Origin: Microgenomates group bacterium
GTDB taxonomy: Bacteria; Patescibacteriota; Microgenomatia; PFEM01; JBNASD01
DNA length: 64,000 bases
NCBI GenBank assembly: GCA_049720225.1
Contig: JBNASD010000001.1
Coordinates: 164,733-228,732, forward strand
Direction of reading: 5' to 3'
Shown here: positions 1 through 64,000 of the stretch, piece after piece
Position numbering within the stretch: position 1 is the stretch's first letter
How the letters are laid out: each line of letters begins with the position of its first letter
Notes under the pieces: generated by a model
The model's input: the letters and a program-made list of their open reading frames with translations, nothing else
Told to the model about the DNA's origin: nothing
The model's database searches: none
Program-made: the position numbers and the translations under genes

Positions 1-477
1 TTCTGATACTGCAATTATTTTGGTTGCAAAATTGCTTGCTAGCCTATATAAAAATTTAACTTCATTTGCAGGTTTAAACATAAAAAATGGACCATGTTCA
101 ATCCAAATTATTTTAAACCCAAGTATTTTTAAAATAGGAGTAAGAATTATTTTTTCTGTAGCAGACTGCAAACAAATAATTCTAATTTTTTTCTTTTTAT
201 AAAAAATTAAAATAGTTTTAATATATAAAAAAAGATATTTTGGTAAACCAAAAAATAATTTTATTAAATCTCTTCTTGTTCCTATTTCTTTTGAAAATAA
301 TGATAATACTTTTACCTCTACCTTTAAGTTTTTTATTCTTCCAGAAAATTTAGGAAGCGTAGTAATAAAAAATAATTTATATCTTTTAAAATATTTTTTA
401 AACGCTTGAATTAAATTCAAATTGTAAATTTCAGCTCCACCAATATTTTTAGCAGGTCGAATTAACAAAATCTTCAT
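1..477 (-). CDS. Glycosyltransferase family 4 (GT4), N-terminal part; partial gene running off the window start
   Basis: Manual minus-strand translation from ATG at 475-477: MKILLIRPAKNIGGAEIYNLNLIQAFKKYF...GFKIIWIEHGPFF, no stop before position 1. GGxE N-terminal GT4 signature. Absent from the ORF track because it has no in-window stop. 4-nt start/stop overlap with the upstream flippase gene. Confidence 0.55.
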   Translation of the reverse strand, partial: MKILLIRPAKNIGGAEIYNLNLIQAFKKYFKRYKLFFITTLPKFSGRIKNLKVEVKVLSLFSKEIGTRRDLIKLFFGLPKYLFLYIKTILIFYKKKKIRIICLQSATEKIILTPILKILGFKIIWIEHGPFFMFKPANEVKFLYRLASNFATKIIAVSE

Positions 478-1685
478 TTTTTTACTACAAGATAAAAAGT
501 TAAAAGATATAATTCTGAAATTAAAACATTAATACTAGCAGCAAAATAACCATAATAACGGATAAAAATTATATTTAGAATTACATTTATTAACAAAGTA
601 ATACTCATTCCTAATATAGGTATCGTTGTGTTTTCTTTAGCTAAAAATAAATAAGAAAAAAGATTATTTAAATAGAATAACGGAATACTAAGAAGTAGAA
701 TCCTTAATATTAAAATGCTTTCGTAAAACTTTTCTCCTCCTAATATTTTAATTACAAGAGAGGAAAAAATAAAACCAAAAAAAATAATTATCAAAGAAAA
801 ACCTAAAGCAATATAAATTGAATTTCGAAAAAGATTTTGAAGTTTTTTCTTGTTTCCAACGAAGTTAGTCAAAAGTGGATAAATTGTGGCCATATAAAAC
901 CCCCATAAAACTAAAATATTTTCCAAAATTTTATATGCAAGACTATAAATTCCTACCTCACTTGGACCTCGATAAATAGAAAGAATTATTGTATCTACCT
1001 TAAAATATAAAAGAGAAAGAATACTTAAAAAACCAACAGGAAAAGCTTTAATAAGTAATTTTTTTCCTAAATTAAAATCAAAAATTAATTTTTCTTTTAT
1101 AAATTTTTTAAGAAAAAAAATTATTAAAATACTGCCTGCTAAATTACCAATTAAAACTGTATTAACAATGCTGTAAAAACCAAACTTTAAAAATACAAAG
1201 ATTACAATAAAAATTGTGGTTACTACTTTTGTAATTACATCTACTAAAGCAACTAAATCTAACCTCAAATTAGCTTGAAAAATCACGGTTCCATAAGTAT
1301 TTAAAACTCCAATTGCCGAACCTATACAGGCCAGAATTATTCCGATTTTTAAAAATTTAGAATAAGGAAAAAATAAAAGACAAAAAATCGCTAATAAAGT
1401 AGAAAATAAAACCAAAAATAACTTAATCCAAAAATAAGTACCATAAATCTCTTTGGGAAATTTTTTAGAGGCTATCTCTCTTACCATCGTTAATTGTAAT
1501 CCCCAATCAGCAATAATTCCGAAAATAGAAAAATATGCAAAAGCCAAACTAAAATTTCCAAACCCTTCTTGACCAAGATAACGAGTTAAAATACTAACAG
1601 AAAGAAAACTTAAAAAAGTAGTAATTATCTTCCCCAAAATTTGAACTGCGGAATTATAGCCAATTTTATAAAAAATATTTTTCAT
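474..1685 (-). CDS. Polysaccharide biosynthesis protein / oligosaccharide flippase (Wzx-like, MOP superfamily), ~12 TM
   Basis: 403 aa, highly hydrophobic with a multi-TM profile; length and N-terminal pattern typical of PST-family flippases; adjacent to a GT4 gene. Confidence 0.55.
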   Translation of the reverse strand: MKNIFYKIGYNSAVQILGKIITTFLSFLSVSILTRYLGQEGFGNFSLAFAYFSIFGIIADWGLQLTMVREIASKKFPKEIYGTYFWIKLFLVLFSTLLAIFCLLFFPYSKFLKIGIILACIGSAIGVLNTYGTVIFQANLRLDLVALVDVITKVVTTIFIVIFVFLKFGFYSIVNTVLIGNLAGSILIIFFLKKFIKEKLIFDFNLGKKLLIKAFPVGFLSILSLLYFKVDTIILSIYRGPSEVGIYSLAYKILENILVLWGFYMATIYPLLTNFVGNKKKLQNLFRNSIYIALGFSLIIIFFGFIFSSLVIKILGGEKFYESILILRILLLSIPLFYLNNLFSYLFLAKENTTIPILGMSITLLINVILNIIFIRYYGYFAASINVLISELYLLTFYLVVKK

Positions 1686-1722
1686 TTAGCTAATTTTATC
1701 ATTTTAAATCTTTTTTCCTATT

Positions 1723-1752
1723 GACAAAAATAAAAAAAATAAAATAAATTAA
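1723..1752 (+). promoter_or_regulatory. Candidate sigma70-like promoter (TTGACA-N17-ATAAAT) for the 958-aa secreted protein gene
   Basis: TTGACA at ~1723-1728 followed 17 nt later by an A/T-rich -10-like hexamer, in the divergent intergenic region 1686-1763. Confidence 0.25.
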
Positions 1753-1763
1753 AAATAAAGAAA

Positions 1764-4640
1764 ATGAAAAAGTCTATCCTAAATAATGTAGGAAGATTTT
1801 TTCTTTTATTATTTACTTTTTTTCTTTTCTTAATTTCCTCAAAATCTGTTTCTGCTCTTTGGAATAAATATCCAAGCAATCCAATTTTTTCGGGAACGCC
1901 AGGAGGATGGGATAGCAGAGATACATCTTGCCCATATATAATTTTTAATGGAAATACCTACAAAATGTGGTATTCGGGAAATAATGGCAGTGGTTGGAGA
2001 ATAGGATATGCTACTTCATTAAATGGATTAATGTGGTATAAAGTAAATTATCCTGTAATAGATATATTTTCCCCTAATAATTGGGAAAAAGATACGGGAC
2101 ATTCTTTTGTTTTATACGAAGAAAATTTATATAAAATGTGGTACTCTTCAATTAGTTATTCATGGATTAGCGGCGAAGATCGGTATCGCCTTCGATATGC
2201 TACTTCTTTTGACGGAATAAATTGGGATGAAAAAGATTGGGTTTTAACTGGAAGTAAAGATAAATGGGATGCTGGCGGAATAAATAGAGGGCATTCTATT
2301 TTAAAAATAAACGGAATTTATCATCTATGGTATACAGGGACTGATGCCGGAACTAATTGGAGAATAGGATACGCAACATCTTTAGATGGAATCAGTTGGA
2401 CTAAGCAAAATAATTGTAATCCTGTGATTACTAAAACAGAAACGTGGGAATATAATAATGTAAGTTATCCTCACGTAATTTATAATAATGGGGTTTATGA
2501 AATGTGGTATGCTACTGGGGCAGGTGATTTACCAACAAGAATTGTTTATGCCTACTCTCTTGATGGAATACATTGGATTAAACCTGCAGATAAAAATCCG
2601 GTTTTAGAGGTAGGTCCATACGGATCTTGGGATAGTGTTAATATTAGTTCCCCTTTTGTCTTAAAAGAAGGTAATAAATATAAAATGTGGTATGATGGTT
2701 ATGATGGTAAACAGTGGCGAATTGGATATGCAGAAAGTATTGATGAAATAAATCCCACTCCTACTTTAAAACCTACACCTACTCCCACTTTTACTCCAAC
2801 TCCAACCCCCACCCCCACCCCTCTCCCCCCTCTTATTTTTCTTCCCGGATTAGGAGGGTCGTGGAATTTTGAAAGCTTAGTTTTGGGGATTGAAAAACCA
2901 TATAAAGAATGGGTAATTACACCTGGCCCAGGAGAAAAAGTCTATTATGGCTTTTTAAAAACCCTTAAAAATGCTGGTTATAATGATAACGGTCCTCAAA
3001 AAAACCTTTTTATCTTTACCTACAATTGGACCAAAAAGGTTTCTCAGATTGCCGAAGATCTTAAAGAGTTTATTCAAAATACCGTTAAACCTAAACCTGG
3101 GCAAAAAATTATTCTTGTCGGTCATAGTTTAGGGGGTTTAACCGCCAGAACTTATGTCCAAAACAATCCCCAAAATCAAGTTACCACCCTCCTTACTTTA
3201 GGTTCTCCCCACAAAGGAGCTGTTCAAGTATATTATGCCTGGGCAGGTGGTGATCTTCGCTTTATGAATATTTTAGAAAGAATTGCCGTTGGTTTACTTC
3301 TTCAAATTCGTCGTTCTGGTTTTAATACCGATAAAGAAACGGTTCAAAATATCGCTCCTGTTTTAAAAGATTTACTTCCAACTTTTAATTATTTAAAACA
3401 AAACAACCAAGAAATTCCATATCTTCAAATGATTGAAAAAAACGATTGGCTTGATAACCTTAATAACAATCCTCCCTCCAATCTTTTTTCTGGTTTTACT
3501 ACTCTTTTATCAAATATAGAAAATAGCACTCCCCGTTGGTTATTAGTAGAACCACGAAATTGGTTAGATAAAATTTTAAATCTTTGGTCCGATGGTAAAC
3601 CAGTAGGTGATCCAATTTTAGATACCGGCGATAGAACTGTTCTTTCTTTAAGCGCTCAACTTTCTGGTGCTCAACTAGTTGAACTTCAGGGTTTAGGTCA
3701 TCGAGAAATTGTCCAAACTCAAACTGGCCAAGAAAAAATTATGGAAATTTTAAACCTTAAACCCACTCCTTATTCTGTTTCTGAAGACATTTCTGAGCCA
3801 ATTTTAGTTTTTCTTATTGCTTCTCCGGCTACTTTAGAAATTTTTGACACTAAGGGAAACTCTGTTGGAGAAGGCGATGGAAAATTAATGTTTGTTTTTA
3901 ATCCCCAAGAAGGAAATTATCAGATTAAAATTACCGGTACCGGTAATGGACCTTATCAGCTCTATGTAGGCCAACTAACTAAAAACGGTGACATTTGGAG
4001 CGAAATTTCTGGCAAAATTAATCAGGGAGAAATCCAAATTAGAGAAGTTAATTTTCAACCCAATTCTCCCTTACCTTATCCTTTTGTTGATAATACTGGT
4101 GAAATTTCTTTACAATCTACAATCCAAAAAATTTTAGAAACAAAAGAATTTATTAACAATAATCTTCTCTCTCCTAAAATAAAGAAAAAATTAATTAGTT
4201 CTTTAAACGAAATTCTGGAATTAATCTCTCAAAAAAATTATCACCAAGCAATTACTACTTCTTATGAACTTCATCTTTATCTTGGCCGACTTTCTAAACA
4301 AAAAATTGTTCCTTCCTCAATCGTTATCTTTCTTAAAAATAAAATCATAGAAATTATTAACGATTTAGAAAAAGTTTATATTAAAAATCAGTCTTCCCCT
4401 TATTCCGATAAAAAATTAAAAACAGAAATTAAAATTGCCGAAAATCTCTCCCTTCAAATGGAGAAAAAACTTAAAAAATTTTCCCAAGCTACTTCTGAAG
4501 ATGGAGCTTTATATCTTTTAGCCAAAGAAAAACTTAATATTGCTAAAAATTCTTCTTCCCATCAAGCACATATTAATGCTTTAGGGGTAAAATATTTATC
4601 TTTAGAGGGAATTATTCTTTTTAACTCAGGAAATAATTAA
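1764..4640 (+). CDS. Secreted multidomain protein: signal peptide; 5-bladed beta-propeller glycoside-hydrolase-like domain (GH130/GH43/GH32-like repeats); Pro/Thr linker; alpha/beta-hydrolase lipase domain (GHSLGG); C-terminal helical domain
   Basis: N-terminal signal peptide (…SKSVSA|LWNK). Five repeats of W(D/E)..x..P.VI..G..YxMWYxG…RIGYAxSxDGIxW. PTPTLKPTPTPTFTPTPTPTPTP linker. IILVGHSLGGLTARTYV and TLGSPHKGA, a class-2 lipase/PGAP1-like nucleophile elbow. Confidence 0.6.
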   Translation: MKKSILNNVGRFFLLLFTFFLFLISSKSVSALWNKYPSNPIFSGTPGGWDSRDTSCPYIIFNGNTYKMWYSGNNGSGWRIGYATSLNGLMWYKVNYPVIDIFSPNNWEKDTGHSFVLYEENLYKMWYSSISYSWISGEDRYRLRYATSFDGINWDEKDWVLTGSKDKWDAGGINRGHSILKINGIYHLWYTGTDAGTNWRIGYATSLDGISWTKQNNCNPVITKTETWEYNNVSYPHVIYNNGVYEMWYATGAGDLPTRIVYAYSLDGIHWIKPADKNPVLEVGPYGSWDSVNISSPFVLKEGNKYKMWYDGYDGKQWRIGYAESIDEINPTPTLKPTPTPTFTPTPTPTPTPLPPLIFLPGLGGSWNFESLVLGIEKPYKEWVITPGPGEKVYYGFLKTLKNAGYNDNGPQKNLFIFTYNWTKKVSQIAEDLKEFIQNTVKPKPGQKIILVGHSLGGLTARTYVQNNPQNQVTTLLTLGSPHKGAVQVYYAWAGGDLRFMNILERIAVGLLLQIRRSGFNTDKETVQNIAPVLKDLLPTFNYLKQNNQEIPYLQMIEKNDWLDNLNNNPPSNLFSGFTTLLSNIENSTPRWLLVEPRNWLDKILNLWSDGKPVGDPILDTGDRTVLSLSAQLSGAQLVELQGLGHREIVQTQTGQEKIMEILNLKPTPYSVSEDISEPILVFLIASPATLEIFDTKGNSVGEGDGKLMFVFNPQEGNYQIKITGTGNGPYQLYVGQLTKNGDIWSEISGKINQGEIQIREVNFQPNSPLPYPFVDNTGEISLQSTIQKILETKEFINNNLLSPKIKKKLISSLNEILELISQKNYHQAITTSYELHLYLGRLSKQKIVPSSIVIFLKNKIIEIINDLEKVYIKNQSSPYSDKKLKTEIKIAENLSLQMEKKLKKFSQATSEDGALYLLAKEKLNIAKNSSSHQAHINALGVKYLSLEGIILFNSGNN
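2761..2835 (+). repeat. Pro/Thr-codon (ACY-CCN) simple repeat encoding the PTPTPT linker of the 958-aa protein
   Basis: cccactcctactttaaaacctacacctactcccacttttactccaactccaacccccacccccacccctctcccccctc. Confidence 0.7.
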
Positions 4641-5590
4641 TGAAAATTCTTAAAATTCGTGAACTTTTTATTGACGCTATCCGAAGTTTTTTTAAATCTC
4701 AAGGTTTTACCGAGGTAGATACTCCTTTATTGGTAACCGCCCCCGACCCTTCTCCTTTTAATGAAGTTTTTGAGGTTCATTCAATTACCGGCCAAAAATT
4801 TTATCTTACTCCTTCTCCCGAATTTTTTATGAAAAAACTTTTAGCTAATAATTCAGGTAATATTTTTCAAATTTGTAAAGCTTTTCGTGACGGCCAAATC
4901 GGTCCTCTTCACAACCCTGAATTTACCATTCTTGAGTGGTACCGTATAAATGCCAATTATTACGATATTATGGTTGATTGCGAAAATTTAATTGATTATT
5001 TAATAAAAAAACTCTCTCCATTTAAAATCTTAAATTTAAAATTTAAAATTATTCATCCTTGGCCAAGAATTTCTATTAAAGAAGCCTTTCAAAAATATGC
5101 CAAGATTGATTTAGATGAATTTCTTGATTTAAATTATGCTCGCCAAATTTGCCAGCAACACGGCTATCAAGTAAATAAAACCGATACGTGGGAACAACTT
5201 TATCACCAAATTTTTTTAAACGAAATTGAACCAAAACTTCCTTCTGGTACCCCATTAATTTTATATGACTATCCTGCACCATTAGCGGCCTTGGCTCGCC
5301 TTAAAAAAGACAACCCTAATTATGCGGAAAGGTTTGAATTCTATTTAAATGGGATTGAAATAGGTAACGGTTATAGCGAACTTAATGATTCTTCCGAACA
5401 ACGAAAAAGATTAATCAATGACCTTAAAATAAGAAAAAAATTGGGGATGCGTCTTTTTCCTCTTGACGAAGAGTTTGTTAAAGCAGTAGGTAAAATGCCA
5501 CCAACCGGAGGAATTGCGGTGGGAGTTGATCGATTAATGATGACTCTTATTGGGAAGAAAAAAATTGATCCCACCTTCCCTTTTAATTAA
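4640..5590 (+). CDS. epmA: Elongation factor P--(R)-beta-lysine ligase (EpmA/PoxA/GenX; class II LysRS paralog lacking the anticodon-binding domain)
   Basis: 316 aa; starts directly in the class II catalytic core (…FRDGQIGPLHNPEFTILEWYR, motif 2; GIAVGVDRL, motif 3); no N-terminal OB domain; immediately upstream of efp. Confidence 0.7.
   Translation: MKILKIRELFIDAIRSFFKSQGFTEVDTPLLVTAPDPSPFNEVFEVHSITGQKFYLTPSPEFFMKKLLANNSGNIFQICKAFRDGQIGPLHNPEFTILEWYRINANYYDIMVDCENLIDYLIKKLSPFKILNLKFKIIHPWPRISIKEAFQKYAKIDLDEFLDLNYARQICQQHGYQVNKTDTWEQLYHQIFLNEIEPKLPSGTPLILYDYPAPLAALARLKKDNPNYAERFEFYLNGIEIGNGYSELNDSSEQRKRLINDLKIRKKLGMRLFPLDEEFVKAVGKMPPTGGIAVGVDRLMMTLIGKKKIDPTFPFN
5025..5052. repeat. Heptanucleotide tandem repeat (AAATTTA-like x4) inside epmA
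   Basis: aaatctt aaattta aaattta aaattat; encodes KILNLKFKII. Confidence 0.6.
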
Positions 5591-5648
5591 AATCAAAAAT
5601 TGACATTTTTTGCCAGGTGTCCAAAATTGTCAATTAATTAATTTTTTA

Positions 5649-5677
5649 TTGTCTATTTTTATTTTTTATGATAGAAT
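5649..5677 (+). promoter_or_regulatory. Candidate promoter TTGTCT-N17-TAGAAT; the -10 ends 7 nt before the efp ATG, so a possible leaderless mRNA
   Basis: Hexamers read directly; no Shine-Dalgarno between the -10 and ATG 5685. Confidence 0.3.
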
Positions 5678-5684
5678 TTCTCCT

Positions 5685-6242
5685 ATGATCGAAAGTGGAC
5701 AACTCAAAAAAGGAATGTGTATTCTTTTTCGAGGAGAACCTCATTTGGTAATTGATAAAACCTTTGTTTCCCCCGGAAAAGGCTCGGCCTTTACTCGGGC
5801 TAAATTAAGAAATATCAAAACCGGCGCGGTTTTAGAATTTACCTTTAAATCAGGAGAAAAAATTGAAGAAGCAGAAGTTAATACCTTAGAATTTCAATAT
5901 CTTTACCAGCAAGGAGAGGAGTATTTTTTTATGAATCCGCGAAATTTTGAGCAAATTTCTCTCTCTCAAGATCTTATTGGCAATTTTTACCATTTTTTAA
6001 AAGAAGGAGAAACTTATAAAATTATGCTTTTTGAAAATCAGCCAATTACTCTTATTCCCCCTTTAAAAGTAAAGCTTAAAGTAATCGAAACCGAAGCAGG
6101 AGCAAAAGGCAATACCGTTACCGGTGCTACCAAACCAGCAAAAACGGAAACTGGTTATATCGTTCAAGTTCCTTTATTTATTAAAGAAGGAGATACAATT
6201 ATTGTTAATACCGAAACTGGAGAATATGTAAGTAGAATATAA
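5685..6242 (+). CDS. efp: Translation elongation factor P
   Basis: MIESGQLKKGMCILFRGEPHLVIDKTFVSPGKGSAFTRAKLRN aligns with the EF-P N-terminus, including the conserved PGKG loop lysine. 185 aa from ATG 5685; the ORF-track start at 5610 is an upstream extension. Confidence 0.85.
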   Translation: MIESGQLKKGMCILFRGEPHLVIDKTFVSPGKGSAFTRAKLRNIKTGAVLEFTFKSGEKIEEAEVNTLEFQYLYQQGEEYFFMNPRNFEQISLSQDLIGNFYHFLKEGETYKIMLFENQPITLIPPLKVKLKVIETEAGAKGNTVTGATKPAKTETGYIVQVPLFIKEGDTIIVNTETGEYVSRI

Positions 6243-6246
6243 AAAA

Positions 6247-6762
6247 ATGTTTTCCCCTGAAACCAAAGAAACTCCACCCTCAAAGACTCTAACTCTTGCT
6301 TACCAAAATACTTCTTTAAACATTAAAATAGAAACCAAAAAATCAACCCCTGAACAAGAAAAAAAGCCAAAATTACCTCAAGTAAAAGATGTTGTTATTT
6401 TTCCTCTTCCTTCTAAAAGGGATTTATCTCCAAAAGTTGGATTAGTGGTGGTAAATCAAGTAGATGATCCATATTTTTTTGGTTGGTTATTTGAAATTTC
6501 TCTTCCATCTGGTCAATCTTTTGAAAATTTTATTGCCGAAATTAGAAAATTCCCAACAACCTCTCTTGAATTAACCAATTCATATGAATCAGGAACATTA
6601 AATATACGAAATTTACCTGATTTAATTATTTTAGGTCAATTTGCGGGAGTAGATGATAAAAAAAAATTAGAAGAAATAATCAAGAGAACCAAATTAGAAG
6701 GATTACCAAAAGAATTATCAGAAAAAATAATGGAAAAAATATTAGGCTCTTATTTTTCTTAA
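6247..6762 (+). CDS. Hypothetical protein (171 aa), Lys/Glu/Pro-rich N-terminus; possibly co-transcribed with epmA-efp
   Basis: ORF begins 5 nt after the efp stop; no recognisable motifs. Confidence 0.4.
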   Translation: MFSPETKETPPSKTLTLAYQNTSLNIKIETKKSTPEQEKKPKLPQVKDVVIFPLPSKRDLSPKVGLVVVNQVDDPYFFGWLFEISLPSGQSFENFIAEIRKFPTTSLELTNSYESGTLNIRNLPDLIILGQFAGVDDKKKLEEIIKRTKLEGLPKELSEKIMEKILGSYFS

Positions 6763-6766
6763 ATTG

Positions 6767-7105
6767 CTAAATTTTTTCTCTATTAGCTAAATAATCTCTT
6801 GCGGCTTTTAAGAATTCTTGCTTTTTTTCTTCTTTTCTTTGAGGAGGGGGTACATTTTTTGACTCTAAGATTCCTATAACTAATTCTTTTACTCCTTTTA
6901 CTTCCCTTAAAGGTAAACCTGCCAAAATAGAAATAACGGGTACCGCTAGAAAAACTAATTTTTGAGGAATTCCATTTTTAATTAACCATTCGGAAAGTTT
7001 TAAAATATCTTCAATTTTTTCTCCTCTCCACTCTTCTACTCTCCTTAAGGCCAAAGGTAAGGGAATATCTCCCGAAGGTCCAAAATTTTTTCTTTCTATT
7101 TTCAT
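6767..7105 (-). CDS. Hypothetical small protein (112 aa) with one predicted TM segment
   Basis: ORF with central hydrophobic stretch LVFLAVPVISILAGLPL; lies directly downstream (minus strand) of the tRNA-Val and zinc-ribbon mini-ORF. Confidence 0.4.
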   Translation of the reverse strand: MKIERKNFGPSGDIPLPLALRRVEEWRGEKIEDILKLSEWLIKNGIPQKLVFLAVPVISILAGLPLREVKGVKELVIGILESKNVPPPQRKEEKKQEFLKAARDYLANREKI

Positions 7106-7180
7106 AATAAAAAATAAATAATAAAAAAGAAAATTGGCCTGGAGAAGAGATTAAGAAGGAGGATCAAGTTGGTTGATCGT

Positions 7181-7204
7181 GATGAGAACGCCGTTGTTCT
7201 CATC
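7181..7204. other. Perfect 9-bp stem hairpin GATGAGAAC-GCCGTT-GTTCTCATC inside the GC-rich island
   Basis: Inverted repeat read directly. Followed on the plus strand by a T-rich tract (TCCTTCTTT), so terminator-like in plus orientation, or a 3' stabilising stem-loop of the minus-strand mini-ORF transcript. Confidence 0.4.
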
Positions 7205-7256
7205 TCCTTCTTTAAAGCTCTCTTCCCCAGGCTCGCCGCCGGCCCATTAGGAAGTT

Positions 7257-7373
7257 TTACTTCTTCTCGCCCGTGCCCTTACAGGCGGGGCACACTTTCC
7301 CGTTTCGGGTTACGCCACCACTGCAGTGTGGACACTGAGTAGGAAGCTTCTGGTCATCGCCGTTTCTTCCCAT
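7257..7373 (-). CDS. Small zinc-ribbon protein (38 aa, two CxxC pairs; second pair CPACKGTG matches a DnaJ-like CxxCxGxG); GC-rich, strong SD
   Basis: Minus-strand RNA reads AAGGAGG-CAGACAT-ATG GGA AGA …: MGRNGDDQKLPTQCPHCSGGVTRNGKVCPACKGTGEKK*. GC3-rich codons (GGC, GCC, CCC, GAC) unlike every flanking gene. The ORF-track 62-aa version starts inside the tRNA gene (GGSNPS TΨC-arm artefact) and is over-extended. Confidence 0.4.
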   Translation of the reverse strand: MGRNGDDQKLPTQCPHCSGGVTRNGKVCPACKGTGEKK

Positions 7374-7408
7374 ATGTCTGCCTCCTTGGTTGGCGGGCCG
7401 GCGGCTAG

Positions 7409-7482
7409 TGGCCGATGAGGGATTCGAACCCCCGACCTCTCGCATGTGAAGCGAGCGCTCTAACCAACTGAGCCAATCGGCC
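7409..7482 (-). tRNA. tRNA-Val (anticodon CAC), 74 nt, CCA not encoded
   Basis: Manual cloverleaf: acceptor GGCCGAT/ATCGGCC, D-arm GCTC-AGTTGGTT-AGAGC, anticodon arm CTCGC-TTCACAT-GCGAG (C34 A35 C36), T-arm GGTCGGGGGTTCGAATCCCTC (stem GGGGG/CCCTC), discriminator A73. Confidence 0.85.
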
Positions 7483-7513
7483 AGGATAAAAAGTATCTTA
7501 TCAAATTTTCCTC

Positions 7514-7542
7514 TTGAAAATCAATATTTTATCTCTTAGAAT
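7514..7542 (+). promoter_or_regulatory. Candidate sigma70 promoter TTGAAA-N17-TAGAAT for lepB; ATG 9 nt after the -10 (leaderless or near-leaderless)
   Basis: Hexamers and spacing read directly; same TAGAAT -10 and geometry as the efp candidate promoter. Confidence 0.35.
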
Positions 7543-7551
7543 TAAATCATT

Positions 7552-8109
7552 ATGAGCTTCTTTAAAAAAATCGGTAAATTCTTTCTTGATCTTACAGAAA
7601 CAATTGTTATGGCTCTTTCTGTCTTTGTGGTTATTTATCTTTTTCTATTTCAACCCCATCAGGTACGAGGAAATTCAATGTATCCCAATTTCCACGATGG
7701 CGAATATATTCTTACTGATAAAATTACTTATCGCATGCGAGAACCTCGTCAGGGAGATGTAATTGTTTTTCGGGCTCCAAAAAACGAAGAGTATGATTAT
7801 ATAAAAAGAATTATTGCTGTTCCTGGAGACTGCTTAACTATTTCTAATGGAAAAGTGTATATTAATAATCAACTTTTTCCTGAACCTTATCTTCCCTCTG
7901 ATTATGTTACCAACCCTGGTTCCTTTATCCGCGCCAATACTCCTGTTTGCGTTCCTCCGGCTAATTATTTAGTAATGGGAGATAATCGTTCTCACAGTTC
8001 TGATTCTCGAGAGTGGGGATTTGTGCCGCGACAAAATATTATTGGTCGAGCGTGGTTTCGCTACTGGCCCCCTTCTCGGTGGGGACCGGTGGATAAGATT
8101 GACCGGTAA
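7552..8109 (+). CDS. lepB: Signal peptidase I (S26 family)
   Basis: N-terminal TM segment; catalytic Ser box GNSMYPNF; Lys box YIKRIIAVPGD; GDNRSHSSDSREWGFV; C-terminal …FRYWPP. Confidence 0.85.
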   Translation: MSFFKKIGKFFLDLTETIVMALSVFVVIYLFLFQPHQVRGNSMYPNFHDGEYILTDKITYRMREPRQGDVIVFRAPKNEEYDYIKRIIAVPGDCLTISNGKVYINNQLFPEPYLPSDYVTNPGSFIRANTPVCVPPANYLVMGDNRSHSSDSREWGFVPRQNIIGRAWFRYWPPSRWGPVDKIDR

Positions 8110-8932
8110 TTCCTTCGTAAATTTTCTTTAATCTTTCCTCAACTTCTTCTGGGGAACCTTTAAGAAAGATATTAATTCTTGTTTCTATTCTTGATTGAGA
8201 AACTTTAACAATTGTTTTTTCATTTCCTCCAATTGCTTTATGAAGATCATCTCTTACTCTATCAATTTCATCAGAAATAATTAAGGGAGCGCTCGCGTTA
8301 GGAAAAAGAGCCTTTGGTTGCTGACCAATTTTTTTTCTCATCCTTCTGGCTAAATCCTCTGTCGCTCTTACGGGTAATCCTTGACGAATAACAATTTTAT
8401 AAGCCTCAACCATTAACCGCGAATCAGCAATCATATTTAAAGCCCGCGCATGGCCTTCAGTAATTTGTCCGGAAAGTAATCCGTCTTTTAAAGCATCTGG
8501 TAATTTTAATAATGCCAATGAATTAGAAACATAAGCAGGACTTTTTCCGATTCTTTTAGCAATTTCTTTAGTCTCTAAACCAAACTCTTCTTTTAATCGT
8601 AAAAAAGCTTGCGCCCTTTCGATTGGATTTAAATCTTCCCTTTGAACATTTTCTACCAACGCCATTTCTAACATTCCTCGGGGGGTAGTTTCTTCAACAA
8701 TCGCCGGCACCGTTTTTAACCCCAATATTTTTGCCGCCCGCCACCGTCTTTCACCGGCAATAATTTGATATCCCGCCGGTGTCTTTGCCACCACTAATGG
8801 CTCAAGAATTCCATGTTCTCTAATTGACTCTACTAAATCCGCTAATGATTCCGGAGTAATTAATCCTCGTGGTTGTAAAGGGTTAGGTTGAAGTTGATCA
8901 ACTTCTATTTGAATTACTTGTTTATCAGCCAT
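8039..8932 (-). CDS. parB: ParB/Spo0J chromosome partitioning protein
   Basis: ParB box motifs …GILEPLVV…GYQIIAGERRWRAAKILGLKTVPAIV…, an HTH region, a C-terminal dimerisation tail. No parA adjacent. 3' end overlaps the lepB 3' end convergently by 71 nt. Confidence 0.8.
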   Translation of the reverse strand: MADKQVIQIEVDQLQPNPLQPRGLITPESLADLVESIREHGILEPLVVAKTPAGYQIIAGERRWRAAKILGLKTVPAIVEETTPRGMLEMALVENVQREDLNPIERAQAFLRLKEEFGLETKEIAKRIGKSPAYVSNSLALLKLPDALKDGLLSGQITEGHARALNMIADSRLMVEAYKIVIRQGLPVRATEDLARRMRKKIGQQPKALFPNASAPLIISDEIDRVRDDLHKAIGGNEKTIVKVSQSRIETRINIFLKGSPEEVEERLKKIYEGITGQSYPPVPTEKGASSETTLDQ

Positions 8933-8934
8933 TT

Positions 8935-9180
8935 TTAAACGACATTAATATATTTTTTGCCGTATTTTTGACTAAACTCTACTTTTCCTTCTTTTAAAGC
9001 AAATAAAGTAAAATCTCTTCCCATTCCTACTCCTTTTCCGGGATGAAATTTTGTTCCCCGTTGACGAATTAAAATATTTCCCGGTTTAACTAATTGACCG
9101 GCAGCTACTTTTAATCCCAGTCTTTTTCCGGGGCGAGGAGGTTGTTGTCGGGTTTTTCCTGCGGTTTTTGTTTTCGCCAT
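8935..9180 (-). CDS. rpmA: 50S ribosomal protein L27
   Basis: …[36 protein letters not shown], canonical L27. Confidence 0.9.
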
Positions 9181-9214
9181 TTTAATTTACATAATAACAG
9201 AATTTTCACGAATG

Positions 9215-9532
9215 TCAAGAAACAATTTTCTCAATTCTTAGTACTGTTAATAAAGGACGAAAACCTTTAACTTTTCGATAGCGAGATTTTGCTTTATAGG
9301 TAGCCACTCTTATTTTTTTACCCTTTTTTTGCTCCAAAATTACTGCTTCGACTTTCGCTTTTTCTACTAATGGTTGACCAAAATTAACACTTTTTCCATC
9401 ATTAACTAACAACACTTCTTCAAAAGTTAATTTCTTTCCTTTTTCTCCCTCAATTTTGGGAACTTCAATTTCTTCTCCCTCTTTAACTTTATATTGAGAA
9501 CCGCCAATTTTAATAACTGCGTATTTATTCAT
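9215..9532 (-). CDS. rplU: 50S ribosomal protein L21
   Basis: MNKYAVIKIGGSQYKVKEGEEIEV…, canonical L21, upstream of rpmA as usual. Confidence 0.9.
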   Translation of the reverse strand: MNKYAVIKIGGSQYKVKEGEEIEVPKIEGEKGKKLTFEEVLLVNDGKSVNFGQPLVEKAKVEAVILEQKKGKKIRVATYKAKSRYRKVKGFRPLLTVLRIEKIVS

Positions 9533-10583
9533 AGCGATGTTTATTATAACAAATATTTTGAATAATTCCCAGTATCATCATTGTTGACAAATAGGAACTT
9601 CCCCCATAAGAAACCAGCGGCAAAGTAATCCCAACAATTGGTAACAATCCTAAATTCATTCCAATATTGATTAGTACTTGGAAAAAAATTAAAGAAAAAG
9701 CCCCCCCTAAAAAATTTAGTACTGTTTTATTTTCTATTTCCTCCATTATTTTTAAAATTCGCCAAAATAAAATAAAATAAAAAAATAAAAGGAAAATCAC
9801 TCCTAAAAACCCAAATGTTTCTGCCCAAGAAGCAAAAATAAAATCAGTATGAGCCTCTGGTAAAAATCTTAACTGTGATTGCGTCCCTCCTTTTATTCCT
9901 CTACCCAAAAATCTTCCCGAGCCGATAGCAATTATTGCTTGAATCAAGTTATATCCCCTTCCGGTGGGATCGGAAAAAGGATCAACAAAACTTAATATTC
10001 TTTCTTTTTGGTATCCTTTTAAAAAAAATCTCCAAATCAACGGTAAAGAAGCTAAAAAAAATACTGCCCCCCCTAAAAAAAATTTAAAATCCCCCCCGCT
10101 AATCCAAATAATTCCTAACCAGAAAATTAAAAATAAAACAGCACTTCCTAAATCAGGCTGAAAAAAAACTAAAAAAAAGGGAATTAAAACTAAAATTAAA
10201 CCCAAAAAAATTCTTTTTAACTCTTTTCCTTGAGAAAAAAACCAAGCAAAAAAAATAATTAAAAAAGGTTTTACTATTTCCGATGGCTGTAAGCTAAAAG
10301 GGCCAATTTTTAACCAGCGAACTGCCCCTCGACTCACAAAACCAAAAATAAAGGGGGTAATTAAGAACAATAAACTAATTAAAAATAAATAGGGAGCTAT
10401 TTTCAACCAAAAACGAAAATCAATTTTAAAAAAAATAAAAAAAATTAAAAATCCTAATCCAATATAAATTCCTTGTTGAAGCAATAAATTAGGGGCAATT
10501 GTATTACCAATTATTAAACCAAAAGAAGTAAGAACCACGATTACTACCAAAAGAATCCAATCGAAATTAAGAATTTCTCTCAT
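9525..10583 (-). CDS. SEDS-family peptidoglycan glycosyltransferase (RodA/FtsW/SpoVE); probably RodA because it lies outside the dcw cluster
   Basis: 10-TM profile; conserved C-terminal block GRGYNLIQAIIAIGSGRFLGRGIKGGTQSQLRFLPEAHTDFIFAS. Confidence 0.7.
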   Translation of the reverse strand: MREILNFDWILLVVIVVLTSFGLIIGNTIAPNLLLQQGIYIGLGFLIFFIFFKIDFRFWLKIAPYLFLISLLFLITPFIFGFVSRGAVRWLKIGPFSLQPSEIVKPFLIIFFAWFFSQGKELKRIFLGLILVLIPFFLVFFQPDLGSAVLFLIFWLGIIWISGGDFKFFLGGAVFFLASLPLIWRFFLKGYQKERILSFVDPFSDPTGRGYNLIQAIIAIGSGRFLGRGIKGGTQSQLRFLPEAHTDFIFASWAETFGFLGVIFLLFFYFILFWRILKIMEEIENKTVLNFLGGAFSLIFFQVLINIGMNLGLLPIVGITLPLVSYGGSSYLSTMMILGIIQNICYNKHRYE

Positions 10584-13400
10584 TTAAAGAGGAATAATTT
10601 TTAATTCTTTTCCTTTCTTCAAGCTTTTAGCGATTACTTTTTCTTTAAGATAATCTCTCAATTTGGGTTGTTGAGGAAGCCAAGGAAGCACTACCTCAAT
10701 TTTTTGGTCTAAACGACATTTTGCTTTTTTTCTTAGTTCCTGAATTTGTCTTATTAACTCTCTCACCTCTCCCTCTTCTTTTAGTTGAGGGGTAATTTCG
10801 GTATCAAATTTTACTTCTCCCTTACCTGACTTTAATTCAATCTCTTTGACATTAAGTTCTTCTTTTAATAATTCCAAAAGAGCCTTTCCCCATTTTACTT
10901 CCGAAATTAGTTTATAAAAATCAGAATCTTTAATTATTAATTTTTTTAATGGCTGACGAACTTTTATTCCTAATTTTTTTCTCTCTCCATGAGCCACTTC
11001 GCAAATTTTTCTTACTGATTCCATTTCCTTCAAAAGTTTCTCATTGACTCTTTCTCCTTTCGGCCATTTTTCTAAATGAACACTTTTATTACTCGTATAC
11101 TTTTTTTCTCCAAAAAGAATATTTTGGTAAAATTCTTCTGATAAAAATGGAATAAAGGGTGCAAGAATTTTACTCAAAGTTAACAAAACATACCCTAATG
11201 TTTCATAACATTCTTTTTTATCTTTTTCATTTTTAGCAACCGGACCTACTCTTTCTCGCGAACGCCTTACATACCATAATGACAAATCATCAACAAATTT
11301 TTCAATCTTTTTTACCGCTTGATATGAATGAAATTTATCTAAATTATTAGTTACTTCCTTAATTAATTTATTTAAATTAGCAATTATCCATTGATCTAAA
11401 ATGTTTTCTTTTTTTAAGGAAACATTTTCTTTAAATTTAAATCCATCTACCTGAGAATAAACTTTATAAAAATTAAAAACATTCCATAAAGGTAAAATAA
11501 AGCGCTTAACTGAATCCTCTACTAAACGGATAGAAAAGCGATAATTATTACCTACTTGAGTGGAAGAATAAAAATACCACCGAATGGCATCAACTCCTGT
11601 TTTTCTAATCGCTTCCCACGGATCAACCACGTTTCCAATATGTTTACTCATTTTTCTTCCTTGATCATCCAAAACTAAACCGGTACAAACAACATTTTTA
11701 TAAGAGTTTTGATCGAAAACAAGAGTACTCACCGCCAAGAGAGTAAAAAACCAACCGCGCGTTTGGTCCATTGCCTCAGCAATAAAATCAGCTGGAAATT
11801 GATCTTTAAAAATTTCTTTATTTTCAAAAGGATAATGCCACTGAGCCACCGGCATTGCTCCTGAATCAAACCAACAATCAATTACCTCATTTACTCTTTT
11901 CATTTTTTCTTTACATTTGGGACAAAGAAAGGTCACTTCATCTATAAAAGGCCGATGAGGATCTTCGGGTACTTTTCCTCCTAGCTTTTTGATCTCTTGA
12001 AAGCTACCAATACAAATTTGATAACCACAATTTTGACATTCCCAAATTGGTAAAGGAGTTCCCCAGTACCGTTTTCTTGATAAAGACCAATCAATAAGGG
12101 TTGCCAACCAATTACCCATTCTTCCTCTTTTGATATAGGCAGGCACCCAATTAGTTTTATTATTTTCTCTAATCAAAGCCTCTTTAACTGCCGTTGTTTT
12201 GATATACCATGAATCAATTGCGTAATAAAGTAAGGGAGAATGACAACGCCAGCAGAAAGGATAAGCATGAGTTACCGGTTCTACTTTTAAAAGCAAATTT
12301 CTTTTTTCTAAATCTTCGATTATTTCTTTATCCGCTTCTTTCACTTTTTTACCGGCAAATTTTCCACATTCTGGAGTAAAAACTCCCTCGGGAGTAACAA
12401 CATGATGTTTTGGTAATCCTATTTTTACCCCTAAATCAAAATCTTCCTCTCCGTACATAACCGCGGTGTGAACGATACCTGTTCCTTCTTCCAAAGAAAC
12501 AAAATCAGCCGCGGTAACAAAATGAACTTTTTCTTGATACTTAACAAAATCAAAAACTGGCAAATACTCCCAACCCAAAATATCTTTCCCTAAAAATTTT
12601 TCCTTTACCTGATAATTACTTTTTGACCCTAAAACTTTCAATCTTTCTTCCGCTAAAATTAAATCTTCGTTTTGATAAGTTACTCTAACATAAACCGCTT
12701 GGGGGTTTACCGCCAAAGCCACATTTCCCAAAAGCGTCCACGGAGTGGTTGTCCAGGCTAAGAAATAAAGATTATTTTTTCCTTTTACGGGAAATTTTAC
12801 ATATAAAGAATTTTCGGTAACATCTTTATAACCTTGGGCTACCTCATGAGAAGATAAAGGAGTTTCACAGCGATAACAATAAGGAACCACTTTGTAATCT
12901 TTATAAAGCCATCCTTTTTTCCAAATCTCTTTTAATAACCACCAACAACTTTCAATATAATCCCGATCGCACGTCACATAAGGATGCTCCATATCAATCC
13001 AAAACCCAATTCTTTTAGTTAATTTCTCCCATTCCTCTACATAGCGAAAAACCGACTCTCTACATTTTTGGTTAAATTTAGCAATTCCATATTCTTCAAT
13101 TTGTTTTTTACCAGAAATCCCTAATTCTTTTTCGATTTCCAATTCTACCGGTAAACCATGAGTGTCCCATCCCCCTTTTCTTAAACAATAATATCCCTGC
13201 ATTGTTTTATAGCGAGGAAAAAGATCTTTAATTATTCGCGCCAACACATGATGAATACCTGGTTTACCATTAGCGGTGGGGGGGCCTTCATAAAATACAA
13301 AACTTTTTTGTCCCTTTTTTCTTTTTAAGGTTTTTTCAAAAATCTTTTTTTGTTCCCAAAAATTTAAAATTTTCTCTTCAAGTTGGTTAAAATTTATCAT
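10584..13400 (-). CDS. ileS: Isoleucyl-tRNA synthetase
   Basis: HIGH-type motif PGIHHV; KMSKH motif; editing domain; C-terminal Zn-binding CPKCKEK…CW. Start more likely at MINFNQLEE (ATG 13398-13400) than at the track start 13448, which runs through two terminator-like hairpins. Confidence 0.85.
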   Translation of the reverse strand: MINFNQLEEKILNFWEQKKIFEKTLKRKKGQKSFVFYEGPPTANGKPGIHHVLARIIKDLFPRYKTMQGYYCLRKGGWDTHGLPVELEIEKELGISGKKQIEEYGIAKFNQKCRESVFRYVEEWEKLTKRIGFWIDMEHPYVTCDRDYIESCWWLLKEIWKKGWLYKDYKVVPYCYRCETPLSSHEVAQGYKDVTENSLYVKFPVKGKNNLYFLAWTTTPWTLLGNVALAVNPQAVYVRVTYQNEDLILAEERLKVLGSKSNYQVKEKFLGKDILGWEYLPVFDFVKYQEKVHFVTAADFVSLEEGTGIVHTAVMYGEEDFDLGVKIGLPKHHVVTPEGVFTPECGKFAGKKVKEADKEIIEDLEKRNLLLKVEPVTHAYPFCWRCHSPLLYYAIDSWYIKTTAVKEALIRENNKTNWVPAYIKRGRMGNWLATLIDWSLSRKRYWGTPLPIWECQNCGYQICIGSFQEIKKLGGKVPEDPHRPFIDEVTFLCPKCKEKMKRVNEVIDCWFDSGAMPVAQWHYPFENKEIFKDQFPADFIAEAMDQTRGWFFTLLAVSTLVFDQNSYKNVVCTGLVLDDQGRKMSKHIGNVVDPWEAIRKTGVDAIRWYFYSSTQVGNNYRFSIRLVEDSVKRFILPLWNVFNFYKVYSQVDGFKFKENVSLKKENILDQWIIANLNKLIKEVTNNLDKFHSYQAVKKIEKFVDDLSLWYVRRSRERVGPVAKNEKDKKECYETLGYVLLTLSKILAPFIPFLSEEFYQNILFGEKKYTSNKSVHLEKWPKGERVNEKLLKEMESVRKICEVAHGERKKLGIKVRQPLKKLIIKDSDFYKLISEVKWGKALLELLKEELNVKEIELKSGKGEVKFDTEITPQLKEEGEVRELIRQIQELRKKAKCRLDQKIEVVLPWLPQQPKLRDYLKEKVIAKSLKKGKELKIIPL

Positions 13401-13429
13401 TTCTAATAAAAAATCGTCCTTGCGGACGA
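13401..13429 (-). terminator. Second hairpin + U-tract (UCGUCC-GCAA-GGACGA then UUUUUU) 13 nt upstream of the ileS AUG; terminator or attenuator
   Basis: Read directly from the minus-strand transcript. Confidence 0.35.
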
Positions 13430-13466
13430 TTAAAAAGGGAAATGGCAATTAACCATTTCCCTTTTA
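13430..13466 (-). terminator. Rho-independent terminator after ftsZ: 9-bp GC-rich stem GGGAAAUGG-UUAAUUG-CCAUUUCCC followed by UUUUUAAU (bidirectional: AAAAA / TTTT flanks)
   Basis: Inverted repeat 13437-13461 with flanking A- and T-tracts, read directly. Confidence 0.5.
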
Positions 13467-13549
13467 CTTAATAATAATTTTTTTATTGTTAAATTCTGTT
13501 TTCATTATTTTTATATTATATAGCAAAAATTAAAAAGAAAAACAAGTTT

Positions 13550-14704
13550 TTATTTATTTTGTCTTAAAAAGGTAGGAATATCAAGTTCACTTTCGATTTT
13601 TATATCAGGGTCAACTTCAATATCTAATTTTTTTACTAAATGATTTTTTTCTTCGGTTTTTTCTTCTTTTTTAGGAATTTCTTTTTCACTCACAATTCCC
13701 TGAGGTAAAGAAGAGGTTCGACCTACCATTTGTGTTAATTTTATTTTTGTTTCATCAAACCCGGTAGCAATAACTGTAATTCTTACCTGGTCAATCATTT
13801 TTTCATCAATATTGGCTCCAAAAATAATATTGGCATCCGCATCCGCTCCCTGAGAAATTAAGGTGGCCGCTTCTTCTACTTCTGTCATTGTTAAATCAGG
13901 ACCGCCAGTGATTTGAAATAAAATTCCCTTTGCTCCTTCAATAGAAACGTCTAATAAAGGTGAAGAAATCGCCATTTTTGCCGCAGTTTGGGCGCGATTC
14001 TCTCCCACGCCGGTGCCAATTCCCAATAAAGCGGAACCGGCATCTTTCATAATTGCCTTAACATCAGCAAAATCGCGATTAATCAATCCAGGAACAGTAA
14101 TAATTTCCGAAATTCCCTTTACTGCTTGACCTAAGATTCCATCAACAATTTTAAAAGCTTCTATCAAGGTCATTTTTTTATCCACTACTTCCATAATTCG
14201 CTGATTGGGAATAACAATCATTGTATCCACTTTATCTTTAAGATTTTCTATCCCTTCCTCGGCAATCACCATTCTTCTTGTTCCTTCAAAGGCAAAGGGC
14301 TTGGTAACTACTGCAATTGTTAACGCTCCTGCTTCTTTAGCTAATTGGGCAATCACCGGCATTGCTCCTGTTCCTGTTCCTCCTCCCATTCCGCCAGCTA
14401 AAAAAACCATATCCGCCCCATTTAAAAACTCTTTTATTTTTTCTTTTGACTCTTCTGCCGCTTTATAGCCAATTTCAGGATCTCCCCCAGAACCTAAACC
14501 ACGAGTCAAATTTTCTCCAATTTGGATTTTATTAGAAGCCTTATTCATTAAGAGGGCTTGAGCATCGGTATTAATTGCGACAAACTCCACTCCTTTAATC
14601 TGATCATCCTCAATCATCGAATTAATAGCATTACCCCCTCCCCCACCAATTCCTAAAACTTTTATTTTGGCAAAACTTGCCGCGTCTGGTTTAACAAGAG
14701 CCAT
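13550..14704 (-). CDS. ftsZ: Cell division GTPase FtsZ
   Basis: Tubulin signature GGGTGTGAMPVIA; N-terminal GIGGGGGNA; acidic C-terminal tail. Confidence 0.95.
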   Translation of the reverse strand: MALVKPDAASFAKIKVLGIGGGGGNAINSMIEDDQIKGVEFVAINTDAQALLMNKASNKIQIGENLTRGLGSGGDPEIGYKAAEESKEKIKEFLNGADMVFLAGGMGGGTGTGAMPVIAQLAKEAGALTIAVVTKPFAFEGTRRMVIAEEGIENLKDKVDTMIVIPNQRIMEVVDKKMTLIEAFKIVDGILGQAVKGISEIITVPGLINRDFADVKAIMKDAGSALLGIGTGVGENRAQTAAKMAISSPLLDVSIEGAKGILFQITGGPDLTMTEVEEAATLISQGADADANIIFGANIDEKMIDQVRITVIATGFDETKIKLTQMVGRTSSLPQGIVSEKEIPKKEEKTEEKNHLVKKLDIEVDPDIKIESELDIPTFLRQNK

Positions 14705-14747
14705 TTTTTTAATCCTTTCTGGGCAGAGATAATCTTATCTTATAATA

Positions 14748-16043
14748 CTACGGAAGAAGGTTTTTAATCAACTGCCATGCTTTCTGAGCTACTCCCTCGA
14801 TAGGAATTTTGGGTACCTTTTTTCCCCATTGCTTAAAAGAAAAACCCACTTCCTCTTTTTCTGTTTGCTGTAATCCATAAAGAAGAAGACCAACCGCGGT
14901 CGCATAATCAGGAGTCTGAACATCATCAATTAAACCAGAAATTTTTTGAGGATAGCCAATTCTCACCGGCGCACTTAACACTTTTTTGGCTGCCTGGATT
15001 ACTCCCACCGTTTGTGCTCCTCCACCACAAATCACCACTCCTGCTGGCGTCAAACCTCCCGCACCGCTTTTTTTAATTTCCATTTCTACCATAGCAAAAA
15101 TTTCATTTAACCGAGGCTTAATTATTCCCTCAATTAATGTTTTTTTAGAAACTTTCTTTTCCTCATCAGCAATTCCCCATTTACTCAAATCAATTTCGTC
15201 TTCTTCCTTTTTTTGATAAAGATTTTTACTTCCTTGGGGAAGCGTTGGTTTTCTTTCTTCCTGAGAAAGAGCAATTTTAATTTTTGAAGCGGTTTCTAAA
15301 GAAACTCGTAAACCAATTGCCAAATCACTATCAATATGTTTAGCGCCAATCGGCAAGACGGCGGTATAAAAAGGTGACCCCTCAATAAAAATTACTACAT
15401 TAGTTACCCCTCCACCGATATCAACCAATACCACTCCCAATTCTTTTTCTGTCTCCGTTAAAATACTTTCCGCTGCCGCTAATCCGGAAACAATAAAATC
15501 TTCAATTTTTACTCCTGCTTCAAAAAGACATTTCTCTAAATTTCTCACCGCAGTAGCGGCAGCAGTCACAATATGAGTCTCCACTTCTAATCTTACCCCG
15601 GCCATTCCTACTGGATCCTTTATTCCTCCTTGACCATCAACAGTAAAAGACCGAGGAATAACATGAATAATTTCTCTTGAAGAAGGAAGGGTAATTGCCT
15701 GTGCCGCTTCAATTACGCGGTCTACATCTTCTGGTCTAATTTCTCCTTCTGGTTCTGCTACCGCGACTACTCCGGTAGAATTTTGGCAACTTAAATGAGT
15801 CCCACCTAAAGAAACAAAAGCGCGATCAATATTATAACCGGCCATTCTTTCTGCCGCTTCCACTGAATTTATCACCGTTTGGGTGGCCTCCTCAATATCA
15901 ACAATTTGTCCTCTTTTAATTCCTTTAGAGGGGACAGAGGAAACGCCAATAATTTTTATTTCTCCATCAGTAGGAATACCAACAATGGTGGTTGTTTTAG
16001 AAGAACCAATATCAATCCCGGTTAAAATTCTTGTTTTATTCAT
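14748..16043 (-). CDS. ftsA: Cell division protein FtsA (actin-like ATPase)
   Basis: ILTGIDIGSSKTTTIVG phosphate-1 motif; FtsA-specific domains; immediately upstream of ftsZ. Confidence 0.9.
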   Translation of the reverse strand: MNKTRILTGIDIGSSKTTTIVGIPTDGEIKIIGVSSVPSKGIKRGQIVDIEEATQTVINSVEAAERMAGYNIDRAFVSLGGTHLSCQNSTGVVAVAEPEGEIRPEDVDRVIEAAQAITLPSSREIIHVIPRSFTVDGQGGIKDPVGMAGVRLEVETHIVTAAATAVRNLEKCLFEAGVKIEDFIVSGLAAAESILTETEKELGVVLVDIGGGVTNVVIFIEGSPFYTAVLPIGAKHIDSDLAIGLRVSLETASKIKIALSQEERKPTLPQGSKNLYQKKEEDEIDLSKWGIADEEKKVSKKTLIEGIIKPRLNEIFAMVEMEIKKSGAGGLTPAGVVICGGGAQTVGVIQAAKKVLSAPVRIGYPQKISGLIDDVQTPDYATAVGLLLYGLQQTEKEEVGFSFKQWGKKVPKIPIEGVAQKAWQLIKNLLP

Positions 16044-16779
16044 AACTAATTACCGGTTTATCAAATCGTAAATCAATCTTTTTTATTTTTCCCATTTTTA
16101 TTTTAGACTGAGAAAGAATAAATTGTAAAGAGTCAAGTTGGTAATCGATATCTTTTTCTAAAGAAAATAAAACAAACACCCCTTCTTTTAACCACACGGT
16201 AAAACTGAATTGAGAAGAAAAATAACTTATTTTTGGCTCTAAAAGTCGTAATCTCATTTTTTCTAAAATCTTTACTCCTTTTACGATTTTTTCTTCTTTT
16301 ATTTTTTCTCCGGGAGAAAGATTTAATTTTTCTTTGAGTAATATTAAGGGTAAATCGGTTTTTTCTTTTTTCTCTAAAATTACTCCTTCATTATCAATCA
16401 AAAAAATTCCCTCTTCAATTTCCCATTTTAAAAAAGCAGAGGGAGTACTTTCGCTATTAAAATTTAAAGAAAAAGCTAAACCAGTCATCGGTTGTCTTTT
16501 TTTAATTTTTATTTCTAGTTGCCAGGGAAATTTTTTTTTAACTTCAATCTCTTTTATTAACGGATAGCGGTTTAAAATCTCTGTTCTTAATTTAGAGGAA
16601 GAAAAAAATAAAAAATTTTTTCCTAACAAAAAACTACCTAATTCTTTTTTTAATTCCTCTTGACATAAATTTTCTTCTTCACGACACTCAAAATTTTTAA
16701 TTTTTCCCCACTTAATTATTATTCCTCCTATTAAAAAAAGAAAAAGAAAGATCAAGAAAAAAAATTTAATTTTTCTCAT
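16036..16779 (-). CDS. ftsQ: Cell division protein FtsQ/DivIB-like (N-terminal TM + POTRA-like region)
   Basis: Single N-terminal TM (FFFLIFLFLFLIGGIII), 247 aa, positioned between murG and ftsA as in canonical dcw clusters; weak sequence signature. Confidence 0.5.
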   Translation of the reverse strand: MRKIKFFFLIFLFLFLIGGIIIKWGKIKNFECREEENLCQEELKKELGSFLLGKNFLFFSSSKLRTEILNRYPLIKEIEVKKKFPWQLEIKIKKRQPMTGLAFSLNFNSESTPSAFLKWEIEEGIFLIDNEGVILEKKEKTDLPLILLKEKLNLSPGEKIKEEKIVKGVKILEKMRLRLLEPKISYFSSQFSFTVWLKEGVFVLFSLEKDIDYQLDSLQFILSQSKIKMGKIKKIDLRFDKPVISYE

Positions 16780-17899
16780 TGAAGGTTTTTTCTACTAAAT
16801 CAGCAAGTCTTTTTCCGGCATCCAAAATAACTAATTTTTTAGCTTTAAAGGCATTTTTCTGGTAAGAATTAAGATTTTTAATCATTTTAAAAATTAAATC
16901 TAAAAGAATTTCCGGGGTTAGACTGCTTTGAGGTAAAATTTCGGCAATTCCTACCCGTTTAAGCATTTTAGCGTTTTTAGTTTGTTCATCTTGATAAAGC
17001 CAAGGAAGAGGAATCAAAATTGCCGGCTTTCCTAAAATTGCTAATTCTGCTACGGTATTTGCTCCCGAACGAGAAATTACCAAATCCGCTTTATTTAATA
17101 ATGTCCCCATTTCTAAAGGAGAAAGATAACGTTTATAATGAAAACTCTTTCTTAATTCTTTAGGAAGCGATTTTTTAATTTCTCCCAATTTTTTAATCAT
17201 TTCTTTATCCGCTAATTTTCCACATTGAAGAAAAATATTTACCTTTTCTAATAATTGGGGAATAATTTTAGTAATTGTTTGATTTATAATTTGAGAACCT
17301 TGATTGCCACCGGTAACAAAAATTAGAGGTTTATTTTCGGGATATTTTAACGACCGCCAAAAATTTTCTTCTACTAAAAAAATTTCTTTTCTTAAAGGAT
17401 TACCGGTTAAAACGGTTTTCTTTTTAGGAAAGTTTTTCTTAGTTTGTCGCCAGGAAATAGCAATTTTTTTAGCAAATAAAGAATTAAATTTAGTAGCTAA
17501 ACCCTTAACCGTTGTCTGTTCGTGAGTAATTACCGGAATTCTTAAAAGCCAACCGCCAAATACCACCGGAACACTTAAATATCCACCAAACGACAAAATA
17601 ATTCCTGGTTTAATTTTCCAAAGATAATATAAAGCTTGAAAAAAACCAATAGGAATTTTTAACCAAGAAATTACTGTATGCCAATTAAAAAATCGTCTTA
17701 CCCTTCCGGCGATTAAAGGATAAAAGGGAATTCCCCTTTGGGGAATTACTTCTGATTCAACCGAAGGAGTTTTACTTTCTTCAGAGGCATATTTTCTGCC
17801 AATAAAAAAAATTCGCCAACCTCTTTTTTCTAATTCTTCAATTACACTTAAAGCAGGCGTAAGATGACCACCGGTAATGACAATTTTTTTGTTATTCAT
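16766..17899 (-). CDS. murG: UDP-GlcNAc:undecaprenyl-PP-MurNAc-pentapeptide GlcNAc transferase MurG (GT28)
   Basis: N-terminal ITGGHLTPALSV motif; C-terminal …RSGANTVAELAILGKPAILIP; 377 aa. Confidence 0.85.
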   Translation of the reverse strand: MNNKKIVITGGHLTPALSVIEELEKRGWRIFFIGRKYASEESKTPSVESEVIPQRGIPFYPLIAGRVRRFFNWHTVISWLKIPIGFFQALYYLWKIKPGIILSFGGYLSVPVVFGGWLLRIPVITHEQTTVKGLATKFNSLFAKKIAISWRQTKKNFPKKKTVLTGNPLRKEIFLVEENFWRSLKYPENKPLIFVTGGNQGSQIINQTITKIIPQLLEKVNIFLQCGKLADKEMIKKLGEIKKSLPKELRKSFHYKRYLSPLEMGTLLNKADLVISRSGANTVAELAILGKPAILIPLPWLYQDEQTKNAKMLKRVGIAEILPQSSLTPEILLDLIFKMIKNLNSYQKNAFKAKKLVILDAGKRLADLVEKTFNEKN

Positions 17900-19017
17900 T
17901 TAATAACCTTTCTTTGTCGAGAAATATTAGCTAAAATCGCTAACGAAATTAAATTTAAAACCAATGACGATCCTCCATAAGAAATAAAAGGTAAAGGAAT
18001 TCCTGTTAACGGCAATAAGGCAGTCATCGATCCTAAGTTTATCAAAACTTGAAATCCTAATCCAAAAATAATTCCTCCTGCTAAAATTTGCGTGAATTTA
18101 TCGGGAGCATACTTGGCAATTTTTAATCCTCGCCAAATTAAAAATAAATAAATAAAAATTAAAAAAAGACTCCCTAAAAATCCTAATTCTTCGGCAATAA
18201 TAGCAAAAATTGAATCGGTGGTAACTGCCGGCACAAAAGAATATTTTTGGCGAGAATGACCTAAACCTAAACCAAAAATCCCTCCTGACCCAATGGCAAT
18301 CAAAATTTGTCGAATATGATAAGAAAATCCCAATGGATCTCGCTCTAAATTTAAAAAAGTCAAAAATCTTTCTTTTCGATAAGAAGAGCTAAAAATTAGT
18401 CCTAATCCTCCCAAAACTCCCCCTAAAACTAAAAGAATCATCTGCCATAAAGGTGCGCCCGCTAAAAAATAAATCACTAAAGCAGACGAAACCAAAGCGA
18501 CCGTTGTCCCTAAATCTGGTTCTAACAAAATTAAACCAGAAATTAATCCTAGAATGATAAAAAATGGAATTTTATTTCGCTGACTAGTTAAAAAAGCCGC
18601 TCCCCAAAGTAAAAAAGAAAATTTTGCTAATTCTGCTGGTTGAAAACGAACCGGACCAAAAAATAGCCACCTTTTTGCCCCCCAAACTTCTGTTCCTATT
18701 CCCGGAATTAAAACAATTACTAAAAAAAATAACGAAGCTAAAAGAAGAAAAAAAGAAATATTTTTTAAAAATTTTAAAGGTAAATGGTAAAAAATCAAAA
18801 ATAAAACCCCACCAATTAAAAACCAAATAAATTGGAGTTTTAAAAAATAAAATTTATCACCAAATTCTCTTAGGGCTTCGGCCGCAGAAACGTTACCAAT
18901 CATAAAAAGACCAAAAATCGCTAAAAAAATTCCTGTTCCCAAAAAAATCCAATCTGGTGAGGAATTTTGGGAACGCAAAACAACTTTTTTTCTTTTTTTT
19001 CTAAAGCGTGGAAACAT
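17896..19017 (-). CDS. ftsW: Lipid II flippase / peptidoglycan glycosyltransferase FtsW (SEDS)
   Basis: SEDS TM profile with conserved block FAIIAEELGFLGSLF and PLPFISYGGSSL; between murD and murG. Probable start at MFPRF (19017) rather than 19065. Confidence 0.8.
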   Translation of the reverse strand: MFPRFRKKRKKVVLRSQNSSPDWIFLGTGIFLAIFGLFMIGNVSAAEALREFGDKFYFLKLQFIWFLIGGVLFLIFYHLPLKFLKNISFFLLLASLFFLVIVLIPGIGTEVWGAKRWLFFGPVRFQPAELAKFSFLLWGAAFLTSQRNKIPFFIILGLISGLILLEPDLGTTVALVSSALVIYFLAGAPLWQMILLVLGGVLGGLGLIFSSSYRKERFLTFLNLERDPLGFSYHIRQILIAIGSGGIFGLGLGHSRQKYSFVPAVTTDSIFAIIAEELGFLGSLFLIFIYLFLIWRGLKIAKYAPDKFTQILAGGIIFGLGFQVLINLGSMTALLPLTGIPLPFISYGGSSLVLNLISLAILANISRQRKVIK

Positions 19018-20347
19018 AATTTTTAAATTGCCACCCCCGATCTTTATAATTTTTAAACATATCAAAAGAAGCGCAAGCAGGTGAAAGAAGAATAATATCT
19101 CCCTTTTTTGCTTCTTTAAAAGCTAAATTAACAATTTCCTTCATTGTTTTTGGACGAAAAATAATTTTTCCTTTAAATCCACCTTTTAAAAGAGCTTTTT
19201 TAATTTTTAAAGCAGTCAAACCAACCAAAATTACCGTTTTCACTAAAGAATTAGCGACTTCTTTTCCCAACTGAGAATAGTCTGAACCTTTTTCTGATCC
19301 CCCTAATATTAAAATTATCGGTGATTTAAAAGCTTTTATCGCCGCAATTGTTGTTTCGGGAGTAGTAGAAAAAGAATCATTATAAAATTTAACACCGTTT
19401 ATTTCTCTCACAAATTCTAAACGATGTTCTAATCCCTTAAAACCAAAAACCGCCGAAAAACTTTTAAAATTTACTCCCGCCAAATAACCAGCAGTAATCG
19501 CCGCACAAACATTTTCCCAGTTATGTTCTCCCAAAAGCTGAAGTTTTTCTGTTGAACCTATTAGTTTCTCAAAAAGATAAATTTTTTTATTTTTAATATA
19601 AGCACCTTTAACCTTTTTTTGCCGACTAAAATAAAAGACTTGCCCAGAGGTTAATTTAGCCAACGAACAAGAATTTTGATTATCCGCATTTATTACCGCA
19701 AAATCTTGTTTTGTTTGGTGACGAACGATATTTGATTTTGCCAAAAGATACTCCTCAAAAGAAGAATGATAGTCTAAATGTTCCGGAGCAATAAATAATA
19801 CTACCGCAATATGAGGACTTTTTTCTAAATCAATTAACTGAAAGCTAGAAAGTTCTAAAACTACCCAACTTTTTTTATCTAAATAAGGTAAAATTTTTAA
19901 AACTGGTTCACCAATATTTCCTCCTAAATAAACTTTTTTTCCATCTTTTTTTAAAATTTCATAAATTAAAGTAGAAGTAGTTCCTTTTCCTTTTGTTCCG
20001 GTAACTCCAATTATTTTTCCGGGGCAAAGATCAAAAAAAAGTTTAGTGGCGCTGGTAATTATTTTTCCTGCTTTTTTGGCTTCTTCAATTTCCGGTAAAG
20101 AAGGACGAAAGCCAGGCGAACGAAAGATAATATCAAAATCCATTAAACCTTTTTTCAAATAATTTTCTCCCAAAAAATAATTTTTAATCTTTAGTTTTTT
20201 AATTTTTTCTTTTATCTCTTGATCGTTTTTCTGATCAAAAACGGTAATTTCTTTTATCCCTTGATTAAGAAGAAATTGACAAACATCTTCTCCTTCAATC
20301 CCCAATCCCAAAATCGCAATTTTTTTTCCTTGAAAGTTAATCATCAA
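19001..20347 (-). CDS. murD: UDP-N-acetylmuramoylalanine--D-glutamate ligase MurD
   Basis: N-terminal KKIAILGLGIEG; P-loop GVTGTKGKGTTSTLI; Mur ligase C-terminal domain. Confidence 0.85.
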   Translation of the reverse strand: MMINFQGKKIAILGLGIEGEDVCQFLLNQGIKEITVFDQKNDQEIKEKIKKLKIKNYFLGENYLKKGLMDFDIIFRSPGFRPSLPEIEEAKKAGKIITSATKLFFDLCPGKIIGVTGTKGKGTTSTLIYEILKKDGKKVYLGGNIGEPVLKILPYLDKKSWVVLELSSFQLIDLEKSPHIAVVLFIAPEHLDYHSSFEEYLLAKSNIVRHQTKQDFAVINADNQNSCSLAKLTSGQVFYFSRQKKVKGAYIKNKKIYLFEKLIGSTEKLQLLGEHNWENVCAAITAGYLAGVNFKSFSAVFGFKGLEHRLEFVREINGVKFYNDSFSTTPETTIAAIKAFKSPIILILGGSEKGSDYSQLGKEVANSLVKTVILVGLTALKIKKALLKGGFKGKIIFRPKTMKEIVNLAFKEAKKGDIILLSPACASFDMFKNYKDRGWQFKNYVSTL

Positions 20348-20371
20348 AGTTTATTATAGCAGAGTTAAAAA

Positions 20372-21403
20372 CTACATTAGGGATAACCACAAACCAAAAA
20401 TTGCCAACATTACGCCTGCTAACCAAGCCCGAAAAACAATTTTTGGTTCTTCCCAACCCCGATATTGTAACCATAAATGAAAGGGAGCAACCGCAAAAAC
20501 TTTTCTTCCTAAAAATTTTTTCCCAAGCATTTGAATTAAGCTAGAAGTTACCTCAACAATAAATAGTCCGCCAATAACCACTAACCCCATAATTTTTCCC
20601 AAAAGAAGACCAACTACCGCCAAAGTAGCTCCAAAAGATAGTGCGCCTACATCCCCTAACCAAATTCGCGCGGGATAGATATTAAAATACAAAAAGGCAA
20701 TAATTCCTCCTAACCACAAAGCAAGAAAAACTGCTAAAGTGGTATCTAAAATTGAAGCAGAAATAACCCAAAAAGCAAAAAGGCAAATCATTAATAATCC
20801 ACAAGACAATCCATCCAATCCATCAGTAATGTTGAAAGCATTGGCAAAAGCAACAATTACAAAAGCAGCAAAAGGAATATAAAAAAGCCCTAAATAAATC
20901 GTTCCTAAAAAGGGAATATAAACAAAATTAATCCCCAAATTAAAATATAAAAGCCCAGCAATAATAAAAGCCAAAATCCATTGAATAATAAATTTATGTC
21001 TCATTCTTAACCCAAAAAAACCGCTTTGTTGAAAACCGAAAAATTTTTTCAAATCATCATAAAGCCCTAAAATCCCAAAAGAAATAAAAGTAAAAAATAA
21101 GATATTTAATTCTTCTTTAATTGGATAAACGGCGGTAACATATACACCCAAAAATTTCACTAAAGGAAAAAGAATAAAATACATTAAAGAAACAGTAAAA
21201 ATTATTAATAATCCTCCTCCGACTGGTGTGCCTGCTTTATGTTTATGAAGCTTGTTAAAAATCGGGGTGATCTTTCCTAAAAAATCTCTTGTTTTTTGTT
21301 CTTGGCGAAGAAATTTTAGTTTATATAAAAAATCAATAAAAGGAACAATTAAAATACTATGAATAATAAAGGAAAAAATTAAGATTCCTAAAAAAAGACT
21401 CAT
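20372..21403 (-). CDS. mraY: Phospho-N-acetylmuramoyl-pentapeptide transferase MraY
   Basis: NAFNITDGLDGLS motif; 10-TM profile; 343 aa. Confidence 0.9.
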   Translation of the reverse strand: MSLFLGILIFSFIIHSILIVPFIDFLYKLKFLRQEQKTRDFLGKITPIFNKLHKHKAGTPVGGGLLIIFTVSLMYFILFPLVKFLGVYVTAVYPIKEELNILFFTFISFGILGLYDDLKKFFGFQQSGFFGLRMRHKFIIQWILAFIIAGLLYFNLGINFVYIPFLGTIYLGLFYIPFAAFVIVAFANAFNITDGLDGLSCGLLMICLFAFWVISASILDTTLAVFLALWLGGIIAFLYFNIYPARIWLGDVGALSFGATLAVVGLLLGKIMGLVVIGGLFIVEVTSSLIQMLGKKFLGRKVFAVAPFHLWLQYRGWEEPKIVFRAWLAGVMLAIFGLWLSLM

Positions 21404-21418
21404 TTTTTTAATTTTATG

Positions 21419-22657
21419 TTATTTAAATCCCTTTTGTAAATAAGGACAATTTTGACATTGCCAATAAAAATGACAAGAAGTTACTCGGCAGCCTACTTTT
21501 TTCCCTTCAAGAATTAATAAAATTCTTTCAGTATGACGAAGTAAAGAACCCTTAAGATAGAATAAATCTCCCTTTTTTAAAATCTTTTTTAAAATCTCTC
21601 CTGCTTCTAAAACATCTTTTGCCCAAAAAAGTTGATTTTTATCTTTTCCTAATTTTTCTGCTTCTTTTACCGCTAATTTTTGTAAAGGCCCAATACCTAA
21701 AAAGTAGTCAATGTTTTTTAATTGAGCAATTTTTTTTCCAATCTCTCGATGTTCTTTTTCTGCCATTACTCCTAATTCTCCCATTTCTCCTAAAACCGCC
21801 ACTCTTTTTCCTTTAGTTGGTAATTCGCTTAAGGTTTCTAAACCTGCTTGGGTAGAAGCAGGGTTAGCTCTTAGATGATCGTCAATTAATATTGTTTCCA
21901 AAGGCCCTTTTTCAACGCTTAATCTTCCTTTTAGTGGTTTTAAATTTTTTAATCCTTTTTTAATTAACTCCCAATCTAATCCTACCAATCTTCCCACAAT
22001 TGCTCCTACCAAACACGCATGAACGAAATGTCTTCCTATTAAACCGGTGATAATTTTTATCCTTTCTTTTTGATGACATAAAGTAAATTCTGTTCCTGAA
22101 AAATTTACTTTTATATTTTCTGCCCAATAATCAGCTTTTGGAGAAGTTCCATACCAAATAACTTTCGCTTGAGTAACTTTCGCCATTGGCAAAACCCGAA
22201 TATCATCTTTATTCAAAATCGCCCATCCTGTTTTCGACAATGCTTTTAGAAGTTTGCTTTTTTCGCTTACAATTCCCTCCAATGAACCCAAAAGTTCCGG
22301 ATCCGAATGAGTAGGGTTAATACCAGTAATCACTCCAATATGAGGTTTAACCAATGATAAATGAAAATCCATCTCGTTTTTATGGTCAACACCATATTCT
22401 AAAACCAGATATCTATGTTTTGGTCTTAATTTCAAAATAGTAATCGGTAGATTATAAATAGTGTCTAAATTGATATCAGTTTGAAGAGTAGGTGCTTTTT
22501 GAGAAAGAACTTCGGTAATTGCCCGAGTGGTGTTCGTTTTTCCATAACTTCCGGTAATTCCAATAATAGTTAAATGAGGAAAAAATTTAAGCCAAGTTTT
22601 TGCTAAAATCCTTCTTGTAAAATGAAAAATTTGTTTCCAGTTTTTCTTTTTTTCCAT
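21419..22657 (-). CDS. murF: UDP-MurNAc-tripeptide--D-Ala-D-Ala ligase MurF
   Basis: P-loop IIGITGSYGKTNTTRAI; Mur ligase middle and C-terminal domains; short (412 aa). Confidence 0.75.
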   Translation of the reverse strand: MEKKKNWKQIFHFTRRILAKTWLKFFPHLTIIGITGSYGKTNTTRAITEVLSQKAPTLQTDINLDTIYNLPITILKLRPKHRYLVLEYGVDHKNEMDFHLSLVKPHIGVITGINPTHSDPELLGSLEGIVSEKSKLLKALSKTGWAILNKDDIRVLPMAKVTQAKVIWYGTSPKADYWAENIKVNFSGTEFTLCHQKERIKIITGLIGRHFVHACLVGAIVGRLVGLDWELIKKGLKNLKPLKGRLSVEKGPLETILIDDHLRANPASTQAGLETLSELPTKGKRVAVLGEMGELGVMAEKEHREIGKKIAQLKNIDYFLGIGPLQKLAVKEAEKLGKDKNQLFWAKDVLEAGEILKKILKKGDLFYLKGSLLRHTERILLILEGKKVGCRVTSCHFYWQCQNCPYLQKGFK

Positions 22658-22686
22658 AAAAAAATTCTATCATTTTTTTATTATTT

Positions 22687-23946
22687 TTATTCTACCCTTT
22701 TAATTTCCGCTCCTAATGATTTTAATCTTTCTTCGATTCTTTCATATCCTCTTTCAATTATTTCAATTTTACCAATTTCGCTTTTTCCTTCAGCGCACAA
22801 AGCAGCGCAAATTAAAGCCATTCCCGCGCGAATATCCGGACTTTCTAATTCTTTCCCTCGCAATTTCGTCGGTCCAGCCACTATTACTCGGTGAGGATCA
22901 CATAAAGTAATATTTGCTCCCATTGTAATTAATTTATCGACAAAAAACATCCGCGATTCATACATCCAATCATGACATAAACTTACTCCCTGTGCTTGAG
23001 TAGCTAAAACAATAAAAGGACTCATTAAATCGGTAGGAAAGCCCGGCCACGGACGAGTTTGAAATTTATTTAATGAAGGCTGAAGTTTTGAAGGATAAAC
23101 TTCCAAACTTTCCTTATTCAATTTGAACTTCATTCCTATCTTTTGAAAATAATAACTAATCATCGGAAAATCTTGAAACCTAATCCCTCTAATTTTTATT
23201 TCTCCTTGTGTAACCGCCCCAATAATGGCAAATGTTCCTGCATCAATGTAATCCGGACCAACTTTAAATGTCGCTCCGTGAAGTTTTTTTACTCCTTCGA
23301 TTTCAATTCGATTAGTTCCTAATCCTTTTATTTTTGCTCCCATTAAATTTAAAAATTCACCTAAATCTTGAATATGAGGTTCACATGCCGCATCTTCAAT
23401 AATTGTTTTTCCTGGAATTAAACTAGCCAAAAGCATCGCATTTTCAGTGGCAGTCACTGAAACTTCTGTTAAAAAAATTCTATTTGCTTTTGGTTTTTTT
23501 AATTCTGCTTCGTAATTTTCTTCTCCCACTAAAATTTTTGCCCCTAACTTTTCTAAAGCTTGAAAATGAATATCAACCGGTCTTCTTCCCACCATACATC
23601 CGCCGGGATGCCTTAAGAGTGCTTTTCTAAAACGCGCCAATAATGGCCCCAAAAGAAGAATTGAGGCTCTTAATTTGGAAACTAATAAAGGATTAAGATG
23701 GTATTTTTTCACCCCCCGACAATTAATTACTAATCGATTGGTTCCCAATCCCTCAATCTTTGCTCCCAAATCCTTCATTAATTCTCCTAAAACAATTACA
23801 TCACCTATTCGAGGAACGTTTTCTAATACACAATCTTCATCAGTTAAAAGACACGCCGCCATTAATGGCAAAACTGAATTTTTGTTTCCAGAAACCCAAA
23901 CTTCTCCTTTTAATTTTTTTCCTCCTTCAATAATAAATTTTGCCAT
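22687..23946 (-). CDS. murA: UDP-N-acetylglucosamine 1-carboxyvinyltransferase MurA (embedded in the dcw cluster)
   Basis: MAKFIIEGGKKLKGEVWVSGNKNSVLPLMAACLL N-terminus; EPSP-synthase fold; 419 aa. Confidence 0.9.
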   Translation of the reverse strand: MAKFIIEGGKKLKGEVWVSGNKNSVLPLMAACLLTDEDCVLENVPRIGDVIVLGELMKDLGAKIEGLGTNRLVINCRGVKKYHLNPLLVSKLRASILLLGPLLARFRKALLRHPGGCMVGRRPVDIHFQALEKLGAKILVGEENYEAELKKPKANRIFLTEVSVTATENAMLLASLIPGKTIIEDAACEPHIQDLGEFLNLMGAKIKGLGTNRIEIEGVKKLHGATFKVGPDYIDAGTFAIIGAVTQGEIKIRGIRFQDFPMISYYFQKIGMKFKLNKESLEVYPSKLQPSLNKFQTRPWPGFPTDLMSPFIVLATQAQGVSLCHDWMYESRMFFVDKLITMGANITLCDPHRVIVAGPTKLRGKELESPDIRAGMALICAALCAEGKSEIGKIEIIERGYERIEERLKSLGAEIKRVE

Positions 23947-23957
23947 CTGAAAATATT

Positions 23958-24872
23958 TTATCCTTCTTTTTTAAATTTAGCAAATCCTAAAAAACAAATT
24001 TCTTCTTTTAACTCTACACCAAATTTTTCTTTGATTTTTTCTTTAATTAAACCAATTAATTTTAAAACATCTTTTGCTTTTGCTTTACCTATATTAACAA
24101 TAAAATTGGCATGTTTTGGAGAAACTTGAGCATCACCAACACTTTTTCCCTTAAAACCAGCTTTATCGATGAGTTCTCCTGCTGCTAGTGGTTTAGGATT
24201 AATAAAAATACAACCAGCTGATGGCTCTTTTGGTTGTCCCTGACGACGACTTAAATATTCCTTCATCATTTCCTCAATTTTTTTAGCCTCACCCTTCTCA
24301 AGTTGAAACTCAACCGCTAAAATTATTTCTTCGCTTTTTTTAAATCGACTTTGCCGATAAGAAAACTCACATTCTTTTTTCTCTAACCATTTAATTTCTC
24401 CTTTTTTTGTTAAAACTTTTACTTTTTTAACTTTATCTCCAATTCCCATTCCCCAGGCTCCCGCATTTCCTCTCACTGCTCCACCCACTGTTCCCGGAAT
24501 ACCAATTAAAAATTCCAATCCCGCTAAAGAATGATCTTTTGCTTTCTTAAGAATGGTACTTAACTTTGTTCCTGCTCCAGCAATAATTTTTCTATCTTTA
24601 ATTTCTAATTGAGAATTGGCAATTTTTATTACCAGCCCCCGAAAACCTTCATCGGCCACTAAAAGATTTGAACCTCCTCCTAAAATAAAATAGGGAATTT
24701 TAAGTTTTTTTGCGATTAAAACCGCTTTAATTATCTCTTCTTCTGTTTTTGCTTCGTAAAATAAATCCGCCGGCCCCCCAATTTTAAAAGTGGTATGTAA
24801 AGAAAGCGGCTCTTTTTCTTTAACCCGCTTCTTGCCTAAGAATTTAATGATTTTAAGATATTTTTTCCCCAT
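23958..24872 (-). CDS. murB: UDP-N-acetylenolpyruvoylglucosamine reductase MurB
   Basis: FAD-binding FKIGGPADLF…ILGGGSNLL; 304 aa. Confidence 0.85.
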   Translation of the reverse strand: MGKKYLKIIKFLGKKRVKEKEPLSLHTTFKIGGPADLFYEAKTEEEIIKAVLIAKKLKIPYFILGGGSNLLVADEGFRGLVIKIANSQLEIKDRKIIAGAGTKLSTILKKAKDHSLAGLEFLIGIPGTVGGAVRGNAGAWGMGIGDKVKKVKVLTKKGEIKWLEKKECEFSYRQSRFKKSEEIILAVEFQLEKGEAKKIEEMMKEYLSRRQGQPKEPSAGCIFINPKPLAAGELIDKAGFKGKSVGDAQVSPKHANFIVNIGKAKAKDVLKLIGLIKEKIKEKFGVELKEEICFLGFAKFKKEG

Positions 24873-26260
24873 GAAAAAATACTCCCCGCTCCCAAAGTAA
24901 AAATAATATCATCTTTTTTAACCTCTTTCTTTAATAATTCTATCACTTCGGGTAATCCGGGACGAAAAAATACCGCCGGATGATTTTTGGCTACTTCTTG
25001 GGCTAATATTTTTCCAGTTATTCCTAAGTTATCTTTTTCTCTTGCTGAGGCATAAATTTCACTAATAATTACTAGTCCTGCCCCATTAAAACAACGACCA
25101 AATTCTTTTAATAAAGCCTTTGTGCGGCTATAAGTATGAGGTTGAAAAACCGTAATAATTCTTTTTTGAGGAAACCACTTTTTGGCAGTATCAATTACCT
25201 GTTTGATTTCTGAAGGATGATGAGCATAATCGTCGTAAACCATAACTCCTCTCCTTTCTCCAATAAACTCAAATCTTCTTTTTGTTCCTCGAAAATTTTT
25301 AAGGCCAACTTTTATTTCGTTTTCTCTCATTCCTAAAAAAATTCCCACCGCAAATCCAGCCGCACTATTCAAAATATTAAATCTTCCCGGAATTTTTATT
25401 TTTATTCCCCGAAACAAAATTCCTTTAAAAGAAAGATCAAAAAATGTTTCTCCATTTCTTAAAGTAAAATTTTCAATCCGCCAATCTGCCTGAGGAGAAA
25501 AACCATAGGTTTGTAAAACGGGTTTAAATTTTTTGGCTACCACTAAAGTATTAGGATTATCAGCACAAGCTAAAAGCAAACCATCTTTAGGAATTTTTTC
25601 AAAAAAAGAAGCAAAGGCTTCTTTGGTTTTTTCAAAGTTTGGGTAAATATCTGGATGATCATATTCGATATTAGTAACAACAATTATTTTGGGATTTTGA
25701 AAAATAAATCTTGGTCGATTATCTACTCCTGGTGAATTGGCATACTCATCCGCTTCCACCACAAATTCTTTTCCTTCATCCCACTTTCCTGGAAAACCTA
25801 AGGGTTTAATCCCAGCAACACCAATCGCGTAACTTGGCTTTCTTTTTCCAAAACTTAAAATATTGGCAATTATTGAGGAAGTGGTAGTTTTTCCTCCCAC
25901 TCCGCAAACAGAGATACCTAATTTACTCTCCATTAGCTTTCCTAAAGCCTCAGCGTGAGTCAAAACGGAAATTTTTAATTTTTTAGCAATTATTACCTCC
26001 GGATTATTTAATCCCCCATGAGCGCCGGTGGTAATTAATAAATCAGGTTTCGGTTTTAGATTTTCTTCTTTAAATCCTATTTTCCAGCTAATTTTTCTTT
26101 TTTTTAAAACCTCATCAGTTACAAATTTTTCCTCAACATCAGAACCGCTAATTTTAATTCCTATATCTTGTAAACAGCAAGCTAAGGCAATCATTCCCAC
26201 CCCTTTAATTCCGGTAAAGTGAACCCGTTTGATATTTTTTAAAAAAACTGGTTTTTCCAT
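24836..26260 (-). CDS. murC: UDP-N-acetylmuramate--L-alanine ligase MurC
   Basis: HFTGIKGVGMIALA N-terminal motif; P-loop GVGGKTTTSSIIA; 474 aa. Confidence 0.85.
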   Translation of the reverse strand: MEKPVFLKNIKRVHFTGIKGVGMIALACCLQDIGIKISGSDVEEKFVTDEVLKKRKISWKIGFKEENLKPKPDLLITTGAHGGLNNPEVIIAKKLKISVLTHAEALGKLMESKLGISVCGVGGKTTTSSIIANILSFGKRKPSYAIGVAGIKPLGFPGKWDEGKEFVVEADEYANSPGVDNRPRFIFQNPKIIVVTNIEYDHPDIYPNFEKTKEAFASFFEKIPKDGLLLACADNPNTLVVAKKFKPVLQTYGFSPQADWRIENFTLRNGETFFDLSFKGILFRGIKIKIPGRFNILNSAAGFAVGIFLGMRENEIKVGLKNFRGTKRRFEFIGERRGVMVYDDYAHHPSEIKQVIDTAKKWFPQKRIITVFQPHTYSRTKALLKEFGRCFNGAGLVIISEIYASAREKDNLGITGKILAQEVAKNHPAVFFRPGLPEVIELLKKEVKKDDIIFTLGAGSIFSWGKNILKSLNS

Positions 26261-26314
26261 TGCTTTAATTAATTAAATTAAAAAATTTATTTAATTAAAC
26301 TAATCAAAATTTTT

Positions 26315-27037
26315 TCAAACTTTTAAACCAATAATTGACAAAATTTCTCCATAATCTTTTTGATTGTCTTTTCTATATGAAAAAAATTCTTGATAATTAC
26401 AAGAAGTACACATTCCAGAACTAAAAATATTTTTTTCCCAAATTCCACTATGAATTAACTGAATTTTGGTAGGAAGGAATAAATTTAAATATTTTTCTTC
26501 AAGTACCATCCCTTTTATTTTCCCGAATTCATTAATAAATTGATCAATTCGATTTTTATCAACAGAATAACATTTTTGACAAATATGAGGACCAATGGCG
26601 ACTAAAATATTTTGAGGAATTCCTCCTAAACGAATTATTTGATCAACCATTTTTTGCGGTAATCTTTTTAACACTCCTCGCCAACCAGCATGAGCTACGC
26701 CAATAATTTTTCTTTCGGGCTCAAAATAAAGCAAGGGCAAGCAATCCGCTGTTCTTACCCCAAGAATTAAATTCCACTCCTGGGTAATTAAACCATCTAC
26801 TCCCGAAATGATTTTTCCTTTATCTTTTTCTTTTACCACTTTTATTTTTGAACCATGAACTTGTTCCGCTAAAATCAAGCTTTTTTCTTCTCCATCCAAA
26901 AGTTTAATAAATTTTTTCCTGGCTTCTTTTTCTAAACCACAATTCCCCAAATTGCGGGAAGAAATCCCATGAATTAAAAAGGGAAATTTTTTTAATTCTT
27001 CAAACTGATAAATTCCTTTTTTGTTTTTAAGAAACAT
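26315..27037 (-). CDS. pgeF: YfiH/PgeF-family (DUF152, Cu-oxidase_4) purine nucleoside phosphorylase / peptidoglycan editing factor
   Basis: …AEQVHGSKIKVV…DGLITQEWNLILGVRTADCLPLLYF…GVAHAGWRGV, conserved His/Cys/His triad context; 240 aa; between murE and murC. Confidence 0.75.
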   Translation of the reverse strand: MFLKNKKGIYQFEELKKFPFLIHGISSRNLGNCGLEKEARKKFIKLLDGEEKSLILAEQVHGSKIKVVKEKDKGKIISGVDGLITQEWNLILGVRTADCLPLLYFEPERKIIGVAHAGWRGVLKRLPQKMVDQIIRLGGIPQNILVAIGPHICQKCYSVDKNRIDQFINEFGKIKGMVLEEKYLNLFLPTKIQLIHSGIWEKNIFSSGMCTSCNYQEFFSYRKDNQKDYGEILSIIGLKV

Positions 27038-28262
27038 TTTTAAATAATCTCCTTCTGATTGCCTTTTTAACCTCTAAAAATTCATTCCAAGGATATTCTT
27101 TTTTTCCATAACACATTGAACGTTCGTGTCCCTTTCCGCAAAAAACTAGAATATCACCATTTTTAGCTAATTTCTCGATAGCGAATCGGATTGCTTTTCG
27201 CCGATCTGGAATTCTTATAAACCACTTCTCTTCTTTTAATTCATTTTCTTGCTTAATTTCTTCTTCTTTTTTTTCCTCCATTCCTCCTTCTAAACAACCC
27301 TCCGCAATTTGATTAATAATTTTATTAACGTCTTCAGTTCGCGGATCTTCAGCAGTAAGAATCGCAATATTCGCTAATCTCCCCGCCACTTCTCCCATCA
27401 TTTTTCTTTTAGCAATATCTCTTAAACCTGCAGACCCAAAGACAGCAATTAATCTTCCTTGATTAACTAATGGTTTTAGTGTTTTTAAAGCATTTTCTAA
27501 CCCCGAGGCGGTTTTCGCAAAATCAACAAAAACTTTAAATTTCTGCCCCATTTTAATTTCTTCCATTCTTCCCTTAACTCCTTTAAAGGAAATTAGCGCT
27601 TTTTTAATTTTTCCCGGTTTGATTCCTAAATTTACTGCCACCGCAATTCCTGCTAAACAATTATATTGATTATATTCACCAGGAAGTTTAGTTTTAAAAG
27701 GAAAATTTTTTGGTGTAAAATCTGCTTCGTTCTTAATTGCGTAAGTAATTATTTTTTTCCTTTTTATTTTTGGATTTTTAAAAAAATACTCATATGAATA
27801 GTCATCTTTATTTAAGACTACAATTTGAGAATTTTCCAAAAGTTTTCCTTTTGCTTGAGCATAATTTTCCCAACTTTTATGATAATCTAAATGATCATGA
27901 GTTACGTTCGTCACCACTCCTATTTGAAATTTGATTCCCCATAATCGATACTGATCTAAACCATGAGAAGAACATTCCAATACCACATATCGCTTTCCTT
28001 TATTAACCATCTGGCGAAGAATTTTTTGTAAAACAAAAGGGTCAGGAGTAGTAGTATGAAGCCCAGGAGAAGATAAAGTAGAAATTATTCCCACTTTAAA
28101 ACCATTTTTTTTAAGCAAATGGCCAATTAAATGAACAGTGGTCGTTTTCCCATCCGTTCCCGTAACGCCAATCATTATTAATTTTTTTGAGGGAAAACGA
28201 TAAATTAAATTGGCTAAAATCGCGGTTAAAAAATGAAAGAAGTTTTTTATTTTTCTTATCAT
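27027..28262 (-). CDS. murE: UDP-MurNAc-L-Ala-D-Glu--diamino acid ligase MurE (short form)
   Basis: P-loop IGVTGTDGKTTTVHL; DHLDYH; EDPR element in the position of the DNPR mDAP-selectivity motif; 411 aa. Confidence 0.75.
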   Translation of the reverse strand: MIRKIKNFFHFLTAILANLIYRFPSKKLIMIGVTGTDGKTTTVHLIGHLLKKNGFKVGIISTLSSPGLHTTTPDPFVLQKILRQMVNKGKRYVVLECSSHGLDQYRLWGIKFQIGVVTNVTHDHLDYHKSWENYAQAKGKLLENSQIVVLNKDDYSYEYFFKNPKIKRKKIITYAIKNEADFTPKNFPFKTKLPGEYNQYNCLAGIAVAVNLGIKPGKIKKALISFKGVKGRMEEIKMGQKFKVFVDFAKTASGLENALKTLKPLVNQGRLIAVFGSAGLRDIAKRKMMGEVAGRLANIAILTAEDPRTEDVNKIINQIAEGCLEGGMEEKKEEEIKQENELKEEKWFIRIPDRRKAIRFAIEKLAKNGDILVFCGKGHERSMCYGKKEYPWNEFLEVKKAIRRRLFKNVS

Positions 28263-28287
28263 TAATAGCTTTATTATAGCTTAATTT

Positions 28288-30003
28288 TTATTTTTCCTCT
28301 ACTAAAATTCCATAATATAAAAACAATTCGTTAGCAATCTCAAACCATAAAGGTGCTGCCGTTTCTGAGCCCCAAGGGGAAGAAGTTGGCTCTCTTAACG
28401 TCACCAACATCACAAATTTTGGCTTATCGGCGGGAGCAAAACCGATAAAGGAAGCGATTGTTTTTTCTTCATCGTAATGACCTGCCACGGGAATTTGGGC
28501 GGTTCCCGTCTTTCCGGCAATACGAAAACCTTGAGGTTTTGCCCACTTTGCCTCGCCTTTTTCCACCGCATTAACCATCATTTCTTTAATCATTTGGGCA
28601 GTATTTGGCTTAATTACCCTTTCTTCTTTTTTTGGTTGAATTTCTTCTTCTCCTTTCTCTCCAATAATCTTTTTTACCACAAATGGTTTATATAACACCC
28701 CACCGTTAGCTAACGCTCCGACCGCTTTTACCATTTGAAGAGGAGTCACCGCAATTCCCTGACCAAAAGAAATAGTGGCTAAATCAATAAACTTCCAATC
28801 TTTTTTTTCTCGCAAGGGAGGACTAGTTTCTTCTTGAAGATCGATTCCTGTAGGTTTTCCAAAACCGAATTTTTTAAGATATTGATATGTTCTTTCTATC
28901 CCTAATTTTTCTGCTACAAAAACCATTCCCACATTATCAGAATGTTGAATTATTTCTGTCATTGTTGAATTAGGATAATATTTATCGTTCCAAGTTTTAA
29001 TTGTATACTCAGCAATTTTTCTCGGACCATTGCATTTTTCACAACGACTCTCTGGAGTAACTACCCCACTGTCCAAGGCCGCCGCCATAATAATTACTTT
29101 AAAAGTTGATCCTGGCTCATAAGAAGAAGCAATTACCGGATTAGAAAAAATTTCTTCCTTATATTGCCAATAATATCCAGGATGATAATTAGGAAAGGAA
29201 GCCATCGCAATAATTGCTCCATTGAAAGGATCCATTACCGTAACTGTCCCACTTTTTGCCCCATACCTTATCAATCCTTTTTTCAATTTTTCTTCAACAA
29301 TATACTGAACTGAACGATCTAAATTAAGAACAAGACTTCGACCATCAATTTTTTCCTGACTTTTATCCTCTCCTAATAAAATTGGGTTTCCCAATGCATC
29401 TTTTTCCTGGCGTATTATTCCTGGTTTTCCTTTTAGTTGAAGATCATAAAAACCCTCAAGCCCAAAATATCCTTTTTCTTTCCCATCTTTATCAAAACCA
29501 ACAAAACCTAAAAGATGAGCGGCCATTGAAGCCTCGGGATAAACTCTTTTTTGCTGTTCTTCAAAACCAATTCCTTTAATAGACATTTTCTCAATTTTCT
29601 CTTTAGTTTGTCGAGAAACTTTTTGTTTTAGGGGAGTCCACCATAATTTTTTTAAAGAAAGCCTTTCGATAATTATTTTTTCTAAATCTTCTATTTTTTC
29701 TGAAGTTTCTTCGGATAAAATTGGCGCAATTCTTTTAGCCACTTTCTCTGGTTCTTCTTTTAATTCTTTAGGAGAACCAAACACTAAATAAGCCTCCTCA
29801 TTACTTACTAAAGGAAACCCATCATTAAAAAAAATTTCCCCTCTTTTTGCAGGAATTTCAAAAGAAACCCAATGTTGTTTTTCTGCTAACGCCTTTAATT
29901 CCTCTCCTTTAATTATTTGCCAATAAAAAAGCCGACTAATAATCAACCCGGTAAAAATCACAAAAAAGATTAAAAGAAGATTTATCCGCCAGGAAAAATT
30001 CAT
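28288..30003 (-). CDS. ftsI: Penicillin-binding protein FtsI/PBP (transpeptidase) with N-terminal TM anchor
   Basis: SxxK active site GSTFK; SDN-like HSDN; KTGT(A) box AGKTGTAQ; N-terminal TM; 571 aa. Confidence 0.85.
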   Translation of the reverse strand: MNFSWRINLLLIFFVIFTGLIISRLFYWQIIKGEELKALAEKQHWVSFEIPAKRGEIFFNDGFPLVSNEEAYLVFGSPKELKEEPEKVAKRIAPILSEETSEKIEDLEKIIIERLSLKKLWWTPLKQKVSRQTKEKIEKMSIKGIGFEEQQKRVYPEASMAAHLLGFVGFDKDGKEKGYFGLEGFYDLQLKGKPGIIRQEKDALGNPILLGEDKSQEKIDGRSLVLNLDRSVQYIVEEKLKKGLIRYGAKSGTVTVMDPFNGAIIAMASFPNYHPGYYWQYKEEIFSNPVIASSYEPGSTFKVIIMAAALDSGVVTPESRCEKCNGPRKIAEYTIKTWNDKYYPNSTMTEIIQHSDNVGMVFVAEKLGIERTYQYLKKFGFGKPTGIDLQEETSPPLREKKDWKFIDLATISFGQGIAVTPLQMVKAVGALANGGVLYKPFVVKKIIGEKGEEEIQPKKEERVIKPNTAQMIKEMMVNAVEKGEAKWAKPQGFRIAGKTGTAQIPVAGHYDEEKTIASFIGFAPADKPKFVMLVTLREPTSSPWGSETAAPLWFEIANELFLYYGILVEEK

Positions 30004-30299
30004 TTCCTTAAAGCAACTGCATTATCCTCGGTAAGATGAAAAACTACTGAAGTTTTTACTAAACCCAATTCTTCTGCTTTCTGGGAAATTTTCTTTAAAG
30101 AAGTTTCTTTGGCTAATTCTTCATTTAAAATCTTAATTTCTTCATTTAATTGACTGAGTTTAACTTGCCAATTTTTTGTTTCCGCAGATAAACTTACTAA
30201 CCAACAAGAAATTATTATCTGAAAAATAATCAAAATTCCTAAAATTAACACCGTAAATTTAAAAAAATCAAATTGTTTTTTTGTTTTTTTCTTTTTCAT
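30000..30299 (-). CDS. ftsL: FtsL-like cell division protein (single TM + coiled coil)
   Basis: 99 aa; TM segment FTVLILGILIIFQIII then a heptad-like region; canonical position between rsmH and ftsI. Confidence 0.45.
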   Translation of the reverse strand: MKKKKTKKQFDFFKFTVLILGILIIFQIIISCWLVSLSAETKNWQVKLSQLNEEIKILNEELAKETSLKKISQKAEELGLVKTSVVFHLTEDNAVALRK

Positions 30300-30300
30300 T

Positions 30301-31272
30301 TTATATTTTTTCCGCTACTCTTAATTTAGCGCTCCGACTTTTTGGATTTTCTTTTTTCTCTTCTTCTGTCGGTCTAATTGGTTTTTTAGTTAAAATTTTT
30401 AATTTTCCCTTTTTAAATTCCTCGTTAAAAAAATTCTTTACAATTCTATCTTCTAATGAATGAAAACTAATTATTAATAATCTCCCACCTGGTTTTAAAA
30501 GATCTTCTGCCTGTGGTAATGCTTCTTTTAAATTTTCTAATTCGTTATTAACCGTAATTCTTAGTGCTTGAAAACATTTTCGTGCTGGATGTTTTTTTCT
30601 TTTTCCTTTTGGTAACGCCCGTAAAATAATTTCCACTAACTCTTGGGTAGTGGTAATTGGTTTTAATTGACGGGCGCGGCAAATAGCTTCAGCAATTCGC
30701 CGAGCACGCTTTTCTTCACCAAATTTAAGAAAAATTTTAGTAAGTTCATTTTCGCTTAAATTATTAACTAAGTCGCCGGCGGTTATTTTTAAAGAAGGAT
30801 CCATTCTCATATCTAATGGCCCTTCTTTTCGAAAAGAAAAACCCCGCCGACCTTCTTCTAACTGATGCCACGAAACCCCTAGATCAAAGATTATTCCTTC
30901 AACTCTACCAAATCCTTCCTTCTGAGCTATTTTTTTAATTTCTCTAAAATTACCCCGCACCAGCCGCCAGGAAGAATTAACCCTTGAAGCAAATTTTTCT
31001 TGCTTCAAGGGAGGGCAGGCTAAGGAGAGATTCTCCCCGGCGGCTTGGATTGCTTCGGGATCACAATCAATACCCAAAATCTTTCCTCCTCTTTTAACAA
31101 TTTCCAACGCGTATCCTCCACCACCTACCGTGGCATCGATATATTTTCCTCCCTTTTTAACTACTAATAATTCAATAACTTTATTTAAAAGAACTGGTTT
31201 ATGAAAAATTTTTTCCACGATAGTTCTCCCATTTCTTTTTATCCCAAATCTCAAAATGATCTCCGGCACCAA
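30301..31272 (-). CDS. rsmH: 16S rRNA (cytosine1402-N4)-methyltransferase RsmH/MraW
   Basis: HKPVLLNKVIELL…YIDATVGGGGYA…DLGVSWHQLE…; the track ORF overlaps mraZ by 74 nt, so the real start is probably later or at a non-ATG codon. Confidence 0.85.
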   Translation of the reverse strand: MVPEIILRFGIKRNGRTIVEKIFHKPVLLNKVIELLVVKKGGKYIDATVGGGGYALEIVKRGGKILGIDCDPEAIQAAGENLSLACPPLKQEKFASRVNSSWRLVRGNFREIKKIAQKEGFGRVEGIIFDLGVSWHQLEEGRRGFSFRKEGPLDMRMDPSLKITAGDLVNNLSENELTKIFLKFGEEKRARRIAEAICRARQLKPITTTQELVEIILRALPKGKRKKHPARKCFQALRITVNNELENLKEALPQAEDLLKPGGRLLIISFHSLEDRIVKNFFNEEFKKGKLKILTKKPIRPTEEEKKENPKSRSAKLRVAEKI

Positions 31273-31591
31273 TTAAAACGATTTCTTCTTTAATTCCTGC
31301 ATACTCCATCATTTTTTCAGGAATGACAAATCTTCCCTGAGAATCAAGATTAATTACTTCAGCATTCATACAAAGTTGTCTTCTTAATTTTCTTCCTTCT
31401 TCGTCAGAAATTGGTCTTGATAAATCAACCGCCGTTACCTGCTCCCACACCTTTTCCTCAAAACCAAAAATACATTCATCCAACCCTACCGACAAGACAA
31501 TTTTTTTTCCTTTAATTTCCTTTCTTATCTTTCCCGGTAATACCAAGCGATTTTTTCCAATCAAGCTTGGTTGGTAGGTTCCTAAAAGCAT
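31199..31591 (-). CDS. mraZ: Transcriptional regulator MraZ
   Basis: MLLGTYQPSLIGKNRLVLPGKIRKEI…, duplicated MraZ (SpoVT/AbrB-like) domains; first gene of the dcw cluster. Confidence 0.85.
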   Translation of the reverse strand: MLLGTYQPSLIGKNRLVLPGKIRKEIKGKKIVLSVGLDECIFGFEEKVWEQVTAVDLSRPISDEEGRKLRRQLCMNAEVINLDSQGRFVIPEKMMEYAGIKEEIVLIGAGDHFEIWDKKKWENYRGKNFS

Positions 31592-31614
31592 CTTCCTTTT
31601 TTCACCATTTTAAT

Positions 31615-31665
31615 ACTTTTTAAACCATTTTGAAACAAAAAAATCCTTTTGTCAAGAGGTATTTT
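31615..31665 (-). promoter_or_regulatory. Candidate dcw promoter/operator upstream of mraZ: TTGACA…, plus direct repeat AAAATGGT x2 spaced 21 nt
   Basis: Minus-strand reading of 31592-31704: …CTCTTGACAAAAGGATTTTTTTGTTTCAAAATGGTTTAAAAAGTATTAAAATGGTGAAAAAAGGAAGATG. Confidence 0.25.
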
Positions 31666-31704
31666 TGGGAAAAGTTGATTAAAAGAAAGTTAAAAAGAAA
31701 AAGC

Positions 31705-32217
31705 TTACTGAATTAGCCAACCCTGAACTTGAAGATTATAATCTTTTGAATCTAAATCAAAAGGGGCAGTAATTTTAATTACCCCCTCTTTCCCACGAAG
31801 ACGAAGCAAAAGATTTCCCGTAGTCACATCTTCATCATATTTACAAACATTTCGCGAACACGTTCCTAACAAAATTTTTCGACTAATTTCTGTTTCTCCT
31901 TCCTTTAAATTAATTGTCCCAATTACACCACGCGTGATTCCTTTTGATAAATAAGTTAACTCATATTCCACTAAATTAGCATTTTTAATATTTTTTATTT
32001 CTAAGGTAACTTCTTTTTTATCAGCGCGAGGAATAAGACGAACTAAAGGAAGTTCATCGGAAGATAATTCTTTTTGAATTTTAGGAGTCGGTGTCGCCGC
32101 GACTTTTGGGGAAAAATTTGCTCCTTTACTTCTTATTTTTCCAAAAAAGACAACAAAACCAATTATTCCCATTAAACCCACTAAAACTATTCCAACAATC
32201 AAAAGATTTTTCTTCAT
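31705..32217 (-). CDS. Hypothetical membrane-anchored/secreted protein (170 aa; N-terminal TM, PT-rich linker, beta-rich ectodomain)
   Basis: N-terminal hydrophobic segment LLIVGIVLVGLMGIIGFVVFF then AATPTPKIQ linker; no recognisable family. Confidence 0.4.
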   Translation of the reverse strand: MKKNLLIVGIVLVGLMGIIGFVVFFGKIRSKGANFSPKVAATPTPKIQKELSSDELPLVRLIPRADKKEVTLEIKNIKNANLVEYELTYLSKGITRGVIGTINLKEGETEISRKILLGTCSRNVCKYDEDVTTGNLLLRLRGKEGVIKITAPFDLDSKDYNLQVQGWLIQ

Positions 32218-33512
32218 AGATTTAATCTATTTTGAAAGTATTCTTTTAATTTGTCAACAGAAACTCTTTCTTGATGAGTAGTCTCTCTATCTCTTACAGT
32301 CACGGTGCTATCTTTTAAAGTTTGAAAATCAACGGTTACACACCACGGTGTCCCAATTTCATCTTGAGCAAAATAACGTTTTCCAATATTTCCTCGCTCA
32401 TCCCAAGCAACCACAAAGATAGATTTTAAATCTTCATAAATTTTTCTTGCTATTTTTACTAAATCAGGTTTGTTAGCCAATAAAGGAAAAACGGCGATTT
32501 TAACGGGAGAAATTTTCGGATTGAGTGATAAAATTACTCGAGTACTATTATTACTCTTTTCCTCACGATAAGCCTCGCATAATAGAGCTAAAACTAATCT
32601 TTCTACCCCTATCGATGGCTCAATAACAAAAGGATAAAACTTCTTTCCGTTTTCATCTTGATAACTTAAATCTTTCCCGGAAAATCGAGAATGGTTTTTT
32701 AAATCAAAGTCAGTCCGATTGGCAATTCCCTCCAACTCTGCCCATCCAAAGGGAAATTTATATTCAATATCTACTGTTCTTTTTGAGTAATGAGCCAAAG
32801 ATTTTTTTGGATGCTCAAAGAAACGAAGATGGTTTTTATTTATTCCCAACTCTAAATGCCAATTTAATCTTTCTTTTAACCAATATTCATGCCATTTTTC
32901 ATCTTCCTCTGGTTTAACAAAATATTCCAATTCCATCATTTCAAATTCTCTATCGCGAAAAATAAAATCCCCGGTCGTAATTTCATTCCGAAAACCTTTC
33001 CCTATTTGAGCAATTCCAAAAGGTAATTTCGGATGAAAACTATCAATTACATTGGCAAAATTAATAAAAATTCCCTGACAAGTTTCCGGACGAAGATAAG
33101 CTTTATTAGCAGTTTCCTTGGCGGGACCAACATAAGTTTCAAACATTAAATTAAACTGTTTTACTTCAGTAAGTCCCCCTCCACATTCAGGACAAATATC
33201 GCCTTCTAATTTATCTGCCCTAAATCGTTTATGGCAAGATTTACACTCTCTTAATGGGTCAGTAAAAGAAACTACATGCCCCGAAGCTTCCCATGTTTTT
33301 GGATGATGAATAATTGTAGAATCTAAACCAAAAACATCATCCCTTTCCCAAACAATTTTTTTCCACCACCATTTTTTAATATTATTTTTTAACTCCACTC
33401 CCAATGGCCCAAAATCCCAAAAACCACCTATCCCTCCATAAATTTCCGACCCGGGATAAATAAATCCCCTTCTTTTACAAAGGGCAACAATTTTTTCTAA
33501 TAAATTACTCAT
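32214..33512 (-). CDS. glyQS: Glycyl-tRNA synthetase, alpha2 (GlyQS) type
   Basis: IYGGIGGFWDFGPLGVELKNNIKKWWW N-terminal signature; class II motifs; 432 aa. Confidence 0.85.
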   Translation of the reverse strand: MSNLLEKIVALCKRRGFIYPGSEIYGGIGGFWDFGPLGVELKNNIKKWWWKKIVWERDDVFGLDSTIIHHPKTWEASGHVVSFTDPLRECKSCHKRFRADKLEGDICPECGGGLTEVKQFNLMFETYVGPAKETANKAYLRPETCQGIFINFANVIDSFHPKLPFGIAQIGKGFRNEITTGDFIFRDREFEMMELEYFVKPEEDEKWHEYWLKERLNWHLELGINKNHLRFFEHPKKSLAHYSKRTVDIEYKFPFGWAELEGIANRTDFDLKNHSRFSGKDLSYQDENGKKFYPFVIEPSIGVERLVLALLCEAYREEKSNNSTRVILSLNPKISPVKIAVFPLLANKPDLVKIARKIYEDLKSIFVVAWDERGNIGKRYFAQDEIGTPWCVTVDFQTLKDSTVTVRDRETTHQERVSVDKLKEYFQNRLNL

Positions 33513-33530
33513 GAATATATAATACCATAC

Positions 33531-34064
33531 TTAAGAAAAAGTACGAAAAGTATTTATTTTTCTTTCTATAATTTTTTCAATATAAGAAATTAAATTTCCT
33601 TTATCCTTTAATTGCGGAGGGATTCCAAAACCAGAAAAAAGCAAAATTTTTTCCTCAAATTCTTTTTTTAATTTTTCTTCTTCGTTTTTTTCCAGTAACT
33701 TTAATGAGTTTTTTAAAAGATTAAAAATTTTTTCGTTTTTTTCTCCTTCAGGAGTAAATTTATCCACTAATTCACAAAAATAATAGGCTAATTTTACTTT
33801 ATTTATATTTTTTCTCCAGGAAGAAAAATTATCTAAAACCTCTACCTCCGATAAAATGTCAAAAGTTTTTCCTTTTCTAATTAAAAACCGACAAAAATTA
33901 AATGTCTCTAAATTTCCTGCTCGCTTACTGGTAATTTTTCTTACTCCTTTGGCCAAAACTTTTATTTTTCCATAATTTAAAGTAAAAATAGTCAAAATCC
34001 TATCAATTTCTCCATAATTTTTTCTTTTAAGAATTATTCCCTGGGTTTTATAGAGGTAATTCAT
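33531..34064 (-). CDS. recO: DNA repair protein RecO (short form)
   Basis: N-terminal OB-fold signature TQGIILKRKNYGEIDRILTIFT…GKIKVLAKGVRK; conserved glyS-recO neighbourhood; only 177 aa. Confidence 0.6.
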   Translation of the reverse strand: MNYLYKTQGIILKRKNYGEIDRILTIFTLNYGKIKVLAKGVRKITSKRAGNLETFNFCRFLIRKGKTFDILSEVEVLDNFSSWRKNINKVKLAYYFCELVDKFTPEGEKNEKIFNLLKNSLKLLEKNEEEKLKKEFEEKILLFSGFGIPPQLKDKGNLISYIEKIIERKINTFRTFS

Positions 34065-36022
34065 TAAAGAGATAAAATTAATTCTTTATCTTTATCAAGA
34101 TCAAATTCTTCTATATTTTTATTGGTTTTTATTTCATACCGAAAGGCTTTAGTTCCTGGCTGTTTCTGAATTAGAAGGCGATAATCTCCATTTCCTTTAA
34201 ACGGCAACTTATATTTAAAAATTACCTGAGCTTTTCCTAATGGTCTTAGAGGAGCTTTATCCCCATAAAAAGCCTCAAAAACTGTTTTTCCTAATTCTTC
34301 ATAGGTACGAACTTCTACTTCTGAACCTGAAGCTTCAATTAACTCGCTTCCTTTAGGCACATAAATTCTTAACCAATTCCGATAAAGACCATTTAAACAA
34401 AGATCTCCCGCCTCTAAATTACAATTTGAAGGAGGAGCGGGATTAACATAATCAATAGTGACTTTCTTGATTATTTCTTGATTTTCGTTTATCTCAATTT
34501 CCTGGGTGACTGTTTGGTAAATGAAAATATTTGATTTCGCGCCGGCAAAATTACAATCATTAAGATGAAAATAATCGCCCTGATAATCTTTAATCCTTCC
34601 TCCTGCATTTAAAGTTTCAATTGCTTTTTGAATATCCTCATTGAAAAAGTAAAAAAGAATATGTTTTTCCTGAATATTTTTAAATCCTACATCAAAAAAT
34701 TCTGGCCATTTTTTGGCTGGTGACTGCATTACATGAAGTAAAATTGCGTGCATTAATGGTCCTAACATTGCCTTTCTTTCTGTTCTTAAGGTTCCTACTG
34801 GTTTATCAGCTAACTTTTCCAGTTCATAAAAAACTTGCGGACAATTGCATCGTGGATCGTTTTCTGCCGAAAAAGTCCCCCATTCCGCTACTCCCACCGG
34901 CCCTAAAACTTTTAAAATATCAACCAAAACTTGAGTATCCACCGCAATTACTCCATCGACATCAGGACCACCGGCGGTTTTATAATGAGGCCAAAAAGTT
35001 TCTATAAACACTTTAAAATCAGGAGAAAGATTCATATCTCTTAAATGCCAATAATAAACATTTTTATGATATTTTTTAATTGGCTCAGGTGCCGGCAAGC
35101 GATTCCCAAATTTACTATCTAAAGTATAAATATCCCACGAACCTAACGGTTTAAAATTTCCTTTATGAACTTCTAAAATTGCGTAAGCGGTTAAAAACCC
35201 TCCGGTGGGTCTTAATTCGGCATCATTTTGAAAAAGTAAAAGATATCTTTTTGCATCAGGAAAACCCAATAAAGGTTTTAAATAAGAAATTAAAGGTTTA
35301 ATCTCCTCCATCATTAATCTGGTTTCTTTTAAAAGTGTTTGTCCTTTTACAATTTTTTCTCTTATTTGATAACCAAAAAGCTTTTGGGGATATTTTTGAG
35401 GATTAATTTTGTTAATCTCTTCCTCTGCTAATTTTAATTTCTCATCAATTTTATCAATATTTGGTTGAAGCTTATCTAAAGTATCTAAAGCCAACATTAA
35501 CCTTTCTTCGGTGGTCAGTGCTTTTTCTTCCTTTTTTTCTTTTAAACCCAAAATATCGGCATAAGGTTCAATTCCCTCAATTGTAAGTTCCCCCGCTTCG
35601 ATTAAGTATTTACCACCCTGAAATAAACTTTCTCCATCCTTATAATAGGGAAAAAATTTAAAAACAATCAGTTTTTGATAACTTTTTTCTAAACTTAAAA
35701 ATTTCTCCTTAAATTCACCTAATTTTTCTTTAGTTTCCTCTAAATTTTGACTTTTAATTGCCTCCGATAATTGTTTTCCATCCTGAAGTAAAGCTAAGGC
35801 TTCATTTTTAAAATTTAAAAGAGGAAAAATAGTTAATCCTCCCACTAAAATTATTAAAAAAAGAAATCCTCCCAACACCCATAAAAATTTTTTGGAAAAG
35901 CGAGGAAATTTTAATCTTAATTTTTTTTCTGGTTGATTTAAATCTTCAAAAAGAGTAATTCTTTTTGTTTCTAAATCTTGATTCATTTTTATAAGGCTCC
36001 TTTCCCAGAAATCATTGCCCAA
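34064..36022 (-). CDS. DUF4012-like membrane-anchored extracytoplasmic protein (652 aa) at the head of the glycan locus
   Basis: N-terminal TM (FLWVLGGFLFLIILVGGLTIF); large ectodomain with a GVIAVDTQVLVDILKVLGPV block, recalled as typical of the DUF4012 family. Confidence 0.45.
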   Translation of the reverse strand: MGNDFWERSLIKMNQDLETKRITLFEDLNQPEKKLRLKFPRFSKKFLWVLGGFLFLIILVGGLTIFPLLNFKNEALALLQDGKQLSEAIKSQNLEETKEKLGEFKEKFLSLEKSYQKLIVFKFFPYYKDGESLFQGGKYLIEAGELTIEGIEPYADILGLKEKKEEKALTTEERLMLALDTLDKLQPNIDKIDEKLKLAEEEINKINPQKYPQKLFGYQIREKIVKGQTLLKETRLMMEEIKPLISYLKPLLGFPDAKRYLLLFQNDAELRPTGGFLTAYAILEVHKGNFKPLGSWDIYTLDSKFGNRLPAPEPIKKYHKNVYYWHLRDMNLSPDFKVFIETFWPHYKTAGGPDVDGVIAVDTQVLVDILKVLGPVGVAEWGTFSAENDPRCNCPQVFYELEKLADKPVGTLRTERKAMLGPLMHAILLHVMQSPAKKWPEFFDVGFKNIQEKHILFYFFNEDIQKAIETLNAGGRIKDYQGDYFHLNDCNFAGAKSNIFIYQTVTQEIEINENQEIIKKVTIDYVNPAPPSNCNLEAGDLCLNGLYRNWLRIYVPKGSELIEASGSEVEVRTYEELGKTVFEAFYGDKAPLRPLGKAQVIFKYKLPFKGNGDYRLLIQKQPGTKAFRYEIKTNKNIEEFDLDKDKELILSL

Positions 36023-36627
36023 GGGGTCTTAAGAATAATAATAATATCTTTTAAAATAGACCGCTGTCGGGCATACCAGGCATCCATTTCTACTCTTTTA
36101 TCAAAATTTATTTCACTTCTTCCGGAAACTTGCCAATAACCAGTAATTCCCGGTTTAATTTTTAAAAGTTCTTTAACGTATTTTTTGGTATGGGGATAAA
36201 CCTTTTGTTGCTCTTCCAATTCATCTGGATAATAAGCACGAGGACCGACAATACTCATTTCTCCTTTTAAAACATTAAATACTTGGGGTAGTTCATCTAA
36301 AGAAAACCGTCTTAAAATTTTTCCTACACGGGTAACTCTGGGGTCATTTTTTAATTTATAACTGCTTTTTTTGTACTCTTCATAAAGCTTTTTAAATTTT
36401 GGGTCTGTTCTTAGAAGTTGATGGGCGTTAGCAATCATTGTTCGAAACTTATACATCTTAAACAACTTTTTGTCCTTTCCTACTCTTTTAGGAATATCGG
36501 CAAATACCGGTCCGGGCGAATCTAGTTTTATTAAAATGGGAACAATTAAAAACACCGGTGCAAAAACAATTAATATTCCGATAGCCACAATGATATCTAA
36601 AATTCTTTTGGCAGTTTCGTATTTCAT
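35989..36627 (-). CDS. Small monotopic polyprenyl-phosphate sugar-1-phosphate transferase (bacterial sugar transferase, PglC/WcaJ-C-domain type), initiating enzyme
   Basis: KRILDIIVAIGILIVFAPVFLIV re-entrant helix; …KMYKFRTM…; DELPQVFNVLKGEMSIVGPRA catalytic signature; 212 aa. Confidence 0.85.
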   Translation of the reverse strand: MKYETAKRILDIIVAIGILIVFAPVFLIVPILIKLDSPGPVFADIPKRVGKDKKLFKMYKFRTMIANAHQLLRTDPKFKKLYEEYKKSSYKLKNDPRVTRVGKILRRFSLDELPQVFNVLKGEMSIVGPRAYYPDELEEQQKVYPHTKKYVKELLKIKPGITGYWQVSGRSEINFDKRVEMDAWYARQRSILKDIIIILKTPWAMISGKGAL

Positions 36628-36629
36628 TT

Positions 36630-37748
36630 TTAAAGATATTCTTTTTTATTTTTTTCTTTAAGAAGATTAACTATCTGCTTTACTTCTTGGGCTTTATCTT
36701 TTCGACAAATTAAAACCGCATCAGAACTATCAACTACGATTAAATCCTCAACTCCAATTAAAGCAATCAATTGATCATCAAATTGAATTAAATTATTTTT
36801 TGCCTCCAAAGCGATTACTTCTCCTTTTTTTCCAAATTTAATAATCACGTTTCCCTGGTCATCTTTGGGAGAGATTTCATAAATTACACTCCAATCTCCT
36901 ACATCGTTCCAACCAATATCCGCCGGAATCACCAACCCATTTCTAATTTTTTCCGAAACTGCCACATCTACCGGCATTTCGGGGGCTTCTTCATAAACTT
37001 CTTTTAATAAAGAAAAAAACCTCTTTTTGCCAATAACTGGCCGAATTTTTTCTACCGCCTGATAAATTGCCGGGGTGTATTTTTTAAGAGTTTCTAAGAA
37101 AAAACCCGATGGCCAAATATACATTCCCGAATTCCAATAGTAATTTCCTTCTTTAATAAATCTTTGAGCGGTTTCAAAATCTGGTTTTTCAACAAATTTT
37201 TCTAAATGATAAACAGCAAACCCATCGATTTTTCCTTTTTGCTTTCCGGCTTTAATATAACCAAAACCTGTATGGGGATAAGTAGGTTTAATTCCAATAG
37301 TGACTAACGTATTTTCCTTAAAAGCAGCTTTTGCTCCCGCTAATTCTACCTTTTTAAATATTTCTTCTTTTCTTACTAAGTGATCTGCCCAAAAGTTCAT
37401 TATTACTGCCTGAGGATCCTTTTGATGAATTATTAACGTTCCTAAACTACAAGCCATGGCGGTATTTTTCCTTGCCGGTTCCCAAAAAATATTTTCTTGA
37501 GGAATTTGGGGAGTTTCTCTTTTAATTTCTTTAGCATACTCTTTAGAAGTAGTAACGATAAAAATTTTTTCCGGTTTAACTAATCCTTTTAATCTTCTAA
37601 TTGTTTTTTGATATAAAGTTTCCTTTCCAAAAAGACGGGAAAATTGTTTTGGTGTTTTCTCCCGAGAACGTGGCCATAATCGCGTTCCTCCCCCTCCACA
37701 AATTACTAAAGCATATAAATGTTGATTTAAATCATTTTTTCCTGCCAT
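36630..37748 (-). CDS. manC: Mannose-1-phosphate guanylyltransferase (GDP-mannose pyrophosphorylase)
   Basis: LYALVICGGGGTRLWPRSREKTPKQF NTP-transferase signature; 372 aa. Confidence 0.75.
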   Translation of the reverse strand: MAGKNDLNQHLYALVICGGGGTRLWPRSREKTPKQFSRLFGKETLYQKTIRRLKGLVKPEKIFIVTTSKEYAKEIKRETPQIPQENIFWEPARKNTAMACSLGTLIIHQKDPQAVIMNFWADHLVRKEEIFKKVELAGAKAAFKENTLVTIGIKPTYPHTGFGYIKAGKQKGKIDGFAVYHLEKFVEKPDFETAQRFIKEGNYYWNSGMYIWPSGFFLETLKKYTPAIYQAVEKIRPVIGKKRFFSLLKEVYEEAPEMPVDVAVSEKIRNGLVIPADIGWNDVGDWSVIYEISPKDDQGNVIIKFGKKGEVIALEAKNNLIQFDDQLIALIGVEDLIVVDSSDAVLICRKDKAQEVKQIVNLLKEKNKKEYL

Positions 37749-38836
37749 TTTCTTATTACTAAATCCTTAAATTCTTTTTTAAATCTTTCTTTACTAAATC
37801 TTAACGCATTTTGTTGACAATCTTCAACTTTAAATTTCATTTTTTTAAATTTTTTAATCGCCGTAATTAAAGATTCTGGTGTTTGGTGATCGAAAAAAAT
37901 TCCTGTTTTATTTTCAATAATTGTTTCTTTTGCTCCTCCCCCTCGAAAAGCAATTACTGGTTTTCCACACGCCTGGGCCTCTAAAGGTACTAATCCAAAA
38001 TCTTCTTCTTGAGGAAAAATTACCGCCAAACAATTTTGATAATAACTTAACAACTTCTCATCTGTCAACTGACCCAAAAATTCAATGTTTTTATTAGCCA
38101 TTCTTTTAAGTTTCCCCATTTGTTTACCTATCCCGATAATTTTTAATGGCAATCCCAAATCATTAAAAGCTTTTACTGCAATATCAATTTTTTTATAAGG
38201 AACCAGTCGGGAGACAATTAAGAAATATTTTGTATTTTTCTTTTCCGTTTTTCGCTTTGAGCTTTTCGCTTTGAGCTTAAAAAATTCGGTATCTATTGGT
38301 GGATAAATCAATTCAGAATCTTGACAATAGTATTTTTTAATCCTTTGTTGGATATTTTGAGAAATCGCTACATAGCAATCTGGTCGCCAAGAAGCAATTT
38401 TGTCCCATTTTCTTAAATAATTAACTATCGGTTTAGTAATCAATCTCAACATTTTATTTTTAAAGTAATCATCATAACCGCTCCACAAATACCGCGTTGG
38501 AGTTAAACAATAACAAATATGTAAAGTTGATGGTTTCGTAATAATTCCCTTAGCCGCTTCACTGGTAACCGAAATAACCACCTCAAAATTATCAAAATTA
38601 AAACTTTCAAAAGCTAAAGGCATTAACCAAGGATAAAGTTCATGATAAGTTTTTCCTAAAGGAAATTTATTCAAAAATGAAGGAAAAACTTGAAAAACTT
38701 TCGCCCATTGAGCTTTTTTGGGATTATAAACGGCAGTAAACAATGGTGCTTCTGGCCAAATTTCATGCAAAGCCAAAAGTACTCTCTCTGCTCCTCCCCA
38801 TTTGTTAACTCTATCGTAAACTAAGGCTACCCTCAT
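37727..38836 (-). CDS. Glycosyltransferase family 4
   Basis: GGAERVLLAL N-terminal motif; EX7E EDFGLVPLEAQACGKPVIAFRGGGAKETI. Carries heptamer repeat tract 38240-38275. Confidence 0.8.
   Translation of the reverse strand: MRVALVYDRVNKWGGAERVLLALHEIWPEAPLFTAVYNPKKAQWAKVFQVFPSFLNKFPLGKTYHELYPWLMPLAFESFNFDNFEVVISVTSEAAKGIITKPSTLHICYCLTPTRYLWSGYDDYFKNKMLRLITKPIVNYLRKWDKIASWRPDCYVAISQNIQQRIKKYYCQDSELIYPPIDTEFFKLKAKSSKRKTEKKNTKYFLIVSRLVPYKKIDIAVKAFNDLGLPLKIIGIGKQMGKLKRMANKNIEFLGQLTDEKLLSYYQNCLAVIFPQEEDFGLVPLEAQACGKPVIAFRGGGAKETIIENKTGIFFDHQTPESLITAIKKFKKMKFKVEDCQQNALRFSKERFKKEFKDLVIRKWQEKMI
38240..38275. repeat. Heptamer/14-mer tandem repeat (TTTTCGC TTTGAGC)x2 plus two degenerate leading heptads, inside a GT4 gene
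   Basis: ttttccg tttttcg ctttgag cttttcg ctttgag. Confidence 0.6.
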
Positions 38837-38841
38837 AAATT

Positions 38842-39978
38842 TTAAATTTTAAATTTTAAATTTTTATAAATTTCTATTGTTTGGCTGGCCATTTTTTTCC
38901 AAGAATAATTTTTTACTAATTGCTTTCCCTTCTTAATCAAAAATGCTTTTTTTTCTTTATTTTCTATCAATTGTCCTAACTTTTTAATTAAATCTTTTTC
39001 CGAATGTGGATCAAAGTATAATACTGCTTCTTTATATACTTCTCGAAAAACAGGAATATCCGAAGCAATTACCGGTAATCCCACTGCCATTGCTTCTAAT
39101 GCCGGTAAACCAAAACCCTCCATTAAGGAGGGAAAGATAAAAGCTTCTCCCGCTTTGTAAATTTGCGATAATTCTTTATCAGAAACAAAACCAATAAATT
39201 TTACATATTCTTCCGCCTCTAATTTTTTAACCTTTTCCGCTAATCTTTTTTGAAAAATATTTCTTGCACAGACAATTACTAAATAAAGTTTTCTTATCTG
39301 ATTAAATTCCTTTATTGCTTTAATTAAAGTCTCTATATTTTTATGAGGATAAAGGCTACCGGTATAAACCACGAAAGGTCTTTTAATTTTATACTTAGTT
39401 AAAAACCTATCAATTTTAAATTTAAAATTTAAAATTTTAAATTTATTTTCTACTCCTTCATATGTCACTTCAATTTTTTTTGGAGATAAACGATATTTTT
39501 TAATTAATTCTTTTTTCCAAAAATTGGAGGGAGTAATAATTTTTTTTGCTCTTTTTATTGCCCACCAAACTATTAATCGATAATTTAAATATTTAAACCA
39601 ATAAAAAAGCGATCCTCTAGTAGTTGTCTCTTTCCCTTTAAAATAATGTTTAATTAAATCATGAATTGTCACCACGTAATCTCCAAACCAAAAAATCGGC
39701 ACATTAAAGTGAGGAAAATGAACCAAATCAGGTTTTAATTTAAAAAGCAAAATTGGTAAAAAAAATTGTTCTTTGAAAGAATAATGGGGATAATCAGCTA
39801 AAACTTTTTTAAAATTTTTATTTTTAAATTTCAATTTTTTAAAGTACTTTTTCTTTAATAAAATAAAATATTGATTTTCTTTATCTAAACCTTCAATTTC
39901 TTTAATTAAATTCATTACATACCGACCAATTCCTGCGTTTTCCAAACCATATAAACGAGCATCGATGCAAATTTTCAT
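38842..39978 (-). CDS. Glycosyltransferase family 4
   Basis: EGFGLPALEAMAVGLPVIASDIPVFREV. Carries AATTTTA-type heptamer tracts at 39412-39446 and at its 3' end 38847-38874. Confidence 0.8.
   Translation of the reverse strand: MKICIDARLYGLENAGIGRYVMNLIKEIEGLDKENQYFILLKKKYFKKLKFKNKNFKKVLADYPHYSFKEQFFLPILLFKLKPDLVHFPHFNVPIFWFGDYVVTIHDLIKHYFKGKETTTRGSLFYWFKYLNYRLIVWWAIKRAKKIITPSNFWKKELIKKYRLSPKKIEVTYEGVENKFKILNFKFKIDRFLTKYKIKRPFVVYTGSLYPHKNIETLIKAIKEFNQIRKLYLVIVCARNIFQKRLAEKVKKLEAEEYVKFIGFVSDKELSQIYKAGEAFIFPSLMEGFGLPALEAMAVGLPVIASDIPVFREVYKEAVLYFDPHSEKDLIKKLGQLIENKEKKAFLIKKGKQLVKNYSWKKMASQTIEIYKNLKFKI
38847..38874. repeat. Heptamer tandem repeat AATTTTA x4 at the 3' end of GT4 gene 38842..39978
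   Basis: aatttta aatttta aatttta aattttt; encodes C-terminal …KNLKFKI*. Confidence 0.6.
39412..39446. repeat. Heptamer tandem repeat AATTT(T/A)A x5 inside GT4 gene
   Basis: aatttta aatttaa aatttaa aatttta aatttat; encodes KFKILNFKFKI. Confidence 0.6.
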
Positions 39979-40011
39979 AGTTTAATTAATTAAAGAAAAT
40001 AATTTAATCAA

Positions 40012-40935
40012 TTAAATTGAAAGTTTTTTTAACCTTATTTTTTCTAAAATATCAATTCCTTTTAAAACTAACCAAGTAATAAACCGCGGGTATTTATTTA
40101 AATAGTGTTTTCGATAAAAAATTCTCATTGCCGAAGTTGAAGCTTTAATTGCTTTTATTTTTGTTTCTTTATTTGCTAAAGATATTTTTTGCGATTCTTT
40201 TCTTATCCCCGAGGTTATTCCCTTAAAATGAATAATTTTTACTTTTGGAAAATAATAAATTTTCCAACCTAATTTTTTAATTCGATAACAAAAATCCAAA
40301 TCCTCTCCATACCAAAAATAATCTTCATCCCACCAATTTATTTTCTCTCCTGCTTCCCGTCTTACTATTAAAAAAGCACCGGCTCCTGCATCTATTTCAT
40401 GAGCTTCGTTTAAAGGTTTCCACCCGAGAATATAGCCTGAAAAAATTCTTGATTTAGGAAATAATTTTTCTAAACCAGAAAAATGACAAAAAGCATTCCA
40501 AGGTGTAGGAAAACCTCGATGGCAAGCTTCGTCCATTTTTCCATTAGGCAATTCCACTCGACAAGTAGCTACTCCCACCTCTGGATGATCATCCATAAAT
40601 TTAATCATTTCTTTAAATGTATTTTTTTTCACTAAAGTATCAGGATTTAAAAACAATAAATATCTTCCCTTAGCTTTTTTAACTCCTATATTGTTCCCCG
40701 CTGAAAATCCTAAATTTTTTTTGTTTTTAATAATTATCAGTCCTTTAAATTTAAATTTTTCAATTTTCTTTATCGAATTATCAGTAGAAGCATTATCAAC
40801 AACAATTACTTCATAATTAAATCCATTTTTTTCAGAAGAAAAAACCGAATTTAAACAATTTTCAAGAAATTCACCAGAATTATAATTTAAAATAATTATT
40901 GATAAATCAATTTTTTCCTTTTTGGATTTTTTCAT
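40012..40935 (-). CDS. Glycosyltransferase family 2 (WbbL/rhamnosyltransferase-like subfamily)
   Basis: LSIIILNYNSGEFL…VVDNASTDNS…NLGFSAGNN…YGEDLDFCYR. Confidence 0.75.
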   Translation of the reverse strand: MKKSKKEKIDLSIIILNYNSGEFLENCLNSVFSSEKNGFNYEVIVVDNASTDNSIKKIEKFKFKGLIIIKNKKNLGFSAGNNIGVKKAKGRYLLFLNPDTLVKKNTFKEMIKFMDDHPEVGVATCRVELPNGKMDEACHRGFPTPWNAFCHFSGLEKLFPKSRIFSGYILGWKPLNEAHEIDAGAGAFLIVRREAGEKINWWDEDYFWYGEDLDFCYRIKKLGWKIYYFPKVKIIHFKGITSGIRKESQKISLANKETKIKAIKASTSAMRIFYRKHYLNKYPRFITWLVLKGIDILEKIRLKKLSI

Positions 40936-42109
40936 AAACTAAATTAAGTTTTTGGGCGCTTTTTGCCCAATCGTAATTTAACTTTACTAACTTTCTTCCC
41001 TCATTTCCAATTTTTTCTATTTCTGAAGGATTTAAAATTAAATTAATTGTTTTTTTTACTATTTTTTTACAATTATCTTCAATAATTACTCCTTGTCCGT
41101 TTTTTACTTGTATTCCTTCAATTCCTTTAGAGGTAGTAATAATAGGCAATCCTGAGGCCATTGCTTCAAAAAATTTTGTTCTACTTCCTCCTCCACTTTT
41201 CATTGGCGCCACTAACACCCAAGACTGTTGATAAGCACGACGACTATCATCAATTTCCTCAATAATAATATCTTCCTTTCCTCTCCAAGAAGATAAAACT
41301 TTAGGGGCAATTTTCCCTACAATCCAAAGTTGAACATTTTTTAATTTATTTTTAATTTCTGGCCAAATTTCTTTAAGAAGAATTTCCGCTCCTTCTTTAT
41401 TTTGCAACCAATGAAAATCAGCTGCTCCAAATAAAATGGTAGGAATTTTCTTTCTTTTCCATATCCTTTTTCCAAAATAATTAAAGTCAACACCGTTTTC
41501 TACTACCTCCACATCTTTTCTTCCAGAAATTTTTTTTATAAAATCTGCATCCTCCACTGAAACCGCCGTTAACCAATCTGCTTTTTTCCAAAAATAGACC
41601 TCCCAATATTTTAATTTCCAAACATCAATCATTAAAAAGGGTTTTAAAAAAAATAAATACCAAGGTAAAGTCTCTACAAAATGATGAAAAACTTTATATA
41701 AGATTGTCTGTTCGGTAAGAAGAATTGGAACTGAGGTTTTGGGAAGATGTGGCATAACATAAAAATTTTCTGCGTGAATTAAGTCATATTTTTCTTTTTT
41801 AAGCTCCTCTTCTATTGCTTTTTTTTCTTCCTCTGATAAATTTCTTATCACCAAAAAAGGATAGACTCCAAAAATTGTTTTCAATACATTTTTAACTGTC
41901 CAGGGTTTACTTGAACGATAAAAAACTTTTATCTTTCGACAATATTTTTTAAGCTCTTTTATATATTTTTTCTCTTTTTCTTCTTTTATTAAAGAAAAAA
42001 GAGTGATTTGGTGTTTTTTTGCCAAATTTTTAATTAAATTATAAGACCTTACTTGTCCTCCGGAATTAGGAGGATAAGGCAAATATGGCGTAAGCATTAA
42101 AATTTTCAT
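40907..42109 (-). CDS. Glycosyltransferase family 4
   Basis: MKILMLTPYLPYPPNSGGQVRSYNL N-terminus; C-terminal GT-B domain with SKGIEGI…; 400 aa. Confidence 0.7.
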   Translation of the reverse strand: MKILMLTPYLPYPPNSGGQVRSYNLIKNLAKKHQITLFSLIKEEKEKKYIKELKKYCRKIKVFYRSSKPWTVKNVLKTIFGVYPFLVIRNLSEEEKKAIEEELKKEKYDLIHAENFYVMPHLPKTSVPILLTEQTILYKVFHHFVETLPWYLFFLKPFLMIDVWKLKYWEVYFWKKADWLTAVSVEDADFIKKISGRKDVEVVENGVDFNYFGKRIWKRKKIPTILFGAADFHWLQNKEGAEILLKEIWPEIKNKLKNVQLWIVGKIAPKVLSSWRGKEDIIIEEIDDSRRAYQQSWVLVAPMKSGGGSRTKFFEAMASGLPIITTSKGIEGIQVKNGQGVIIEDNCKKIVKKTINLILNPSEIEKIGNEGRKLVKLNYDWAKSAQKLNLVYEKIQKGKN

Positions 42110-43575
42110 AAAACCTCTTTTTTTAAAGATAAGTTAATCATCTTTATTAAAATTCCCAATAGAATCCAAAAAATGAAAGCCACTTTTGACGCTTCAAAAA
42201 CATCAATAAAAGTGGCATTTATTAATATTCCAATTACCGCTCCACCTATTCCTCCTGCTATACTTTTAATAAATAAAGGGGGTCTTTTTTGCCAAAAAAT
42301 TAAAAATTGCCGAAAACCCTCGACAAAAATTAATCCAAAGGCAAAAAAACCTAAAATTCCTGTCTCTCCTAAAGCCCTTAAGTAATCATTATCAGTGGCT
42401 AAAGTAATAGAAGAATAACCTGTTCCTAAAAAAGGATTTTTAATCAAAGCCCGAATAGCTCGAGGCCATTCTACTTTAAATCTAATTCCACTTGAATACT
42501 CTACCGCTACTTCCGTACTTGGTCGCCACCTTTCAATTACGGTAGGCACAGGTGTTGGAGAAATCAGAATTTTTTCTCTTTTTTGGGTTGTTTTTTTTTC
42601 TGCTAAAGGCAAAGGAGTGGGAGTTGGCGAAGGTAAAAAAGTAGGAGAAGGAATAGGAAAACTCGTTCTTATTTTTTGTTCTTGCTTGGGTAAACGCGAA
42701 GAAATAAAAGATAAATCAATATTAAAAGTTAAGGCATATCGTTGACCTAAATCAGAGGAAAAAACCATTCCTAATAAACTAAAAACTAATACCGGTCCAA
42801 TCCATTTAAATTTTTTAACAAAAATTAAAACTCCAATTACTGCTACCAAATATGCAAAAAAAGAAATTCGCGAAGAAGTTAAAAGTAAAGTATAAAAGGC
42901 AAAAATTAATAAGAAAAATCCAAAAATTCTTTCCTTTTTATCTTGAGTTCCTACAATAAATCCAATTGTAATCGACAAAACCATTACCAAAAACGCTGCT
43001 AAATCATAATGACCAGCAAACGTAGAATTAACTCTAGTCCATTCGGTTAATTGCAGCAACATTCCTTTAGAAAACTCCTCATTCATGGTGGAAACTACCG
43101 GCCAATCAAAAAATTTTTGACCAACTGCATAAACTCCCACTCCGATAGTTGCTAAAAATAAAGAAAATAAATAGCTTTTAATTTGACGAAAGTTATTTAA
43201 AGAAGAATAAGCCACAAAAAACAATCCCATATATTCTATTCTTCTTAAAAAATGTAAAAAAGCTAAATGAGGGGTAATGTTTTTAGTAATTAATAAAGCG
43301 CTTAGTAAAGAAAGTAATCCTATTCCCCAATAAAAAACAATCAATTGAGAAATTTTATTCTTAAACGTAGGAAATTTATTCTTACCCTCTAAAAAAAACC
43401 AAATTAAAAAAGTAAAAGCAACAAAAAAGTCTTCAATTCTTATCGCTACATAAGTTCCTGGCACATTAAATAAAGGAAACTTCGGATAAAGAGGAACAAA
43501 AATTAGTAACGCAATAATTAATAAAGATAAAATATTACTTTCCGATGACTGCCAAAGCTTCTTCATAAGTCTCAA
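42106..43575 (-). CDS. O-antigen ligase/polymerase-like (Wzy_C-type) polytopic membrane protein with an internal Pro/Thr-rich periplasmic loop
   Basis: ~10-12 TM; large loop containing FPIPSPTFLPSPTPTPLPLAEKK; flanked by GT genes. Confidence 0.45.
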   Translation of the reverse strand: MRLMKKLWQSSESNILSLLIIALLIFVPLYPKFPLFNVPGTYVAIRIEDFFVAFTFLIWFFLEGKNKFPTFKNKISQLIVFYWGIGLLSLLSALLITKNITPHLAFLHFLRRIEYMGLFFVAYSSLNNFRQIKSYLFSLFLATIGVGVYAVGQKFFDWPVVSTMNEEFSKGMLLQLTEWTRVNSTFAGHYDLAAFLVMVLSITIGFIVGTQDKKERIFGFFLLIFAFYTLLLTSSRISFFAYLVAVIGVLIFVKKFKWIGPVLVFSLLGMVFSSDLGQRYALTFNIDLSFISSRLPKQEQKIRTSFPIPSPTFLPSPTPTPLPLAEKKTTQKREKILISPTPVPTVIERWRPSTEVAVEYSSGIRFKVEWPRAIRALIKNPFLGTGYSSITLATDNDYLRALGETGILGFFAFGLIFVEGFRQFLIFWQKRPPLFIKSIAGGIGGAVIGILINATFIDVFEASKVAFIFWILLGILIKMINLSLKKEVL

Positions 43576-44461
43576 TTAAATATTTATTTTTGGTTATTTT
43601 TCCTAAAATAACGGCTAACCATGCTTTTGATTTTAGCATAAATTTAAGAATATTTTTTTGCCATTGAGATTTATGTTTTTGGTAAAAATAGCAAAGACCC
43701 CGATAAATATTTATAATCGGCCATTTTCTCCCCGAAGGAGAACTTCCTCCACCCAAATGAATAATCTCTGCTCCTGGCCAAAAAATTATTTTCCAACCTG
43801 CTTTTTTAATCCGCCAACACCATTCTACCTCATCCATATACATAAAAATTTCTTCGTCCATAAAGCCAGCATCTTTTAAAACTTCTGGTCTTACCATCAT
43901 CGCCGCCCCCATCACCCAATCTACCTCTTTTGTTTTTTTCGGAGAAAATCTTACCAAATTTCCAAACCAATGCTCACCAAAAAGCATTAAAAAAGAAACC
44001 CAAAGATGAGGAAAATAACCACAAGATGGCTGCCAACTACCATCCGGATTTAATAGCCGACAACCAAGTACTCCTATGTTAGGATTTTTATCCATAAATT
44101 CTGCCATTTTTAAGGGAGCTAAATTTTTAATAATTGTATCGGAGTTTAAAAGCAAAAAATATTCTCCCTCAGCTTTTCTCATTCCCTGATTATTTCCCGC
44201 TCCAAAACCTAAATTTTTCTTATTTTTTATAATTTTTACTCTAAAATTTGGTAAATTGGCAATTTTCAATTTAAAATTTTCCATTACCTCTATCGATCCA
44301 TCCTGCGAACCATTATCTACTAAGATAATTTCTTCGATTAATTTTTCCTTCCTTCCTTCTTTAATCAGAGATTCTAAACAATTTTTTAAAAGTTCTTTAG
44401 TATTATAAGAAAGAATAATGACAGATACTTTTGGTTTTTTGGTTATTTTTTTATTTTCCAT
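43535..44461 (-). CDS. Glycosyltransferase family 2 (WbbL-like)
   Basis: VSVIILSYNTKELL…LVDNGSQDGS…NLGFGAGNNQG…YMDEVEWCWR. Confidence 0.75.
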   Translation of the reverse strand: MENKKITKKPKVSVIILSYNTKELLKNCLESLIKEGRKEKLIEEIILVDNGSQDGSIEVMENFKLKIANLPNFRVKIIKNKKNLGFGAGNNQGMRKAEGEYFLLLNSDTIIKNLAPLKMAEFMDKNPNIGVLGCRLLNPDGSWQPSCGYFPHLWVSFLMLFGEHWFGNLVRFSPKKTKEVDWVMGAAMMVRPEVLKDAGFMDEEIFMYMDEVEWCWRIKKAGWKIIFWPGAEIIHLGGGSSPSGRKWPIINIYRGLCYFYQKHKSQWQKNILKFMLKSKAWLAVILGKITKNKYLIETYEEALAVIGK

Positions 44462-45033
44462 AAAGAATAAATAATTTCTCTTCCTGTATTAAATAAAAAC
44501 AAAATTCCGATCATAATTCCGGTCCAAACTAAAATTCTTGACCAAACAAATGATTCTATATGTTTGAGAATCACTTTTGTTTTATAAATTTTTCCCTCAA
44601 TCAATAATACAGGAGCAGCATCAGGAACTTTTTTTAAATAATAATCATCCTCTTGGGGCGTCCAACCAGCTACAAATAAAGATTCCTTGAGAGGATTAAT
44701 TAATTCTTCGCAATAGGTAAATCGTTGTGTATCACGAACTTTTTCTTGACAATATTCAGGAGGATGATTAAGTTTAATTACCGGTAAGGGCAATCCCCAT
44801 AACCAACTTTTTCCATAAGCTTTTTTAAAAAAATCAATTACTTCTTTGCGTGATAAATCTGTATAAAAAGCCCAAATACCAGGAAATTGATAAGTATCTC
44901 CTGGTTCTTTGGAACGAAAAGAGTCATAAAGCTCAGGAATTACTGGCCCAGGTAAAACTAAATAAAGAAGACCAAGAAAATAAATCAAAATTGCCAATTT
45001 AAAACCAAATTTTTTGAAATTATTTAACTTCAT
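44443..45033 (-). CDS. Hypothetical bitopic membrane protein (196 aa)
   Basis: N- and C-terminal hydrophobic segments; no motifs. Confidence 0.35.
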   Translation of the reverse strand: MKLNNFKKFGFKLAILIYFLGLLYLVLPGPVIPELYDSFRSKEPGDTYQFPGIWAFYTDLSRKEVIDFFKKAYGKSWLWGLPLPVIKLNHPPEYCQEKVRDTQRFTYCEELINPLKESLFVAGWTPQEDDYYLKKVPDAAPVLLIEGKIYKTKVILKHIESFVWSRILVWTGIMIGILFLFNTGREIIYSLWKIKK

Positions 45034-45036
45034 AAA

Positions 45037-45639
45037 TTATTGAAATAATCTCGCTCTTCCTAAGCGATATTTAAACTCCTTCAGTTTTCTTTCGCCGATT
45101 TCTCTTGCGGGTACTCCGGCGACAATTTTTCCTGGAGGAACATCATGAGTAACAATGGCTCCCGCCGCCACCACTGCCCCCCGACCAATTTTTTTTCCTG
45201 GCATAATTATTGCCCGGGGACCAATAAAAACATAATCCTCAATTTCTACCGGTAATTCTACCGCTTTAAACTCAGGATCGTTAATATCATGTTTTGAATT
45301 ATAAATCATCACTTGGGAAGCAATATCAACATGATTACCAATTTTAATTTTTGCTCGCCCATCTAAAAAACAATGATCGCCCACAATTGTATCTTCGCCA
45401 ATTTCAATATTTTTTGGCTGAAAAAAATTTGCCCACATATGAATCGTTGATCCTTTACCAATTTTTATTCCTGCTAAACGATAAAAAAATTTCCTTATAG
45501 TATGAGAGGGAATATGGCCTACCCAACGCAAAAGCATTAATTCAAAATCCAACCAATAATTATAAATCCGATTCAAAATTTTCGGCCAAGCTTGAGAAAA
45601 AGTTAATTCTCTTCCCATTTTATCTTTAAATTTAAACAT
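45037..45639 (-). CDS. Hexapeptide-repeat (LbH) sugar O-acetyltransferase (WcaF/WbbJ-like)
   Basis: [25 protein letters not shown]…[43 protein letters not shown] hexad repeats. Confidence 0.75.
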
Positions 45640-46789
45640 TTTTACCTCCCACTCTTTCTAAAACTTTAATTATTTTTTGGGCGGTTTTTTGCCAATCAAA
45701 TTTTTTTACTTGTTGATAACCTAATTTTATCAATTTTTCTTTATTTTCCAAAGCTTTTATTATCCCGTAAGTAATCTCCTCTGGCTTATAAGGATTAACT
45801 AAAATTCCTGCCTTATTTACTACCTCTGGCAAACTTCCCACATTACTGGCAACTACTGGTACCCCCAAACTCATTGCCTCCAATACTGGAATTCCAAATC
45901 CTTCCCAAAAACTGGGAAGAACAAAAACTTCTGCTCCTTTCATAAGAAAGGGTATTTCTTCTTCCTTTACAAAATCAGTAAATATCACTTCTTTTTCTAA
46001 TCTTAATTCTTGAACTTTCTTAAAAATTTTTTCAAATAACCATCCTTTCCTTCCTGTAATTACCAAGTTAATTGTTTTTTCTTTTTTTAAATTTTTAAAA
46101 ATTTTAAACGCTTCTAAAAGACCTTCAATATTTTTACTTGGTTTAAGAGTGCTTAAAAACAAAATATATCTGTTTTTAATTTTATATTTTTCTTTAATTT
46201 TTTTAATTTTAGAATCAGAAACTGTTTGCGGAAAATTTTTGCTAACTCCCGGATAAGCCACGGTAATTTTTTCTGGAGGAATTTTATAAAAATTAACAAT
46301 ATCTTTTTTAGTGCTTTGAGAAATTGCCAAAATATGAGAAGCCCTCTTTAAAGAAAACTCAGTCCAATATTTTAATTTCCAGTAAATTGGTTTAGTAAAA
46401 TGGTAAGGGAATCGTAAATACCCCAAATCCATAATAGAAATCACTAAAGAAGAAGGCAAAAAAATTGGTACGTAATGACCAGGAATAAAAATTACATTAG
46501 GTTTAGGTTTTTCTTTTAAAAGCAGTTTTGACAATCCTAAAAGATTCCATAATCTTGTCGGTCCTCCTATTTTGTATCGCCAATTTTCTTTTGGAGGAGG
46601 TAAATCAGATAAAGGAGAAGAAGGTAAGAAAATTACATATTCGTTTTCTTTATCTTCTTCCCAAAGACTCCATAATAATTCAAAGACATATTGATTTGAA
46701 CCAACACGATTTTTAATATTTGCCTCGTAACCAACTAAACCAATTTTCATTTCAAAGAAGGACAATTTATTAAATCGATTATTACCCAA
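45632..46789 (-). CDS. Glycosyltransferase family 4 (module 1, paired with the downstream GT-C)
   Basis: [29 protein letters not shown]. Confidence 0.8.
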
Positions 46790-48198
46790 TTAGAATCTTT
46801 TTCTAAAACCGGACAGGTTTCTATTAAACTTAAAGTAACTTCATCAAAATTTACCGCTACATAATGAGTAGCACCCTTTTTTATCAAATTAGAAATTGAT
46901 TCAGAAACTATCGGCCATCCTTTCCGATTAATTTGGTATAAAAAGGCGGTATCCCCATTATAAGGCGCAATTACCCTTGCGTTAGGAGGAAGAATTTCAT
47001 TCGCTTTCTTTCCCACCTCAATTATTTCCGGATGATTTATCTGATAAAAACCACGAATCTCATACCACGAAAAACCTAAAGAAAAAATTAAAAACACAAT
47101 TGCTAATCCCCAAGACAAAATCCAATAAAAATTTTTTGAATAATTACTAATTAAAAAATAAAAACCTTTGGCTAAAAAAACAGCCACTACAGGAAGAATA
47201 ACAATTTGATAATAATCATGCTGAATATTTCCTCGAGCAAAGACAGAAAAATAAGTAAAAATTCCCATTAACCAACTATAAAAAAGAATTTCTTTTGTAA
47301 ATTTTTTAAATCTCCAAATTATTCCTAATCCCAAAAAAACCGTTCCCCAATATCCCAAAATCAATTTTCCCAATCTTTCGGCAAAAAGCCAACGCCACCA
47401 CGCCGGTTTAAATCTAATTCCTTCTAAATTAAAAAGCCACTGATTAGCAGGAATTCCCTCGGGAAATTTTTGCATCCAAATACGCCATAACCCAAAAGGA
47501 AGTAATGAAAGAGAGGCATAAATTATTAAAAAAGGAAAATATTTTTTTCCAAAAATCACCAACCAACTAGGAAGAAGAAGAAACAAAATATAAGGTTTTG
47601 TCAAAATTGCCAATATACTCATAAATAAACTTATCAAAAAGTAGAATATTTTCTTTTTATCCTCCGAATCTACTTCTTTCCACTTTAAAAGAAAATAAAT
47701 ACTCCCCAAACCAAACATTATCATTGTTGGTTCAGGTAGGATTACTCGTGAATAAAAAATATTGAAAGGAAGAAACATAAAAAATCCAAAGGCAATTAAA
47801 GCTATCCAATCATTTAAAATTTTTTTAGTAATTAAATAAAGAAAAATTCCTCCAATCAACGAAGAAAAAATTGTTACCAGTCTCCCGGCTCCTTCAAATG
47901 AAATTAAATCTTTTTTAAACCAACCAAAAAATTCAAATAAAATGGCATGAAAAGCATTATAAAGAGGAAACTCAACAAATCGCCAACCAAAAGGATTATC
48001 TTTTCCCGAAGCAACATTAGATAAATCATCAAAACGAGGATGAAGTAAATCAATCCCCTCTTTAACAAAATTTCTAGCTACCGCCGCGGTATCTGCTTGT
48101 CGCCATGAATGCCAATCTGCTAAAGGAGAATTAATTTTATATAATCTCACCAGTAAACCAAAAAGAAGCAAAAAATATAAAACAATTTTTTTAAGCAT
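46747..48198 (-). CDS. GT-C fold polytopic membrane glycosyltransferase, ArnT/PMT_2 (GT39/83)-like (module 1)
   Basis: N-terminal loop LLVRLYKINSPLADWHSWRQADTAAVARNFVKEG resembles the ArnT/PMT first-loop Asp motif; ~11 TM; 483 aa. Confidence 0.5.
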   Translation of the reverse strand: MLKKIVLYFLLLFGLLVRLYKINSPLADWHSWRQADTAAVARNFVKEGIDLLHPRFDDLSNVASGKDNPFGWRFVEFPLYNAFHAILFEFFGWFKKDLISFEGAGRLVTIFSSLIGGIFLYLITKKILNDWIALIAFGFFMFLPFNIFYSRVILPEPTMIMFGLGSIYFLLKWKEVDSEDKKKIFYFLISLFMSILAILTKPYILFLLLPSWLVIFGKKYFPFLIIYASLSLLPFGLWRIWMQKFPEGIPANQWLFNLEGIRFKPAWWRWLFAERLGKLILGYWGTVFLGLGIIWRFKKFTKEILFYSWLMGIFTYFSVFARGNIQHDYYQIVILPVVAVFLAKGFYFLISNYSKNFYWILSWGLAIVFLIFSLGFSWYEIRGFYQINHPEIIEVGKKANEILPPNARVIAPYNGDTAFLYQINRKGWPIVSESISNLIKKGATHYVAVNFDEVTLSLIETCPVLEKDSNWVIIDLINCPSLK

Positions 48199-48210
48199 AT
48201 TTAAAAAATT

Positions 48211-49290
48211 TTAACATTTTATTGCTTCTTCATAAACTTTTAAAGTTTCTTGAGCGGTTTTTTCCCAACTAAATCTTTTAACATTTTCTAAACCCTTTTT
48301 TATTAGTTCTTCTTTAAATTTTTTATTCTCAACTAATTTTTTTATTCCTCTTTTAATATCCCCAATCAAAAAAGGATTTACCAAAATCGCTCCCTCTCCT
48401 GCCACCTCAGGCATGCTGGAAATATTAGAAGTAATTACTGGACAACCACAGGCTTGTGCTTCTAAAATCGGCAAACCAAAACCTTCATAAGTTGAGGCAT
48501 AAATTAATCCTAAAGCTCCCTTATATAAAAACGGTAAATCTTGCTCCTCTACATATGGTTGACCAATCACAAAAAGATTAAAACCTTTTACTGCTTTTTT
48601 AATTCTTTCAAGATTTTTTCTTTTTGGTCCGGCAAAAGCTAAAAAATATTCTCCTTTAATTTTATATTTCTTCTTAATTTCCTCAATTTTGAATTTTGAA
48701 CTTTGAATTTTGAACTTTTTTAGATCTACCCCTTCATATATCACTCTTATTCTTTCATTCGGAATTCCTAAAATTTTAACAATATCTCTTTTGGTTGAGT
48801 GAGAAACAGCAATTATTAATTTACTTTCTTTTTTCACCCATTCTAATTTTCTTTGATGAACCGCTCTAATTTTTGGATGAACATCCTCGGGGTATATGAA
48901 AGGAGTTAAATCATGAATGGTGGTTACTTTAAAACATCTTGCTGGTGGTTCAAGCCAATCTGAAGTATGAAAAACATCTACCTTACCAATTAAACTTTCT
49001 ATTGGCAAAATATGAAGTTTATTCCATAAAAAGTCTAATATTGTCGGAGGAAATTTAAAATTTCTTATTTGAAAATTAGAAAATTGGAGTTTTAAAGTTG
49101 GAATTTTTTTTCTAAAAGAGGAAAAGAAAAAAATATATTCATTCTTTTTGTCTATCTTTAAAAGATTCTCTACCAAATTTTTAGTATAAACACTTACCCC
49201 CCCACCATAAACAATTTGCGAAATATCAATTCCGATTTTCATAAACCAAAAGAGGTATTTGATTAAAACTAACTTCTTTAATTTTAACAA
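48211..49290 (-). CDS. Glycosyltransferase family 4 (module 2)
   Basis: EGFGLPILEAQACGCPVITSNISSMPEVAG; paralog of the 45632 and 38842 GT4s. Carries heptamer tract 48686-48720. Confidence 0.8.
   Translation of the reverse strand: MLKLKKLVLIKYLFWFMKIGIDISQIVYGGGVSVYTKNLVENLLKIDKKNEYIFFFSSFRKKIPTLKLQFSNFQIRNFKFPPTILDFLWNKLHILPIESLIGKVDVFHTSDWLEPPARCFKVTTIHDLTPFIYPEDVHPKIRAVHQRKLEWVKKESKLIIAVSHSTKRDIVKILGIPNERIRVIYEGVDLKKFKIQSSKFKIEEIKKKYKIKGEYFLAFAGPKRKNLERIKKAVKGFNLFVIGQPYVEEQDLPFLYKGALGLIYASTYEGFGLPILEAQACGCPVITSNISSMPEVAGEGAILVNPFLIGDIKRGIKKLVENKKFKEELIKKGLENVKRFSWEKTAQETLKVYEEAIKC
48686..48720. repeat. Heptamer tandem repeat A(T/C)TTTGA x4-5 inside GT4 gene 48211..49290
   Basis: attttga attttga actttga attttga acttttt; encodes KFKIQSSKFKI at the position homologous to the KFKILNFKFKI tract of paralog 38842..39978. 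Confidence 0.6.
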
Positions 49291-50680
49291 ATCCTTCTTC
49301 TTCTAACCACCTGAGAATTTTTCTTTCCCTGTCGTAAACATCTGTTAAATAAGGAGTATAGGCTATTTTTTGTTTACTAATTTGACCAATCATCCCAATT
49401 AAACCAATTTTATCTTCTTCTTTTATTTCTCTTGCTTCCTCTACTACTCCTATTACCTGCTTTTCTACACCATAATACACTAAAGGCCAATTAAAAGCAG
49501 ATGAAGAAATTACTATTGGGATTTTTTCTTTTTTTAAGTATTCTGCCACTCCTCGCCAATCTTCTCGCCAAAAATAGGAATTAGTCCAATAAGTGAAAAC
49601 CGCTAACACATTAATTCCCAAAATCAATCCAATTATCCCCAATTTTAATTTTTTATTTTTAATCGCTAGAATTCCCTTACTTAAAATCAACAAAAAAGCG
49701 GGTAAAACCAAAATTAACCGAAAGGGTTGATAATTTGGTATTTTTAAAGAAAATAGCCACGCAACCAAAACTGGCAATAAAAACCAAATTAAAATTAATT
49801 TATATTTGTCACTTTTATAATTTTTATAAATTCCCCAACTTTCTATTCCCCCAACCAATCCTAACAATCCTAAAATTACTAAGGCATAAATTTTTTTATT
49901 AAAAATTGTGATTCTTCCCAAGGTAAACTTCACAAAAGTCAAAGGTAAAGCTTTCCAAAAATTTAAATTAACTACTGCCTTCCATTCTGGCAAATTTTGA
50001 GTTCCCGCTAATCCTTCCTTAACCTGCTGAACTATTACTGAAACCCAAGGAAGATAGAAAATAAAAATTCCTAAATAAATAGGTAAAAATTGGCTTAAAT
50101 AATTTTTTAAATTTTTCCGAAAAATAATTAATCCTCCCAAAAATTGACTCAAAATTAATAAAAATCCATAATAATCCGTATAGATTAAAAGAAGGGTGAA
50201 AATTAAATAAAAAATTTGAAATCTAAACTGAAGTTTTGCGTTTTGCGTTTTGCGCTTTGCGTTTTTTAAAATTTTTATCCACCAATACATTGAAAAAGTA
50301 GCCAAAAAACAAGCCATCGCATACATTCTTGCTTCTTGAGAGTAATAAATATGAAATTGAGATGTAGCTAAAAATAAAGCAGAAATTAAACCCCAATTTT
50401 TCCCACCAATTTTGTAAATTAAATAAATTGTTCCTATACCAAATAAAACCGAAGGTATTCGTATACTCATCTCCGACCAACCAAAAATCTTTCCCCAAAA
50501 ATGAAGCAATAAATAATATGCCGGAGGATGAAAATCACCTTTACTAAAATTACTAATTATTTCTCTTAACATTAAATCTCGAGCTACTAACGCGCTAATT
50601 GCTTCATCTAACCATAAGGATTGATTTAAATTTATTAATCGAAAAATTAAAGAAAAGCAAAGAATTAAAAAAATCCACAT
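49226..50680 (-). CDS. GT-C fold membrane glycosyltransferase, ArnT/PMT_2-like (module 2)
   Basis: First loop …NLNQSLWLDEAISALVARD (WxDE); polytopic; 484 aa. Carries TTTTGCG x4 tract 50234-50261. Confidence 0.6.
   Translation of the reverse strand: MWIFLILCFSLIFRLINLNQSLWLDEAISALVARDLMLREIISNFSKGDFHPPAYYLLLHFWGKIFGWSEMSIRIPSVLFGIGTIYLIYKIGGKNWGLISALFLATSQFHIYYSQEARMYAMACFLATFSMYWWIKILKNAKRKTQNAKLQFRFQIFYLIFTLLLIYTDYYGFLLILSQFLGGLIIFRKNLKNYLSQFLPIYLGIFIFYLPWVSVIVQQVKEGLAGTQNLPEWKAVVNLNFWKALPLTFVKFTLGRITIFNKKIYALVILGLLGLVGGIESWGIYKNYKSDKYKLILIWFLLPVLVAWLFSLKIPNYQPFRLILVLPAFLLILSKGILAIKNKKLKLGIIGLILGINVLAVFTYWTNSYFWREDWRGVAEYLKKEKIPIVISSSAFNWPLVYYGVEKQVIGVVEEAREIKEEDKIGLIGMIGQISKQKIAYTPYLTDVYDRERKILRWLEEEGFVKIKEVSFNQIPLLVYENRN
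50234..50261. repeat. Heptamer tandem repeat TTTTGCG x4 inside GT-C gene 49226..50680
   Basis: ttttgcg ttttgcg ttttgcg ctttgcg; encodes KRKTQNAK-type heptads. Confidence 0.65.
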
Positions 50681-50686
50681 AAATAA

Positions 50687-51889
50687 TTACTTTTTTAAAA
50701 TTTCTTGAAAAAGCTTATAATAAGTATTCATAATTAAAGGGAGTCTATATCTACTTTCGATTTCTAATCTTGCTTTTTCTCCTATTTTTTCTCTTAATTG
50801 AGAATTGTTAATTAAAAAAGATAAAGCGGAAAATAGCGATTTAACACTTCCCGTTTTAACTAACCAACCTGTTTTTTTATGTTTAATTACTTCATTAATT
50901 CCCCCCACATTACTTCCAATTACCGCCAATCCACAACTCATTGCCTCTAATAAAGAAAATGGTGTTCCTTCGGGAAAAATTGAGGGATAAACAAAAACAT
51001 CAGAGGCTTTTAACCAATCTACTATTTCTTCCCTTCTTTTTTCTCCTAGAAAAAAAATATTTTTTTCTGATTTTTTACTCTTTTCCTTTAATATTTCTTC
51101 TACTGAATCAGGTTGATTTTTTCCCGAACCTATTAATAACAACAAAGCGTTTCTATTTTTCCTTCCCAATTTATTCCATACTTCAATAAGATTAATTAAC
51201 CCTTTCCTTTTTACTAATCTCCCACAATAAGTAACAATTATTTTTTTAAGCGGTAATCCTAATTTTTTTCTCAATTTTAATTTTTTTTCTTTTTTAAGAG
51301 GGAAAAATAGTTTATCTTCTATTCCATCAGGAATAATTTTTATTTTTTTAGAAGAAACGCCAAAAATTAGAAGTTCTTTTTTAATTTGTTTTGTTTGGGC
51401 GATGAAAAAATCCGCTTTCCTAACTATTTTTAATCTTAATTTAATTAAAGGATGAACAAATTTTTTTGGCGATAATGAATAAGGTCCGCTAAAAAAAAGT
51501 TCGCCGGGAGTGGCTACCCGACTAATCACTTTTTTTCCTAACAATTTTCCTACCAAAATAGCGGTTGATCCAAATATATTAGCTAATCCTCCATTTACAT
51601 AAACTAAATCAAAGTCATTTCTTTTTTTAAACATAAAAATAAAAAGACTTAATCCGCTAAAATAATCTTTTAATCTACCTTCTCCTGGTAATCCCAACCG
51701 AAAAACTTTAAAACCCTCTTTAAAATTTTCTTCTTTTAAAAAGCTTTTCTCCCATCTTTTGGTGGCTATATTGACTTTTATTTTTTTTCTAGATAAATAT
51801 TCAGCCAATTGCCAACACTGAGTTTCTGACCCTCCTTTTAAAGGAAAAAATCTTTCGATTACCATTAAAACGGAAAAATTTTGTTTCAT
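50687..51889 (-). CDS. Glycosyltransferase family 4 (module 3)
   Basis: MVIERFFPLKGGSETQCWQLAEYL; EGTPFSLLEAMSCGLAVIGSNVGGINEVI. Confidence 0.8.
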   Translation of the reverse strand: MKQNFSVLMVIERFFPLKGGSETQCWQLAEYLSRKKIKVNIATKRWEKSFLKEENFKEGFKVFRLGLPGEGRLKDYFSGLSLFIFMFKKRNDFDLVYVNGGLANIFGSTAILVGKLLGKKVISRVATPGELFFSGPYSLSPKKFVHPLIKLRLKIVRKADFFIAQTKQIKKELLIFGVSSKKIKIIPDGIEDKLFFPLKKEKKLKLRKKLGLPLKKIIVTYCGRLVKRKGLINLIEVWNKLGRKNRNALLLLIGSGKNQPDSVEEILKEKSKKSEKNIFFLGEKRREEIVDWLKASDVFVYPSIFPEGTPFSLLEAMSCGLAVIGSNVGGINEVIKHKKTGWLVKTGSVKSLFSALSFLINNSQLREKIGEKARLEIESRYRLPLIMNTYYKLFQEILKK

Positions 51890-53418
51890 TTAAATCCCCA
51901 TGAATAAAGCTCGATTGGCCATTTATTCCAATCTAAAGAAAACCAAGCAACTTCTTCTTTTTTTTCAAAATCTAAGTTTTTTCTTACATAGTCCACTAAA
52001 CCGGCTGGATAAAAACGAAAATTATGTTCTATAATTACTACAAAACCCTGAGGATATCTTCTTAATAATTCCTTGAATTCATCTAAATTATGGATAAAAA
52101 TACCGCCGCTATTTTCATTTATTTTCTTTTCTAAAGAAACATCGTTTCTAGGAATAAACAAATTTTTTCCTTCTCCCAAATACCAAGCAGGTATGTCATG
52201 GCTAATATCTACCAACGCTACTTCATTTATTTTCTCTCCGCTTTTTTCTTTTATTAATTTATAAATTCCTTTGTAATCTATTTCAGGAATTTCTCGCATA
52301 TCAAAATTAAGAGTGTAAAAAGATTTAGGCTTTAAAGAAAATTTGTTACCGTTAATCACTATAAATAAAATTAAAAAAATAAAAAGAACTTCTGCGGTTT
52401 TTTGTTTTTTACCTATGATTCTACTTATTTCCCATAAAGTAAATGAGGTAAGAATAAAAAAAATAGGAAACAAATTTAAAGCGTATTTTTCAAATGATAC
52501 TCCTATTAAAAAGGAAATACTAAATAAATATATAATTATAAACACCAACAAAAAATGAAATAGTTTTTTTTCATTTTTAAACCACAAAATTATTAAACCT
52601 AATAAACTTAAAAAACTAATAAGACTATATTGACGCCAAAATAAAGAATGATAATAAAAAAGAAAATTTTTATTTATATTCAAATTTAAAATTTTATCCC
52701 GAAAAACAACTTTAAAAACAGGAAAAAAATTTGTTCCAAAAAATAATAACAATATAACCCCTAATAACAGTAAAATAAAAAATTTATTTTTAATCAAAAA
52801 AGATAAAATATCTTTTCGAAAAAGAATATATATAAATCCAAAAAGAAAAATAATTAATCCTAATGTATGAACCCAAACAGAAATAAAAGCAAAAATTAAA
52901 AATAAGAATAAATTGAGTTTTCTTTTTTCTTTAACAAAAAGATAAAAATTCAATAACGCAAGAAGATAAAAAACTTCCAAAATTACATATCCCCTCGCTT
53001 GTCTTGACCAGGCAATTTGAATATAAGAAAATGTAGTTAAAGTTGCCCCTCCTAAACCAACTAATTTATTAAAAACTTTTTCTCCAAAAATATAAGTTAT
53101 TAAAATTAAAATACTTCCAAAAATTATTTCAGGAAGTCTTCCTGAAAATTCATTTACACCGAAAATTAAAAAACTTAAAGCAGTAAGATAGTGGGTAATA
53201 AAATAAGAATTTTCTTTATAGCCGGTATAAGGAATTTGGGGAAAACCAGTTTCTAAAATACCTCGAGCAAATCGAGCGGTTGATGCTTCATCAGTCCAAA
53301 AAGAATAATTTTTAGATAATCCATTTATTCTTAATAAAAAGCCAATTATTAATAAACAAAAAATTAAGATTTCGATTATATTTTTTCTTAAAAAATTTCT
53401 CATTTTTTCAAATATCAT
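51886..53418 (-). CDS. GT-C fold membrane glycosyltransferase, ArnT/PMT_2-like (module 3)
   Basis: First loop …YSFWTDEASTARFARGILETG (WxDE); polytopic; 510 aa. Confidence 0.6.
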   Translation of the reverse strand: MIFEKMRNFLRKNIIEILIFCLLIIGFLLRINGLSKNYSFWTDEASTARFARGILETGFPQIPYTGYKENSYFITHYLTALSFLIFGVNEFSGRLPEIIFGSILILITYIFGEKVFNKLVGLGGATLTTFSYIQIAWSRQARGYVILEVFYLLALLNFYLFVKEKRKLNLFLFLIFAFISVWVHTLGLIIFLFGFIYILFRKDILSFLIKNKFFILLLLGVILLLFFGTNFFPVFKVVFRDKILNLNINKNFLFYYHSLFWRQYSLISFLSLLGLIILWFKNEKKLFHFLLVFIIIYLFSISFLIGVSFEKYALNLFPIFFILTSFTLWEISRIIGKKQKTAEVLFIFLILFIVINGNKFSLKPKSFYTLNFDMREIPEIDYKGIYKLIKEKSGEKINEVALVDISHDIPAWYLGEGKNLFIPRNDVSLEKKINENSGGIFIHNLDEFKELLRRYPQGFVVIIEHNFRFYPAGLVDYVRKNLDFEKKEEVAWFSLDWNKWPIELYSWGFK

Positions 53419-54659
53419 GATTTAGCTTTTAAAATTTTAAATACAAACCAATTATTAACCAGCAAACCATAAAATTCACTTATCCCTAAAGATAAAACCG
53501 CCCCCATTAACCCTAACCGAGGGATAAAATAAAGACAAAGTAAAAAATGCAAAATTAATTTTCCACCTAACCACCAAACAAATTTTTTAATTTCCGCGGT
53601 GTTTTGAATAATATTCCCTGGCAAACTATTTAAGAAAAAAAGTCCGGCTACTATTCCTAAAAATTTCATTACTTTTTCCCCTTCTAAATATGAAGAACCG
53701 TAAGAAAATTTAATAATTAATGAAGAAAAAAACCAAAAAATTAAACCATAAATTAAAGAAAAAACAAAAATTAATGATAAAGATTTAAGATAGTTTTCTT
53801 TCAATTTAATTTTATGGTGAACTTTATTTGCTTTTAAAAGCCGAGCAGTTTGAGGAAATAATGCTAAGGCAAAACTTTGAGGAAGAAGCAAACTAGCTTC
53901 TAAAAACTTAAAACTTGAAGAATAAATCCCTGTCCAGTATGCTCCTTTAAACCAATTAATCATTACTACTCCCATTCTTAGATAAAAAACAGCAATAATC
54001 GTTATTGAAGCAAAAACTACTGATTCCTTAATAATTTTTCTCCAAAAGACAAAATCTTTATCAATTTTAAATTTCAAGCCAATTTTCTTTGCTAAGTTAT
54101 ACATAATTAAAGAAACAATTAAGTTTCCTAAAAAAGCCGAAAACAAAACCAAAGTAACATTTCCTTTAAACCCAGCAGTCACTCCTCCTAAAAAAGCCAC
54201 CAAACTACTCATTAAAACAATCGCAAGTGCTTGAATTTCCATTCTTTCAAAAGCATTGGCAATTCCTGCTACCAATTGATTAAAAGTCCACGGCAATAAA
54301 CATAAGGAAAAAATAAAGACATTTAACCTATCAAAATTATTTTTAGAAAGAAAAAACCCTAATAAACTTACCAAAATAATAGAAATAATCGCCAAAACAA
54401 CTCTTAGGGGAATAATTTTTTGAAAATATTCCTGGGCTTTAGAAGTATCTTTTGATAAATCGCGTAAAATCAATCTTTCTACCCCAAAGTCTGCTACTGG
54501 ATAAAAATTATAAACCAAAGCAATCGCAAAATTATAATGACCAAAATTTTCTACTCCAAGAACCCTTCCTAAAAAAATAAAATAAAAAAACCCAATTACT
54601 CTTGCTAAAAAATTGGCGGAACCTAAAAAGAAGGTATTTTTAATTATTTTTCTTTCCAT
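53415..54659 (-). CDS. Oligosaccharide/polysaccharide flippase (Wzx/PST family)
   Basis: 414 aa, ~12 TM; N-terminal IIKNTFFLGSANFLARVIGFFYFIFLGRVLG typical of PST flippases. Confidence 0.6.
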   Translation of the reverse strand: MERKIIKNTFFLGSANFLARVIGFFYFIFLGRVLGVENFGHYNFAIALVYNFYPVADFGVERLILRDLSKDTSKAQEYFQKIIPLRVVLAIISIILVSLLGFFLSKNNFDRLNVFIFSLCLLPWTFNQLVAGIANAFERMEIQALAIVLMSSLVAFLGGVTAGFKGNVTLVLFSAFLGNLIVSLIMYNLAKKIGLKFKIDKDFVFWRKIIKESVVFASITIIAVFYLRMGVVMINWFKGAYWTGIYSSSFKFLEASLLLPQSFALALFPQTARLLKANKVHHKIKLKENYLKSLSLIFVFSLIYGLIFWFFSSLIIKFSYGSSYLEGEKVMKFLGIVAGLFFLNSLPGNIIQNTAEIKKFVWWLGGKLILHFLLCLYFIPRLGLMGAVLSLGISEFYGLLVNNWFVFKILKAKS

Positions 54660-54664
54660 CCTTT

Positions 54665-55000
54665 TTATTTTACTTTTTCTTCTCTTAAAACTTCAAACAT
54701 CATTTGAATTACTCCTATTACCAAAAACACATATACCCAAATCGCTGATTTTTCCGCTAAAAAATCTTTTTTTAAAATCAATAAAATTGGACATAAAATC
54801 AATAATCCCAAAGCTACTTTTACCGAATCTCTTCCCTCAAATTTATAAAGTTTTATTGTTAAAATCCATAACCCCGCTAAAAATAAAATAACCAAATCAG
54901 AAATAAATTTAACCAAAAAAATATCAAATAAAATACCAAAAATAGTAAAAATTAAAATAACCAACTGATACTTTTTAATAAATTTTTTAATTTTTTTCAT
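54665..55000 (-). CDS. Small polytopic membrane protein (111 aa, 3-4 TM); possibly GtrA-like
   Basis: Hydrophobic helices only; size and context next to flippase and GT-C genes; no sequence signature. Confidence 0.3.
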   Translation of the reverse strand: MKKIKKFIKKYQLVILIFTIFGILFDIFLVKFISDLVILFLAGLWILTIKLYKFEGRDSVKVALGLLILCPILLILKKDFLAEKSAIWVYVFLVIGVIQMMFEVLREEKVK

Positions 55001-58000
55001 TTTTATTTTTTAAATTCGAAATAAAATCATATCCTAAATAACTCAGGCATCCAGCGAAAGTTAGTAAAGATATTCCCAAACCTATGTAAAAAAATCGTTG
55101 AGGCCAAAATTCAACAATTAGCTCATAATTTTCTGCTCCTCCTACATCCTCGGGAGTTATATACCACGAATTAGCGTAACCATTTACCAAATAATGTCTC
55201 TCTTCGGCAATCGATTTTTTTCCCCAAGTTTCAAAAGCGGCTGGTTCCAAAAAAGTCATTCGATGGGTTCCCTCTTTAATTTCTCCATCAAAATAACTCG
55301 CCACTTCTTCTCCATATCCCCGATTATCTAAAAACAAATCAGTAACTTTCTCTCCTATTTTTCCAATCATCCCTACAACCACATCTCTTAAGTCTTTAAA
55401 TTTTAAGTTTTGCGCTTTGCCTTTTGCGCTTTGCGCCTCTTTAAGATATATTTTCCATCCTTCATGAAAACTTTCAGAAAAAACTAAGGTATAAGGAGTT
55501 TTGGCTTCTTCTATCTTTATTTTGTACTTTGTCGGATTAACTTTTATAAAAGTAATCTTGGGAATTTGGAATTCGGAGTTTGGAATTTGAAGTCTTTTTC
55601 TTAATATTACTTTTGGTTCCCTTACTTTTTTAATCTGTAAATTTCTAAATTCTACCCTAGCAATTTTGCCTGTTTCTGGTTCGGAATAAAAATAAATTTC
55701 TGCTCCTACCGCTTCGTTATCCGCCTGAAAAACTCTCTCAAATTTTTGCCAATCATTTTCTTCTGAAAATTCCCCGCTGGTTAATTTCTTTTCAAAAATT
55801 TTTTCTTTTCTAATTCTTTCTTTTTCTTCTTCGTATATTCTTTTCTCTTCTACTATTCCTAATCCTAATCTTCCCCCTTCAGTTTTATATTCAAAACTTA
55901 AATAATAGAATTCTCCTGATTGCCAATCATTAATTGGCTGAAAAACTAAATCTTTTGCCTCTGGAAAAAATCCTTGTTTCTCAAAAAATACTCCTTCTTC
56001 TTTTGTTTCTACATCTTTCAATTTTTGCCAATCTTTTCCTACTAAATTAATTCCTTCTAGTAAATATAGTTTTAATTTATGCTCTCCTTCTTCTAACTTT
56101 ATTTTTCCCAATTCTATCCACTCTTCATTTATTTGGAAATTTTCTATTTCTATTTTTTCTCCATCTATTTCTATTTCTCCAATACCAAAATTTTCTAAAC
56201 CCTTATTTTCTTCTTTATTTGGAACTTGGATTTTGGAGTTTGGAATTTCTAAATATAGCGTATATTCTCCTTCCTTTGGTATTTCTAAGACATAATCTAA
56301 TTCATTTAAATCAAATTTTCCTTCAAATTTAGCTATTTTTTTATCTATTTCCTCAAAAGTTTCTTTCCAATTTTTAAACGTTTCAATTTTTAAATCTTTT
56401 AGTTTTTTTATCTCCTCCTGATGTCTTTCAAAATAAGCCCTCAATTTTATTATTTGCTCTTTCTTAATTTCTTGGCTTTCTAATTTTTCAACTTCTTCTC
56501 TTGTCTCCTCAAATTTTTTCTTCCATTCCTCAATTATTAACAAATTATCTATGTCATCTGTAAATTTAACCAACTCTGAGATTCTTTTTCCAGCAAAAAA
56601 TAATTTTTTATCAATTAATTTTTCAGAATTTTTTCTTACTTTCCATTCTTCATAATTTTCTTTTATTTTTGCTAGTTTCCATCCCAAACTATTTGGTTTG
56701 TGTCTTACATAAGGAAAAGACACCTTACTTTTAAAATTCTCCAATTTCTCCCAATAATCTTTATCTATTCCATTTTTCAATTCTCCTACTATTAAAATCT
56801 CATTTGCTTTTTCTAAAATTTCTCCATTCTCTAGTTTTGAGTTTTGAGTTTTGAGTTTTGAGTTTTCTAAGTATATTCCCAACCTTAATTCATCATCACT
56901 TAATTCAATAATTTCTTTTAGATTATCTGTTTTTCCATTAGAGTAGATAATGCGTTTAGAAATGTAAAAGTGTGGTAGAAAGTTTTTATCTTCAGTTTTA
57001 TAAATAGCTACTCTATCAAAATTCCTCTCTAAAATAAAAAATTTATCAATAAATGGTTTTATAAAGTAAGCAGGTCTAATATTTAAGTAAACTTTATTAG
57101 TTGACTCTTCTCTTAAAAATATATATTTAGTATTTAAAAATCCAGAAAATCTTTTCAAAAATAAAGCGAAGCTCTCTGGATTATCTAAATAAAAATAATA
57201 TAAACTGCTATTTATTTCTCTATAATTATCAAAATTAAATTTATCTAAATAATATATTGGCAAAGAAATTAATCTAGCCAAAGGATCAGCTCCTCCGTAA
57301 AGTCCACTTTCTAAATTAAGTATAATTATCCCCGGAACCTCAACAGCATTATCCGGAAGACTTAAAATTTTAAAGTTAATTTTTTGTTTTTCTAAAAAAC
57401 TTCTTATTTCTTCATAATAATTAGGAATTTTAAATCTAAATCCAGGTAAATTTTTAGTCTCTTCTCTCCATACATCACCCGTCCAGAAAGGCCATCCATA
57501 TAGATTAACTAAAAAAAAAGAGAAAAAAATAAAAATATGTTTAATATACCTTCTTTTTATCAAAAAAAGAATTAATGTTAAACTGTAACTAATCAAAATA
57601 CTATTACTTATACATATAAGAGGACCAAATTTTTCATATGCCATTCTAAACCCTTTAAAGATTAAAAATTTATTCAATAACCATTGATTTACTTGGTCAA
57701 ATGGCTCATGAATTCCCTTGCTTAGAAATATTCCTATTAAGAATACTACCCAAAAAAATAGTGTAAAATACTTAGTTTCTCTATTTTGTTTTTTTAAAAA
57801 AATTAAATTTAGAAATATTAAAAATAAAATTATAAAACTAACAAGGATAAACAACCATTTGTTATAAATAGGAGAATAAGGATAGTAAAAATCCTCTCGA
57901 TATTTTCCCCAAAACCCCCAATCTCCAAGATTACGAAATAAATTTAAAATACTTGAAAAACTACTTGATGTTACTTCTTGTTTAAATAGAACAGTTGACT

Positions 58001-58784
58001 TTATAAAATGTTGATATCCACTAAAGCTTCCTAATAAAGTAGCTAATATCCAAAAAGTAAAGATAATTCCATTAATCAAAAAAGAAATTAAAAAATATTT
58101 CAAAAAATAAATTAATTTTATTCTCTTTTTTATATTTTTTAAAAATTCTAAAAGTAAATCTAATACAATAATTACTAAAAATGGACCAATATATGCGGGA
58201 TTAGTTAGAGACGGGAGAGAAAATAAAAAAAATAAACTCATATAAAAAATGAACTTAAAATTTCGACATTCTTTTCCTTTAAACCACATCAGAATTAAAA
58301 AAGGAAAAAACGCATAAAAAAACAATCCCATTAAATAACCACTTCCCCATTTTAATTGTAATAAATATGTATTAATCATATAAAAATTAGCACCAATTAA
58401 ACCACTTATTTGTTTATGTTTAAATTCAGAAAAAGATAAAAGATATTTAATTAAAAAATATGCCCCTATTCCTGAAAAGGTAAATATTAAATAAAATAGT
58501 ATTTTTTGACATGAATATATAGAAAAACCTGTTTTAAATAATAAAAATAAAAATAAATTATAGGTAAAGATTTTAAAAGAAGCAAAATAATCCGCTCTGC
58601 CTAACTCTTGCTGGTGATCCCACCAAAATAGAGAACGAAGTAAATCATTTGGAGGATTCAAAGAAAAGTTCGTATCACCTGGATTAACTAAATATTGTCC
58701 TTTAAACCAAGAAATAGATAAAAAACCAAAAAGAAAAATAATTAAAATATAAAATATATCTTTTTCGATAATTTTCTTAACCAT
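54987..58784 (-). CDS. Giant (1265 aa) membrane protein: N-terminal ~450-aa polytopic domain (GT-C/AftD-DUF3367-like?) + ~800-aa extracytoplasmic Glu/Lys-rich domain with heptad-repeat inserts
   Basis: N-terminus MVKKIIEKDIFYILIIFLFGFLSISWFKGQYLVNPGDTNFSL… with >10 TM; C-terminal soluble region with coiled-coil-like KEE-rich stretches and a beta-rich terminal domain. Contains three heptamer tracts (55408-55435, 55561-55595, 56221-56248, 56834-56867). Confidence 0.45.
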   Translation of the reverse strand: MVKKIIEKDIFYILIIFLFGFLSISWFKGQYLVNPGDTNFSLNPPNDLLRSLFWWDHQQELGRADYFASFKIFTYNLFLFLLFKTGFSIYSCQKILFYLIFTFSGIGAYFLIKYLLSFSEFKHKQISGLIGANFYMINTYLLQLKWGSGYLMGLFFYAFFPFLILMWFKGKECRNFKFIFYMSLFFLFSLPSLTNPAYIGPFLVIIVLDLLLEFLKNIKKRIKLIYFLKYFLISFLINGIIFTFWILATLLGSFSGYQHFIKSTVLFKQEVTSSSFSSILNLFRNLGDWGFWGKYREDFYYPYSPIYNKWLFILVSFIILFLIFLNLIFLKKQNRETKYFTLFFWVVFLIGIFLSKGIHEPFDQVNQWLLNKFLIFKGFRMAYEKFGPLICISNSILISYSLTLILFLIKRRYIKHIFIFFSFFLVNLYGWPFWTGDVWREETKNLPGFRFKIPNYYEEIRSFLEKQKINFKILSLPDNAVEVPGIIILNLESGLYGGADPLARLISLPIYYLDKFNFDNYREINSSLYYFYLDNPESFALFLKRFSGFLNTKYIFLREESTNKVYLNIRPAYFIKPFIDKFFILERNFDRVAIYKTEDKNFLPHFYISKRIIYSNGKTDNLKEIIELSDDELRLGIYLENSKLKTQNSKLENGEILEKANEILIVGELKNGIDKDYWEKLENFKSKVSFPYVRHKPNSLGWKLAKIKENYEEWKVRKNSEKLIDKKLFFAGKRISELVKFTDDIDNLLIIEEWKKKFEETREEVEKLESQEIKKEQIIKLRAYFERHQEEIKKLKDLKIETFKNWKETFEEIDKKIAKFEGKFDLNELDYVLEIPKEGEYTLYLEIPNSKIQVPNKEENKGLENFGIGEIEIDGEKIEIENFQINEEWIELGKIKLEEGEHKLKLYLLEGINLVGKDWQKLKDVETKEEGVFFEKQGFFPEAKDLVFQPINDWQSGEFYYLSFEYKTEGGRLGLGIVEEKRIYEEEKERIRKEKIFEKKLTSGEFSEENDWQKFERVFQADNEAVGAEIYFYSEPETGKIARVEFRNLQIKKVREPKVILRKRLQIPNSEFQIPKITFIKVNPTKYKIKIEEAKTPYTLVFSESFHEGWKIYLKEAQSAKGKAQNLKFKDLRDVVVGMIGKIGEKVTDLFLDNRGYGEEVASYFDGEIKEGTHRMTFLEPAAFETWGKKSIAEERHYLVNGYANSWYITPEDVGGAENYELIVEFWPQRFFYIGLGISLLTFAGCLSYLGYDFISNLKNKNEKN
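55408..55435. repeat. Heptamer tandem repeat (T/C)TTTGC(G/C) x4 inside the 1265-aa gene
   Basis: ttttgcg ctttgcc ttttgcg ctttgcg; encodes AQSAKGKAQN. Confidence 0.65.
55561..55595. repeat. Heptamer tandem repeat GGA(A/G)TT(T/C) x4-5 inside the 1265-aa gene
   Basis: ggaattt ggaattc ggagttt ggaattt gaagtct; encodes LQIPNSEFQIPK. Confidence 0.65.
56221..56248. repeat. Heptamer tandem repeat GGANNTT x4 inside the 1265-aa gene (same unit family as 55561-55595)
   Basis: ggaactt ggatttt ggagttt ggaattt; encodes IPNSKIQVPN. Confidence 0.65.
56834..56867. repeat. Heptamer tandem repeat TTTTGAG x4.6 inside the 1265-aa gene
   Basis: g ttttgag ttttgag ttttgag ttttgag ttttc; encodes LKTQNSKLKTQNSKLEN. 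Confidence 0.7.
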
Positions 58785-58790
58785 TTTTTA

Positions 58791-59933
58791 TTATTTTAGA
58801 TTTTTAAAAATTTTATTTATTATTTTGAAAATTCTTTCTGAAGCTTTTCCATCTCCAAAAGGATTTTTAACTTTGCTCATTTTTAAATATTTTTTTTTGT
58901 TATTCAATAAGAATTCAACCTCAGATACTATTTTTTCTTTATTTGTCCCTACCAATATACCAGCTCCTATCTCAACAACTTCTGGTCTCTCCGTAGTATT
59001 TCTCAAAATCAACACTGGTTTACCTAACGAAGGCGCTTCTTCTTGAATACCTCCAGAATCACTTAAAATTAAATAACATTTTTTCATTAAATAACAAAAT
59101 GACAAATAATCTAAAGGCTTTAAAAGTTTAACGTTAGAAATTCCTTTTAAATTTCTCTTTACTGTTTCTTGAACATTAGGATTTAAATGTACAGGATAAA
59201 CAATTTCTATTTCATCTCTGTATAATTGACTTATCTCTCTTACTGCTAAACAAATATCTTCCAAAGGCTTTCCAAAGTTTTCTCTTCTATGGGCAGTAAT
59301 TAAAATTATTTTTTTTCTAAAATCAATTTTTTTAAGTTCTTTATCAAGACGTTTTCTTTTTTTAAGTGCTAAAAATAGGGCATCTATCACAGTATTTCCT
59401 ACTATAAATATTTTGTTTTTTTCAATTCCTTCCTTTATTAAATTTTCACTTGCTTTTTTAGTAGGAGCAAAATTAAAATCCGCTATATGACTAACCAAAC
59501 GTCTATTGATCTCTTCCGGAAATGGTTGATATTTATCAAAACTTCTTAATCCTGCTTCAATGTGAGCTATTTTAATTTTCTGATAATAACAAGCTAAGGC
59601 AGCAGCTAATACTGTTGTTGTATCTCCTTGAATCAATACCAAATCAGGTTTTTCTCTTATTAAGATATTTTCAATTCCTATTAGTATTTTAGAAGTAACC
59701 TCTGAAAGGGTTTGATTTGGTGTCATTACTTTTAAATTGATATCCGGAGTTATTTCAAAAGCTTCCAAGACATCATCTAACATTTCTTTATGTTGACCAG
59801 TTGAAATTATCTTTACTGAAAAAATCTTTGAATGTTTTTTAAATTCAAAAATAACAGGAGCCAATTTAATTGCTTCTGGCCTGGTACCAAAAACAAAAAA
59901 GATTTTTTTTAATTTATTTTTCTTTTTTTGCAT
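58791..59933 (-). CDS. wecB: UDP-N-acetylglucosamine 2-epimerase (non-hydrolysing)
   Basis: KIFFVFGTRPEAIKLAPVI…HIEAGLRS…; 380 aa. Confidence 0.85.
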   Translation of the reverse strand: MQKKKNKLKKIFFVFGTRPEAIKLAPVIFEFKKHSKIFSVKIISTGQHKEMLDDVLEAFEITPDINLKVMTPNQTLSEVTSKILIGIENILIREKPDLVLIQGDTTTVLAAALACYYQKIKIAHIEAGLRSFDKYQPFPEEINRRLVSHIADFNFAPTKKASENLIKEGIEKNKIFIVGNTVIDALFLALKKRKRLDKELKKIDFRKKIILITAHRRENFGKPLEDICLAVREISQLYRDEIEIVYPVHLNPNVQETVKRNLKGISNVKLLKPLDYLSFCYLMKKCYLILSDSGGIQEEAPSLGKPVLILRNTTERPEVVEIGAGILVGTNKEKIVSEVEFLLNNKKKYLKMSKVKNPFGDGKASERIFKIINKIFKNLK

Positions 59934-60567
59934 AAAAAAGAATATATAAAGCGAAATGATTTAAAAAACAGGGAAAATCTTTAATCCCTATTTCCTTTTT
60001 AAAGAAGGGAACAGAAAAACCTAACCAAATCATACTTTTGTTTTTTATTCTAAATTTGTTTATTTTTAATAAATCTTCCAGTTCTGAAGTTGTATATTCC
60101 CGAATATGAATAATTTCTCCTAAAATTGGATCTTTTCCTAACTTTCTTGGAAAATTAGGTTTTTTTCCTAATAATGAAAGAATAAAAAAAGAAATTCTAT
60201 TTCTATTTGGAGTACCCAAAATTAACATACCATTATCCTTCAAAACTCTCCAACATTCTTTTAAAAATAAATTATCGTCATCGATGTGTTCAATTACATC
60301 AAATGAAATCACAACATCAAAAAATTCTTGAGGAAATGGCATATTTAAGGCATTTCCTTTTATAAACTTAACATTTTTAATTCTCAAATTGTTTTGAAGA
60401 TCTAAACCAAAAACTTCATTGTTGTTTTTACAAAATAATTGAGTATACAATCCTGTTCCACATCCAACATCCAATATTTTTTTATTTTTAATTTTATTAG
60501 CCATTATATTAAGATGTCTTATTATTTCTCTTTGACTAGGACTTTTAATGGTGTTTATTTTCAACAT
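59914..60567 (-). CDS. Class I SAM-dependent methyltransferase
   Basis: Motif I ILDVGCGTGLYTQLF; motif II/III MLILGTPN; 217 aa. Confidence 0.75.
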   Translation of the reverse strand: MLKINTIKSPSQREIIRHLNIMANKIKNKKILDVGCGTGLYTQLFCKNNNEVFGLDLQNNLRIKNVKFIKGNALNMPFPQEFFDVVISFDVIEHIDDDNLFLKECWRVLKDNGMLILGTPNRNRISFFILSLLGKKPNFPRKLGKDPILGEIIHIREYTTSELEDLLKINKFRIKNKSMIWLGFSVPFFKKEIGIKDFPCFLNHFALYILFYAKKEK

Positions 60568-60568
60568 T

Positions 60569-61738
60569 TTAAATATTTAATTGATTTATAATTTTCACCT
60601 CATTTTTAGCTATTTTATTCCATTCGTATCTTTTTACAAATTCAAATCCTTTTTTACTAAGAAATTTTCTTTTTAATGAATTATGGAGTAGTTCTAAAAT
60701 TTTCTTAGCCATTTTACCAGTATCTCCTAACGGCGTGTAAATTACGGAATCTTTCCATACTTCTCGTAATTCCTTAAGGTCATAACAAATTACCGGTACT
60801 TTTGAAGCCAAAGCCTCGCCTATAACAATTGCCCAATTTTCTTCATAGCTTGGAAGAATAAAAATTTTTGAAGAAGCTAAAATTTTAAATTTTTTCTCAA
60901 AATCAAAAATTGGACCAAAAAAGATAATATTTTTTTCCAATTTTTTTTCTTTAATTAATGAAAGTACCTCCTTATTATCAGCACCTCCTCCTATAATTGC
61001 TAATTTTGCTTCTGGTTTGTATTTTACTACCTTCTCCCATATTTCAATTAGGTCAAAAACTCCCTTTACCGCTTGAATTCTTTTCATAAATACGGCATCG
61101 TATTTTTTATTTTTTATTTTAGAAATAACCTTTACTATATTTTTTAAATCTACCCCGCAATCTACTGCTATTACTTTATTTCTTTTTACCCCTGCCTCTA
61201 TAAGCTGTCTTTTAGTAGACTCCGAAACTGCTAATACCCTATCTGCAAAGTATTTAATTAAAAATACACTTAATCTTTCACTTATCATAAACAATAAAGA
61301 GTTCAAAAATGTTGATTTCTTTCTTTGCCAAAATTTCAAAGGAGGCATCCAATGAGCTACAGCTACCCATTTATTTTTCTTATTATTTAATTTAATTCTT
61401 ATGGCAGGAATTACATCAAACAATAATTCATTAGCGCTATAAATAACACCTTCAAAATTTTCGATTTTTATTGGTTTTAAAACCAAATAAAAAGTTAAAG
61501 CTAAAACCCAAAATCTTGAATTTCCCTCTTTAAAACCTATATTATGATTTATTACTCCTTTTAGACCAAAGTAATTACAAAATGTTTCTCCTCCTCCATT
61601 TGTCAAAAAATGAACTTCCCATCCTTTTTTTAAAAAACCCTTCATAATTTTTGCCAGTCTTACTTCTCCGCCTGTAATTCCTGATTTCATTAGTTTATTA
61701 TTAATACTAGAACTTATGAATAAAATTTTTTTTATCAT
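60569..61738 (-). CDS. GT4-like glycosyltransferase (divergent EX7E motif)
   Basis: GT-B architecture; C-terminal …PSYEENWAIVIGEALASKVPVICYD…. Confidence 0.55.
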   Translation of the reverse strand: MIKKILFISSSINNKLMKSGITGGEVRLAKIMKGFLKKGWEVHFLTNGGGETFCNYFGLKGVINHNIGFKEGNSRFWVLALTFYLVLKPIKIENFEGVIYSANELLFDVIPAIRIKLNNKKNKWVAVAHWMPPLKFWQRKKSTFLNSLLFMISERLSVFLIKYFADRVLAVSESTKRQLIEAGVKRNKVIAVDCGVDLKNIVKVISKIKNKKYDAVFMKRIQAVKGVFDLIEIWEKVVKYKPEAKLAIIGGGADNKEVLSLIKEKKLEKNIIFFGPIFDFEKKFKILASSKIFILPSYEENWAIVIGEALASKVPVICYDLKELREVWKDSVIYTPLGDTGKMAKKILELLHNSLKRKFLSKKGFEFVKRYEWNKIAKNEVKIINQLNI

Positions 61739-61841
61739 TTTATTTTAATTTTAATTTAAAACTTAAATTAAAATTTTATAAAGAAATAATTTCTCATTAA
61801 TTTTAAAAAAAGAAAAAAATACTCCCCTTTTACCCCTTTAG

Positions 61842-62057
61842 CTATTTTAGCCCATTGATTATTGACCAAAGAAAAACCAACTTTATTGGTATTCTTATAA
61901 TTTTGACTTTTAGATAATTTCTCATAACAAAATCAAAACTTTTATCATTTGAATTGTTATCAACTAAAATATTTTTATAATTTAAATTTTTAATTGAATT
62001 AAAAAACTTCTCTCCATTATAATTAACGGTAATTATTGAAACTTTCGGTTGTTTCAT
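61842..62057 (-). pseudogene. Remnant of a GT2 glycosyltransferase (N-terminal 71 aa only)
   Basis: KVSIITVNYNGEKFF…ILVDNNSNDKS…KVKIIR matches the GT2 N-terminus but ends at a stop where the NLGFxxxNNxG block should be; followed by 100 nt of non-coding A/T. Confidence 0.5.
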
Positions 62058-62076
62058 AATAATTAGTTAAAAAATT

Positions 62077-63111
62077 TTAAAATAATTTATCAAAAAACCA
62101 CTCTACTCCATTTCTATAGGGCGTATAATAAAAAGAACATAAAGGTAATTTTTTAATTTCTCCTTTTAGATGTAATTCTCTAATTCTTTGAAATTTTTTT
62201 GAATAAAAAGATTCAAGAATTCCATTTTTTAAAATGTTTCCAAAAACATATTTACCCTCGTAATCTAGACAACATAAGAAAATATCTCCTTTAACCCCAA
62301 AAACAATAGTGTTCCAAATATACTTACAGGGGTAGGGAGTTTTATTATAATTAATTTTATAACTACCAGAAACATCTTCTACAGCTCCGCCATAATTATG
62401 AACTCTATTTACACTTACTGAATCAACTAATCTTTCCCATTTTTCTATAAATTTTCTCTCCTCGCCCTCATTAGTTTTAACTAAAGTCATAGAAATTCTG
62501 ATAACCGGAATTTGACTTCTTCTCTTTCTTTTTTCTGCAATTAATTTTTTTAAATTTTTAATAGTTTTTAAATAATTTAAGCCCATCGTTTGAGTATAAC
62601 TTTTTTTATTTAAACCGTTAAAACTAATATTAATTTCATCCACTTTACTTTCAAAAATTTCTCTAATAATATAATCATTAGCCAAATTAAAATTAGAATA
62701 AAATTTAACCGGAATATTGGGAAAAAAATTTTTTAAGGTTTTAATTCTTTCAAATATTTTTTTATCTGTTAAGGGCTCTCCAAATCCGTTAATAATGAAA
62801 ACCTGCGGATTAATTTTTTCTTTTTTTATTTTTTCTAAAATTTTCAAAAATATAGAGTCTTTCATAATCTCTTTTTTTCTTTTCATGAAAAGATGAGGAC
62901 ACATAACGCACCGTGCGTTACATAAATTAGTAGTTTCTATAATTATGTTATATTTTTTTTCCTTTTTAATTTTATTTTCAACTTGATTAATTATTAAATA
63001 AACCAATTTTTTATAAAAATAATTTTCACCAATTAAATCAAAAATTTTTCTTAAAATAGGATTGATTTCAATAGCGTTTTTTATTTTTCTTATTATTTTA
63101 TTCTTCAACAT
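62077..63111 (-). CDS. Radical SAM enzyme with C-terminal SPASM/twitch-like Cys cluster
   Basis: CxxxCxxC: IIIETTNLCNARCVMCPHLF; glycine-rich SAM motif INGFGEPL; C-terminal YPCKYIW…FLCCLDYEG…LPLC. Confidence 0.7.
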   Translation of the reverse strand: MLKNKIIRKIKNAIEINPILRKIFDLIGENYFYKKLVYLIINQVENKIKKEKKYNIIIETTNLCNARCVMCPHLFMKRKKEIMKDSIFLKILEKIKKEKINPQVFIINGFGEPLTDKKIFERIKTLKNFFPNIPVKFYSNFNLANDYIIREIFESKVDEINISFNGLNKKSYTQTMGLNYLKTIKNLKKLIAEKRKRRSQIPVIRISMTLVKTNEGEERKFIEKWERLVDSVSVNRVHNYGGAVEDVSGSYKINYNKTPYPCKYIWNTIVFGVKGDIFLCCLDYEGKYVFGNILKNGILESFYSKKFQRIRELHLKGEIKKLPLCSFYYTPYRNGVEWFFDKLF

Positions 63112-63713
63112 TTATCCATTTCCTTTTTTTAAAATCATATCTTTTAATTACTTTTGCTGGAATTCCTACTGCGACGGAGTAAGGTGGAATATCTTTAGTT
63201 ACTACCGCATTAGCGCCTATTACCGAATGTCTGCCAATTCTTACATTTTTAAGAACTGAACATTTGGTTCCTAATAAAACATTATCTTCTATAATTACTT
63301 TACCTCCTTCTGTTAAAGGCTGTTGATGCAAATTTTTATTAATATCCTCAAAACCATGGTCGTGGTCGGTAATAAAAACGTAAGAAGATAAAATTGTATG
63401 CTCTCCTATTTCTATATAATTATTGGCGCTTATAAAACTATTATTACCCACATCCACATTATTACCTATTTTAATTTTTATTTTATTTTTACTTTTACAT
63501 TTTTTTTCCTCCAAATTCTTTACTAACTGTAATTCTGCAAAAAGAACCAATATTAACATTTTCCCCTATTGATATTTCTTTAGGATGAGAAGTATTTAGA
63601 AACGGTTTAATTATTGAACCTTTTCCAAAATAATAAAATTTTCTTTTTAAGAAAAGAGTATAAAGCTTTATTAAAAAAGAAAAAAATTTATTCATTTTTG
63701 AATTTTTACACAA
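63098..63713 (-). pseudogene. Hexapeptide-repeat acetyltransferase interrupted by a +1 frameshift in an A8 (coding-strand) homopolymer at ~63503-63510
   Basis: Track ORFs 63495..63713 (…ISIGENVNIGSFCRITVSKEFGGKKM*) and 63098..63559 (…IGNNVDVGNNSFISANNYIEIGEHT…VIGANAVVTKDIPPYSVAVGIPAKVIK) are the N- and C-terminal parts of one LbH acetyltransferase in different frames; removing one A restores …SKEFGGKKCKSKNKIKIKIGNNVDVG…. Confidence 0.6.
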
Positions 63714-64000
63714 AATAACTCAAAAGAGTATTTCGGCAAAAAATAAAAAATAATTTGCGTTAACCCAGTAATTCCATACATAATTTTTTTTGGTTTAAAT
63801 CTCATATTTGAGAAAATATTTTCTTTTTCTTTAGTTAAACTAATTACCTTATTCTCATTAGCATAAAAAAATTTAGCTCCTCCTAATCCCCTACATTTAA
63901 AACCTAATTTTTTAAGTTCTTCTACTCCCCACCCAGAAAGGTGTCTTTGATATTTGTTTTTGTCAACCTCCTCCATTGGAAAAAATCCATTTGGGGTAGT
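63692..64000 (-). CDS. Hypothetical protein, 5'-partial (reading frame stays open to the window end)
   Basis: Frame upstream of the annotated Met (…TPNGFFS-MEEVD…) has no stop before position 64000. Confidence 0.3.
   Translation of the reverse strand, partial: TTPNGFFPMEEVDKNKYQRHLSGWGVEELKKLGFKCRGLGGAKFFYANENKVISLTKEKENIFSNMRFKPKKIMYGITGLTQIIFYFLPKYSFELFCVKIQK

Follow-up and report, generated by a model that had tools for sequence, protein, structure and literature searches.

The window analysed here is a 64,000-nucleotide stretch of DNA from a Microgenomates group bacterium. Near its start lies a forward-strand open reading frame whose 958-aa product is identical, in a protein database search, to the NCBI entry 'MAG: alpha/beta fold hydrolase [Microgenomates group bacterium]' (P0001), from a 466-kb contig; 1764–4640 is a genuine gene, known to NCBI. 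The gene and its surroundings comprise:

474–1685, reverse strand: divergent neighbour, a Wzx-type polysaccharide flippase (Pfam Polysacc_synt, 1e-29)
1721–1750, forward strand: sigma-70-like promoter match, TTGACA and TAAATT separated by 18 nt, within the 78 bp between the two divergent genes, a consensus match only
1764–4640, forward strand: whole reading frame with an ATG start, 958 aa plus stop
7552–8109, forward strand: signal peptidase I (LepB), a downstream neighbour conserved across the family (Pfam Peptidase_S26, 1e-50; synteny)

The region has no excess of sigma-70-like matches (27 against 20.7 expected). The flippase is the last gene of a glycan-biosynthesis cluster that extends past the window edge and is visible in full in syntenic loci, and the rest of the window region carries cell division and envelope synthesis genes. 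No paralogue of any of the protein's domains occurs elsewhere in the 64-kb window.

We compared the protein with 36 close relatives, 48 family members and 150 cluster representatives. All of its segments lie on the forward strand:

1764–1856 (aa 1–31): signal-peptide-like N-terminus, with predicted cleavage between VSA and LW (hydropathy profile, inspection)
1857–2741 (aa 32–326): five-bladed GH130-like β-propeller, catalytically degenerate, proposed as a glycan-recognition module (Pfam, profile alignment, AlphaFold2, Foldseek)
2742–2831 (aa 327–356): Pro/Thr-rich linker (composition and sequence)
2832–3743 (aa 357–660): LCAT-family α/β hydrolase with helical cap (Pfam, AlphaFold2, Foldseek)
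3744–4088 (aa 661–775): β-sandwich domain with strands at ~680–764 (AlphaFold2; present in 148 of the 150 representatives)
4089–4637 (aa 776–958): seven-helix bundle, basic, pI 9.45 (AlphaFold2)

By hydropathy profile and inspection, the N-terminus has the n-, h- and c-regions and the AXA-type site of a signal peptide: MKK...R, a hydrophobic core at residues 12–24, and the VSA–LW junction near residue 31. The A-x-W junction is conserved in the homologue alignment, and 31 of the 36 close and 116 of 148 distant homologues begin alike. Apart from this segment, the hydropathy profile reveals no second hydrophobic (membrane) segment in the 958 residues. We infer that the protein is exported by the Sec pathway, in keeping with the signal peptide of the original prediction. 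No anchoring motif was found in the protein, and its retention at the surface is therefore a guess.

That prediction also described five repeats forming a propeller of the GH130, GH43 or GH32 type, and both points are borne out. The YxMWY motif recurs at residues 66, 123, 186, 245 and 306, (I/R)(G/V)YAxS at 80, 143, 201, 260 and 320, and W[DE] at 49, 107, 168, 228 and 289; pairwise identity among the five blades is 27–46%, and the AlphaFold2 model also has five blades (pLDDT 95.9, pTM 0.93). The closest of the three types is GH130. Pfam GH130 (PF04041) scores 48.3 bits against a gathering cut-off of 26, in three partial stretches, and matches 33 of the 48 relatives; profile comparison with GH130 structures gives an E-value of 2e-23; and Foldseek aligns the propeller with 9gph/9fj8 at E 7e-15 and TM 0.78, the TM range over GH130 structures (9fj8, 7fip, 5a7v) being 0.73–0.78. 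The predicted fold is GH130-like, sharing the five-bladed architecture of Teth514_1788 (9fj8), Teth514_1789 (7fip) and BT3780 (5a7v). However, its blades are far more regular than those of GH130 enzymes. Regular blade repeats with one conserved motif per blade, as seen here, are found in tachylectin-2-like multivalent propeller lectins; the corresponding binding sites in the propeller described here are hypothetical. The same blade motif also builds multi-propeller arrays in giant surface proteins.

The invariant Asp of the GH130 [EY]DPR motif corresponds to BT3780 Asp142, UhgbMP Asp104 and BF0772 Asp131, and the D142N substitution abolishes activity in BT3780, where Asn74 and Arg89 of blade 1 are conserved substrate-binding residues of the family (PMC4599007). 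In the window protein the catalytic position is occupied by a histidine:

2100–2102, forward strand: His113, aligned with the invariant catalytic Asp of the GH130 [EY]DPR motif (profile alignment, high posterior probability, to structures 9fj8 and 7fip)

Among the 36 relatives this column holds Asp in 13, His in 6, Glu in 5 and other residues in 12. By alignment, the Arg of [EY]DPR is absent from all 36. Profile alignment places Cys56 at the Asn74 position (Asn in 10 of 36 relatives) and Ser71 at the Arg89 position (never Arg among the 36), so that the catalytic Asp and the -1/+1 subsite Asn and Arg of GH130 are all lost. A single-sequence alignment to 9fj8 was rejected for residue mapping, as it ran one blade off relative to the much stronger profile alignment. 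Local alignments of blades 3–5 to GH130, in the region of the phosphate-binding basic residues of phosphorylases, the Glu pair of hydrolases and the C-terminal Asp (BT3780 Asp363), are likewise offset by one blade because the blades are repetitive. Other polar residues are conserved: an acidic residue after W/F in each blade (Asp50, Glu108, Asp169, Glu229 and Asp290), a DRFR loop, and Arg175. Strand topology would place them on the GH130 active-site face, and a different catalytic activity is therefore possible for the propeller. On the alignments, the propeller appears to be GH130-derived but without that family's catalytic and -1 subsite residues, a glycosidase fold probably reused as a lectin.

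The original prediction had instead taken the propeller for a glycan-acting enzyme, which would make the protein bifunctional, with an active glycoside hydrolase or phosphorylase joined to a C-terminal lipase. Such an enzyme would fit the PF04041 score, the conserved charged residues of the propeller, the Asp or Glu followed by Pro that half of the relatives have at the catalytic position, and the nearest structures found by Foldseek, all of which are enzymes (GH130, GH137, GH32, GH43 and GH117). We nevertheless regard it as improbable: the invariant Asp, whose loss inactivates BT3780 (PMC4599007), is His113 here, Cys56 and Ser71 replace the substrate-binding pair, the motif Arg is missing in every relative, and lectin-type folds take the propeller's place in other family members. 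The window propeller further differs from GH130 enzymes in being lipase-fused and, by prediction, exported; the characterised GH130 phosphorylases are described as intracellular enzymes (PMC7660257).

The Pro/Thr linker PTPTLKPTPTPTFTPTPTPTPTPLPP spans 26 residues, 331–356, close to the 25 first noted, and linkers in homologues range from about 7 to about 50 aa. A propeller paired with an α/β hydrolase recalls the S9 peptidases, and homologues with linkers of only about 7–10 residues could be pictured as prolyl-oligopeptidase-like, the propeller sitting over the active site and gating access. The length of the linker in the window protein, the replacement of the propeller by jelly-roll and β-helix modules in relatives, and the absence of S9 peptidase similarity from all Pfam, PDB sequence/profile and Foldseek searches make this arrangement extremely improbable.

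The hydrolase contains IILVGHSLGG at residues 449–458 and LGSPHKG at residues 479–485, the two motifs on which its identification had been based, together with a complete Ser-Asp-His triad:

3126–3128, forward strand: catalytic Ser455 (GHSLGG), invariant in the set of 36 and in that of 48 sequences and at least 90% conserved in the 150 representatives
3630–3632, forward strand: catalytic Asp623 (GDRTV), invariant, after a core strand in the AlphaFold2 model
3699–3701, forward strand: catalytic His646 (GLGHREIV), invariant in the set of 36 and in that of 48 sequences and at least 90% conserved in the 150 representatives

In the AlphaFold2 model each of the three residues follows a core strand, in the canonical order, and the oxyanion-strand motif PG..GSWN is invariant in homologues. 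Pfam LCAT (PF02450) scores 43.4 bits against a gathering cut-off of 21 and matches all 48 relatives (best E 6e-18). The original assignment to class-2 lipases or PGAP1-like proteins stands in its second half only: PGAP1 (PF07819) reaches 38.6 bits against a cut-off of 24.3, over profile positions 6–133 of 233 only, and matches 46 of 48 relatives, whereas Lipase_2 (PF01674) remains at 13.7 bits (E 0.045), below its cut-off of 20.3, and matches 8 of 48. Palm_thioest also scores above its cut-off. PGAP1/Bst1 GPI inositol deacylase and palmitoyl-protein thioesterase both deacylate glycolipids or lipidated proteins, releasing fatty acyl groups; however, only the N-terminal half of their fold matches, and PGAP1 is a multi-pass ER membrane protein, unlike the window protein with its single N-terminal hydrophobic segment.

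The top Foldseek ranks for the hydrolase are BlEst2, LPLA2 and LCAT. The family profile aligns to LCAT residues 103–218, and a provisional BLASTP alignment, made with a human LCAT sequence entered by hand, matches hydrolase query residues 28–303 collinearly with LCAT residues 98–390 at E 1e-8. Matching pairs (hydrolase/LCAT) in this alignment include: YNWT/YDWR, GHSLGG/GHSLGC, PTFNY/PSFNY, GDRTV/GDDTV, and GHREIV/QHLNMV. Against the PDB, a short profile of the hydrolase N-terminus matched nothing but designed PPR repeat proteins, through summed hits judged spurious, and was discarded. Around the nucleophile, equally good scores are reached by the family I.1/I.2 true lipases (Pseudomonas, Burkholderia), which give the strongest local match, across the nucleophile elbow and G(S/T)PH(K/R)G, but this covers about 110 residues only, and the cap and Asp/His region align with LCAT. 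By sequence and predicted structure, we assign the hydrolase to the LCAT family and consider it catalytically intact on the evidence of its triad.

The window protein shares with LCAT and LPLA2 (PF02450) the α/β core, the Ser-Asp-His triad, the helical cap and a collinear series of motifs (PG..G, Y[DN]W[RT], GHSLG, G[SA]P.G, P[ST]FNY, GD.TV and the catalytic His). Both are extracellular and act on lipid acyl esters (PMC6277198), as is predicted for the window protein. In LCAT, a membrane-binding domain is inserted after the first strand (PMC6277198). Only about 25 residues separate PGLGGSWN from the next helix, compared with about 70 in LCAT, and in the AlphaFold2 model and alignment this ~70-residue domain is missing. 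The window protein, which is bacterial (CPR), adds instead a β-sandwich, a seven-helix bundle and an N-terminal lectin-like module. The LCAT/LPLA2 likeness is remote, at about 16–21% identity, and this and the missing membrane-binding domain tell against the main reading given below.

A domain that cleaves acetyl or other acyl substituents off a polysaccharide, with the propeller as its carbohydrate-binding module as in modular plant-cell-wall esterases, would also suit the layout of module, Pro/Thr linker and catalytic domain, which is typical of secreted carbohydrate-active enzymes, and the glycan-related folds of all the alternative N-terminal modules in the family. The best matches, though, are lipid-acting proteins with helical caps (LCAT, LPLA2, PPT, PGAP1 and true lipases), and no known carbohydrate-esterase family appears among the best sequence or structure matches. 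We give a carbohydrate esterase little credence.

The remainder of the protein had been described as about 450 aa of low-complexity helical sequence, which the models contradict. Residues 486–660 still belong to the hydrolase and include the helical cap, Asp623 and His646; a β-sandwich follows, and then a folded seven-helix bundle (~780–957) predicted at pLDDT >95. Outside the linker, low sequence entropy is limited to residues ~789–826. For the last 297 residues, neither the PDB nor Pfam offers a significant relative, and the top matches are to SRP72 (E 0.016) and the C-terminal domain of gingipain (E 0.06). Weak FIMAH matches occur in 5 of 16 relatives (best E 0.00082), and the window protein has none. 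A lipase core followed by a β-sandwich packed on the catalytic domain is also found in Bacillus licheniformis BlEst2 (6wpx), the best Foldseek hit for the hydrolase (E 7.5e-10), and in Thermoanaerobacter EstA3. Global superposition on BlEst2 is nevertheless poor (TM 0.24–0.31), and BlEst2 has neither propeller nor helical bundle. In lipases of this type the C-terminal sandwich is either inhibitory (BlEst2 deposition title) or needed for long-chain substrates (PMC10816834).

The original prediction considered the combination of these domains unusual. It is in fact recurrent: the database search returned more than 100 close homologues with propeller and hydrolase, and a GH130-like propeller is N-terminal in 47 of the 150 cluster representatives. 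The other representatives carry ConA/DUF1080-like modules (57), BNR (4), Kelch, β-helix-like and unidentified modules (27), or none or a fragment (15). The N-terminal module is thus interchangeable upon a constant hydrolase/β-sandwich core, and this core forms at least 652 clusters at 50% identity. Within the searches made, the family is centred on Microgenomates rather than on all CPR. A scan of genome contigs used a pattern that amounts to a generic nucleophile elbow; of its 80 loci only L007–L019 hold family members, and most (Streptomyces, Psychrobacter and others) are unrelated α/β hydrolases.

In syntenic loci the gene is flanked without exception by a cluster for surface-glycan biosynthesis on one side and by lepB-parB on the other. 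Wherever a locus has sufficient flank, at identities down to about 30%, the Wzx/Wzy/GT2/GT4/PMT_2 glycan cluster adjoins it divergently, and adjoins it even where the gene alone is inverted. In one core clade (100/100 bootstrap), a single event replaced both the N-terminal module and the cluster next to it. This joint replacement could follow simply from the gene's 5' end adjoining the cluster. Module type and glycan-cluster type co-vary only partially: the GT2/Wzy-type cluster accompanies BNR, DUF1080 and Kelch modules alike. Gene order is preserved to either side of the gene, lepB-parB-rpmA included, so that the glycan cluster may owe its place next to the gene to common descent and not to function. 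A host-surface or envelope-remodelling role, as first proposed, seems reasonable, and the gene context gives some support on the envelope side.

Taken together, these results lead us to propose, tentatively and at slightly less than even likelihood, that this is an exported serine acyl-esterase or acyltransferase of the LCAT family, probably cell-surface-associated and guided by a non-catalytic sugar-recognition module. The reading frame, predicted folds, invariant triad, loss of GH130 residues, module swapping and conserved locus come from the tools; we infer that the protein is exported, that it binds a glycan, that its substrate is a lipid, and what its target is. In the proposed mechanism, Sec would export the protein and signal peptidase would cut after Ala31. 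The propeller, on its flexible Pro/Thr linker, would dock on a glycan, and Ser455 with Asp623 and His646 would attack a fatty acyl chain that is ester-linked within a lipid or glycolipid of the glycan-bearing surface. The acyl-enzyme would then be resolved either by water (lipase/phospholipase-A type) or by a hydroxyl acceptor (LCAT-type acyl transfer). The β-sandwich and basic helical bundle would form one rigid unit with the hydrolase and probably aid substrate or surface binding, replacing the membrane-binding domain of LCAT. The preferred target would be a surface glycoconjugate of the cell itself, the product of the neighbouring, co-varying glycan cluster.

The same architecture could be directed outward, with the propeller binding a host or neighbour glycan and the hydrolase acting on foreign membranes to supply fatty acids and lysolipids to a bacterium unable to make its own lipids. 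Several observations are consistent with such host-directed harvesting: (i) The hydrolase is LCAT/LPLA2-like by Pfam, Foldseek and BLASTP. (ii) The recognition modules are extremely diverse on a conserved core, as expected for changing external targets. (iii) Patescibacteria are without lipid synthesis, CPR cells show an enrichment of lysolipids, and no mechanism of lipid uptake or breakdown has been identified in CPR (PMC11665869; PMC7242380). However, the family is centred on Microgenomates and not all CPR, as far as the searches show, and its fixed site beside the cell's own glycan cluster and the joint replacement point inward. We consider harvesting from a host possible, if rather unlikely.

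The family to which the protein belongs is large and uncharacterised, and glycan-coated membranes are its probable site of action; its annotation is 'alpha/beta fold hydrolase'. If the protein proves an ordinary secreted esterase, the value of the present work would be limited to better annotation of this widespread entry. A bolder and unlikely proposal is that the family is the missing lipid-acquisition enzyme of Microgenomates, a locus-fixed phospholipase A/acyltransferase whose swappable lectin module selects the glycan-coated membrane. If true, it would supply lysolipids and fatty acids to lipid-auxotrophic cells and help to set host range; in a variant suggested by analogy with mycolyltransferases, scavenged acyl chains would be moved onto the cell's own surface glycan as a lipid anchor. 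The acquisition and remodelling of membrane lipids in CPR/Patescibacteria is an acknowledged gap, for which this family of at least 652 clusters, export-predicted, with an intact triad, LCAT/phospholipase A2-like, with swappable modules and a fixed locus by glycan genes, offers a concrete, clonable candidate.

The hydrolase gene encodes, from an ATG start, a 958-aa protein identical to the NCBI entry 'MAG: alpha/beta fold hydrolase [Microgenomates group bacterium]', found on a 466-kb contig. In its hydropathy profile, a run of basic residues and a hydrophobic core (residues 12-24) precede VSA/LW at ~residue 31, consistent with the signal peptide predicted earlier, and no further membrane-like segment appears along the whole protein. 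The same type of N-terminus is found in 31 of 36 close and 116 of 148 distant homologues. The Pro/Thr linker occupies residues 331-356, and the expected motifs IILVGHSLGG and LGSPHKG lie at 449-458 and 479-485. Residues 352-958 were modeled by AlphaFold2 as a single rigid three-part unit (pLDDT 96.3, pTM 0.93):

Up to ~residue 660: alpha/beta hydrolase with helical cap
Residues ~680-765: beta-sandwich
Residues ~780-957: seven-helix bundle

The original prediction was largely right, but its low-complexity helical tail of ~450 aa is actually the rest of the hydrolase, the beta-sandwich and the helical bundle; outside the linker, low sequence entropy is confined to residues ~789-826.

The five propeller repeats are borne out by YxMWY motifs at 66, 123, 186, 245 and 306, W[DE] motifs at 49, 107, 168, 228 and 289, and IGYAxS-type motifs, with 27-46% pairwise identity between blades. 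Pfam GH130 scores 48 bits against the propeller (cut-off 26), and a 36-homologue profile matches the GH130 structures 7fip (E = 2e-23) and 9fj8 (E = 2e-22) and likewise GH117, GH137, GH43 and GH32 propellers. The AlphaFold2 model (pLDDT 95.9) superposes best on the GH130 protein Teth514_1788 (TM 0.78) and next on other GH130, GH137 and GH32/43/117 enzymes and a GalNAc deacetylase.

In GH130, the Asp of the [EY]DPR motif (Asp142 in BT3780) is invariant, and the D142N variant is inactive (Cuskin et al., PMC4599007); Asn74, Arg89 and Asp363 of BT3780 also bind substrate (PMC4599007). In a high-confidence profile alignment of 36 relatives, the Asp position is His113 in the window protein (Asp in 13 relatives, His in 6, Glu in 5, others in 12), and the motif Arg occurs in none. 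Asn74 corresponds to Cys56 (Asn in 10 of 36) and Arg89 to Ser71 (Arg in 0 of 36); blades 3-5 are too alike for unambiguous alignment, and the phosphate and Glu-pair sites fall outside this mapping. Judged from the alignment, the propeller does not keep the GH130 catalytic machinery. The glycan-acting and lipid-acting enzyme pair proposed originally is thus supported in part: the hydrolase has a complete catalytic triad, but the loss of the glycosidase residues makes a bifunctional glycosidase-lipase improbable. The polar residues that are conserved (in every blade an acidic one following W or F, the blade-2 DRFR loop and Arg175) would, from strand topology, lie on the same face as GH130 active sites.

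The same blade motif also occurs as arrays of several propellers in proteins of 900-1700 aa that bear Ig-like repeats and membrane anchors at the C-terminus, a setting that is adhesin-like, not enzyme-like. Six proteins of this length from Nitrospinae, Deltaproteobacteria and others (P0027, P0028, P0077, P0079, P0081 and P0108) carry 15-25 tandem motif copies, i.e., several consecutive propellers, with the repeats and anchors present in some; they are an uncharacterised surface-protein family.

The triad residues (Ser455, Asp623, His646) and the PG..GSWN motif do not vary across sets of 36 and 48 sequences and are almost invariant among 150 representatives; in the AlphaFold2 model each triad residue follows a core strand in canonical order. 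Pfam LCAT, Palm_thioest and PGAP1 score above their cut-offs, but Lipase_2 falls below its own, so that of the 'class-2 lipase/PGAP1-like' assignment only the second part holds. Pfam LCAT matches 48 of 48 family members. In sequence comparison, LCAT aligns over its residues 103-218, a longer match than that to family I.1/I.2 lipases, which is limited to the nucleophile region and the GSPHKG motif. BLASTP against a provisional human LCAT sequence, not a database entry, is collinear across the whole domain (E = 1e-8) and pairs YNWT/YDWR, GHSLGG/GHSLGC, PTFNY/PSFNY, GDRTV/GDDTV and the catalytic His. [quoted passage not shown] Set beside these matches, a carbohydrate esterase, which would act on the glycan itself, appears doubtful. 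In LCAT and LPLA2, the hydrolase core and cap are accompanied by a membrane-binding domain (PMC6277198), which the window protein lacks. No significant known relative of its C-terminal beta-sandwich and helical bundle was found; the closest precedent for the former comes from BlEst2 and EstA3, whose beta-sandwich inhibits the enzyme (BlEst2 deposition title) or is needed for long-chain substrates (PMC10816834).

Searches with the core (hydrolase plus C-terminal part) retrieved 652 clusters, counted at 50% identity, with an E-value threshold of 1e-30; relaxing it to 1e-10 gave 1515. Named members belong to Microgenomates, Shapiro-, Gottesman- and Beckwithbacteria and 'Patescibacteria group'. 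Of the best 150 representatives, 148 have the beta-sandwich; the N-terminal modules of the 150 are:

ConA/DUF1080-type jelly roll: 57
GH130-like propeller: 47
BNR propeller: 4
Other (Kelch propellers, beta-helix-like sequences, the remaining ones without assignment): 27
Fragment or module-less: 15

The interchangeable partners are glycan-recognition folds. Because different modules precede one core, the propeller-lipase combination, originally considered unusual, is a common variant of a modular family in this lineage rather than a one-off chimera. The window protein is akin to known modular secreted lipase/LCAT-like hydrolases, and its family is large and uncharacterised.

The principal features of the window are:

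474..1685, divergent from the hydrolase gene, at the window edge: Wzx flippase
1764..4640, plus strand: hydrolase gene
4640..5590: EpmA/PoxA-like protein, 316 aa, tRNA-synt_2 only, next to EF-P
5610..6242: EF-P, listed start TTG
34064..36022, minus strand: DUF4012 protein, 652 aa, adjoining the second glycan cluster
36630..42109, minus strand: second glycan cluster, with a GDP-mannose pyrophosphorylase-type gene (NTP_transferase plus ManC beta-helix), then GT4, GT4, GT2 and GT4

Downstream of the hydrolase gene are epmA-like, efp, lepB, parB, rpmA, rplU, ftsW/rodA and ileS, then a division/cell-wall cluster. The hydrolase stop overlaps the ATG of the 316-aa class-II aaRS-like protein (TAATG, 4638-4642), and the hydrolase/EpmA-like/EF-P trio recurs with a 4-nt overlap in L001, a homologous locus; this suggests that, among the closest relatives only, the hydrolase gene is co-transcribed with an EF-P modification pair. 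The TTG listed as the EF-P start probably lies too far upstream, because EFP_N begins at residue 30 and the L001 homologue aligns from residue 26 (MIESGQLKKG...). A 62-aa ORF (7257..7445, minus strand) overlaps, at its 5' end, a tRNA-Val (anticodon CAC; 7408..7482, minus strand); the N-terminus of the ORF product (..GGSNPSS..) is the translated T-arm, and the remainder has a CxxC...CxxC motif and no Pfam match. From 8000 to 64000, nearly all ORFs of at least 250 aa are on the minus strand and GC skew is strongly negative (-0.1 to -0.37); 8-31 kb holds the complete division/cell-wall order, which starts at ileS, runs through ftsZ, ftsA, murG, ftsW, murD, mraY and other mur genes, and ends with a PBP gene and mraW.

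Five homologous loci were compared (identity 38-54%; a BNR module in one). In each, the hydrolase gene likewise points away from a glycan cluster that includes Wzx, Wzy, methyltransferase, GT2, GT4 and PMT_2 genes, with lepB-parB-rpmA downstream and variable immediate downstream genes. The arrangement holds in additional genomes to ~30% identity, and in one locus (L013) the hydrolase gene alone is inverted between both flanks. Five loci from 'uncultured Gammaproteobacteria bacterium' MAGs (L008, L009, L014, L018 and L019) carry a member of the family along with hydrolase/lepB/parB/rpmA synteny of the Microgenomates type; these MAGs are probably mislabelled taxonomically. Neighbour joining of the hydrolase cores places the window, L001, L006 and L007 in one clade (bootstrap 100/100), within which the window and L001 pair a GH130-like module with a Wzx-MT-GT4 cluster, whereas in L006 and L007 a GT2-GT2-GT2-Wzy cluster accompanies the BNR module. 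Thus, module and adjacent cluster were replaced together at least once (a single event), although physical linkage alone could account for this, since the module is encoded at the 5' end of the gene, adjoining the cluster. In L006 alone among the loci, a PlsC-type acyltransferase (PF01553; 11726..12430) lies two genes downstream of the hydrolase.

The best-supported reading is that the window protein would be an exported LCAT-type serine acyl-esterase/acyltransferase steered by a degenerate, GH130-derived glycan-recognition propeller; its putative substrate would be acyl chains held by ester bonds in a surface that carries glycans. Gene context tentatively favors an envelope glycoconjugate of the cell itself as target. 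With its GDP-mannose pyrophosphorylase-type gene, the second glycan cluster indicates that the organism probably makes mannose-containing surface glycans, noteworthy beside a propeller of a mannoside family. Host membranes are a less likely target, one that would fit Patescibacteria lacking lipid synthesis, with cells enriched in lysolipids and a lipid-acquisition mechanism that is not known (PMC11665869; PMC7242380). For CPR bacteria, the protein is a candidate, open to testing, for a part in handling lipids or the envelope.

Follow-up and report, generated by a model that had tools for sequence, protein, structure and literature searches.

A GC-rich island with a putative zinc-ribbon mini-gene between tRNA-Val and a conserved gene of a Microgenomates bacterium

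The locus lies in the MAG of an AT-rich Microgenomates (CPR) bacterium. It was analyzed within a window of 64,000 nt, which is the whole stretch of DNA considered here and to which all positions refer. A compact GC-rich island separates a tRNA-Val(CAC) gene from ORF112 (Table 1), and ORF171, EF-P and LepB are its other neighbors. The mean GC content of the window is 0.307, and the island peaks at 0.64 per 100 nt. It had been described in the initial annotation as the only GC-rich stretch of the window. This is accurate for DNA outside long ORFs, where the island stands alone, but 13 further stretches of at least 100 nt reach 50–57% GC inside long ORFs. The composition of ORF112 and ORF171 is host-like, with a GC3 of 0.18 for ORF112.

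The tRNA gene was recovered both by ARAGORN and with Rfam. The other elements reported earlier were likewise found in place, namely the SD-led ORF of 38 codons with its two CxxC pairs, the perfect 11-nt inverted repeat flanking it, a 9-bp hairpin at 7181–7204 and a CCUCCUU element at 7156–7162.

Table 1. Positions of the island and of the features in and around it.
Feature	Position	Strand	Description
ORF112	6767–7105	-	Conserved hypothetical gene, NCBI ACPLKP_00975; ancestral downstream partner of tRNA-Val
U-rich tract	7106–7134	-	CAAUUUUCUUUUUUAUUAUUUAUUUUUUAUU; separates D2 from the start of ORF112
Island	about 7135–7407		~270 bp (274 nt); between tRNA-Val(CAC) and ORF112
D2	7135–7233	-	99-nt Y-shaped hairpin; MFE -51.7 kcal/mol, identical to the centroid; z = -8.3
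Right arm of GC inverted repeat	7235–7245	-	GGGCCGGCGGC; 11 nt past the stop codon
Mini-ORF	7257–7373	-	38 codons + TAA; single CPxC...CPxCxGxG zinc-ribbon module
Shine-Dalgarno-like AAGGAGG (SD)	7381–7387	-	7-nt spacer to ATG; un-hostlike
Left arm of GC inverted repeat	7395–7405	-	GCCGCCGGCCC; pairing probability about 1.0
tRNA-Val(CAC)	7408/7409–7482	-	ARAGORN; Rfam RF00005, 71.8 bits; CCA not encoded
Candidate promoter of the tRNA-Val unit	7495–7524	-	Putative; read by eye

The mini-ORF opens with an ATG at 7373, 35 nt past tRNA-Val. Its coding part runs from 7373 to 7260 and its stop codon from 7259 to 7257, and the product is MGRNGDDQKLPTQCPHCSGGVTRNGKVCPACKGTGEKK. Four cysteines, read directly off the sequence (C14, C17, C28 and C31), are arranged as CPxC...CPxC with a glycine after each knuckle. 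This is the pattern of a generic zinc ribbon, and metal binding is predicted. Of the two knuckles, the second (CPACKGTG) matches CxxCxGxG exactly and the first (CPHCSGGV) in part. The codon usage had been said to differ from that of the neighboring genes, and the third codon positions bear this out. GC3 is 0.63 in the mini-ORF compared with 0.21 ± 0.03 in host genes. Of 17,302 host windows of 38 codons, not one attains the mini-ORF value. An SD-like motif is absent from 42 of 51 host ORFs. Because translation in the host does not seem to depend on SD sequences, that of the mini-ORF is uncertain.

Shuffled sequences were used to judge how readily such an ORF arises by chance. An ATG-initiated ORF of at least 30 codons occurred in 49% of the shuffles, but at least two CxxC pairs occurred in only 1 of 20,000, and an SD together with two CxxC pairs in none of the 20,000. 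Judged from its sequence, the mini-ORF looks like a genuine coding sequence.

The best library match to the peptide was phrog_3931, a family of phage proteins whose function is unknown (E = 2.7e-6, sub-threshold). The RtpA model NF058604 gave 22.6 bits (E = 8.5e-5), which is below its NCBIfam cut-off of 65 bits, and PF00684 (DnaJ_CXXCXGXG) gave 16.1 bits (E = 0.013), below its gathering score of 32.7 bits. PF15777 scored 13.9 bits, and the match to DZR_2 was sub-threshold at E = 3e-4. A full HMMER search of 1.84 billion representative proteins returned 21 matches at E < 1e-3 with the same CPxCxGG-x5-GKVCPxCKG spacing. These were proteins with repeated modules and one 61-aa protein with two modules; a full-length orthologue was not found among these representatives. 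A gap-free alignment of the peptide with the anti-TRAP zinc site (PDB 3lcz, 2bx9) was obtained, covering the zinc module only (residues 9–35). AlphaFold modeling of the lone peptide gave a pLDDT of 65, too low for a fold search. Two other identities were tried and rejected. The Cys spacing is wrong for a TnpB zinc-finger remnant and an OrfB_Zn_ribbon match is absent; ribosomal protein L36 is of similar length but has another Cys/His pattern and charge.

The GC inverted repeat brackets the mini-ORF as 11 perfect base pairs, or as 14 nt with one mismatch when the left arm is extended to 7408. Among 3000 dinucleotide-shuffled versions of the island, 27 contained a perfect repeat of at least 11 bp. 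The structure excess of the bracketing repeat is z = -3.9 and the whole island folds with z = -8 on both strands, whereas the interior with the ORF shows no significant excess over shuffles (z = -1.6). This lack of excess structure within the ORF counts toward a coding reading; the excess resides in the bracketing repeat and in D2. In the predicted ensemble the SD is mostly paired, with a mean P(unpaired) of 0.31, and so is the AUG.

D2 consists of a basal stem of 14 bp including one G–U pair, a middle stem of 8 bp (an 8–9 bp helix, AGAAGGAG/CUCCUUCU) and an apex of two hairpins, the 9-bp hairpin mentioned above and one of 6 bp. It contains 37 bp in 99 nt, and its fold persists at 70 °C. D2 had not been recognized earlier as a self-contained unit. 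The CCUCCUU element, initially regarded as an anti-SD, lies in the middle stem, as the 3' strand of a helix with AAGAAGGAG (7204–7212). Since the core of the D2 junction is almost fully paired, a hammerhead-type three-way junction was rejected. Inspection led to the rejection of an integron attC site as well: the RYYYAAC ... GTTRRRY core sites are absent, and the D2 bases read GCCUGG and CCAGGC.

This local pairing bears on a regulatory arrangement suggested in the initial annotation, in which the 3' CCUCCUU pairs with the SD across the 11-bp helix and the resulting pseudoknot governs how the mini-ORF is translated. Complementarity between the two 7-mers is complete, and their duplex is worth -10.6 kcal/mol. 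Nevertheless, CCUCCUU is paired inside D2 with a probability of about 1, and 11.8 kcal/mol would have to be spent to release it, even with no penalty counted for the pseudoknot. For the SD there is also a nearer partner, GCUUCCU, within the mini-ORF itself. As the anti-SD is locked in a local hairpin, pseudoknot regulation is unsupported, and a riboregulator of this kind is considered extremely unlikely.

Taken with the U-rich tract, D2 appears from the sequence to resemble a terminator. The U run begins 3 nt past the D2 stem. The terminator scan was limited to loops of 3–8 nt, and D2, with its larger loop, was left unscored.

A covariance-model scan, proposed as a check when the island was first described, was run with Rfam and matched no family except tRNA. 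At the gathering threshold of Rfam 15, whose families include riboswitches, ribozymes and T-boxes, the tRNA alone passed, and at E ≤ 10 over positions 7000–7600 only noise was seen, at 22 bits or less. With no family but tRNA matched, SRP RNA, 6S RNA and RNase P RNA were rejected, as was tmRNA in its one-piece or two-piece form, for which ARAGORN also found no candidate.

GC-rich islands of AT-rich genomes are often RNA genes, and the two hairpin domains, D1 and D2, might together be MITE- or REP-like GC-rich palindromic DNA or a structured ncRNA in which the ORF is fortuitous. Such an element would fit the strong fold of the island on both strands, the 11–14 bp inverted repeat at its ends, the density of base pairs in D2 and the frequency with which an ORF of at least 30 codons appears in shuffles. 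It would also fit the small GC-rich palindromes found in or beside tRNA-Val of three relatives (L011, L015 and L129). It does not sit well with the SD and two CxxC pairs that no shuffle reproduced, nor with the gapless match to real zinc modules. The interior that holds the ORF is not significantly structured, Rfam gave no match even at the relaxed threshold, no second copy was seen in 64 kb or in 453 kb of relatives, and a target-site duplication is absent. This reading is regarded as quite unlikely. The structured ncRNA with a fortuitous ORF that the initial annotation had offered is disfavored on two of these grounds, the Rfam result and the z-score of the ORF interior.

Of about 100 related loci, most have the divergent pair of tRNA-Val (minus strand) and LepB (plus strand). 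The GC island is absent from all of the about 100 related loci that keep this pair. In the closest relatives tRNA-Val is abutted by EF-P or by an ORF112 homologue, with spacers of 8–28 nt and no GC island. Homologues of ORF112 were identified by tblastn in the fetched loci of L117 (40% identity) and L081 (36%), where they start 10 nt and 28 nt after tRNA-Val, respectively. In the word-indexed protein database ORF112 and ORF171 are singletons with no homologues. Because the spacer between the tRNA and ORF112 is short and island-free in relatives, the island is a lineage-specific insertion of ~270 bp at a conserved tRNA-gene junction. In several relatives, fragments of a tRNA 3' half adjoin tRNA-Val, and on account of these scars the site is regarded as a recombination hot spot.

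tRNA genes are classic chimera junctions, so an assembly artifact was weighed, in which sequence 3' of tRNA-Val from a higher-GC community member was stitched in at shared tRNA k-mers. The abrupt change of composition at the tRNA 3' end and the absence of the island from all relatives would agree with this. Nevertheless, host sequence resumes 270 bp later, precisely where the conserved ORF112 begins; a chimera would require another shared junction, of which there is no sign. Synteny with relatives holds on both flanks, and neither the peptide nor the DNA occurs in any other genome or metagenome searched. A chimera is judged very improbable.

Homologues, donors and further copies were searched for widely. 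The peptide had no homologue among 5.8 billion proteins in a word index, and an exact look-up of the mini-ORF found it in no protein collection queried. Scans of IMG/VR, GTDB genomes and JGI metagenomes with the back-translated peptide found no homologue. Against phages and plasmids, tblastn with the peptide gave insignificant matches only and blastn with the island gave nothing. Pattern scans of viral contigs returned zero D2 stems; correctly spaced arms of the inverted repeat turned up twice, by chance, inside high-GC phage genes. There was no second copy of the island in the 64-kb window or in 453 kb of relatives, and with a single-sequence covariance model neither the window nor 100 related loci yielded a second D2. 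Weak matches at 24.65–24.78 kb proved to be ordinary coding sequence and were discarded. Since no homologue was found, these searches provide neither evidence of purifying selection nor an identified donor.

Traces of an integration mechanism were not seen either. Within the 64 kb there is no second 23-nt copy of the tRNA 3' end (allowing up to 3 mismatches) and no second T-arm 11-mer. No integrase lies beside the island; ORF112 and ORF171 have no recombinase match in Pfam, PHROG or PADLOC. Target-site duplications are absent from the island flanks.

Of the three explanations first offered for the island, a horizontally acquired micro-island is the best supported. The absence from relatives, the spacer of only 10–28 nt that it interrupts, and the foreign codon usage and SD speak for it; the marks that define a classical tRNA island, an integrase and a duplicated tRNA end, are missing. 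A small metal-binding protein co-transcribed with tRNA-Val and ORF112 is plausible on sequence grounds, given the coding-like ORF. Co-transcription is implied by the architecture of the relatives, in which the ORF112 homologue directly follows tRNA-Val. The part of that explanation that lacks support is regulation by the pseudoknot.

The favored reading, given about an even chance, is that the island is a recent foreign mini-cassette that was inserted in the short spacer between tRNA-Val(CAC) and ORF112, at a tRNA hot spot. It would carry a complete zinc-ribbon gene and a hairpin and be expressed via the tRNA promoter. Its parts would be the GC inverted repeat of 11–14 bp around the coding unit, the SD-led gene of 38 codons, and D2 with the U-rich tract. 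The whole unit may be transcribed from the tRNA-Val promoter, like the tRNA–ORF112 co-transcript of relatives. A candidate for this promoter comprises TTGATT (7524–7519), an 18-nt spacer ending in TGA, and TAAGAT (7500–7495), the last of these 12 nt upstream of the tRNA-Val 5' end; its score of 8/12 is under the reporting limit of the promoter scan. Processing of the tRNA 3' end would then free an RNA held together at its 5' and 3' ends by the GC helix, a clamp that might make it stable. The peptide would be translated via its own SD, and D2 with the U tract could act as a terminator or stabilizer that also limits read-through into ORF112. Direct observation covers how the island is built, its un-hostlike composition, the protein-like ORF, the lack of the island in relatives and its position within a conserved tRNA-gene junction, while transcription, processing, translation, the role of D2 and any function today belong to the putative model.

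The same insertion could instead be an inert relic, a decaying leftover of integration or recombination at the tRNA-Val hot spot that makes no protein and has no function. Its structure would then be donor sequence, for example a terminator of the donor. That the island is a singleton without conservation, at a site scarred in relatives and with no integrase or att repeat left, is compatible with a relic, as are the mostly sequestered SD and a host that makes little use of such motifs. The SD, ATG, four Cys, knuckle Gly residues and stop codon are nevertheless all intact, and a neutral insert with a GC3 of 0.63 should decay fast toward the 0.21 of the host. The island must therefore be either very recent or maintained. 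A relic is considered unlikely.

If the favored mini-cassette is expressed, it would represent a CPR zinc-ribbon micro-protein that had escaped annotation and a clean case of foreign DNA captured within a tRNA-to-mRNA co-transcription unit. It would then bear on how the reduced, AT-rich genomes of episymbionts gain genes and on their hidden small proteome. The comparison with relatives is of some value in its own right, since it shows the tRNA-Val 3' flank to be a hot spot that varies throughout Microgenomates and a conserved gene to start 10 nt after a tRNA. As a singleton with neither conservation nor a donor, the island counts for now as a curiosity rather than as a new, conserved system. 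A bolder reading would make it the first copy of a new CPR miniature mobile cassette. An SD-led zinc-ribbon micro-gene, bracketed by inverted repeats, would target the tRNA-Val 3' flank and be transcribed from the tRNA promoter. The attached forked hairpin would serve as its recombination or processing site, and the micro-protein would, like anti-TRAP, act on machinery of the host or of a partner. This is a long shot.

Compared with known systems, the island resembles genomic islets at tRNA 3' ends in lying directly 3' of a tRNA, in its foreign composition, in its absence from relatives and in its scarred site. It differs in being only about 270 bp long and in having no integrase or direct repeat of the tRNA end. 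Mobile GC clusters and double-hairpin elements are known in AT-rich organelle genomes (PMC4478555). The island shares with these, and with MITEs and REP-like elements, GC-rich palindromes in AT-rich intergenic DNA and two adjacent hairpin domains, and it has a terminal inverted repeat as such elements do (11 bp perfect; 14 bp with one mismatch). Unlike them, it is single-copy within the 64-kb window, has no target-site duplication and carries a protein-like, SD-led ORF. D2 is similar to Rho-independent terminators in its GC-rich 14-bp basal stem followed by a U-rich tract, and it may have termination activity. Its branched stem-loop of 99 nt greatly exceeds typical terminators in size, and the U run is set off from the stem by 3 nt.

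At the protein level, haloarchaeal CPxCG proteins are zinc-finger micro-proteins of one domain (PMC6562870). The mini-ORF product is similar to these and to the phage family phrog_3931 in being stand-alone, shorter than 60 aa and built of two CPxC knuckles. It has no demonstrable orthology to them, its host is a CPR bacterium, and its gene is instead embedded in what is probably a tRNA co-transcription unit, bracketed by a GC inverted repeat. With the DnaJ CXXCXGXG module the peptide shares an exact second knuckle, while its first knuckle reads CxxCxGGV; its scores against both this module and anti-TRAP (RtpA) are far under the family cut-offs. Although the 38-aa peptide lacks the C-terminal helix of anti-TRAP and its locus has no TRAP or trp context, it is likewise a small peptide, and its CPxC-x10-CPxCxGxG spacing falls without gaps on the zinc site of the 53-aa anti-TRAP.

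The island between tRNA-Val(CAC) and ORF112, a conserved hypothetical gene, reaches a maximum GC content of 0.64 per 100 nt, compared with a window mean of 0.307. The initial annotation described it as the only GC-rich stretch. It is the only one outside long ORFs; 13 other window stretches reach 50–57% GC, each within a long ORF. On re-reading, with ARAGORN and Rfam used for the tRNA, the tRNA, Shine–Dalgarno sequence (SD), 38-codon mini-ORF and 11-nt inverted repeat were found again at the same positions.

Features of the GC-rich island and its borders
Feature	Position	Strand	Remark
Candidate tRNA promoter TTGATT-18-TGnTAAGAT	7524–7495	-	Read by eye
tRNA-Val(CAC)	7408/7409–7482	-	ARAGORN; Rfam tRNA 71.8 bits
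First inverted-repeat 11-mer GCCGCCGGCCC	7405–7395	-	Separated from tRNA-Val by CUA
SD AAGGAGG	7387–7381	-	7-nt spacer to ATG
Mini-ORF MGRNGDDQKLPTQCPHCSGGVTRNGKVCPACKGTGEKK, 38 codons	ATG at 7373; stop 7259–7257	-	
Second 11-mer GGGCCGGCGGC	7245–7235	-	11 nt 3' of stop; perfect complement of GCCGCCGGCCC
RNA domain D1	7232–7408		
RNA domain D2	7135–7233		
U-rich tract	7134–7106	-	3' of D2, followed by ORF112 ATG at 7105

LepB (7552–8109) groups with Microgenomates (CPR); its best match among GTDB loci is L001, at 73% identity. The divergent pair of tRNA-Val(CAC) (minus) and LepB (plus) was present at 17 of the 23 GTDB loci examined and at about 66 of 80 metagenome loci, while the sequence 3' of tRNA-Val varies between lineages. 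In L001 and several loci at 76–79% identity, the EF-P stop codon lies 8–10 nt from the tRNA 3' end. Homologues of ORF112, a family with no Pfam, NCBIfam or PHROG assignment, were found in three related loci, L117 and L082 (40% identity) and L081 (36%), where they begin 10–28 nt 3' of tRNA-Val (L117:707–718, L082:80–91, L081:2324–2353). Judged from this spacing, the ancestral order in the subclade is tRNA-Val followed directly by ORF112. A separate promoter would not fit into so short a spacer, which implies an obligatory tRNA–mRNA co-transcript separated by tRNA 3' processing. Relative to these loci, the window carries a GC-rich insertion of about 270 bp in the tRNA-Val/ORF112 spacer; no multi-hundred-bp GC island 3' of tRNA-Val was present in the GTDB and metagenome loci compared. 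For an assembly chimera at the tRNA, a further junction would have to fall precisely where the conserved ORF112 begins, with nothing to explain it; this reading is considered very unlikely.

A tRNA 3'-half fragment after an intact tRNA is a classic footprint of site-specific integration. Partial tRNA-Val 3' halves, spanning the anticodon or T arm to the acceptor end, directly follow the intact tRNA in several relatives (L010, L015, L018/L032, L091, L097, L106, L133 and L141), within the first ~100 nt on the minus strand, so the tRNA-Val 3' flank is a hot spot. Together with a recurrent CAGGCGGG-like motif, often located just before the partial halves, they suggest a family of integrative elements that uses tRNA-Val(CAC) as attB. 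The reverse complement of this motif, CCCGCCTG, occurs once in the mini-ORF, at about 7285, probably by chance. The window itself shows neither a duplicated tRNA end nor an integrase, and a target-site duplication is not evident either. Small GC-rich palindromic hairpins also occur within or beside tRNA-Val of other CPR relatives (L011, L015, L129/L130) and may be introns or mobile GC palindromes. In L011:3801–3897, CCTGCCTGCCGGCAGGCAGG sits inside the tRNA, called 'tRNA-???' by ARAGORN, while the L015 and L129 hairpins have GCAA loops and lie just 3' of tRNA-Val.

As the initial annotation held, codon usage in the mini-ORF is unlike that of its neighbors. Its GC3 is 0.63, compared with a mean of 0.21 (standard deviation 0.03) for 45 long host ORFs; none of 17,302 host 38-codon windows reached this value, and the neighbors ORF112 (0.18) and ORF171 (0.14) are host-like. 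An SD-like motif is absent upstream of 42 of the 51 long window ORFs (at least 150 aa), a strong trend under crude start-site calling, so the textbook AAGGAGG is alien in style too. The near-absence of such motifs from host genes suggests that this Microgenomates lineage initiates translation independently of SDs.

The mini-ORF was compared with 20,000 dinucleotide-preserving shuffles of the 274-nt island. An ATG ORF of at least 30 codons arose in 49% of them, and the presence of an ORF alone is thus uninformative. At least two CxxC pairs appeared in one shuffle, and a properly spaced SD combined with two CxxC pairs in none. Library matches of the peptide, all below curated thresholds, were to DZR_2 (E = 3e-4), DnaJ_CXXCXGXG (E = 0.013), RtpA/anti-TRAP (E = 8.5e-5) and the 59-aa phage family phrog_3931 (E = 2.7e-6); they consistently point to one module. 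HMMER searches of 1.84 billion representative proteins returned no full-length orthologue and 21 matches at E < 1e-3, nearly all multi-repeat proteins with the unit CPxCxGxG-x(5-7)-CPxCxGxG, such as ICPECKGGGFVGGKVCPKCKGT in the matched protein P0004. In the PDB, anti-TRAP (3lcz, 2bx9) and the DnaJ cysteine-rich domain (1exk) gave gapless alignments to the zinc module, at weak E-values (0.03–0.3). AlphaFold gave a pLDDT of 65 for the lone peptide sequence, too low to be informative. On balance, the mini-ORF looks like true coding sequence that specifies a zinc ribbon of one module, and it may be active now or have been until recently.

The minus-strand RNA of 7125–7410 folds at −127 kcal/mol (z = −8.0); the plus strand gives an equally good fold, and energy therefore cannot by itself decide the strand. 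In D1, the SD–ORF unit lies inside an 11–14 bp GC helix clamp (z = −3.9 with the clamp). D2 is a 99-nt Y-shaped hairpin of 37 base pairs, with a 14-bp basal stem including one G–U pair (a C–A mismatch if the plus strand is read), an 8-bp middle stem and apical hairpins of 9 and 6 bp. Its MFE and centroid structures are the same (z = −8.3), and the fold is kept in a calculation at 70 °C. Such folding bears on a non-coding reading, a palindromic mobile element or structured RNA with a fortuitous ORF; the 149-nt D1 interior, holding SD and ORF, has no excess structure (z = −1.6; 13 of 200 shuffles fold as well), and this reading is considered improbable. A 33-codon ORF (window 7102–7203, minus) has its AUG inside D2 directly after AAGAAGGAG, and its UGA overlaps the ORF112 start (AUGA), a layout that mimics translational coupling. 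It is probably spurious because the SD-to-AUG spacing is essentially zero.

A riboregulator based on an SD/anti-SD pseudoknot had also been proposed. The CCUCCUU element is present at 7156–7162, but it forms the 3' strand of the D2 middle stem, paired to AAGAAGGAG (7212–7204) with a probability of ~1. Its release costs 11.8 kcal/mol, against −10.6 kcal/mol for the duplex with the mini-ORF SD before any pseudoknot penalty. The SD itself has a nearer partner, GCUUCCU, inside the ORF, and across the ensemble it is paired for the most part (mean P(unpaired) 0.31). The pseudoknot is therefore not supported, and the riboregulator is given almost no credence.

We place about even confidence in the reading that foreign DNA was recently inserted at the tRNA-Val hot spot. 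On this reading the insert carries a complete DnaJ/anti-TRAP-type zinc-ribbon mini-gene, with one arm of the GC inverted repeat on either side and a large hairpin plus U tract behind it. The tRNA promoter would drive transcription of the whole unit, and tRNA 3' processing would release an RNA with clamped ends. Provided that host ribosomes recognize it, the SD could support translation of the peptide, and D2 and the U tract might serve as terminator or stabilizer, also lowering read-through into ORF112. What stands out is the compositional contrast, along with expression signals that are intact; the setting in tRNA-to-gene co-transcription is also neat. The same insertion as an inert relic, with no present function, is judged unlikely.

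Neighboring genes were also inspected. ORF171 (window 6247–6762, plus), fully host-like in composition, separates EF-P from ORF112. None of the related loci has it, and it was a singleton in a 5.8-billion-protein search; it is a lineage-specific orphan gene adjoining the hot spot. An EpmA/GenX-like lysyl-tRNA-synthetase paralogue (window 4640–6242, plus) lies directly upstream of EF-P (PGKG loop); the two genes also stay together in L001 and in the most similar metagenome loci, and the pair suggests β-lysylation of EF-P in this CPR lineage. LepB (plus) and ParB (minus) are convergent, with 3' ends overlapping by 71 nt (window 8039–8109) in a locally GC-rich stretch (7976–8143); the overlap in L001 is 26 nt.

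Neither elsewhere in the 64-kb window nor in the phage and plasmid collections did the island, D2 or the peptide turn up again. The 160 related loci likewise contained no copy. Searches with 8-residue peptide patterns found none in GTDB species representatives, JGI metagenomes or IMG/VR. Two viral matches to the inverted-repeat pattern were chance hits in high-GC coding DNA. The mini-ORF is absent from every protein collection looked up; the consecutive NCBI accessions from MGB9911155 (ORF171) to MGB9911157 (LepB) leave room for ORF112 only, so it appears to be unannotated. The island is genuine as a sequence feature, yet a singleton.

Compared with specific families (Rfam families, PF00684, RtpA, att-bounded islands, multi-copy MITEs and attC), the island in each case misses the score cut-off or a diagnostic feature; it has only the generic zinc-ribbon pattern and terminal inverted repeats. 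There is no sign of a mechanism that is conserved or novel. As a foreign micro-gene at a hot-spot tRNA, the island belongs with kinds already known. Those closest to it are small one-domain zinc-finger micro-proteins, among which anti-TRAP is the nearest solved structure to the peptide, and tRNA-associated genomic islets.

Follow-up and report, generated by a model that had tools for sequence, protein, structure and literature searches.

A surface-glycan locus with 7-nt tandem repeats inside its genes raises the question of whether these repeats switch the genes on and off or have a different origin. The question was addressed in a window of 64,000 nt (the whole stretch of DNA analysed) and in related loci. 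The window comes from a Microgenomates (CPR) metagenome-assembled genome of an uncultivated bacterium.

Period-7 tracts in the window

The initial annotation had listed ten sites of period-7 repetition, and these are real: Tandem Repeats Finder placed arrays at or adjoining all ten, and the sequences were also read directly (Table 1). Nine of the ten passed a lenient test (at least 4 copies, at most 5/21 mismatches), but the site at 38240, also described as a heptamer tract, proved to be an exact 14-nt duplication in which the 7-nt periodicity is weak. Seven of the ten were imperfect repeats, only two or three were perfect, and three consisted of A+T only. All ten lay in, or at the end of, intact ORFs. 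The tract reported at 38847-38874 as wholly intragenic is a tandem repeat, but its correct position is 38836-38864, where it forms the final 7 codons, with the TAA stop, of the GT4 gene 38842..39978 and fills the 5-nt spacer, reaching the ATG of the next gene (37727..38836). The same gene end bears period-8 repeats in relatives. Hand reading of this tract gave a slippery heptamer, A AAT TTA, in the zero frame, and a -1 programmed ribosomal frameshift was considered and rejected: the -1 frame meets a TAA at 38851-38849, and since the downstream ORF does not open until 38848, beyond this stop, the -1 frame cannot join it. Comparison with LysRS/PoxA structures placed the epmA tract in a variable region.

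Table 1. Repeat tracts of the window, the genes that carry them, and the glycan locus
Position	Strand	Repeat or feature	Self-matches	Gene	Residues or site	Peptide
5020..5050	+	imperfect AT-only period-7 tract, ATTTAAA type, 4.4 copies (Tandem Repeats Finder, direct reading)	20/24	epmA (4640..5590)	127-137	FKILNLKFKI
38240..38278	-	exact 14-nt duplication GCTCAAAGCGAAAA x2.1	23/32 (7-nt periodicity)	glycosyltransferase 37727..38836	187-199, interdomain loop	
38836..38864	-	perfect (AAAATTT)x4.1		GT4 38842..39978	3' end	
39412..39445	-	period-7 tract AAATTTA/AAATTTT, about 4.7-4.9 copies	24/27	GT4 38842..39978	178-189, interdomain loop	NKFKILNFKFKI
48685..48718	-	period-7 tract TTCAAAA/TTCAAAG, 4.9 copies, exact period 14		GT4 48211..49290	191-202, same loop as 39412	KKFKIQSSKFKI
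50233..50265	-	near-perfect (AAAACGC)x4.7	24/26	PMT_2 (GT-C) membrane glycosyltransferase 49226..50680	139-149	NAKRKTQNAK
55408..55436	-	period-7 tract CGCAAAG/CGCAAAA/GGCAAAG, 4.1 copies, exact period 14		AftD-like GT-C protein 54987..58784	1117-1126	AQSAKGKAQN
55561..55595	-	imperfect period-7 tract, AAATTCC type, 5 copies	21/28	AftD-like GT-C protein	1064-1075	RLQIPNSEFQIP
56217..56248	-	imperfect period-7 tract, AAAyTCC type, 4.6 copies	20/25	AftD-like GT-C protein	846-856	EIPNSKIQVPN
56833..56866	-	perfect (AAAACTC)x4.9		AftD-like GT-C protein	640-651	NSKLKTQNSKL
36630..61738	-	surface-glycan locus, 9/10 tracts inside		NDP-sugar transferase, GT4 x4, GT2, Wzy-like protein, acyltransferase, PMT_2 GT-C x3, flippase, AftD-like GT-C, UDP-GlcNAc 2-epimerase		

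A four-unit tract had been judged improbable by chance, and the shuffles agreed. With a strict cut-off (at least 4 copies, at most 3/21 mismatches) the window held six tracts, whereas 30 dinucleotide shuffles gave 0 and 40 local triplet-block shuffles 0.00; with the lenient cut-off it held 14, against a mean of 1.57 in the local triplet-block shuffles. Period 7 had three exact runs of at least three units, whereas periods 5, 6 and 8-15 had 0-1 apiece. That the tracts are chance products of low-complexity AT-rich coding DNA, or assembly artefacts, is suggested by the regional GC content of 25-32% and by the three A+T-only tracts. However, strict tracts were absent from shuffles that preserve local composition, the enrichment was confined to period 7, and like tracts occurred in many independent assemblies, always in frame, so that the probability of this explanation is close to nil.

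The glycan part makes up 43% of the window and has 9/10 tracts (binomial P = 0.003); for the six strict tracts alone the enrichment gave P = 0.055. The locus is syntenic with L201, L202, L206 and L207. The concentration noted at first thus stands within the window, but it is not a strict rule, because a close relative, L200, has two tracts in its dcw cluster, in MurE and MurB.

Recurrent expansion in the GT4 loop and in related loci

The tracts at 39412 and 48686 occupy, as the initial annotation had it, the same alignment position in two GT4 paralogs, which is an interdomain loop, and the paralog at 45632 has no tract there. The duplication at 38240 also falls in this loop. In the 38842..39978 protein the tract is within the linker joining two Rossmann domains, which Pfam delimits at residues 177 and 198, and residues 181-190 had low confidence in the AlphaFold model (pLDDT 63). 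Orthologs of this GT4 differed in unit, unit length and copy number, which bears out the earlier proposal of a rapidly evolving insertion site. At the DNA level, ortholog L206 was unexpanded, with the seed AAATTTAAGATT and a loop of 24 aa; the window tract equals this seed plus 21 nt, and the window loop has 31 aa. L202 carried a perfect (AATTTTC)4.4 with a loop of 31 aa, L203 and L204 a perfect (AAATATC)5.6, and L205 a perfect octamer, (AAATTTTC)4.5, with a loop of 32 aa. Loop lengths were 31-33 aa in the expanded orthologs, and all 30 of the 30 orthologs aligned were in frame. The differing tracts, together with the unexpanded L206, indicate that three-unit, frame-preserving expansions recur at one hotspot, and the L205 loop (24+8 aa) extends the three-unit rule to an 8-nt unit.

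Other sites showed the same interchange of units. At the alignment position of window tract 55408, after SESFHEGWKxY, the AftD-like protein of L006 carried (AAAACTC)x4.7, so that one site bears CTCAAAA there and CGCAAAA in the window; in another GT-C family one site had differing units in L014, L023 and L040. The GT2 ortholog of L202 had an (AAAATTC) tract and 6 additional aa where the window GT2 has no tract, and the PMT_2 ortholog of L006 had AATTTTC x4.3 about 30 residues upstream of site 50233 instead of the window tract. Compared with homologs P0003, P0006 and P0012, tract 56833 inserts a net 6-12 aa. In contrast, several tracts brought no net gain of 7 aa over the nearest ortholog, so that simple insertion does not account for everything. 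Tract 50233 added just 1 aa relative to L006, and tract 55561 was 1 aa shorter than P0003; ortholog L201 had no tract at the site of duplication 38240, with a loop differing by only +1 aa; ortholog L004 had none at the site of 48685, with a difference of +2 aa; and the MurE and MurB tracts of L200 caused zero length change. Such cases require an earlier expansion in the ortholog compared, a compensating deletion, or homogenisation without change in length.

The survey of related loci covered 78 loci (1.5 Mb). Tracts of at least 4 copies numbered 60 for period 7, against 3, 21 and 12 for periods 5, 6 and 8 and 0-1 for periods 9-15, and ORFs of at least 100 aa contained 50 of the 60; non-coding period-7 tracts exist too. 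The tracts were distributed along the length of genes, not near their 5' ends. In a list made at a lower threshold (59 tracts, 52 of them coding), the coding tracts had gained one, two, three and four units in 15, 7, 26 and 4 cases, with three-unit gains far exceeding two-unit gains (26 vs 7; binomial P = 7e-4). In the histogram of exact runs, 12 tracts fell at L = 21-27, compared with an expectation of about 1.3 (P = 1e-8).

These data bear on whether the periodicity is a side effect of selection acting on some useful peptide, such as Lys-rich amphipathic heptads of the KFKI type in membrane-facing linkers. KFKI...KFKI-like peptides recur in the GT4 loop of paralogs and orthologs, and most of the encoded peptides are hydrophilic and basic. 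However, protein selection gives only multiples of 3 nt, and so the 7-nt periodicity (8 nt in L205) does not come from it; the repeats are perfectly identical as DNA over 29-40 nt, ortholog peptides at one site are wholly different (FSIFNFQFS, KYQISNIKYQISN, KFSNFQIFKFSN), and both an unexpanded ortholog and non-coding tracts were found. Peptide selection is a very unlikely cause.

The choice of unit is explained, at least in part, by AT-richness and the need for freedom from stop codons in three frames. Among majority units, 28 of 34 were stop-free in all frames, and the reverse complements of 23 were not, and AT-rich stop-free heptamers thus help to explain the unit "families" and the use of one orientation. 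Because AAATTTA, a unit of A and T alone, includes a TAA, its tracts within genes (39412, 5020) are imperfect, and its one perfect tract (38836) is at an ORF end. The explanation is just partial, since the units chosen had a median abundance rank of 115 among 1608 stop-free classes. In relative L005, GGATATT is the unit in most of the seven tracts.

The tracts had also been compared with a short intragenic repeat element like the Rickettsia palindromic elements (RPEs), which are palindromic, conserved in sequence, about 100-150 bp long and dispersed. As in RPEs, an extra peptide is placed in permissive loops of otherwise conserved proteins that stay intact; tracts 56833 and 39412 are in-frame insertions at permissive sites, a feature that does not by itself define that family. 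Similar units recur in several genes, with TTTTGCG found at three sites and GGAATTT at two, and true palindromic elements were present in frame in like loops of relatives L001 and L207. Such palindromic insertions were absent from the window, however, and the window tracts are tandem 7-mers with site-specific units and with no palindrome or inverted repeat, no common flanks, no sequence conserved beyond the units and no dispersed copies of one palindromic element. Unit recurrence is partly accounted for by the composition and stop-codon filters, and tract 39412 is the unexpanded seed plus 21 nt. The comparison is not supported, and a mobile element is improbable in the extreme.

Possible phase variation

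Alternatively, the tracts could be contingency loci, at which gain or loss of 7 nt by slipped-strand mispairing toggles glycan genes often and diversifies the surface within a population. Like known contingency loci, all ten tracts have a non-triplet unit in, or at the end of, an ORF, nine lie in the locus for cell-surface glycans, and a one-unit change shifts the frame; any -7 or +7 change leads to a stop within about 30 codons. Enrichment within the window favours dispensable glycan genes over essential dcw genes, and units uniform within a tract yet different among orthologs indicate that slippage is still active over evolutionary time. Haemophilus influenzae has heptanucleotide repeats in the hmw1A and hmw2A promoters and a frameshifting intragenic tract, (AATTTTG)14, in hmw1A of strain PittAA (PMC2651432), and window tract 48685 has this same AATTTTG unit. 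The three exact period-14 tracts would imply a gain of 7 and then of 14 nt through a frameshifted, OFF intermediate, and transient gene inactivation fits these stepwise tracts better than one clean +21 event.

However, no finding showed on/off switching by the window tracts, and the evidence leans against it. The documented heptanucleotide switches of H. influenzae have 13-38 copies (PMC2651432); the window tracts, mostly imperfect, have 4-5, which is above the screening threshold of at least three copies used in that study and well under the proven switches. The ON state was found in all ten window tracts. A frameshifted or split gene was found at 0/59 tracts of the window and the 78 related loci, the two ORF-junction tracts among them both being natural gene ends, and OFF alleles were likewise absent from the 30 GT4 orthologs. 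The tracts lie along the gene length without 5' concentration, and the tracts of L200 are in essential genes. The orthologs were compared for copy number, as had been proposed: GT4 loop orthologs differed, but ortholog pairs at least 95% identical had identical loops. In the one near-strain pair compared, L203/L204 from a relative, a 39-nt perfect tract was the same at 99.25% DNA identity, and no difference in copy number was seen between very close relatives. The window proteins checked were all singletons at 90% identity. On balance, the contingency reading proposed earlier is disfavoured and appears unlikely.

Proposed origin and relation to known repeat classes

We consider it probable, at roughly 70%, that the tracts are fixed local tandem duplications, kept by frame and stop-codon filters and accumulating in tolerant loops. 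Their source would most probably be slippage during replication, or misalignment, at short direct repeats rich in A and T. The register is 7 nt, and repeats of this unit length are the commonest long simple-sequence repeats (SSRs) known in prokaryotes. Two filters would then act. First, a net gain must preserve the reading frame, and with a 7-nt unit three units give 21 nt or 7 amino acids, so that a seed of one or two copies would become 4-5 copies after a three-unit gain. Second, the coding-strand unit would have to be free of TAA, TAG and TGA in all three frames, which in AT-rich DNA leaves units of the type A-run, T-run, C, with orientation thereby fixed, and these encode Lys/Gln/Asn/Ser/Ile/Phe peptides. 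The three exact period-14 tracts may have followed a two-step path of +7 and then +14, and templated correction of imperfect repeats may have acted where net length is unchanged.

Heptanucleotide repeats are described as the most abundant class of long SSR in most prokaryotic genomes, with slippage tied to the roughly 7-nt polymerase footprint as the proposed cause, and examples include GGGAATC in Xanthomonas, GGGGA(T/C)T and STRR in Nostoc/Calothrix, and TAACTGA in Beggiatoaceae (Mrazek et al., 2007, as given in the summaries of PMC4679880 and PMC4692102). The present tracts resemble these, as far as those accounts describe them, in that 7-nt tandem units exceed expectation from composition, are far commoner than neighbouring lengths and vary in sequence. 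In the same accounts, however, the non-triplet repeats are overwhelmingly intergenic, often with one dominant unit per genome and often with many copies, whereas those described here are intragenic (50/60 in ORFs of at least 100 aa), have many units, cluster at the 4-5 copies of a three-unit, frame-keeping gain, and belong to a CPR bacterium whose small genome has hardly any intergenic DNA.

The Borg elements of Methanoperedens carry amino-acid tandem repeats made by DNA tandem repeats (PMC9879509). Alike in both are a local origin from short seeds, ORFs that are never broken, an A-rich coding strand, fast evolution and the addition of hydrophilic or disordered peptide to proteins (PMC9879509); the GT4 loop has low confidence in the structure model. 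Borg genic units, however, are longer and divisible by three, while the window units have 7 nt (sometimes 8 in relatives) and keep frame by threes, only the three-unit block being divisible; the window arrays are also much shorter than Borg arrays (PMC9879509).

For fixed duplications of this kind, survivors would pile up where 7 extra residues are tolerated, namely the linker between the GT4 domains, the loops of membrane-bound GT-C glycosyltransferases, and C-termini, and this would explain their concentration in the glycan locus and not among the dcw and aminoacyl-tRNA-synthetase genes of the window. In related Microgenomates these loops have been struck repeatedly, with units replaced on a time scale of about 15% protein divergence. 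The sequence comparisons thus support the view that the tracts are DNA-level tandem expansions in fast-evolving, insertion-tolerant sites of glycan enzymes.

Period-7 tracts in the window and in related loci

The window sits on a 466,595-bp contig of a Microgenomates group bacterium MAG, has a GC content of 25-40%, and carries nearly all of its genes on the minus strand. The surface-glycan locus encodes an NDP-sugar transferase, four GT4 glycosyltransferases, a GT2, three PMT_2-type GT-C proteins, a flippase, an AftD-like GT-C protein, and a UDP-GlcNAc 2-epimerase. Tandem Repeats Finder gave period-7 arrays at all ten sites where the initial annotation had placed tandem heptanucleotide tracts, and each sequence was read. 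The tract that had been listed at 38847-38874 exists, but its true span is 38836-38864; it provides the stop codon of the glycosyltransferase gene GT4 38842 (38842..39978) and extends to the ATG of the gene that follows. AAATTTA in this tract was weighed as a site of programmed -1 frameshifting and dismissed, since no open -1 frame follows it. Every tract was within an intact ORF, and any -7 or +7 change leads to a stop within about 30 codons.

Positions of the tracts, other repeats, and gene regions in the window
Feature	Position	Strand	Description
ParB, IleRS, complete division/cell-wall (dcw) cluster	8-33.5 kb		
Surface-glycan locus	from 36.6 kb onward		
AftD-like GT-C protein	54987..58784	minus	1265-aa ORF
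AAAATTT x4.1	38836-38864		near-perfect/perfect group
AAAACTC x4.9 (coding strand)	56833-56866		near-perfect/perfect group
AAAACGC x4.7, one mismatch	50233-50265		near-perfect/perfect group
Exact 14-nt repeat	38249-38278		two slightly different 7-mers
Exact 14-nt repeat	48688-48718		two slightly different 7-mers
Exact 14-nt repeat	55408-55434		two slightly different 7-mers
Imperfect tracts	5020, 39412, 55561, 56217		20-24 matches in 24-28 comparisons
Degenerate period-21 repeat	52790-52860		3.3 copies, 65% match; PMT_2 gene 51886..53418
21-24-nt duplication	55800-55843		AftD-like gene
Weak period-8/14 periodicity	49067-49107		N-terminal loop of GT4 48211..49290

The number of tracts was beyond chance. 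A strict threshold (at least 4 copies, at most 3/21 mismatches) detected six tracts, compared with none in dinucleotide shuffles or in codon-triplet shuffles within 150-nt blocks. At a lenient threshold (at most 5/21 mismatches), 14 tracts were found, against a mean of 1.57 in triplet-block shuffles; of the ten tracts claimed, nine were among them. Among periods 7-15, exact tracts of at least three units occurred in the window at period 7 only. The proposed concentration in the glycan locus was confirmed for this window, where nine of ten tracts fell in the glycan 43% of the sequence (P = 0.003). In the related loci, which are glycan loci throughout, 23 of 25 tracts had glycan or GT-C hosts, compared with 22 of 30 length-weighted random ORFs from these loci (Fisher P = 0.09), a comparison that says little about enrichment across CPR.

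Weaker repeats were also seen. The period-21 repeat and the 21-24-nt duplication may be older, decayed three-unit blocks. The weak periodicity in GT4 48211..49290 is probably a decayed tract; at this place, two heptamer tracts of the AAAATTC type are clear in the ortholog from related locus L004.

Species-representative genomes were scanned with the AftD-like protein alignment, which gave 78 related loci (1.44 Mb), mostly from Patescibacteria/CPR MAGs. In these loci and the window together, tracts of at least four copies numbered 3 for period 5, 21 for period 6, 60 for period 7, and 12 for period 8, with 0-1 for each of periods 9-15; 50 of the 60 period-7 tracts were inside ORFs of at least 100 aa. 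The period-7 excess is common to relatives and no peculiarity of this genome, and it agrees with the published predominance of heptanucleotide repeats in prokaryotes. In the passages of PMC4679880 and PMC4692102 that cite Mrazek et al. (2007), these repeats are given as the most abundant long simple-sequence repeat class in most prokaryotic genomes, and polymerase slippage is proposed as their source. Exact heptanucleotide repeats amounted to about 12 per Mb in the CPR loci and three in the 64-kb window; in the 1.8-Mb genomes of H. influenzae, the count of heptanucleotide repeats with at least three copies is 0-4 (PMC2651432). When metagenomes were scanned for CAAAANN x3.7, 120 contigs matched, and their GC ranged from 0.22 to 0.70. 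Most had 4.0-4.9 copies, with a lower limit on length imposed by the search pattern itself, and some had arrays of 10-37 copies. The unit type is therefore general and no CPR speciality. The literature on 'constant-size tandem repeats' (20-21 and 52 nt, Bacillus; PMC8161180) was set aside because those repeats are non-coding.

Nine of nine window proteins tested were singleton clusters, and no close strain of the organism was found in databases. When 200 loci were compared with one another by megablast, a single distinct pair exceeded 80% identity, and it lacked any tract of four or more copies. A MraY search revealed relatives whose housekeeping proteins are 84-96% identical; one contig (L200/L201) was syntenic with the window, with proteins 71-81% identical. 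The best match of the AftD-like protein (window 54665-58784 region) was only 46% identical, against 84-96% for the MraY relatives, so the distal part of the glycan locus has either diverged much further than the housekeeping genes or is missing from the relatives' assemblies. Close orthologs of the window PMT_2, AftD-like, MraY, and GT4 genes were found on contigs labelled Candidatus Bathyarchaeia archaeon (the 394-kb contig L006, DATKWK010000035.1; also proteins P0126, P0129, and P0279), and several other loci were labelled 'uncultured Gammaproteobacteria'. These contigs are probably mis-binned or mislabelled CPR.

Repeated insertion at the same protein loops

The search with GT4 38842 gave 120 orthologs at 54-71% identity. 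Its interdomain loop is bounded by Pfam domain limits at residues 177 and 198; in the otherwise good AlphaFold model (mean pLDDT 86.5), residues 181-190 had a pLDDT of 63 and were among the lowest-confidence stretches. Ortholog DNA was read between TYEG and PF. The L206 ortholog was unexpanded, with GAC AAA TTT AAG ATT GGA (about 1.7 copies of AAATTTA) and a loop of 24 aa. The window has (AAATTTA/AAATTTT) x4.7 and a loop of 31 aa, L202 has a perfect (AATTTTC) x4.4 and 31 aa, L205 a perfect octamer (AAATTTTC) x4.5 and 32 aa, L203 and L204 a perfect (AAATATC) x5.6 and 33 aa, and L201 a decayed AAATATC pair and 32 aa. Since 24 + 7 = 31 and 24 + 8 = 32, three units were gained with a 7-nt or an 8-nt unit alike. 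Among 30 aligned orthologs, the V-to-K segment of the loop measured 17 aa in one, 24 aa in eleven, and 25 aa in seven. The unexpanded ortholog resolved the puzzle of loop length, because most orthologs are themselves expanded. The comparison of copy number in orthologous loci thus gave differences (1.7 to 5.6 copies) as well as changes in unit and unit length, which supports the earlier proposal of rapidly evolving insertion sites. The 3' end of the gene was also repeat-prone, with (AAAATTT) x4.1 in the window and period-8 repeats in L201, L203, and L204.

Recurrence was also seen elsewhere. In the AftD-like protein, the position that follows SESFHEGWKxY is occupied by CGCAAAA-type units in the window and by (AAAACTC) x4.7 in L006. 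One site of another GT-C family carried AAATTAC x5.9 in L014, AAATGTC in L023, and AAATAAC in L040, and other members of the family kept peptides there that (AAATTTC)n or (AATTTTC)n would encode, for example ISNFKL or IFNFQL. In the GT2 beside the GT4, L202 had (AAAATTC) x4.9 and +6 aa, while the window GT2 had no tract there.

The alternative of a mobile element like the Rickettsia palindromic element (RPE) was rejected for the tracts, which have no common flanks. Two elements of other kinds were seen in related loci. A 78-nt GC-rich element lies in frame in the same interdomain loop of GT4 ortholog P0179 (L207:3090-3170; ENA ERZ27247220 k141_556612), with three hairpins, CTCCCGCCTTCCGGCGGGACCCCGCCAAAGGCGGTGGCAAATTCCCTGCCTTGCCGGCAGGCAGGC plus AAATTCCAAATA (the latter a second copy of the flanking repeat), and has the direct repeat AAATTCCAAAT on its borders. 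The 93%-identical ortholog P0177 lacks the element and P0181 has a variant of it; it looks like a MITE/RPE-like intragenic insertion. The AftD-like homolog P0002 (L001:11090-12431; JGI Ga0078972_1012455) holds a ~55-nt element in several in-frame copies, which encode the peptide MSRRDVGTKYAASPRN; its two hairpins are GTCCCGAC..GTCGGGAC and GCGGCTTCGCCGC. The copies are accompanied by GAAATAnATA tandem repeats of 10/11-nt period (21 nt per pair), which are also intergenic in L001 at 13679-13735 and 14251-14298.

Reading frame and unit choice

The self-match length L at offset 7 was measured. With a lower score threshold there were 59 tracts, and 52 of these fall within ORFs. Among these 52, one added unit was found in 15, two in 7, three in 26, and four in 4. 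The three-unit peak at 21 nt (26 versus 7, P = 7e-4) is unlike simple decay, and the exact-run histogram contained 12 tracts at L = 21-27 against about 1.3 expected (P = 1e-8). The added units were spread more evenly in the seven non-coding tracts, which are too few for a test. A seed of one or two copies plus three units would yield the four to five copies seen, and the reading frame would act as a filter that leaves only three-unit gains, as 7-residue blocks (8-residue blocks for an 8-nt unit). A universal rule of '+7 aa every time' was rejected, since several tracts differed by 0 to +2 aa from the nearest ortholog. Period-7 tracts in the essential genes murE and murB of a close relative (L200:3662-3700 and L200:6807-6838; Logan SRR26201534_1785) showed no length difference from the window orthologs, which suggests length-neutral homogenisation of imperfect repeats. 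Other sites without length gain may reflect older expansions in both lineages, compensating deletions, or such homogenisation, which would come by transient misalignment on imperfect repeats. Transient misalignment is a mechanism known from polymerase studies.

The majority units were stop-free in every frame of the coding strand in 28 of 34 cases, and the reverse complements contained a stop for 23. In AT-rich sequence, a T-run followed by an A-run avoids TAA, TAG, and TGA only with C between, so that units are of the AAAATTC, AATTTTC, AAAACTC, or AAATTCC kind and their orientation is fixed. AAATTTA contains TAA, and is thus imperfect within genes and perfect only where it ends an ORF. Abundance of a unit was not sufficient (median rank 115 of 1608 stop-free classes); hydrophilic, A-rich units seem to be favoured.

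In a Shapirobacteria contig (L005:10198-14038; PFLE01000011.1), seven period-7 tracts in 22 kb consisted mostly of GGATATT-type units (AGATATT variants) or the complement CAATATC. The GGATATT-type unit was also seen at L001:11227-11246. This genome-specific preference in L005 is not explained by stop-codon and composition filters.

Tempo and phase variation

Ortholog pairs 95-99.7% identical outside the GT4 loop had identical loops, and contigs from two samples, 99.25% identical over 1862 nt (11 mismatches), shared the same perfect 39-nt tract. At about 86% identity, the unit was replaced (AATTTTC x4.4 versus AAATATC x5.6). These data point to a hotspot with turnover on evolutionary time scales, not a population-level switch.

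The initial annotation had offered contingency loci as another reading, which is currently disfavoured and stands unproven. Here, the tracts would be low-copy contingency sites at which CPR cycle surface-glycan genes from ON to OFF (+7) and back to ON (+14); the four to five copies and the ABAB (period-14) pattern would be scars of frameshift then rescue, and the recurrent renewal at particular loops would reflect selection for mutability, for example from phage or host-cell pressure. All three exact period-14 tracts can be derived as a +7 step then a +14 step. At 48688-48718, the left flank (AAAG/TTCAAAATTC/AAA) is the source of the variant base, and removal of 14 nt gives an in-frame TGA. 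This derivation and the in-frame TGA imply a frameshifted intermediate, tolerable only in dispensable genes, and such intermediates could account for clean tracts in the glycan, not the dcw, genes of the window. The period-14 tracts are, by inference, the best remaining argument for a contingency-like history. However, all 30 aligned GT4 orthologs were in frame, and no frameshifted genes were found at the 59 tracts of the window and related loci (two ORF-junction cases were both ordinary gene ends). Tracts were unchanged in close pairs and scattered along gene lengths in the related loci, and their 4-5 copies compare with 13-38 in known heptanucleotide switches (PMC2651432). We therefore consider the contingency reading unlikely and prefer slow turnover under the frame filter; low-rate frameshift variants at the tracts are possible.

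Longer arrays were seen on metagenome contigs outside the related loci (L101:548-4011, OEAE01000097.1; also L161, L195, and L155). In some cases an AAAACTC array of about 10 copies marks the exact point where successive ORFs in different frames meet; in others, 13-37 heptamer copies lie inside an ORF. As candidates for true heptanucleotide phase variation, these arrays are better than the window tracts.

Heptanucleotide simple-sequence repeats are a known class, and the tracts are a distinctive intragenic form of it, with frame-keeping three-unit gains that recur at the same protein loops across Microgenomates. A single slip at a tract would knock out a surface-glycan gene, an effect that cells might exploit, and a 'phase-variable' label in annotation is unwarranted from sequence alone. 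If true, the contingency reading would bring SSR-driven phase variation to light for the first time in the Candidate Phyla Radiation. CPR genomes have almost no intergenic DNA, and slippage in 7-nt register, usually visible only between genes, probably also shapes their proteins: the same glycosyltransferase loops repeatedly gain 7-residue (or 8-residue) blocks. The three-unit rule is a simple way to recognise recent insertions in such proteins, and the tracts are a natural record of slippage by polymerases beyond the reach of culture.
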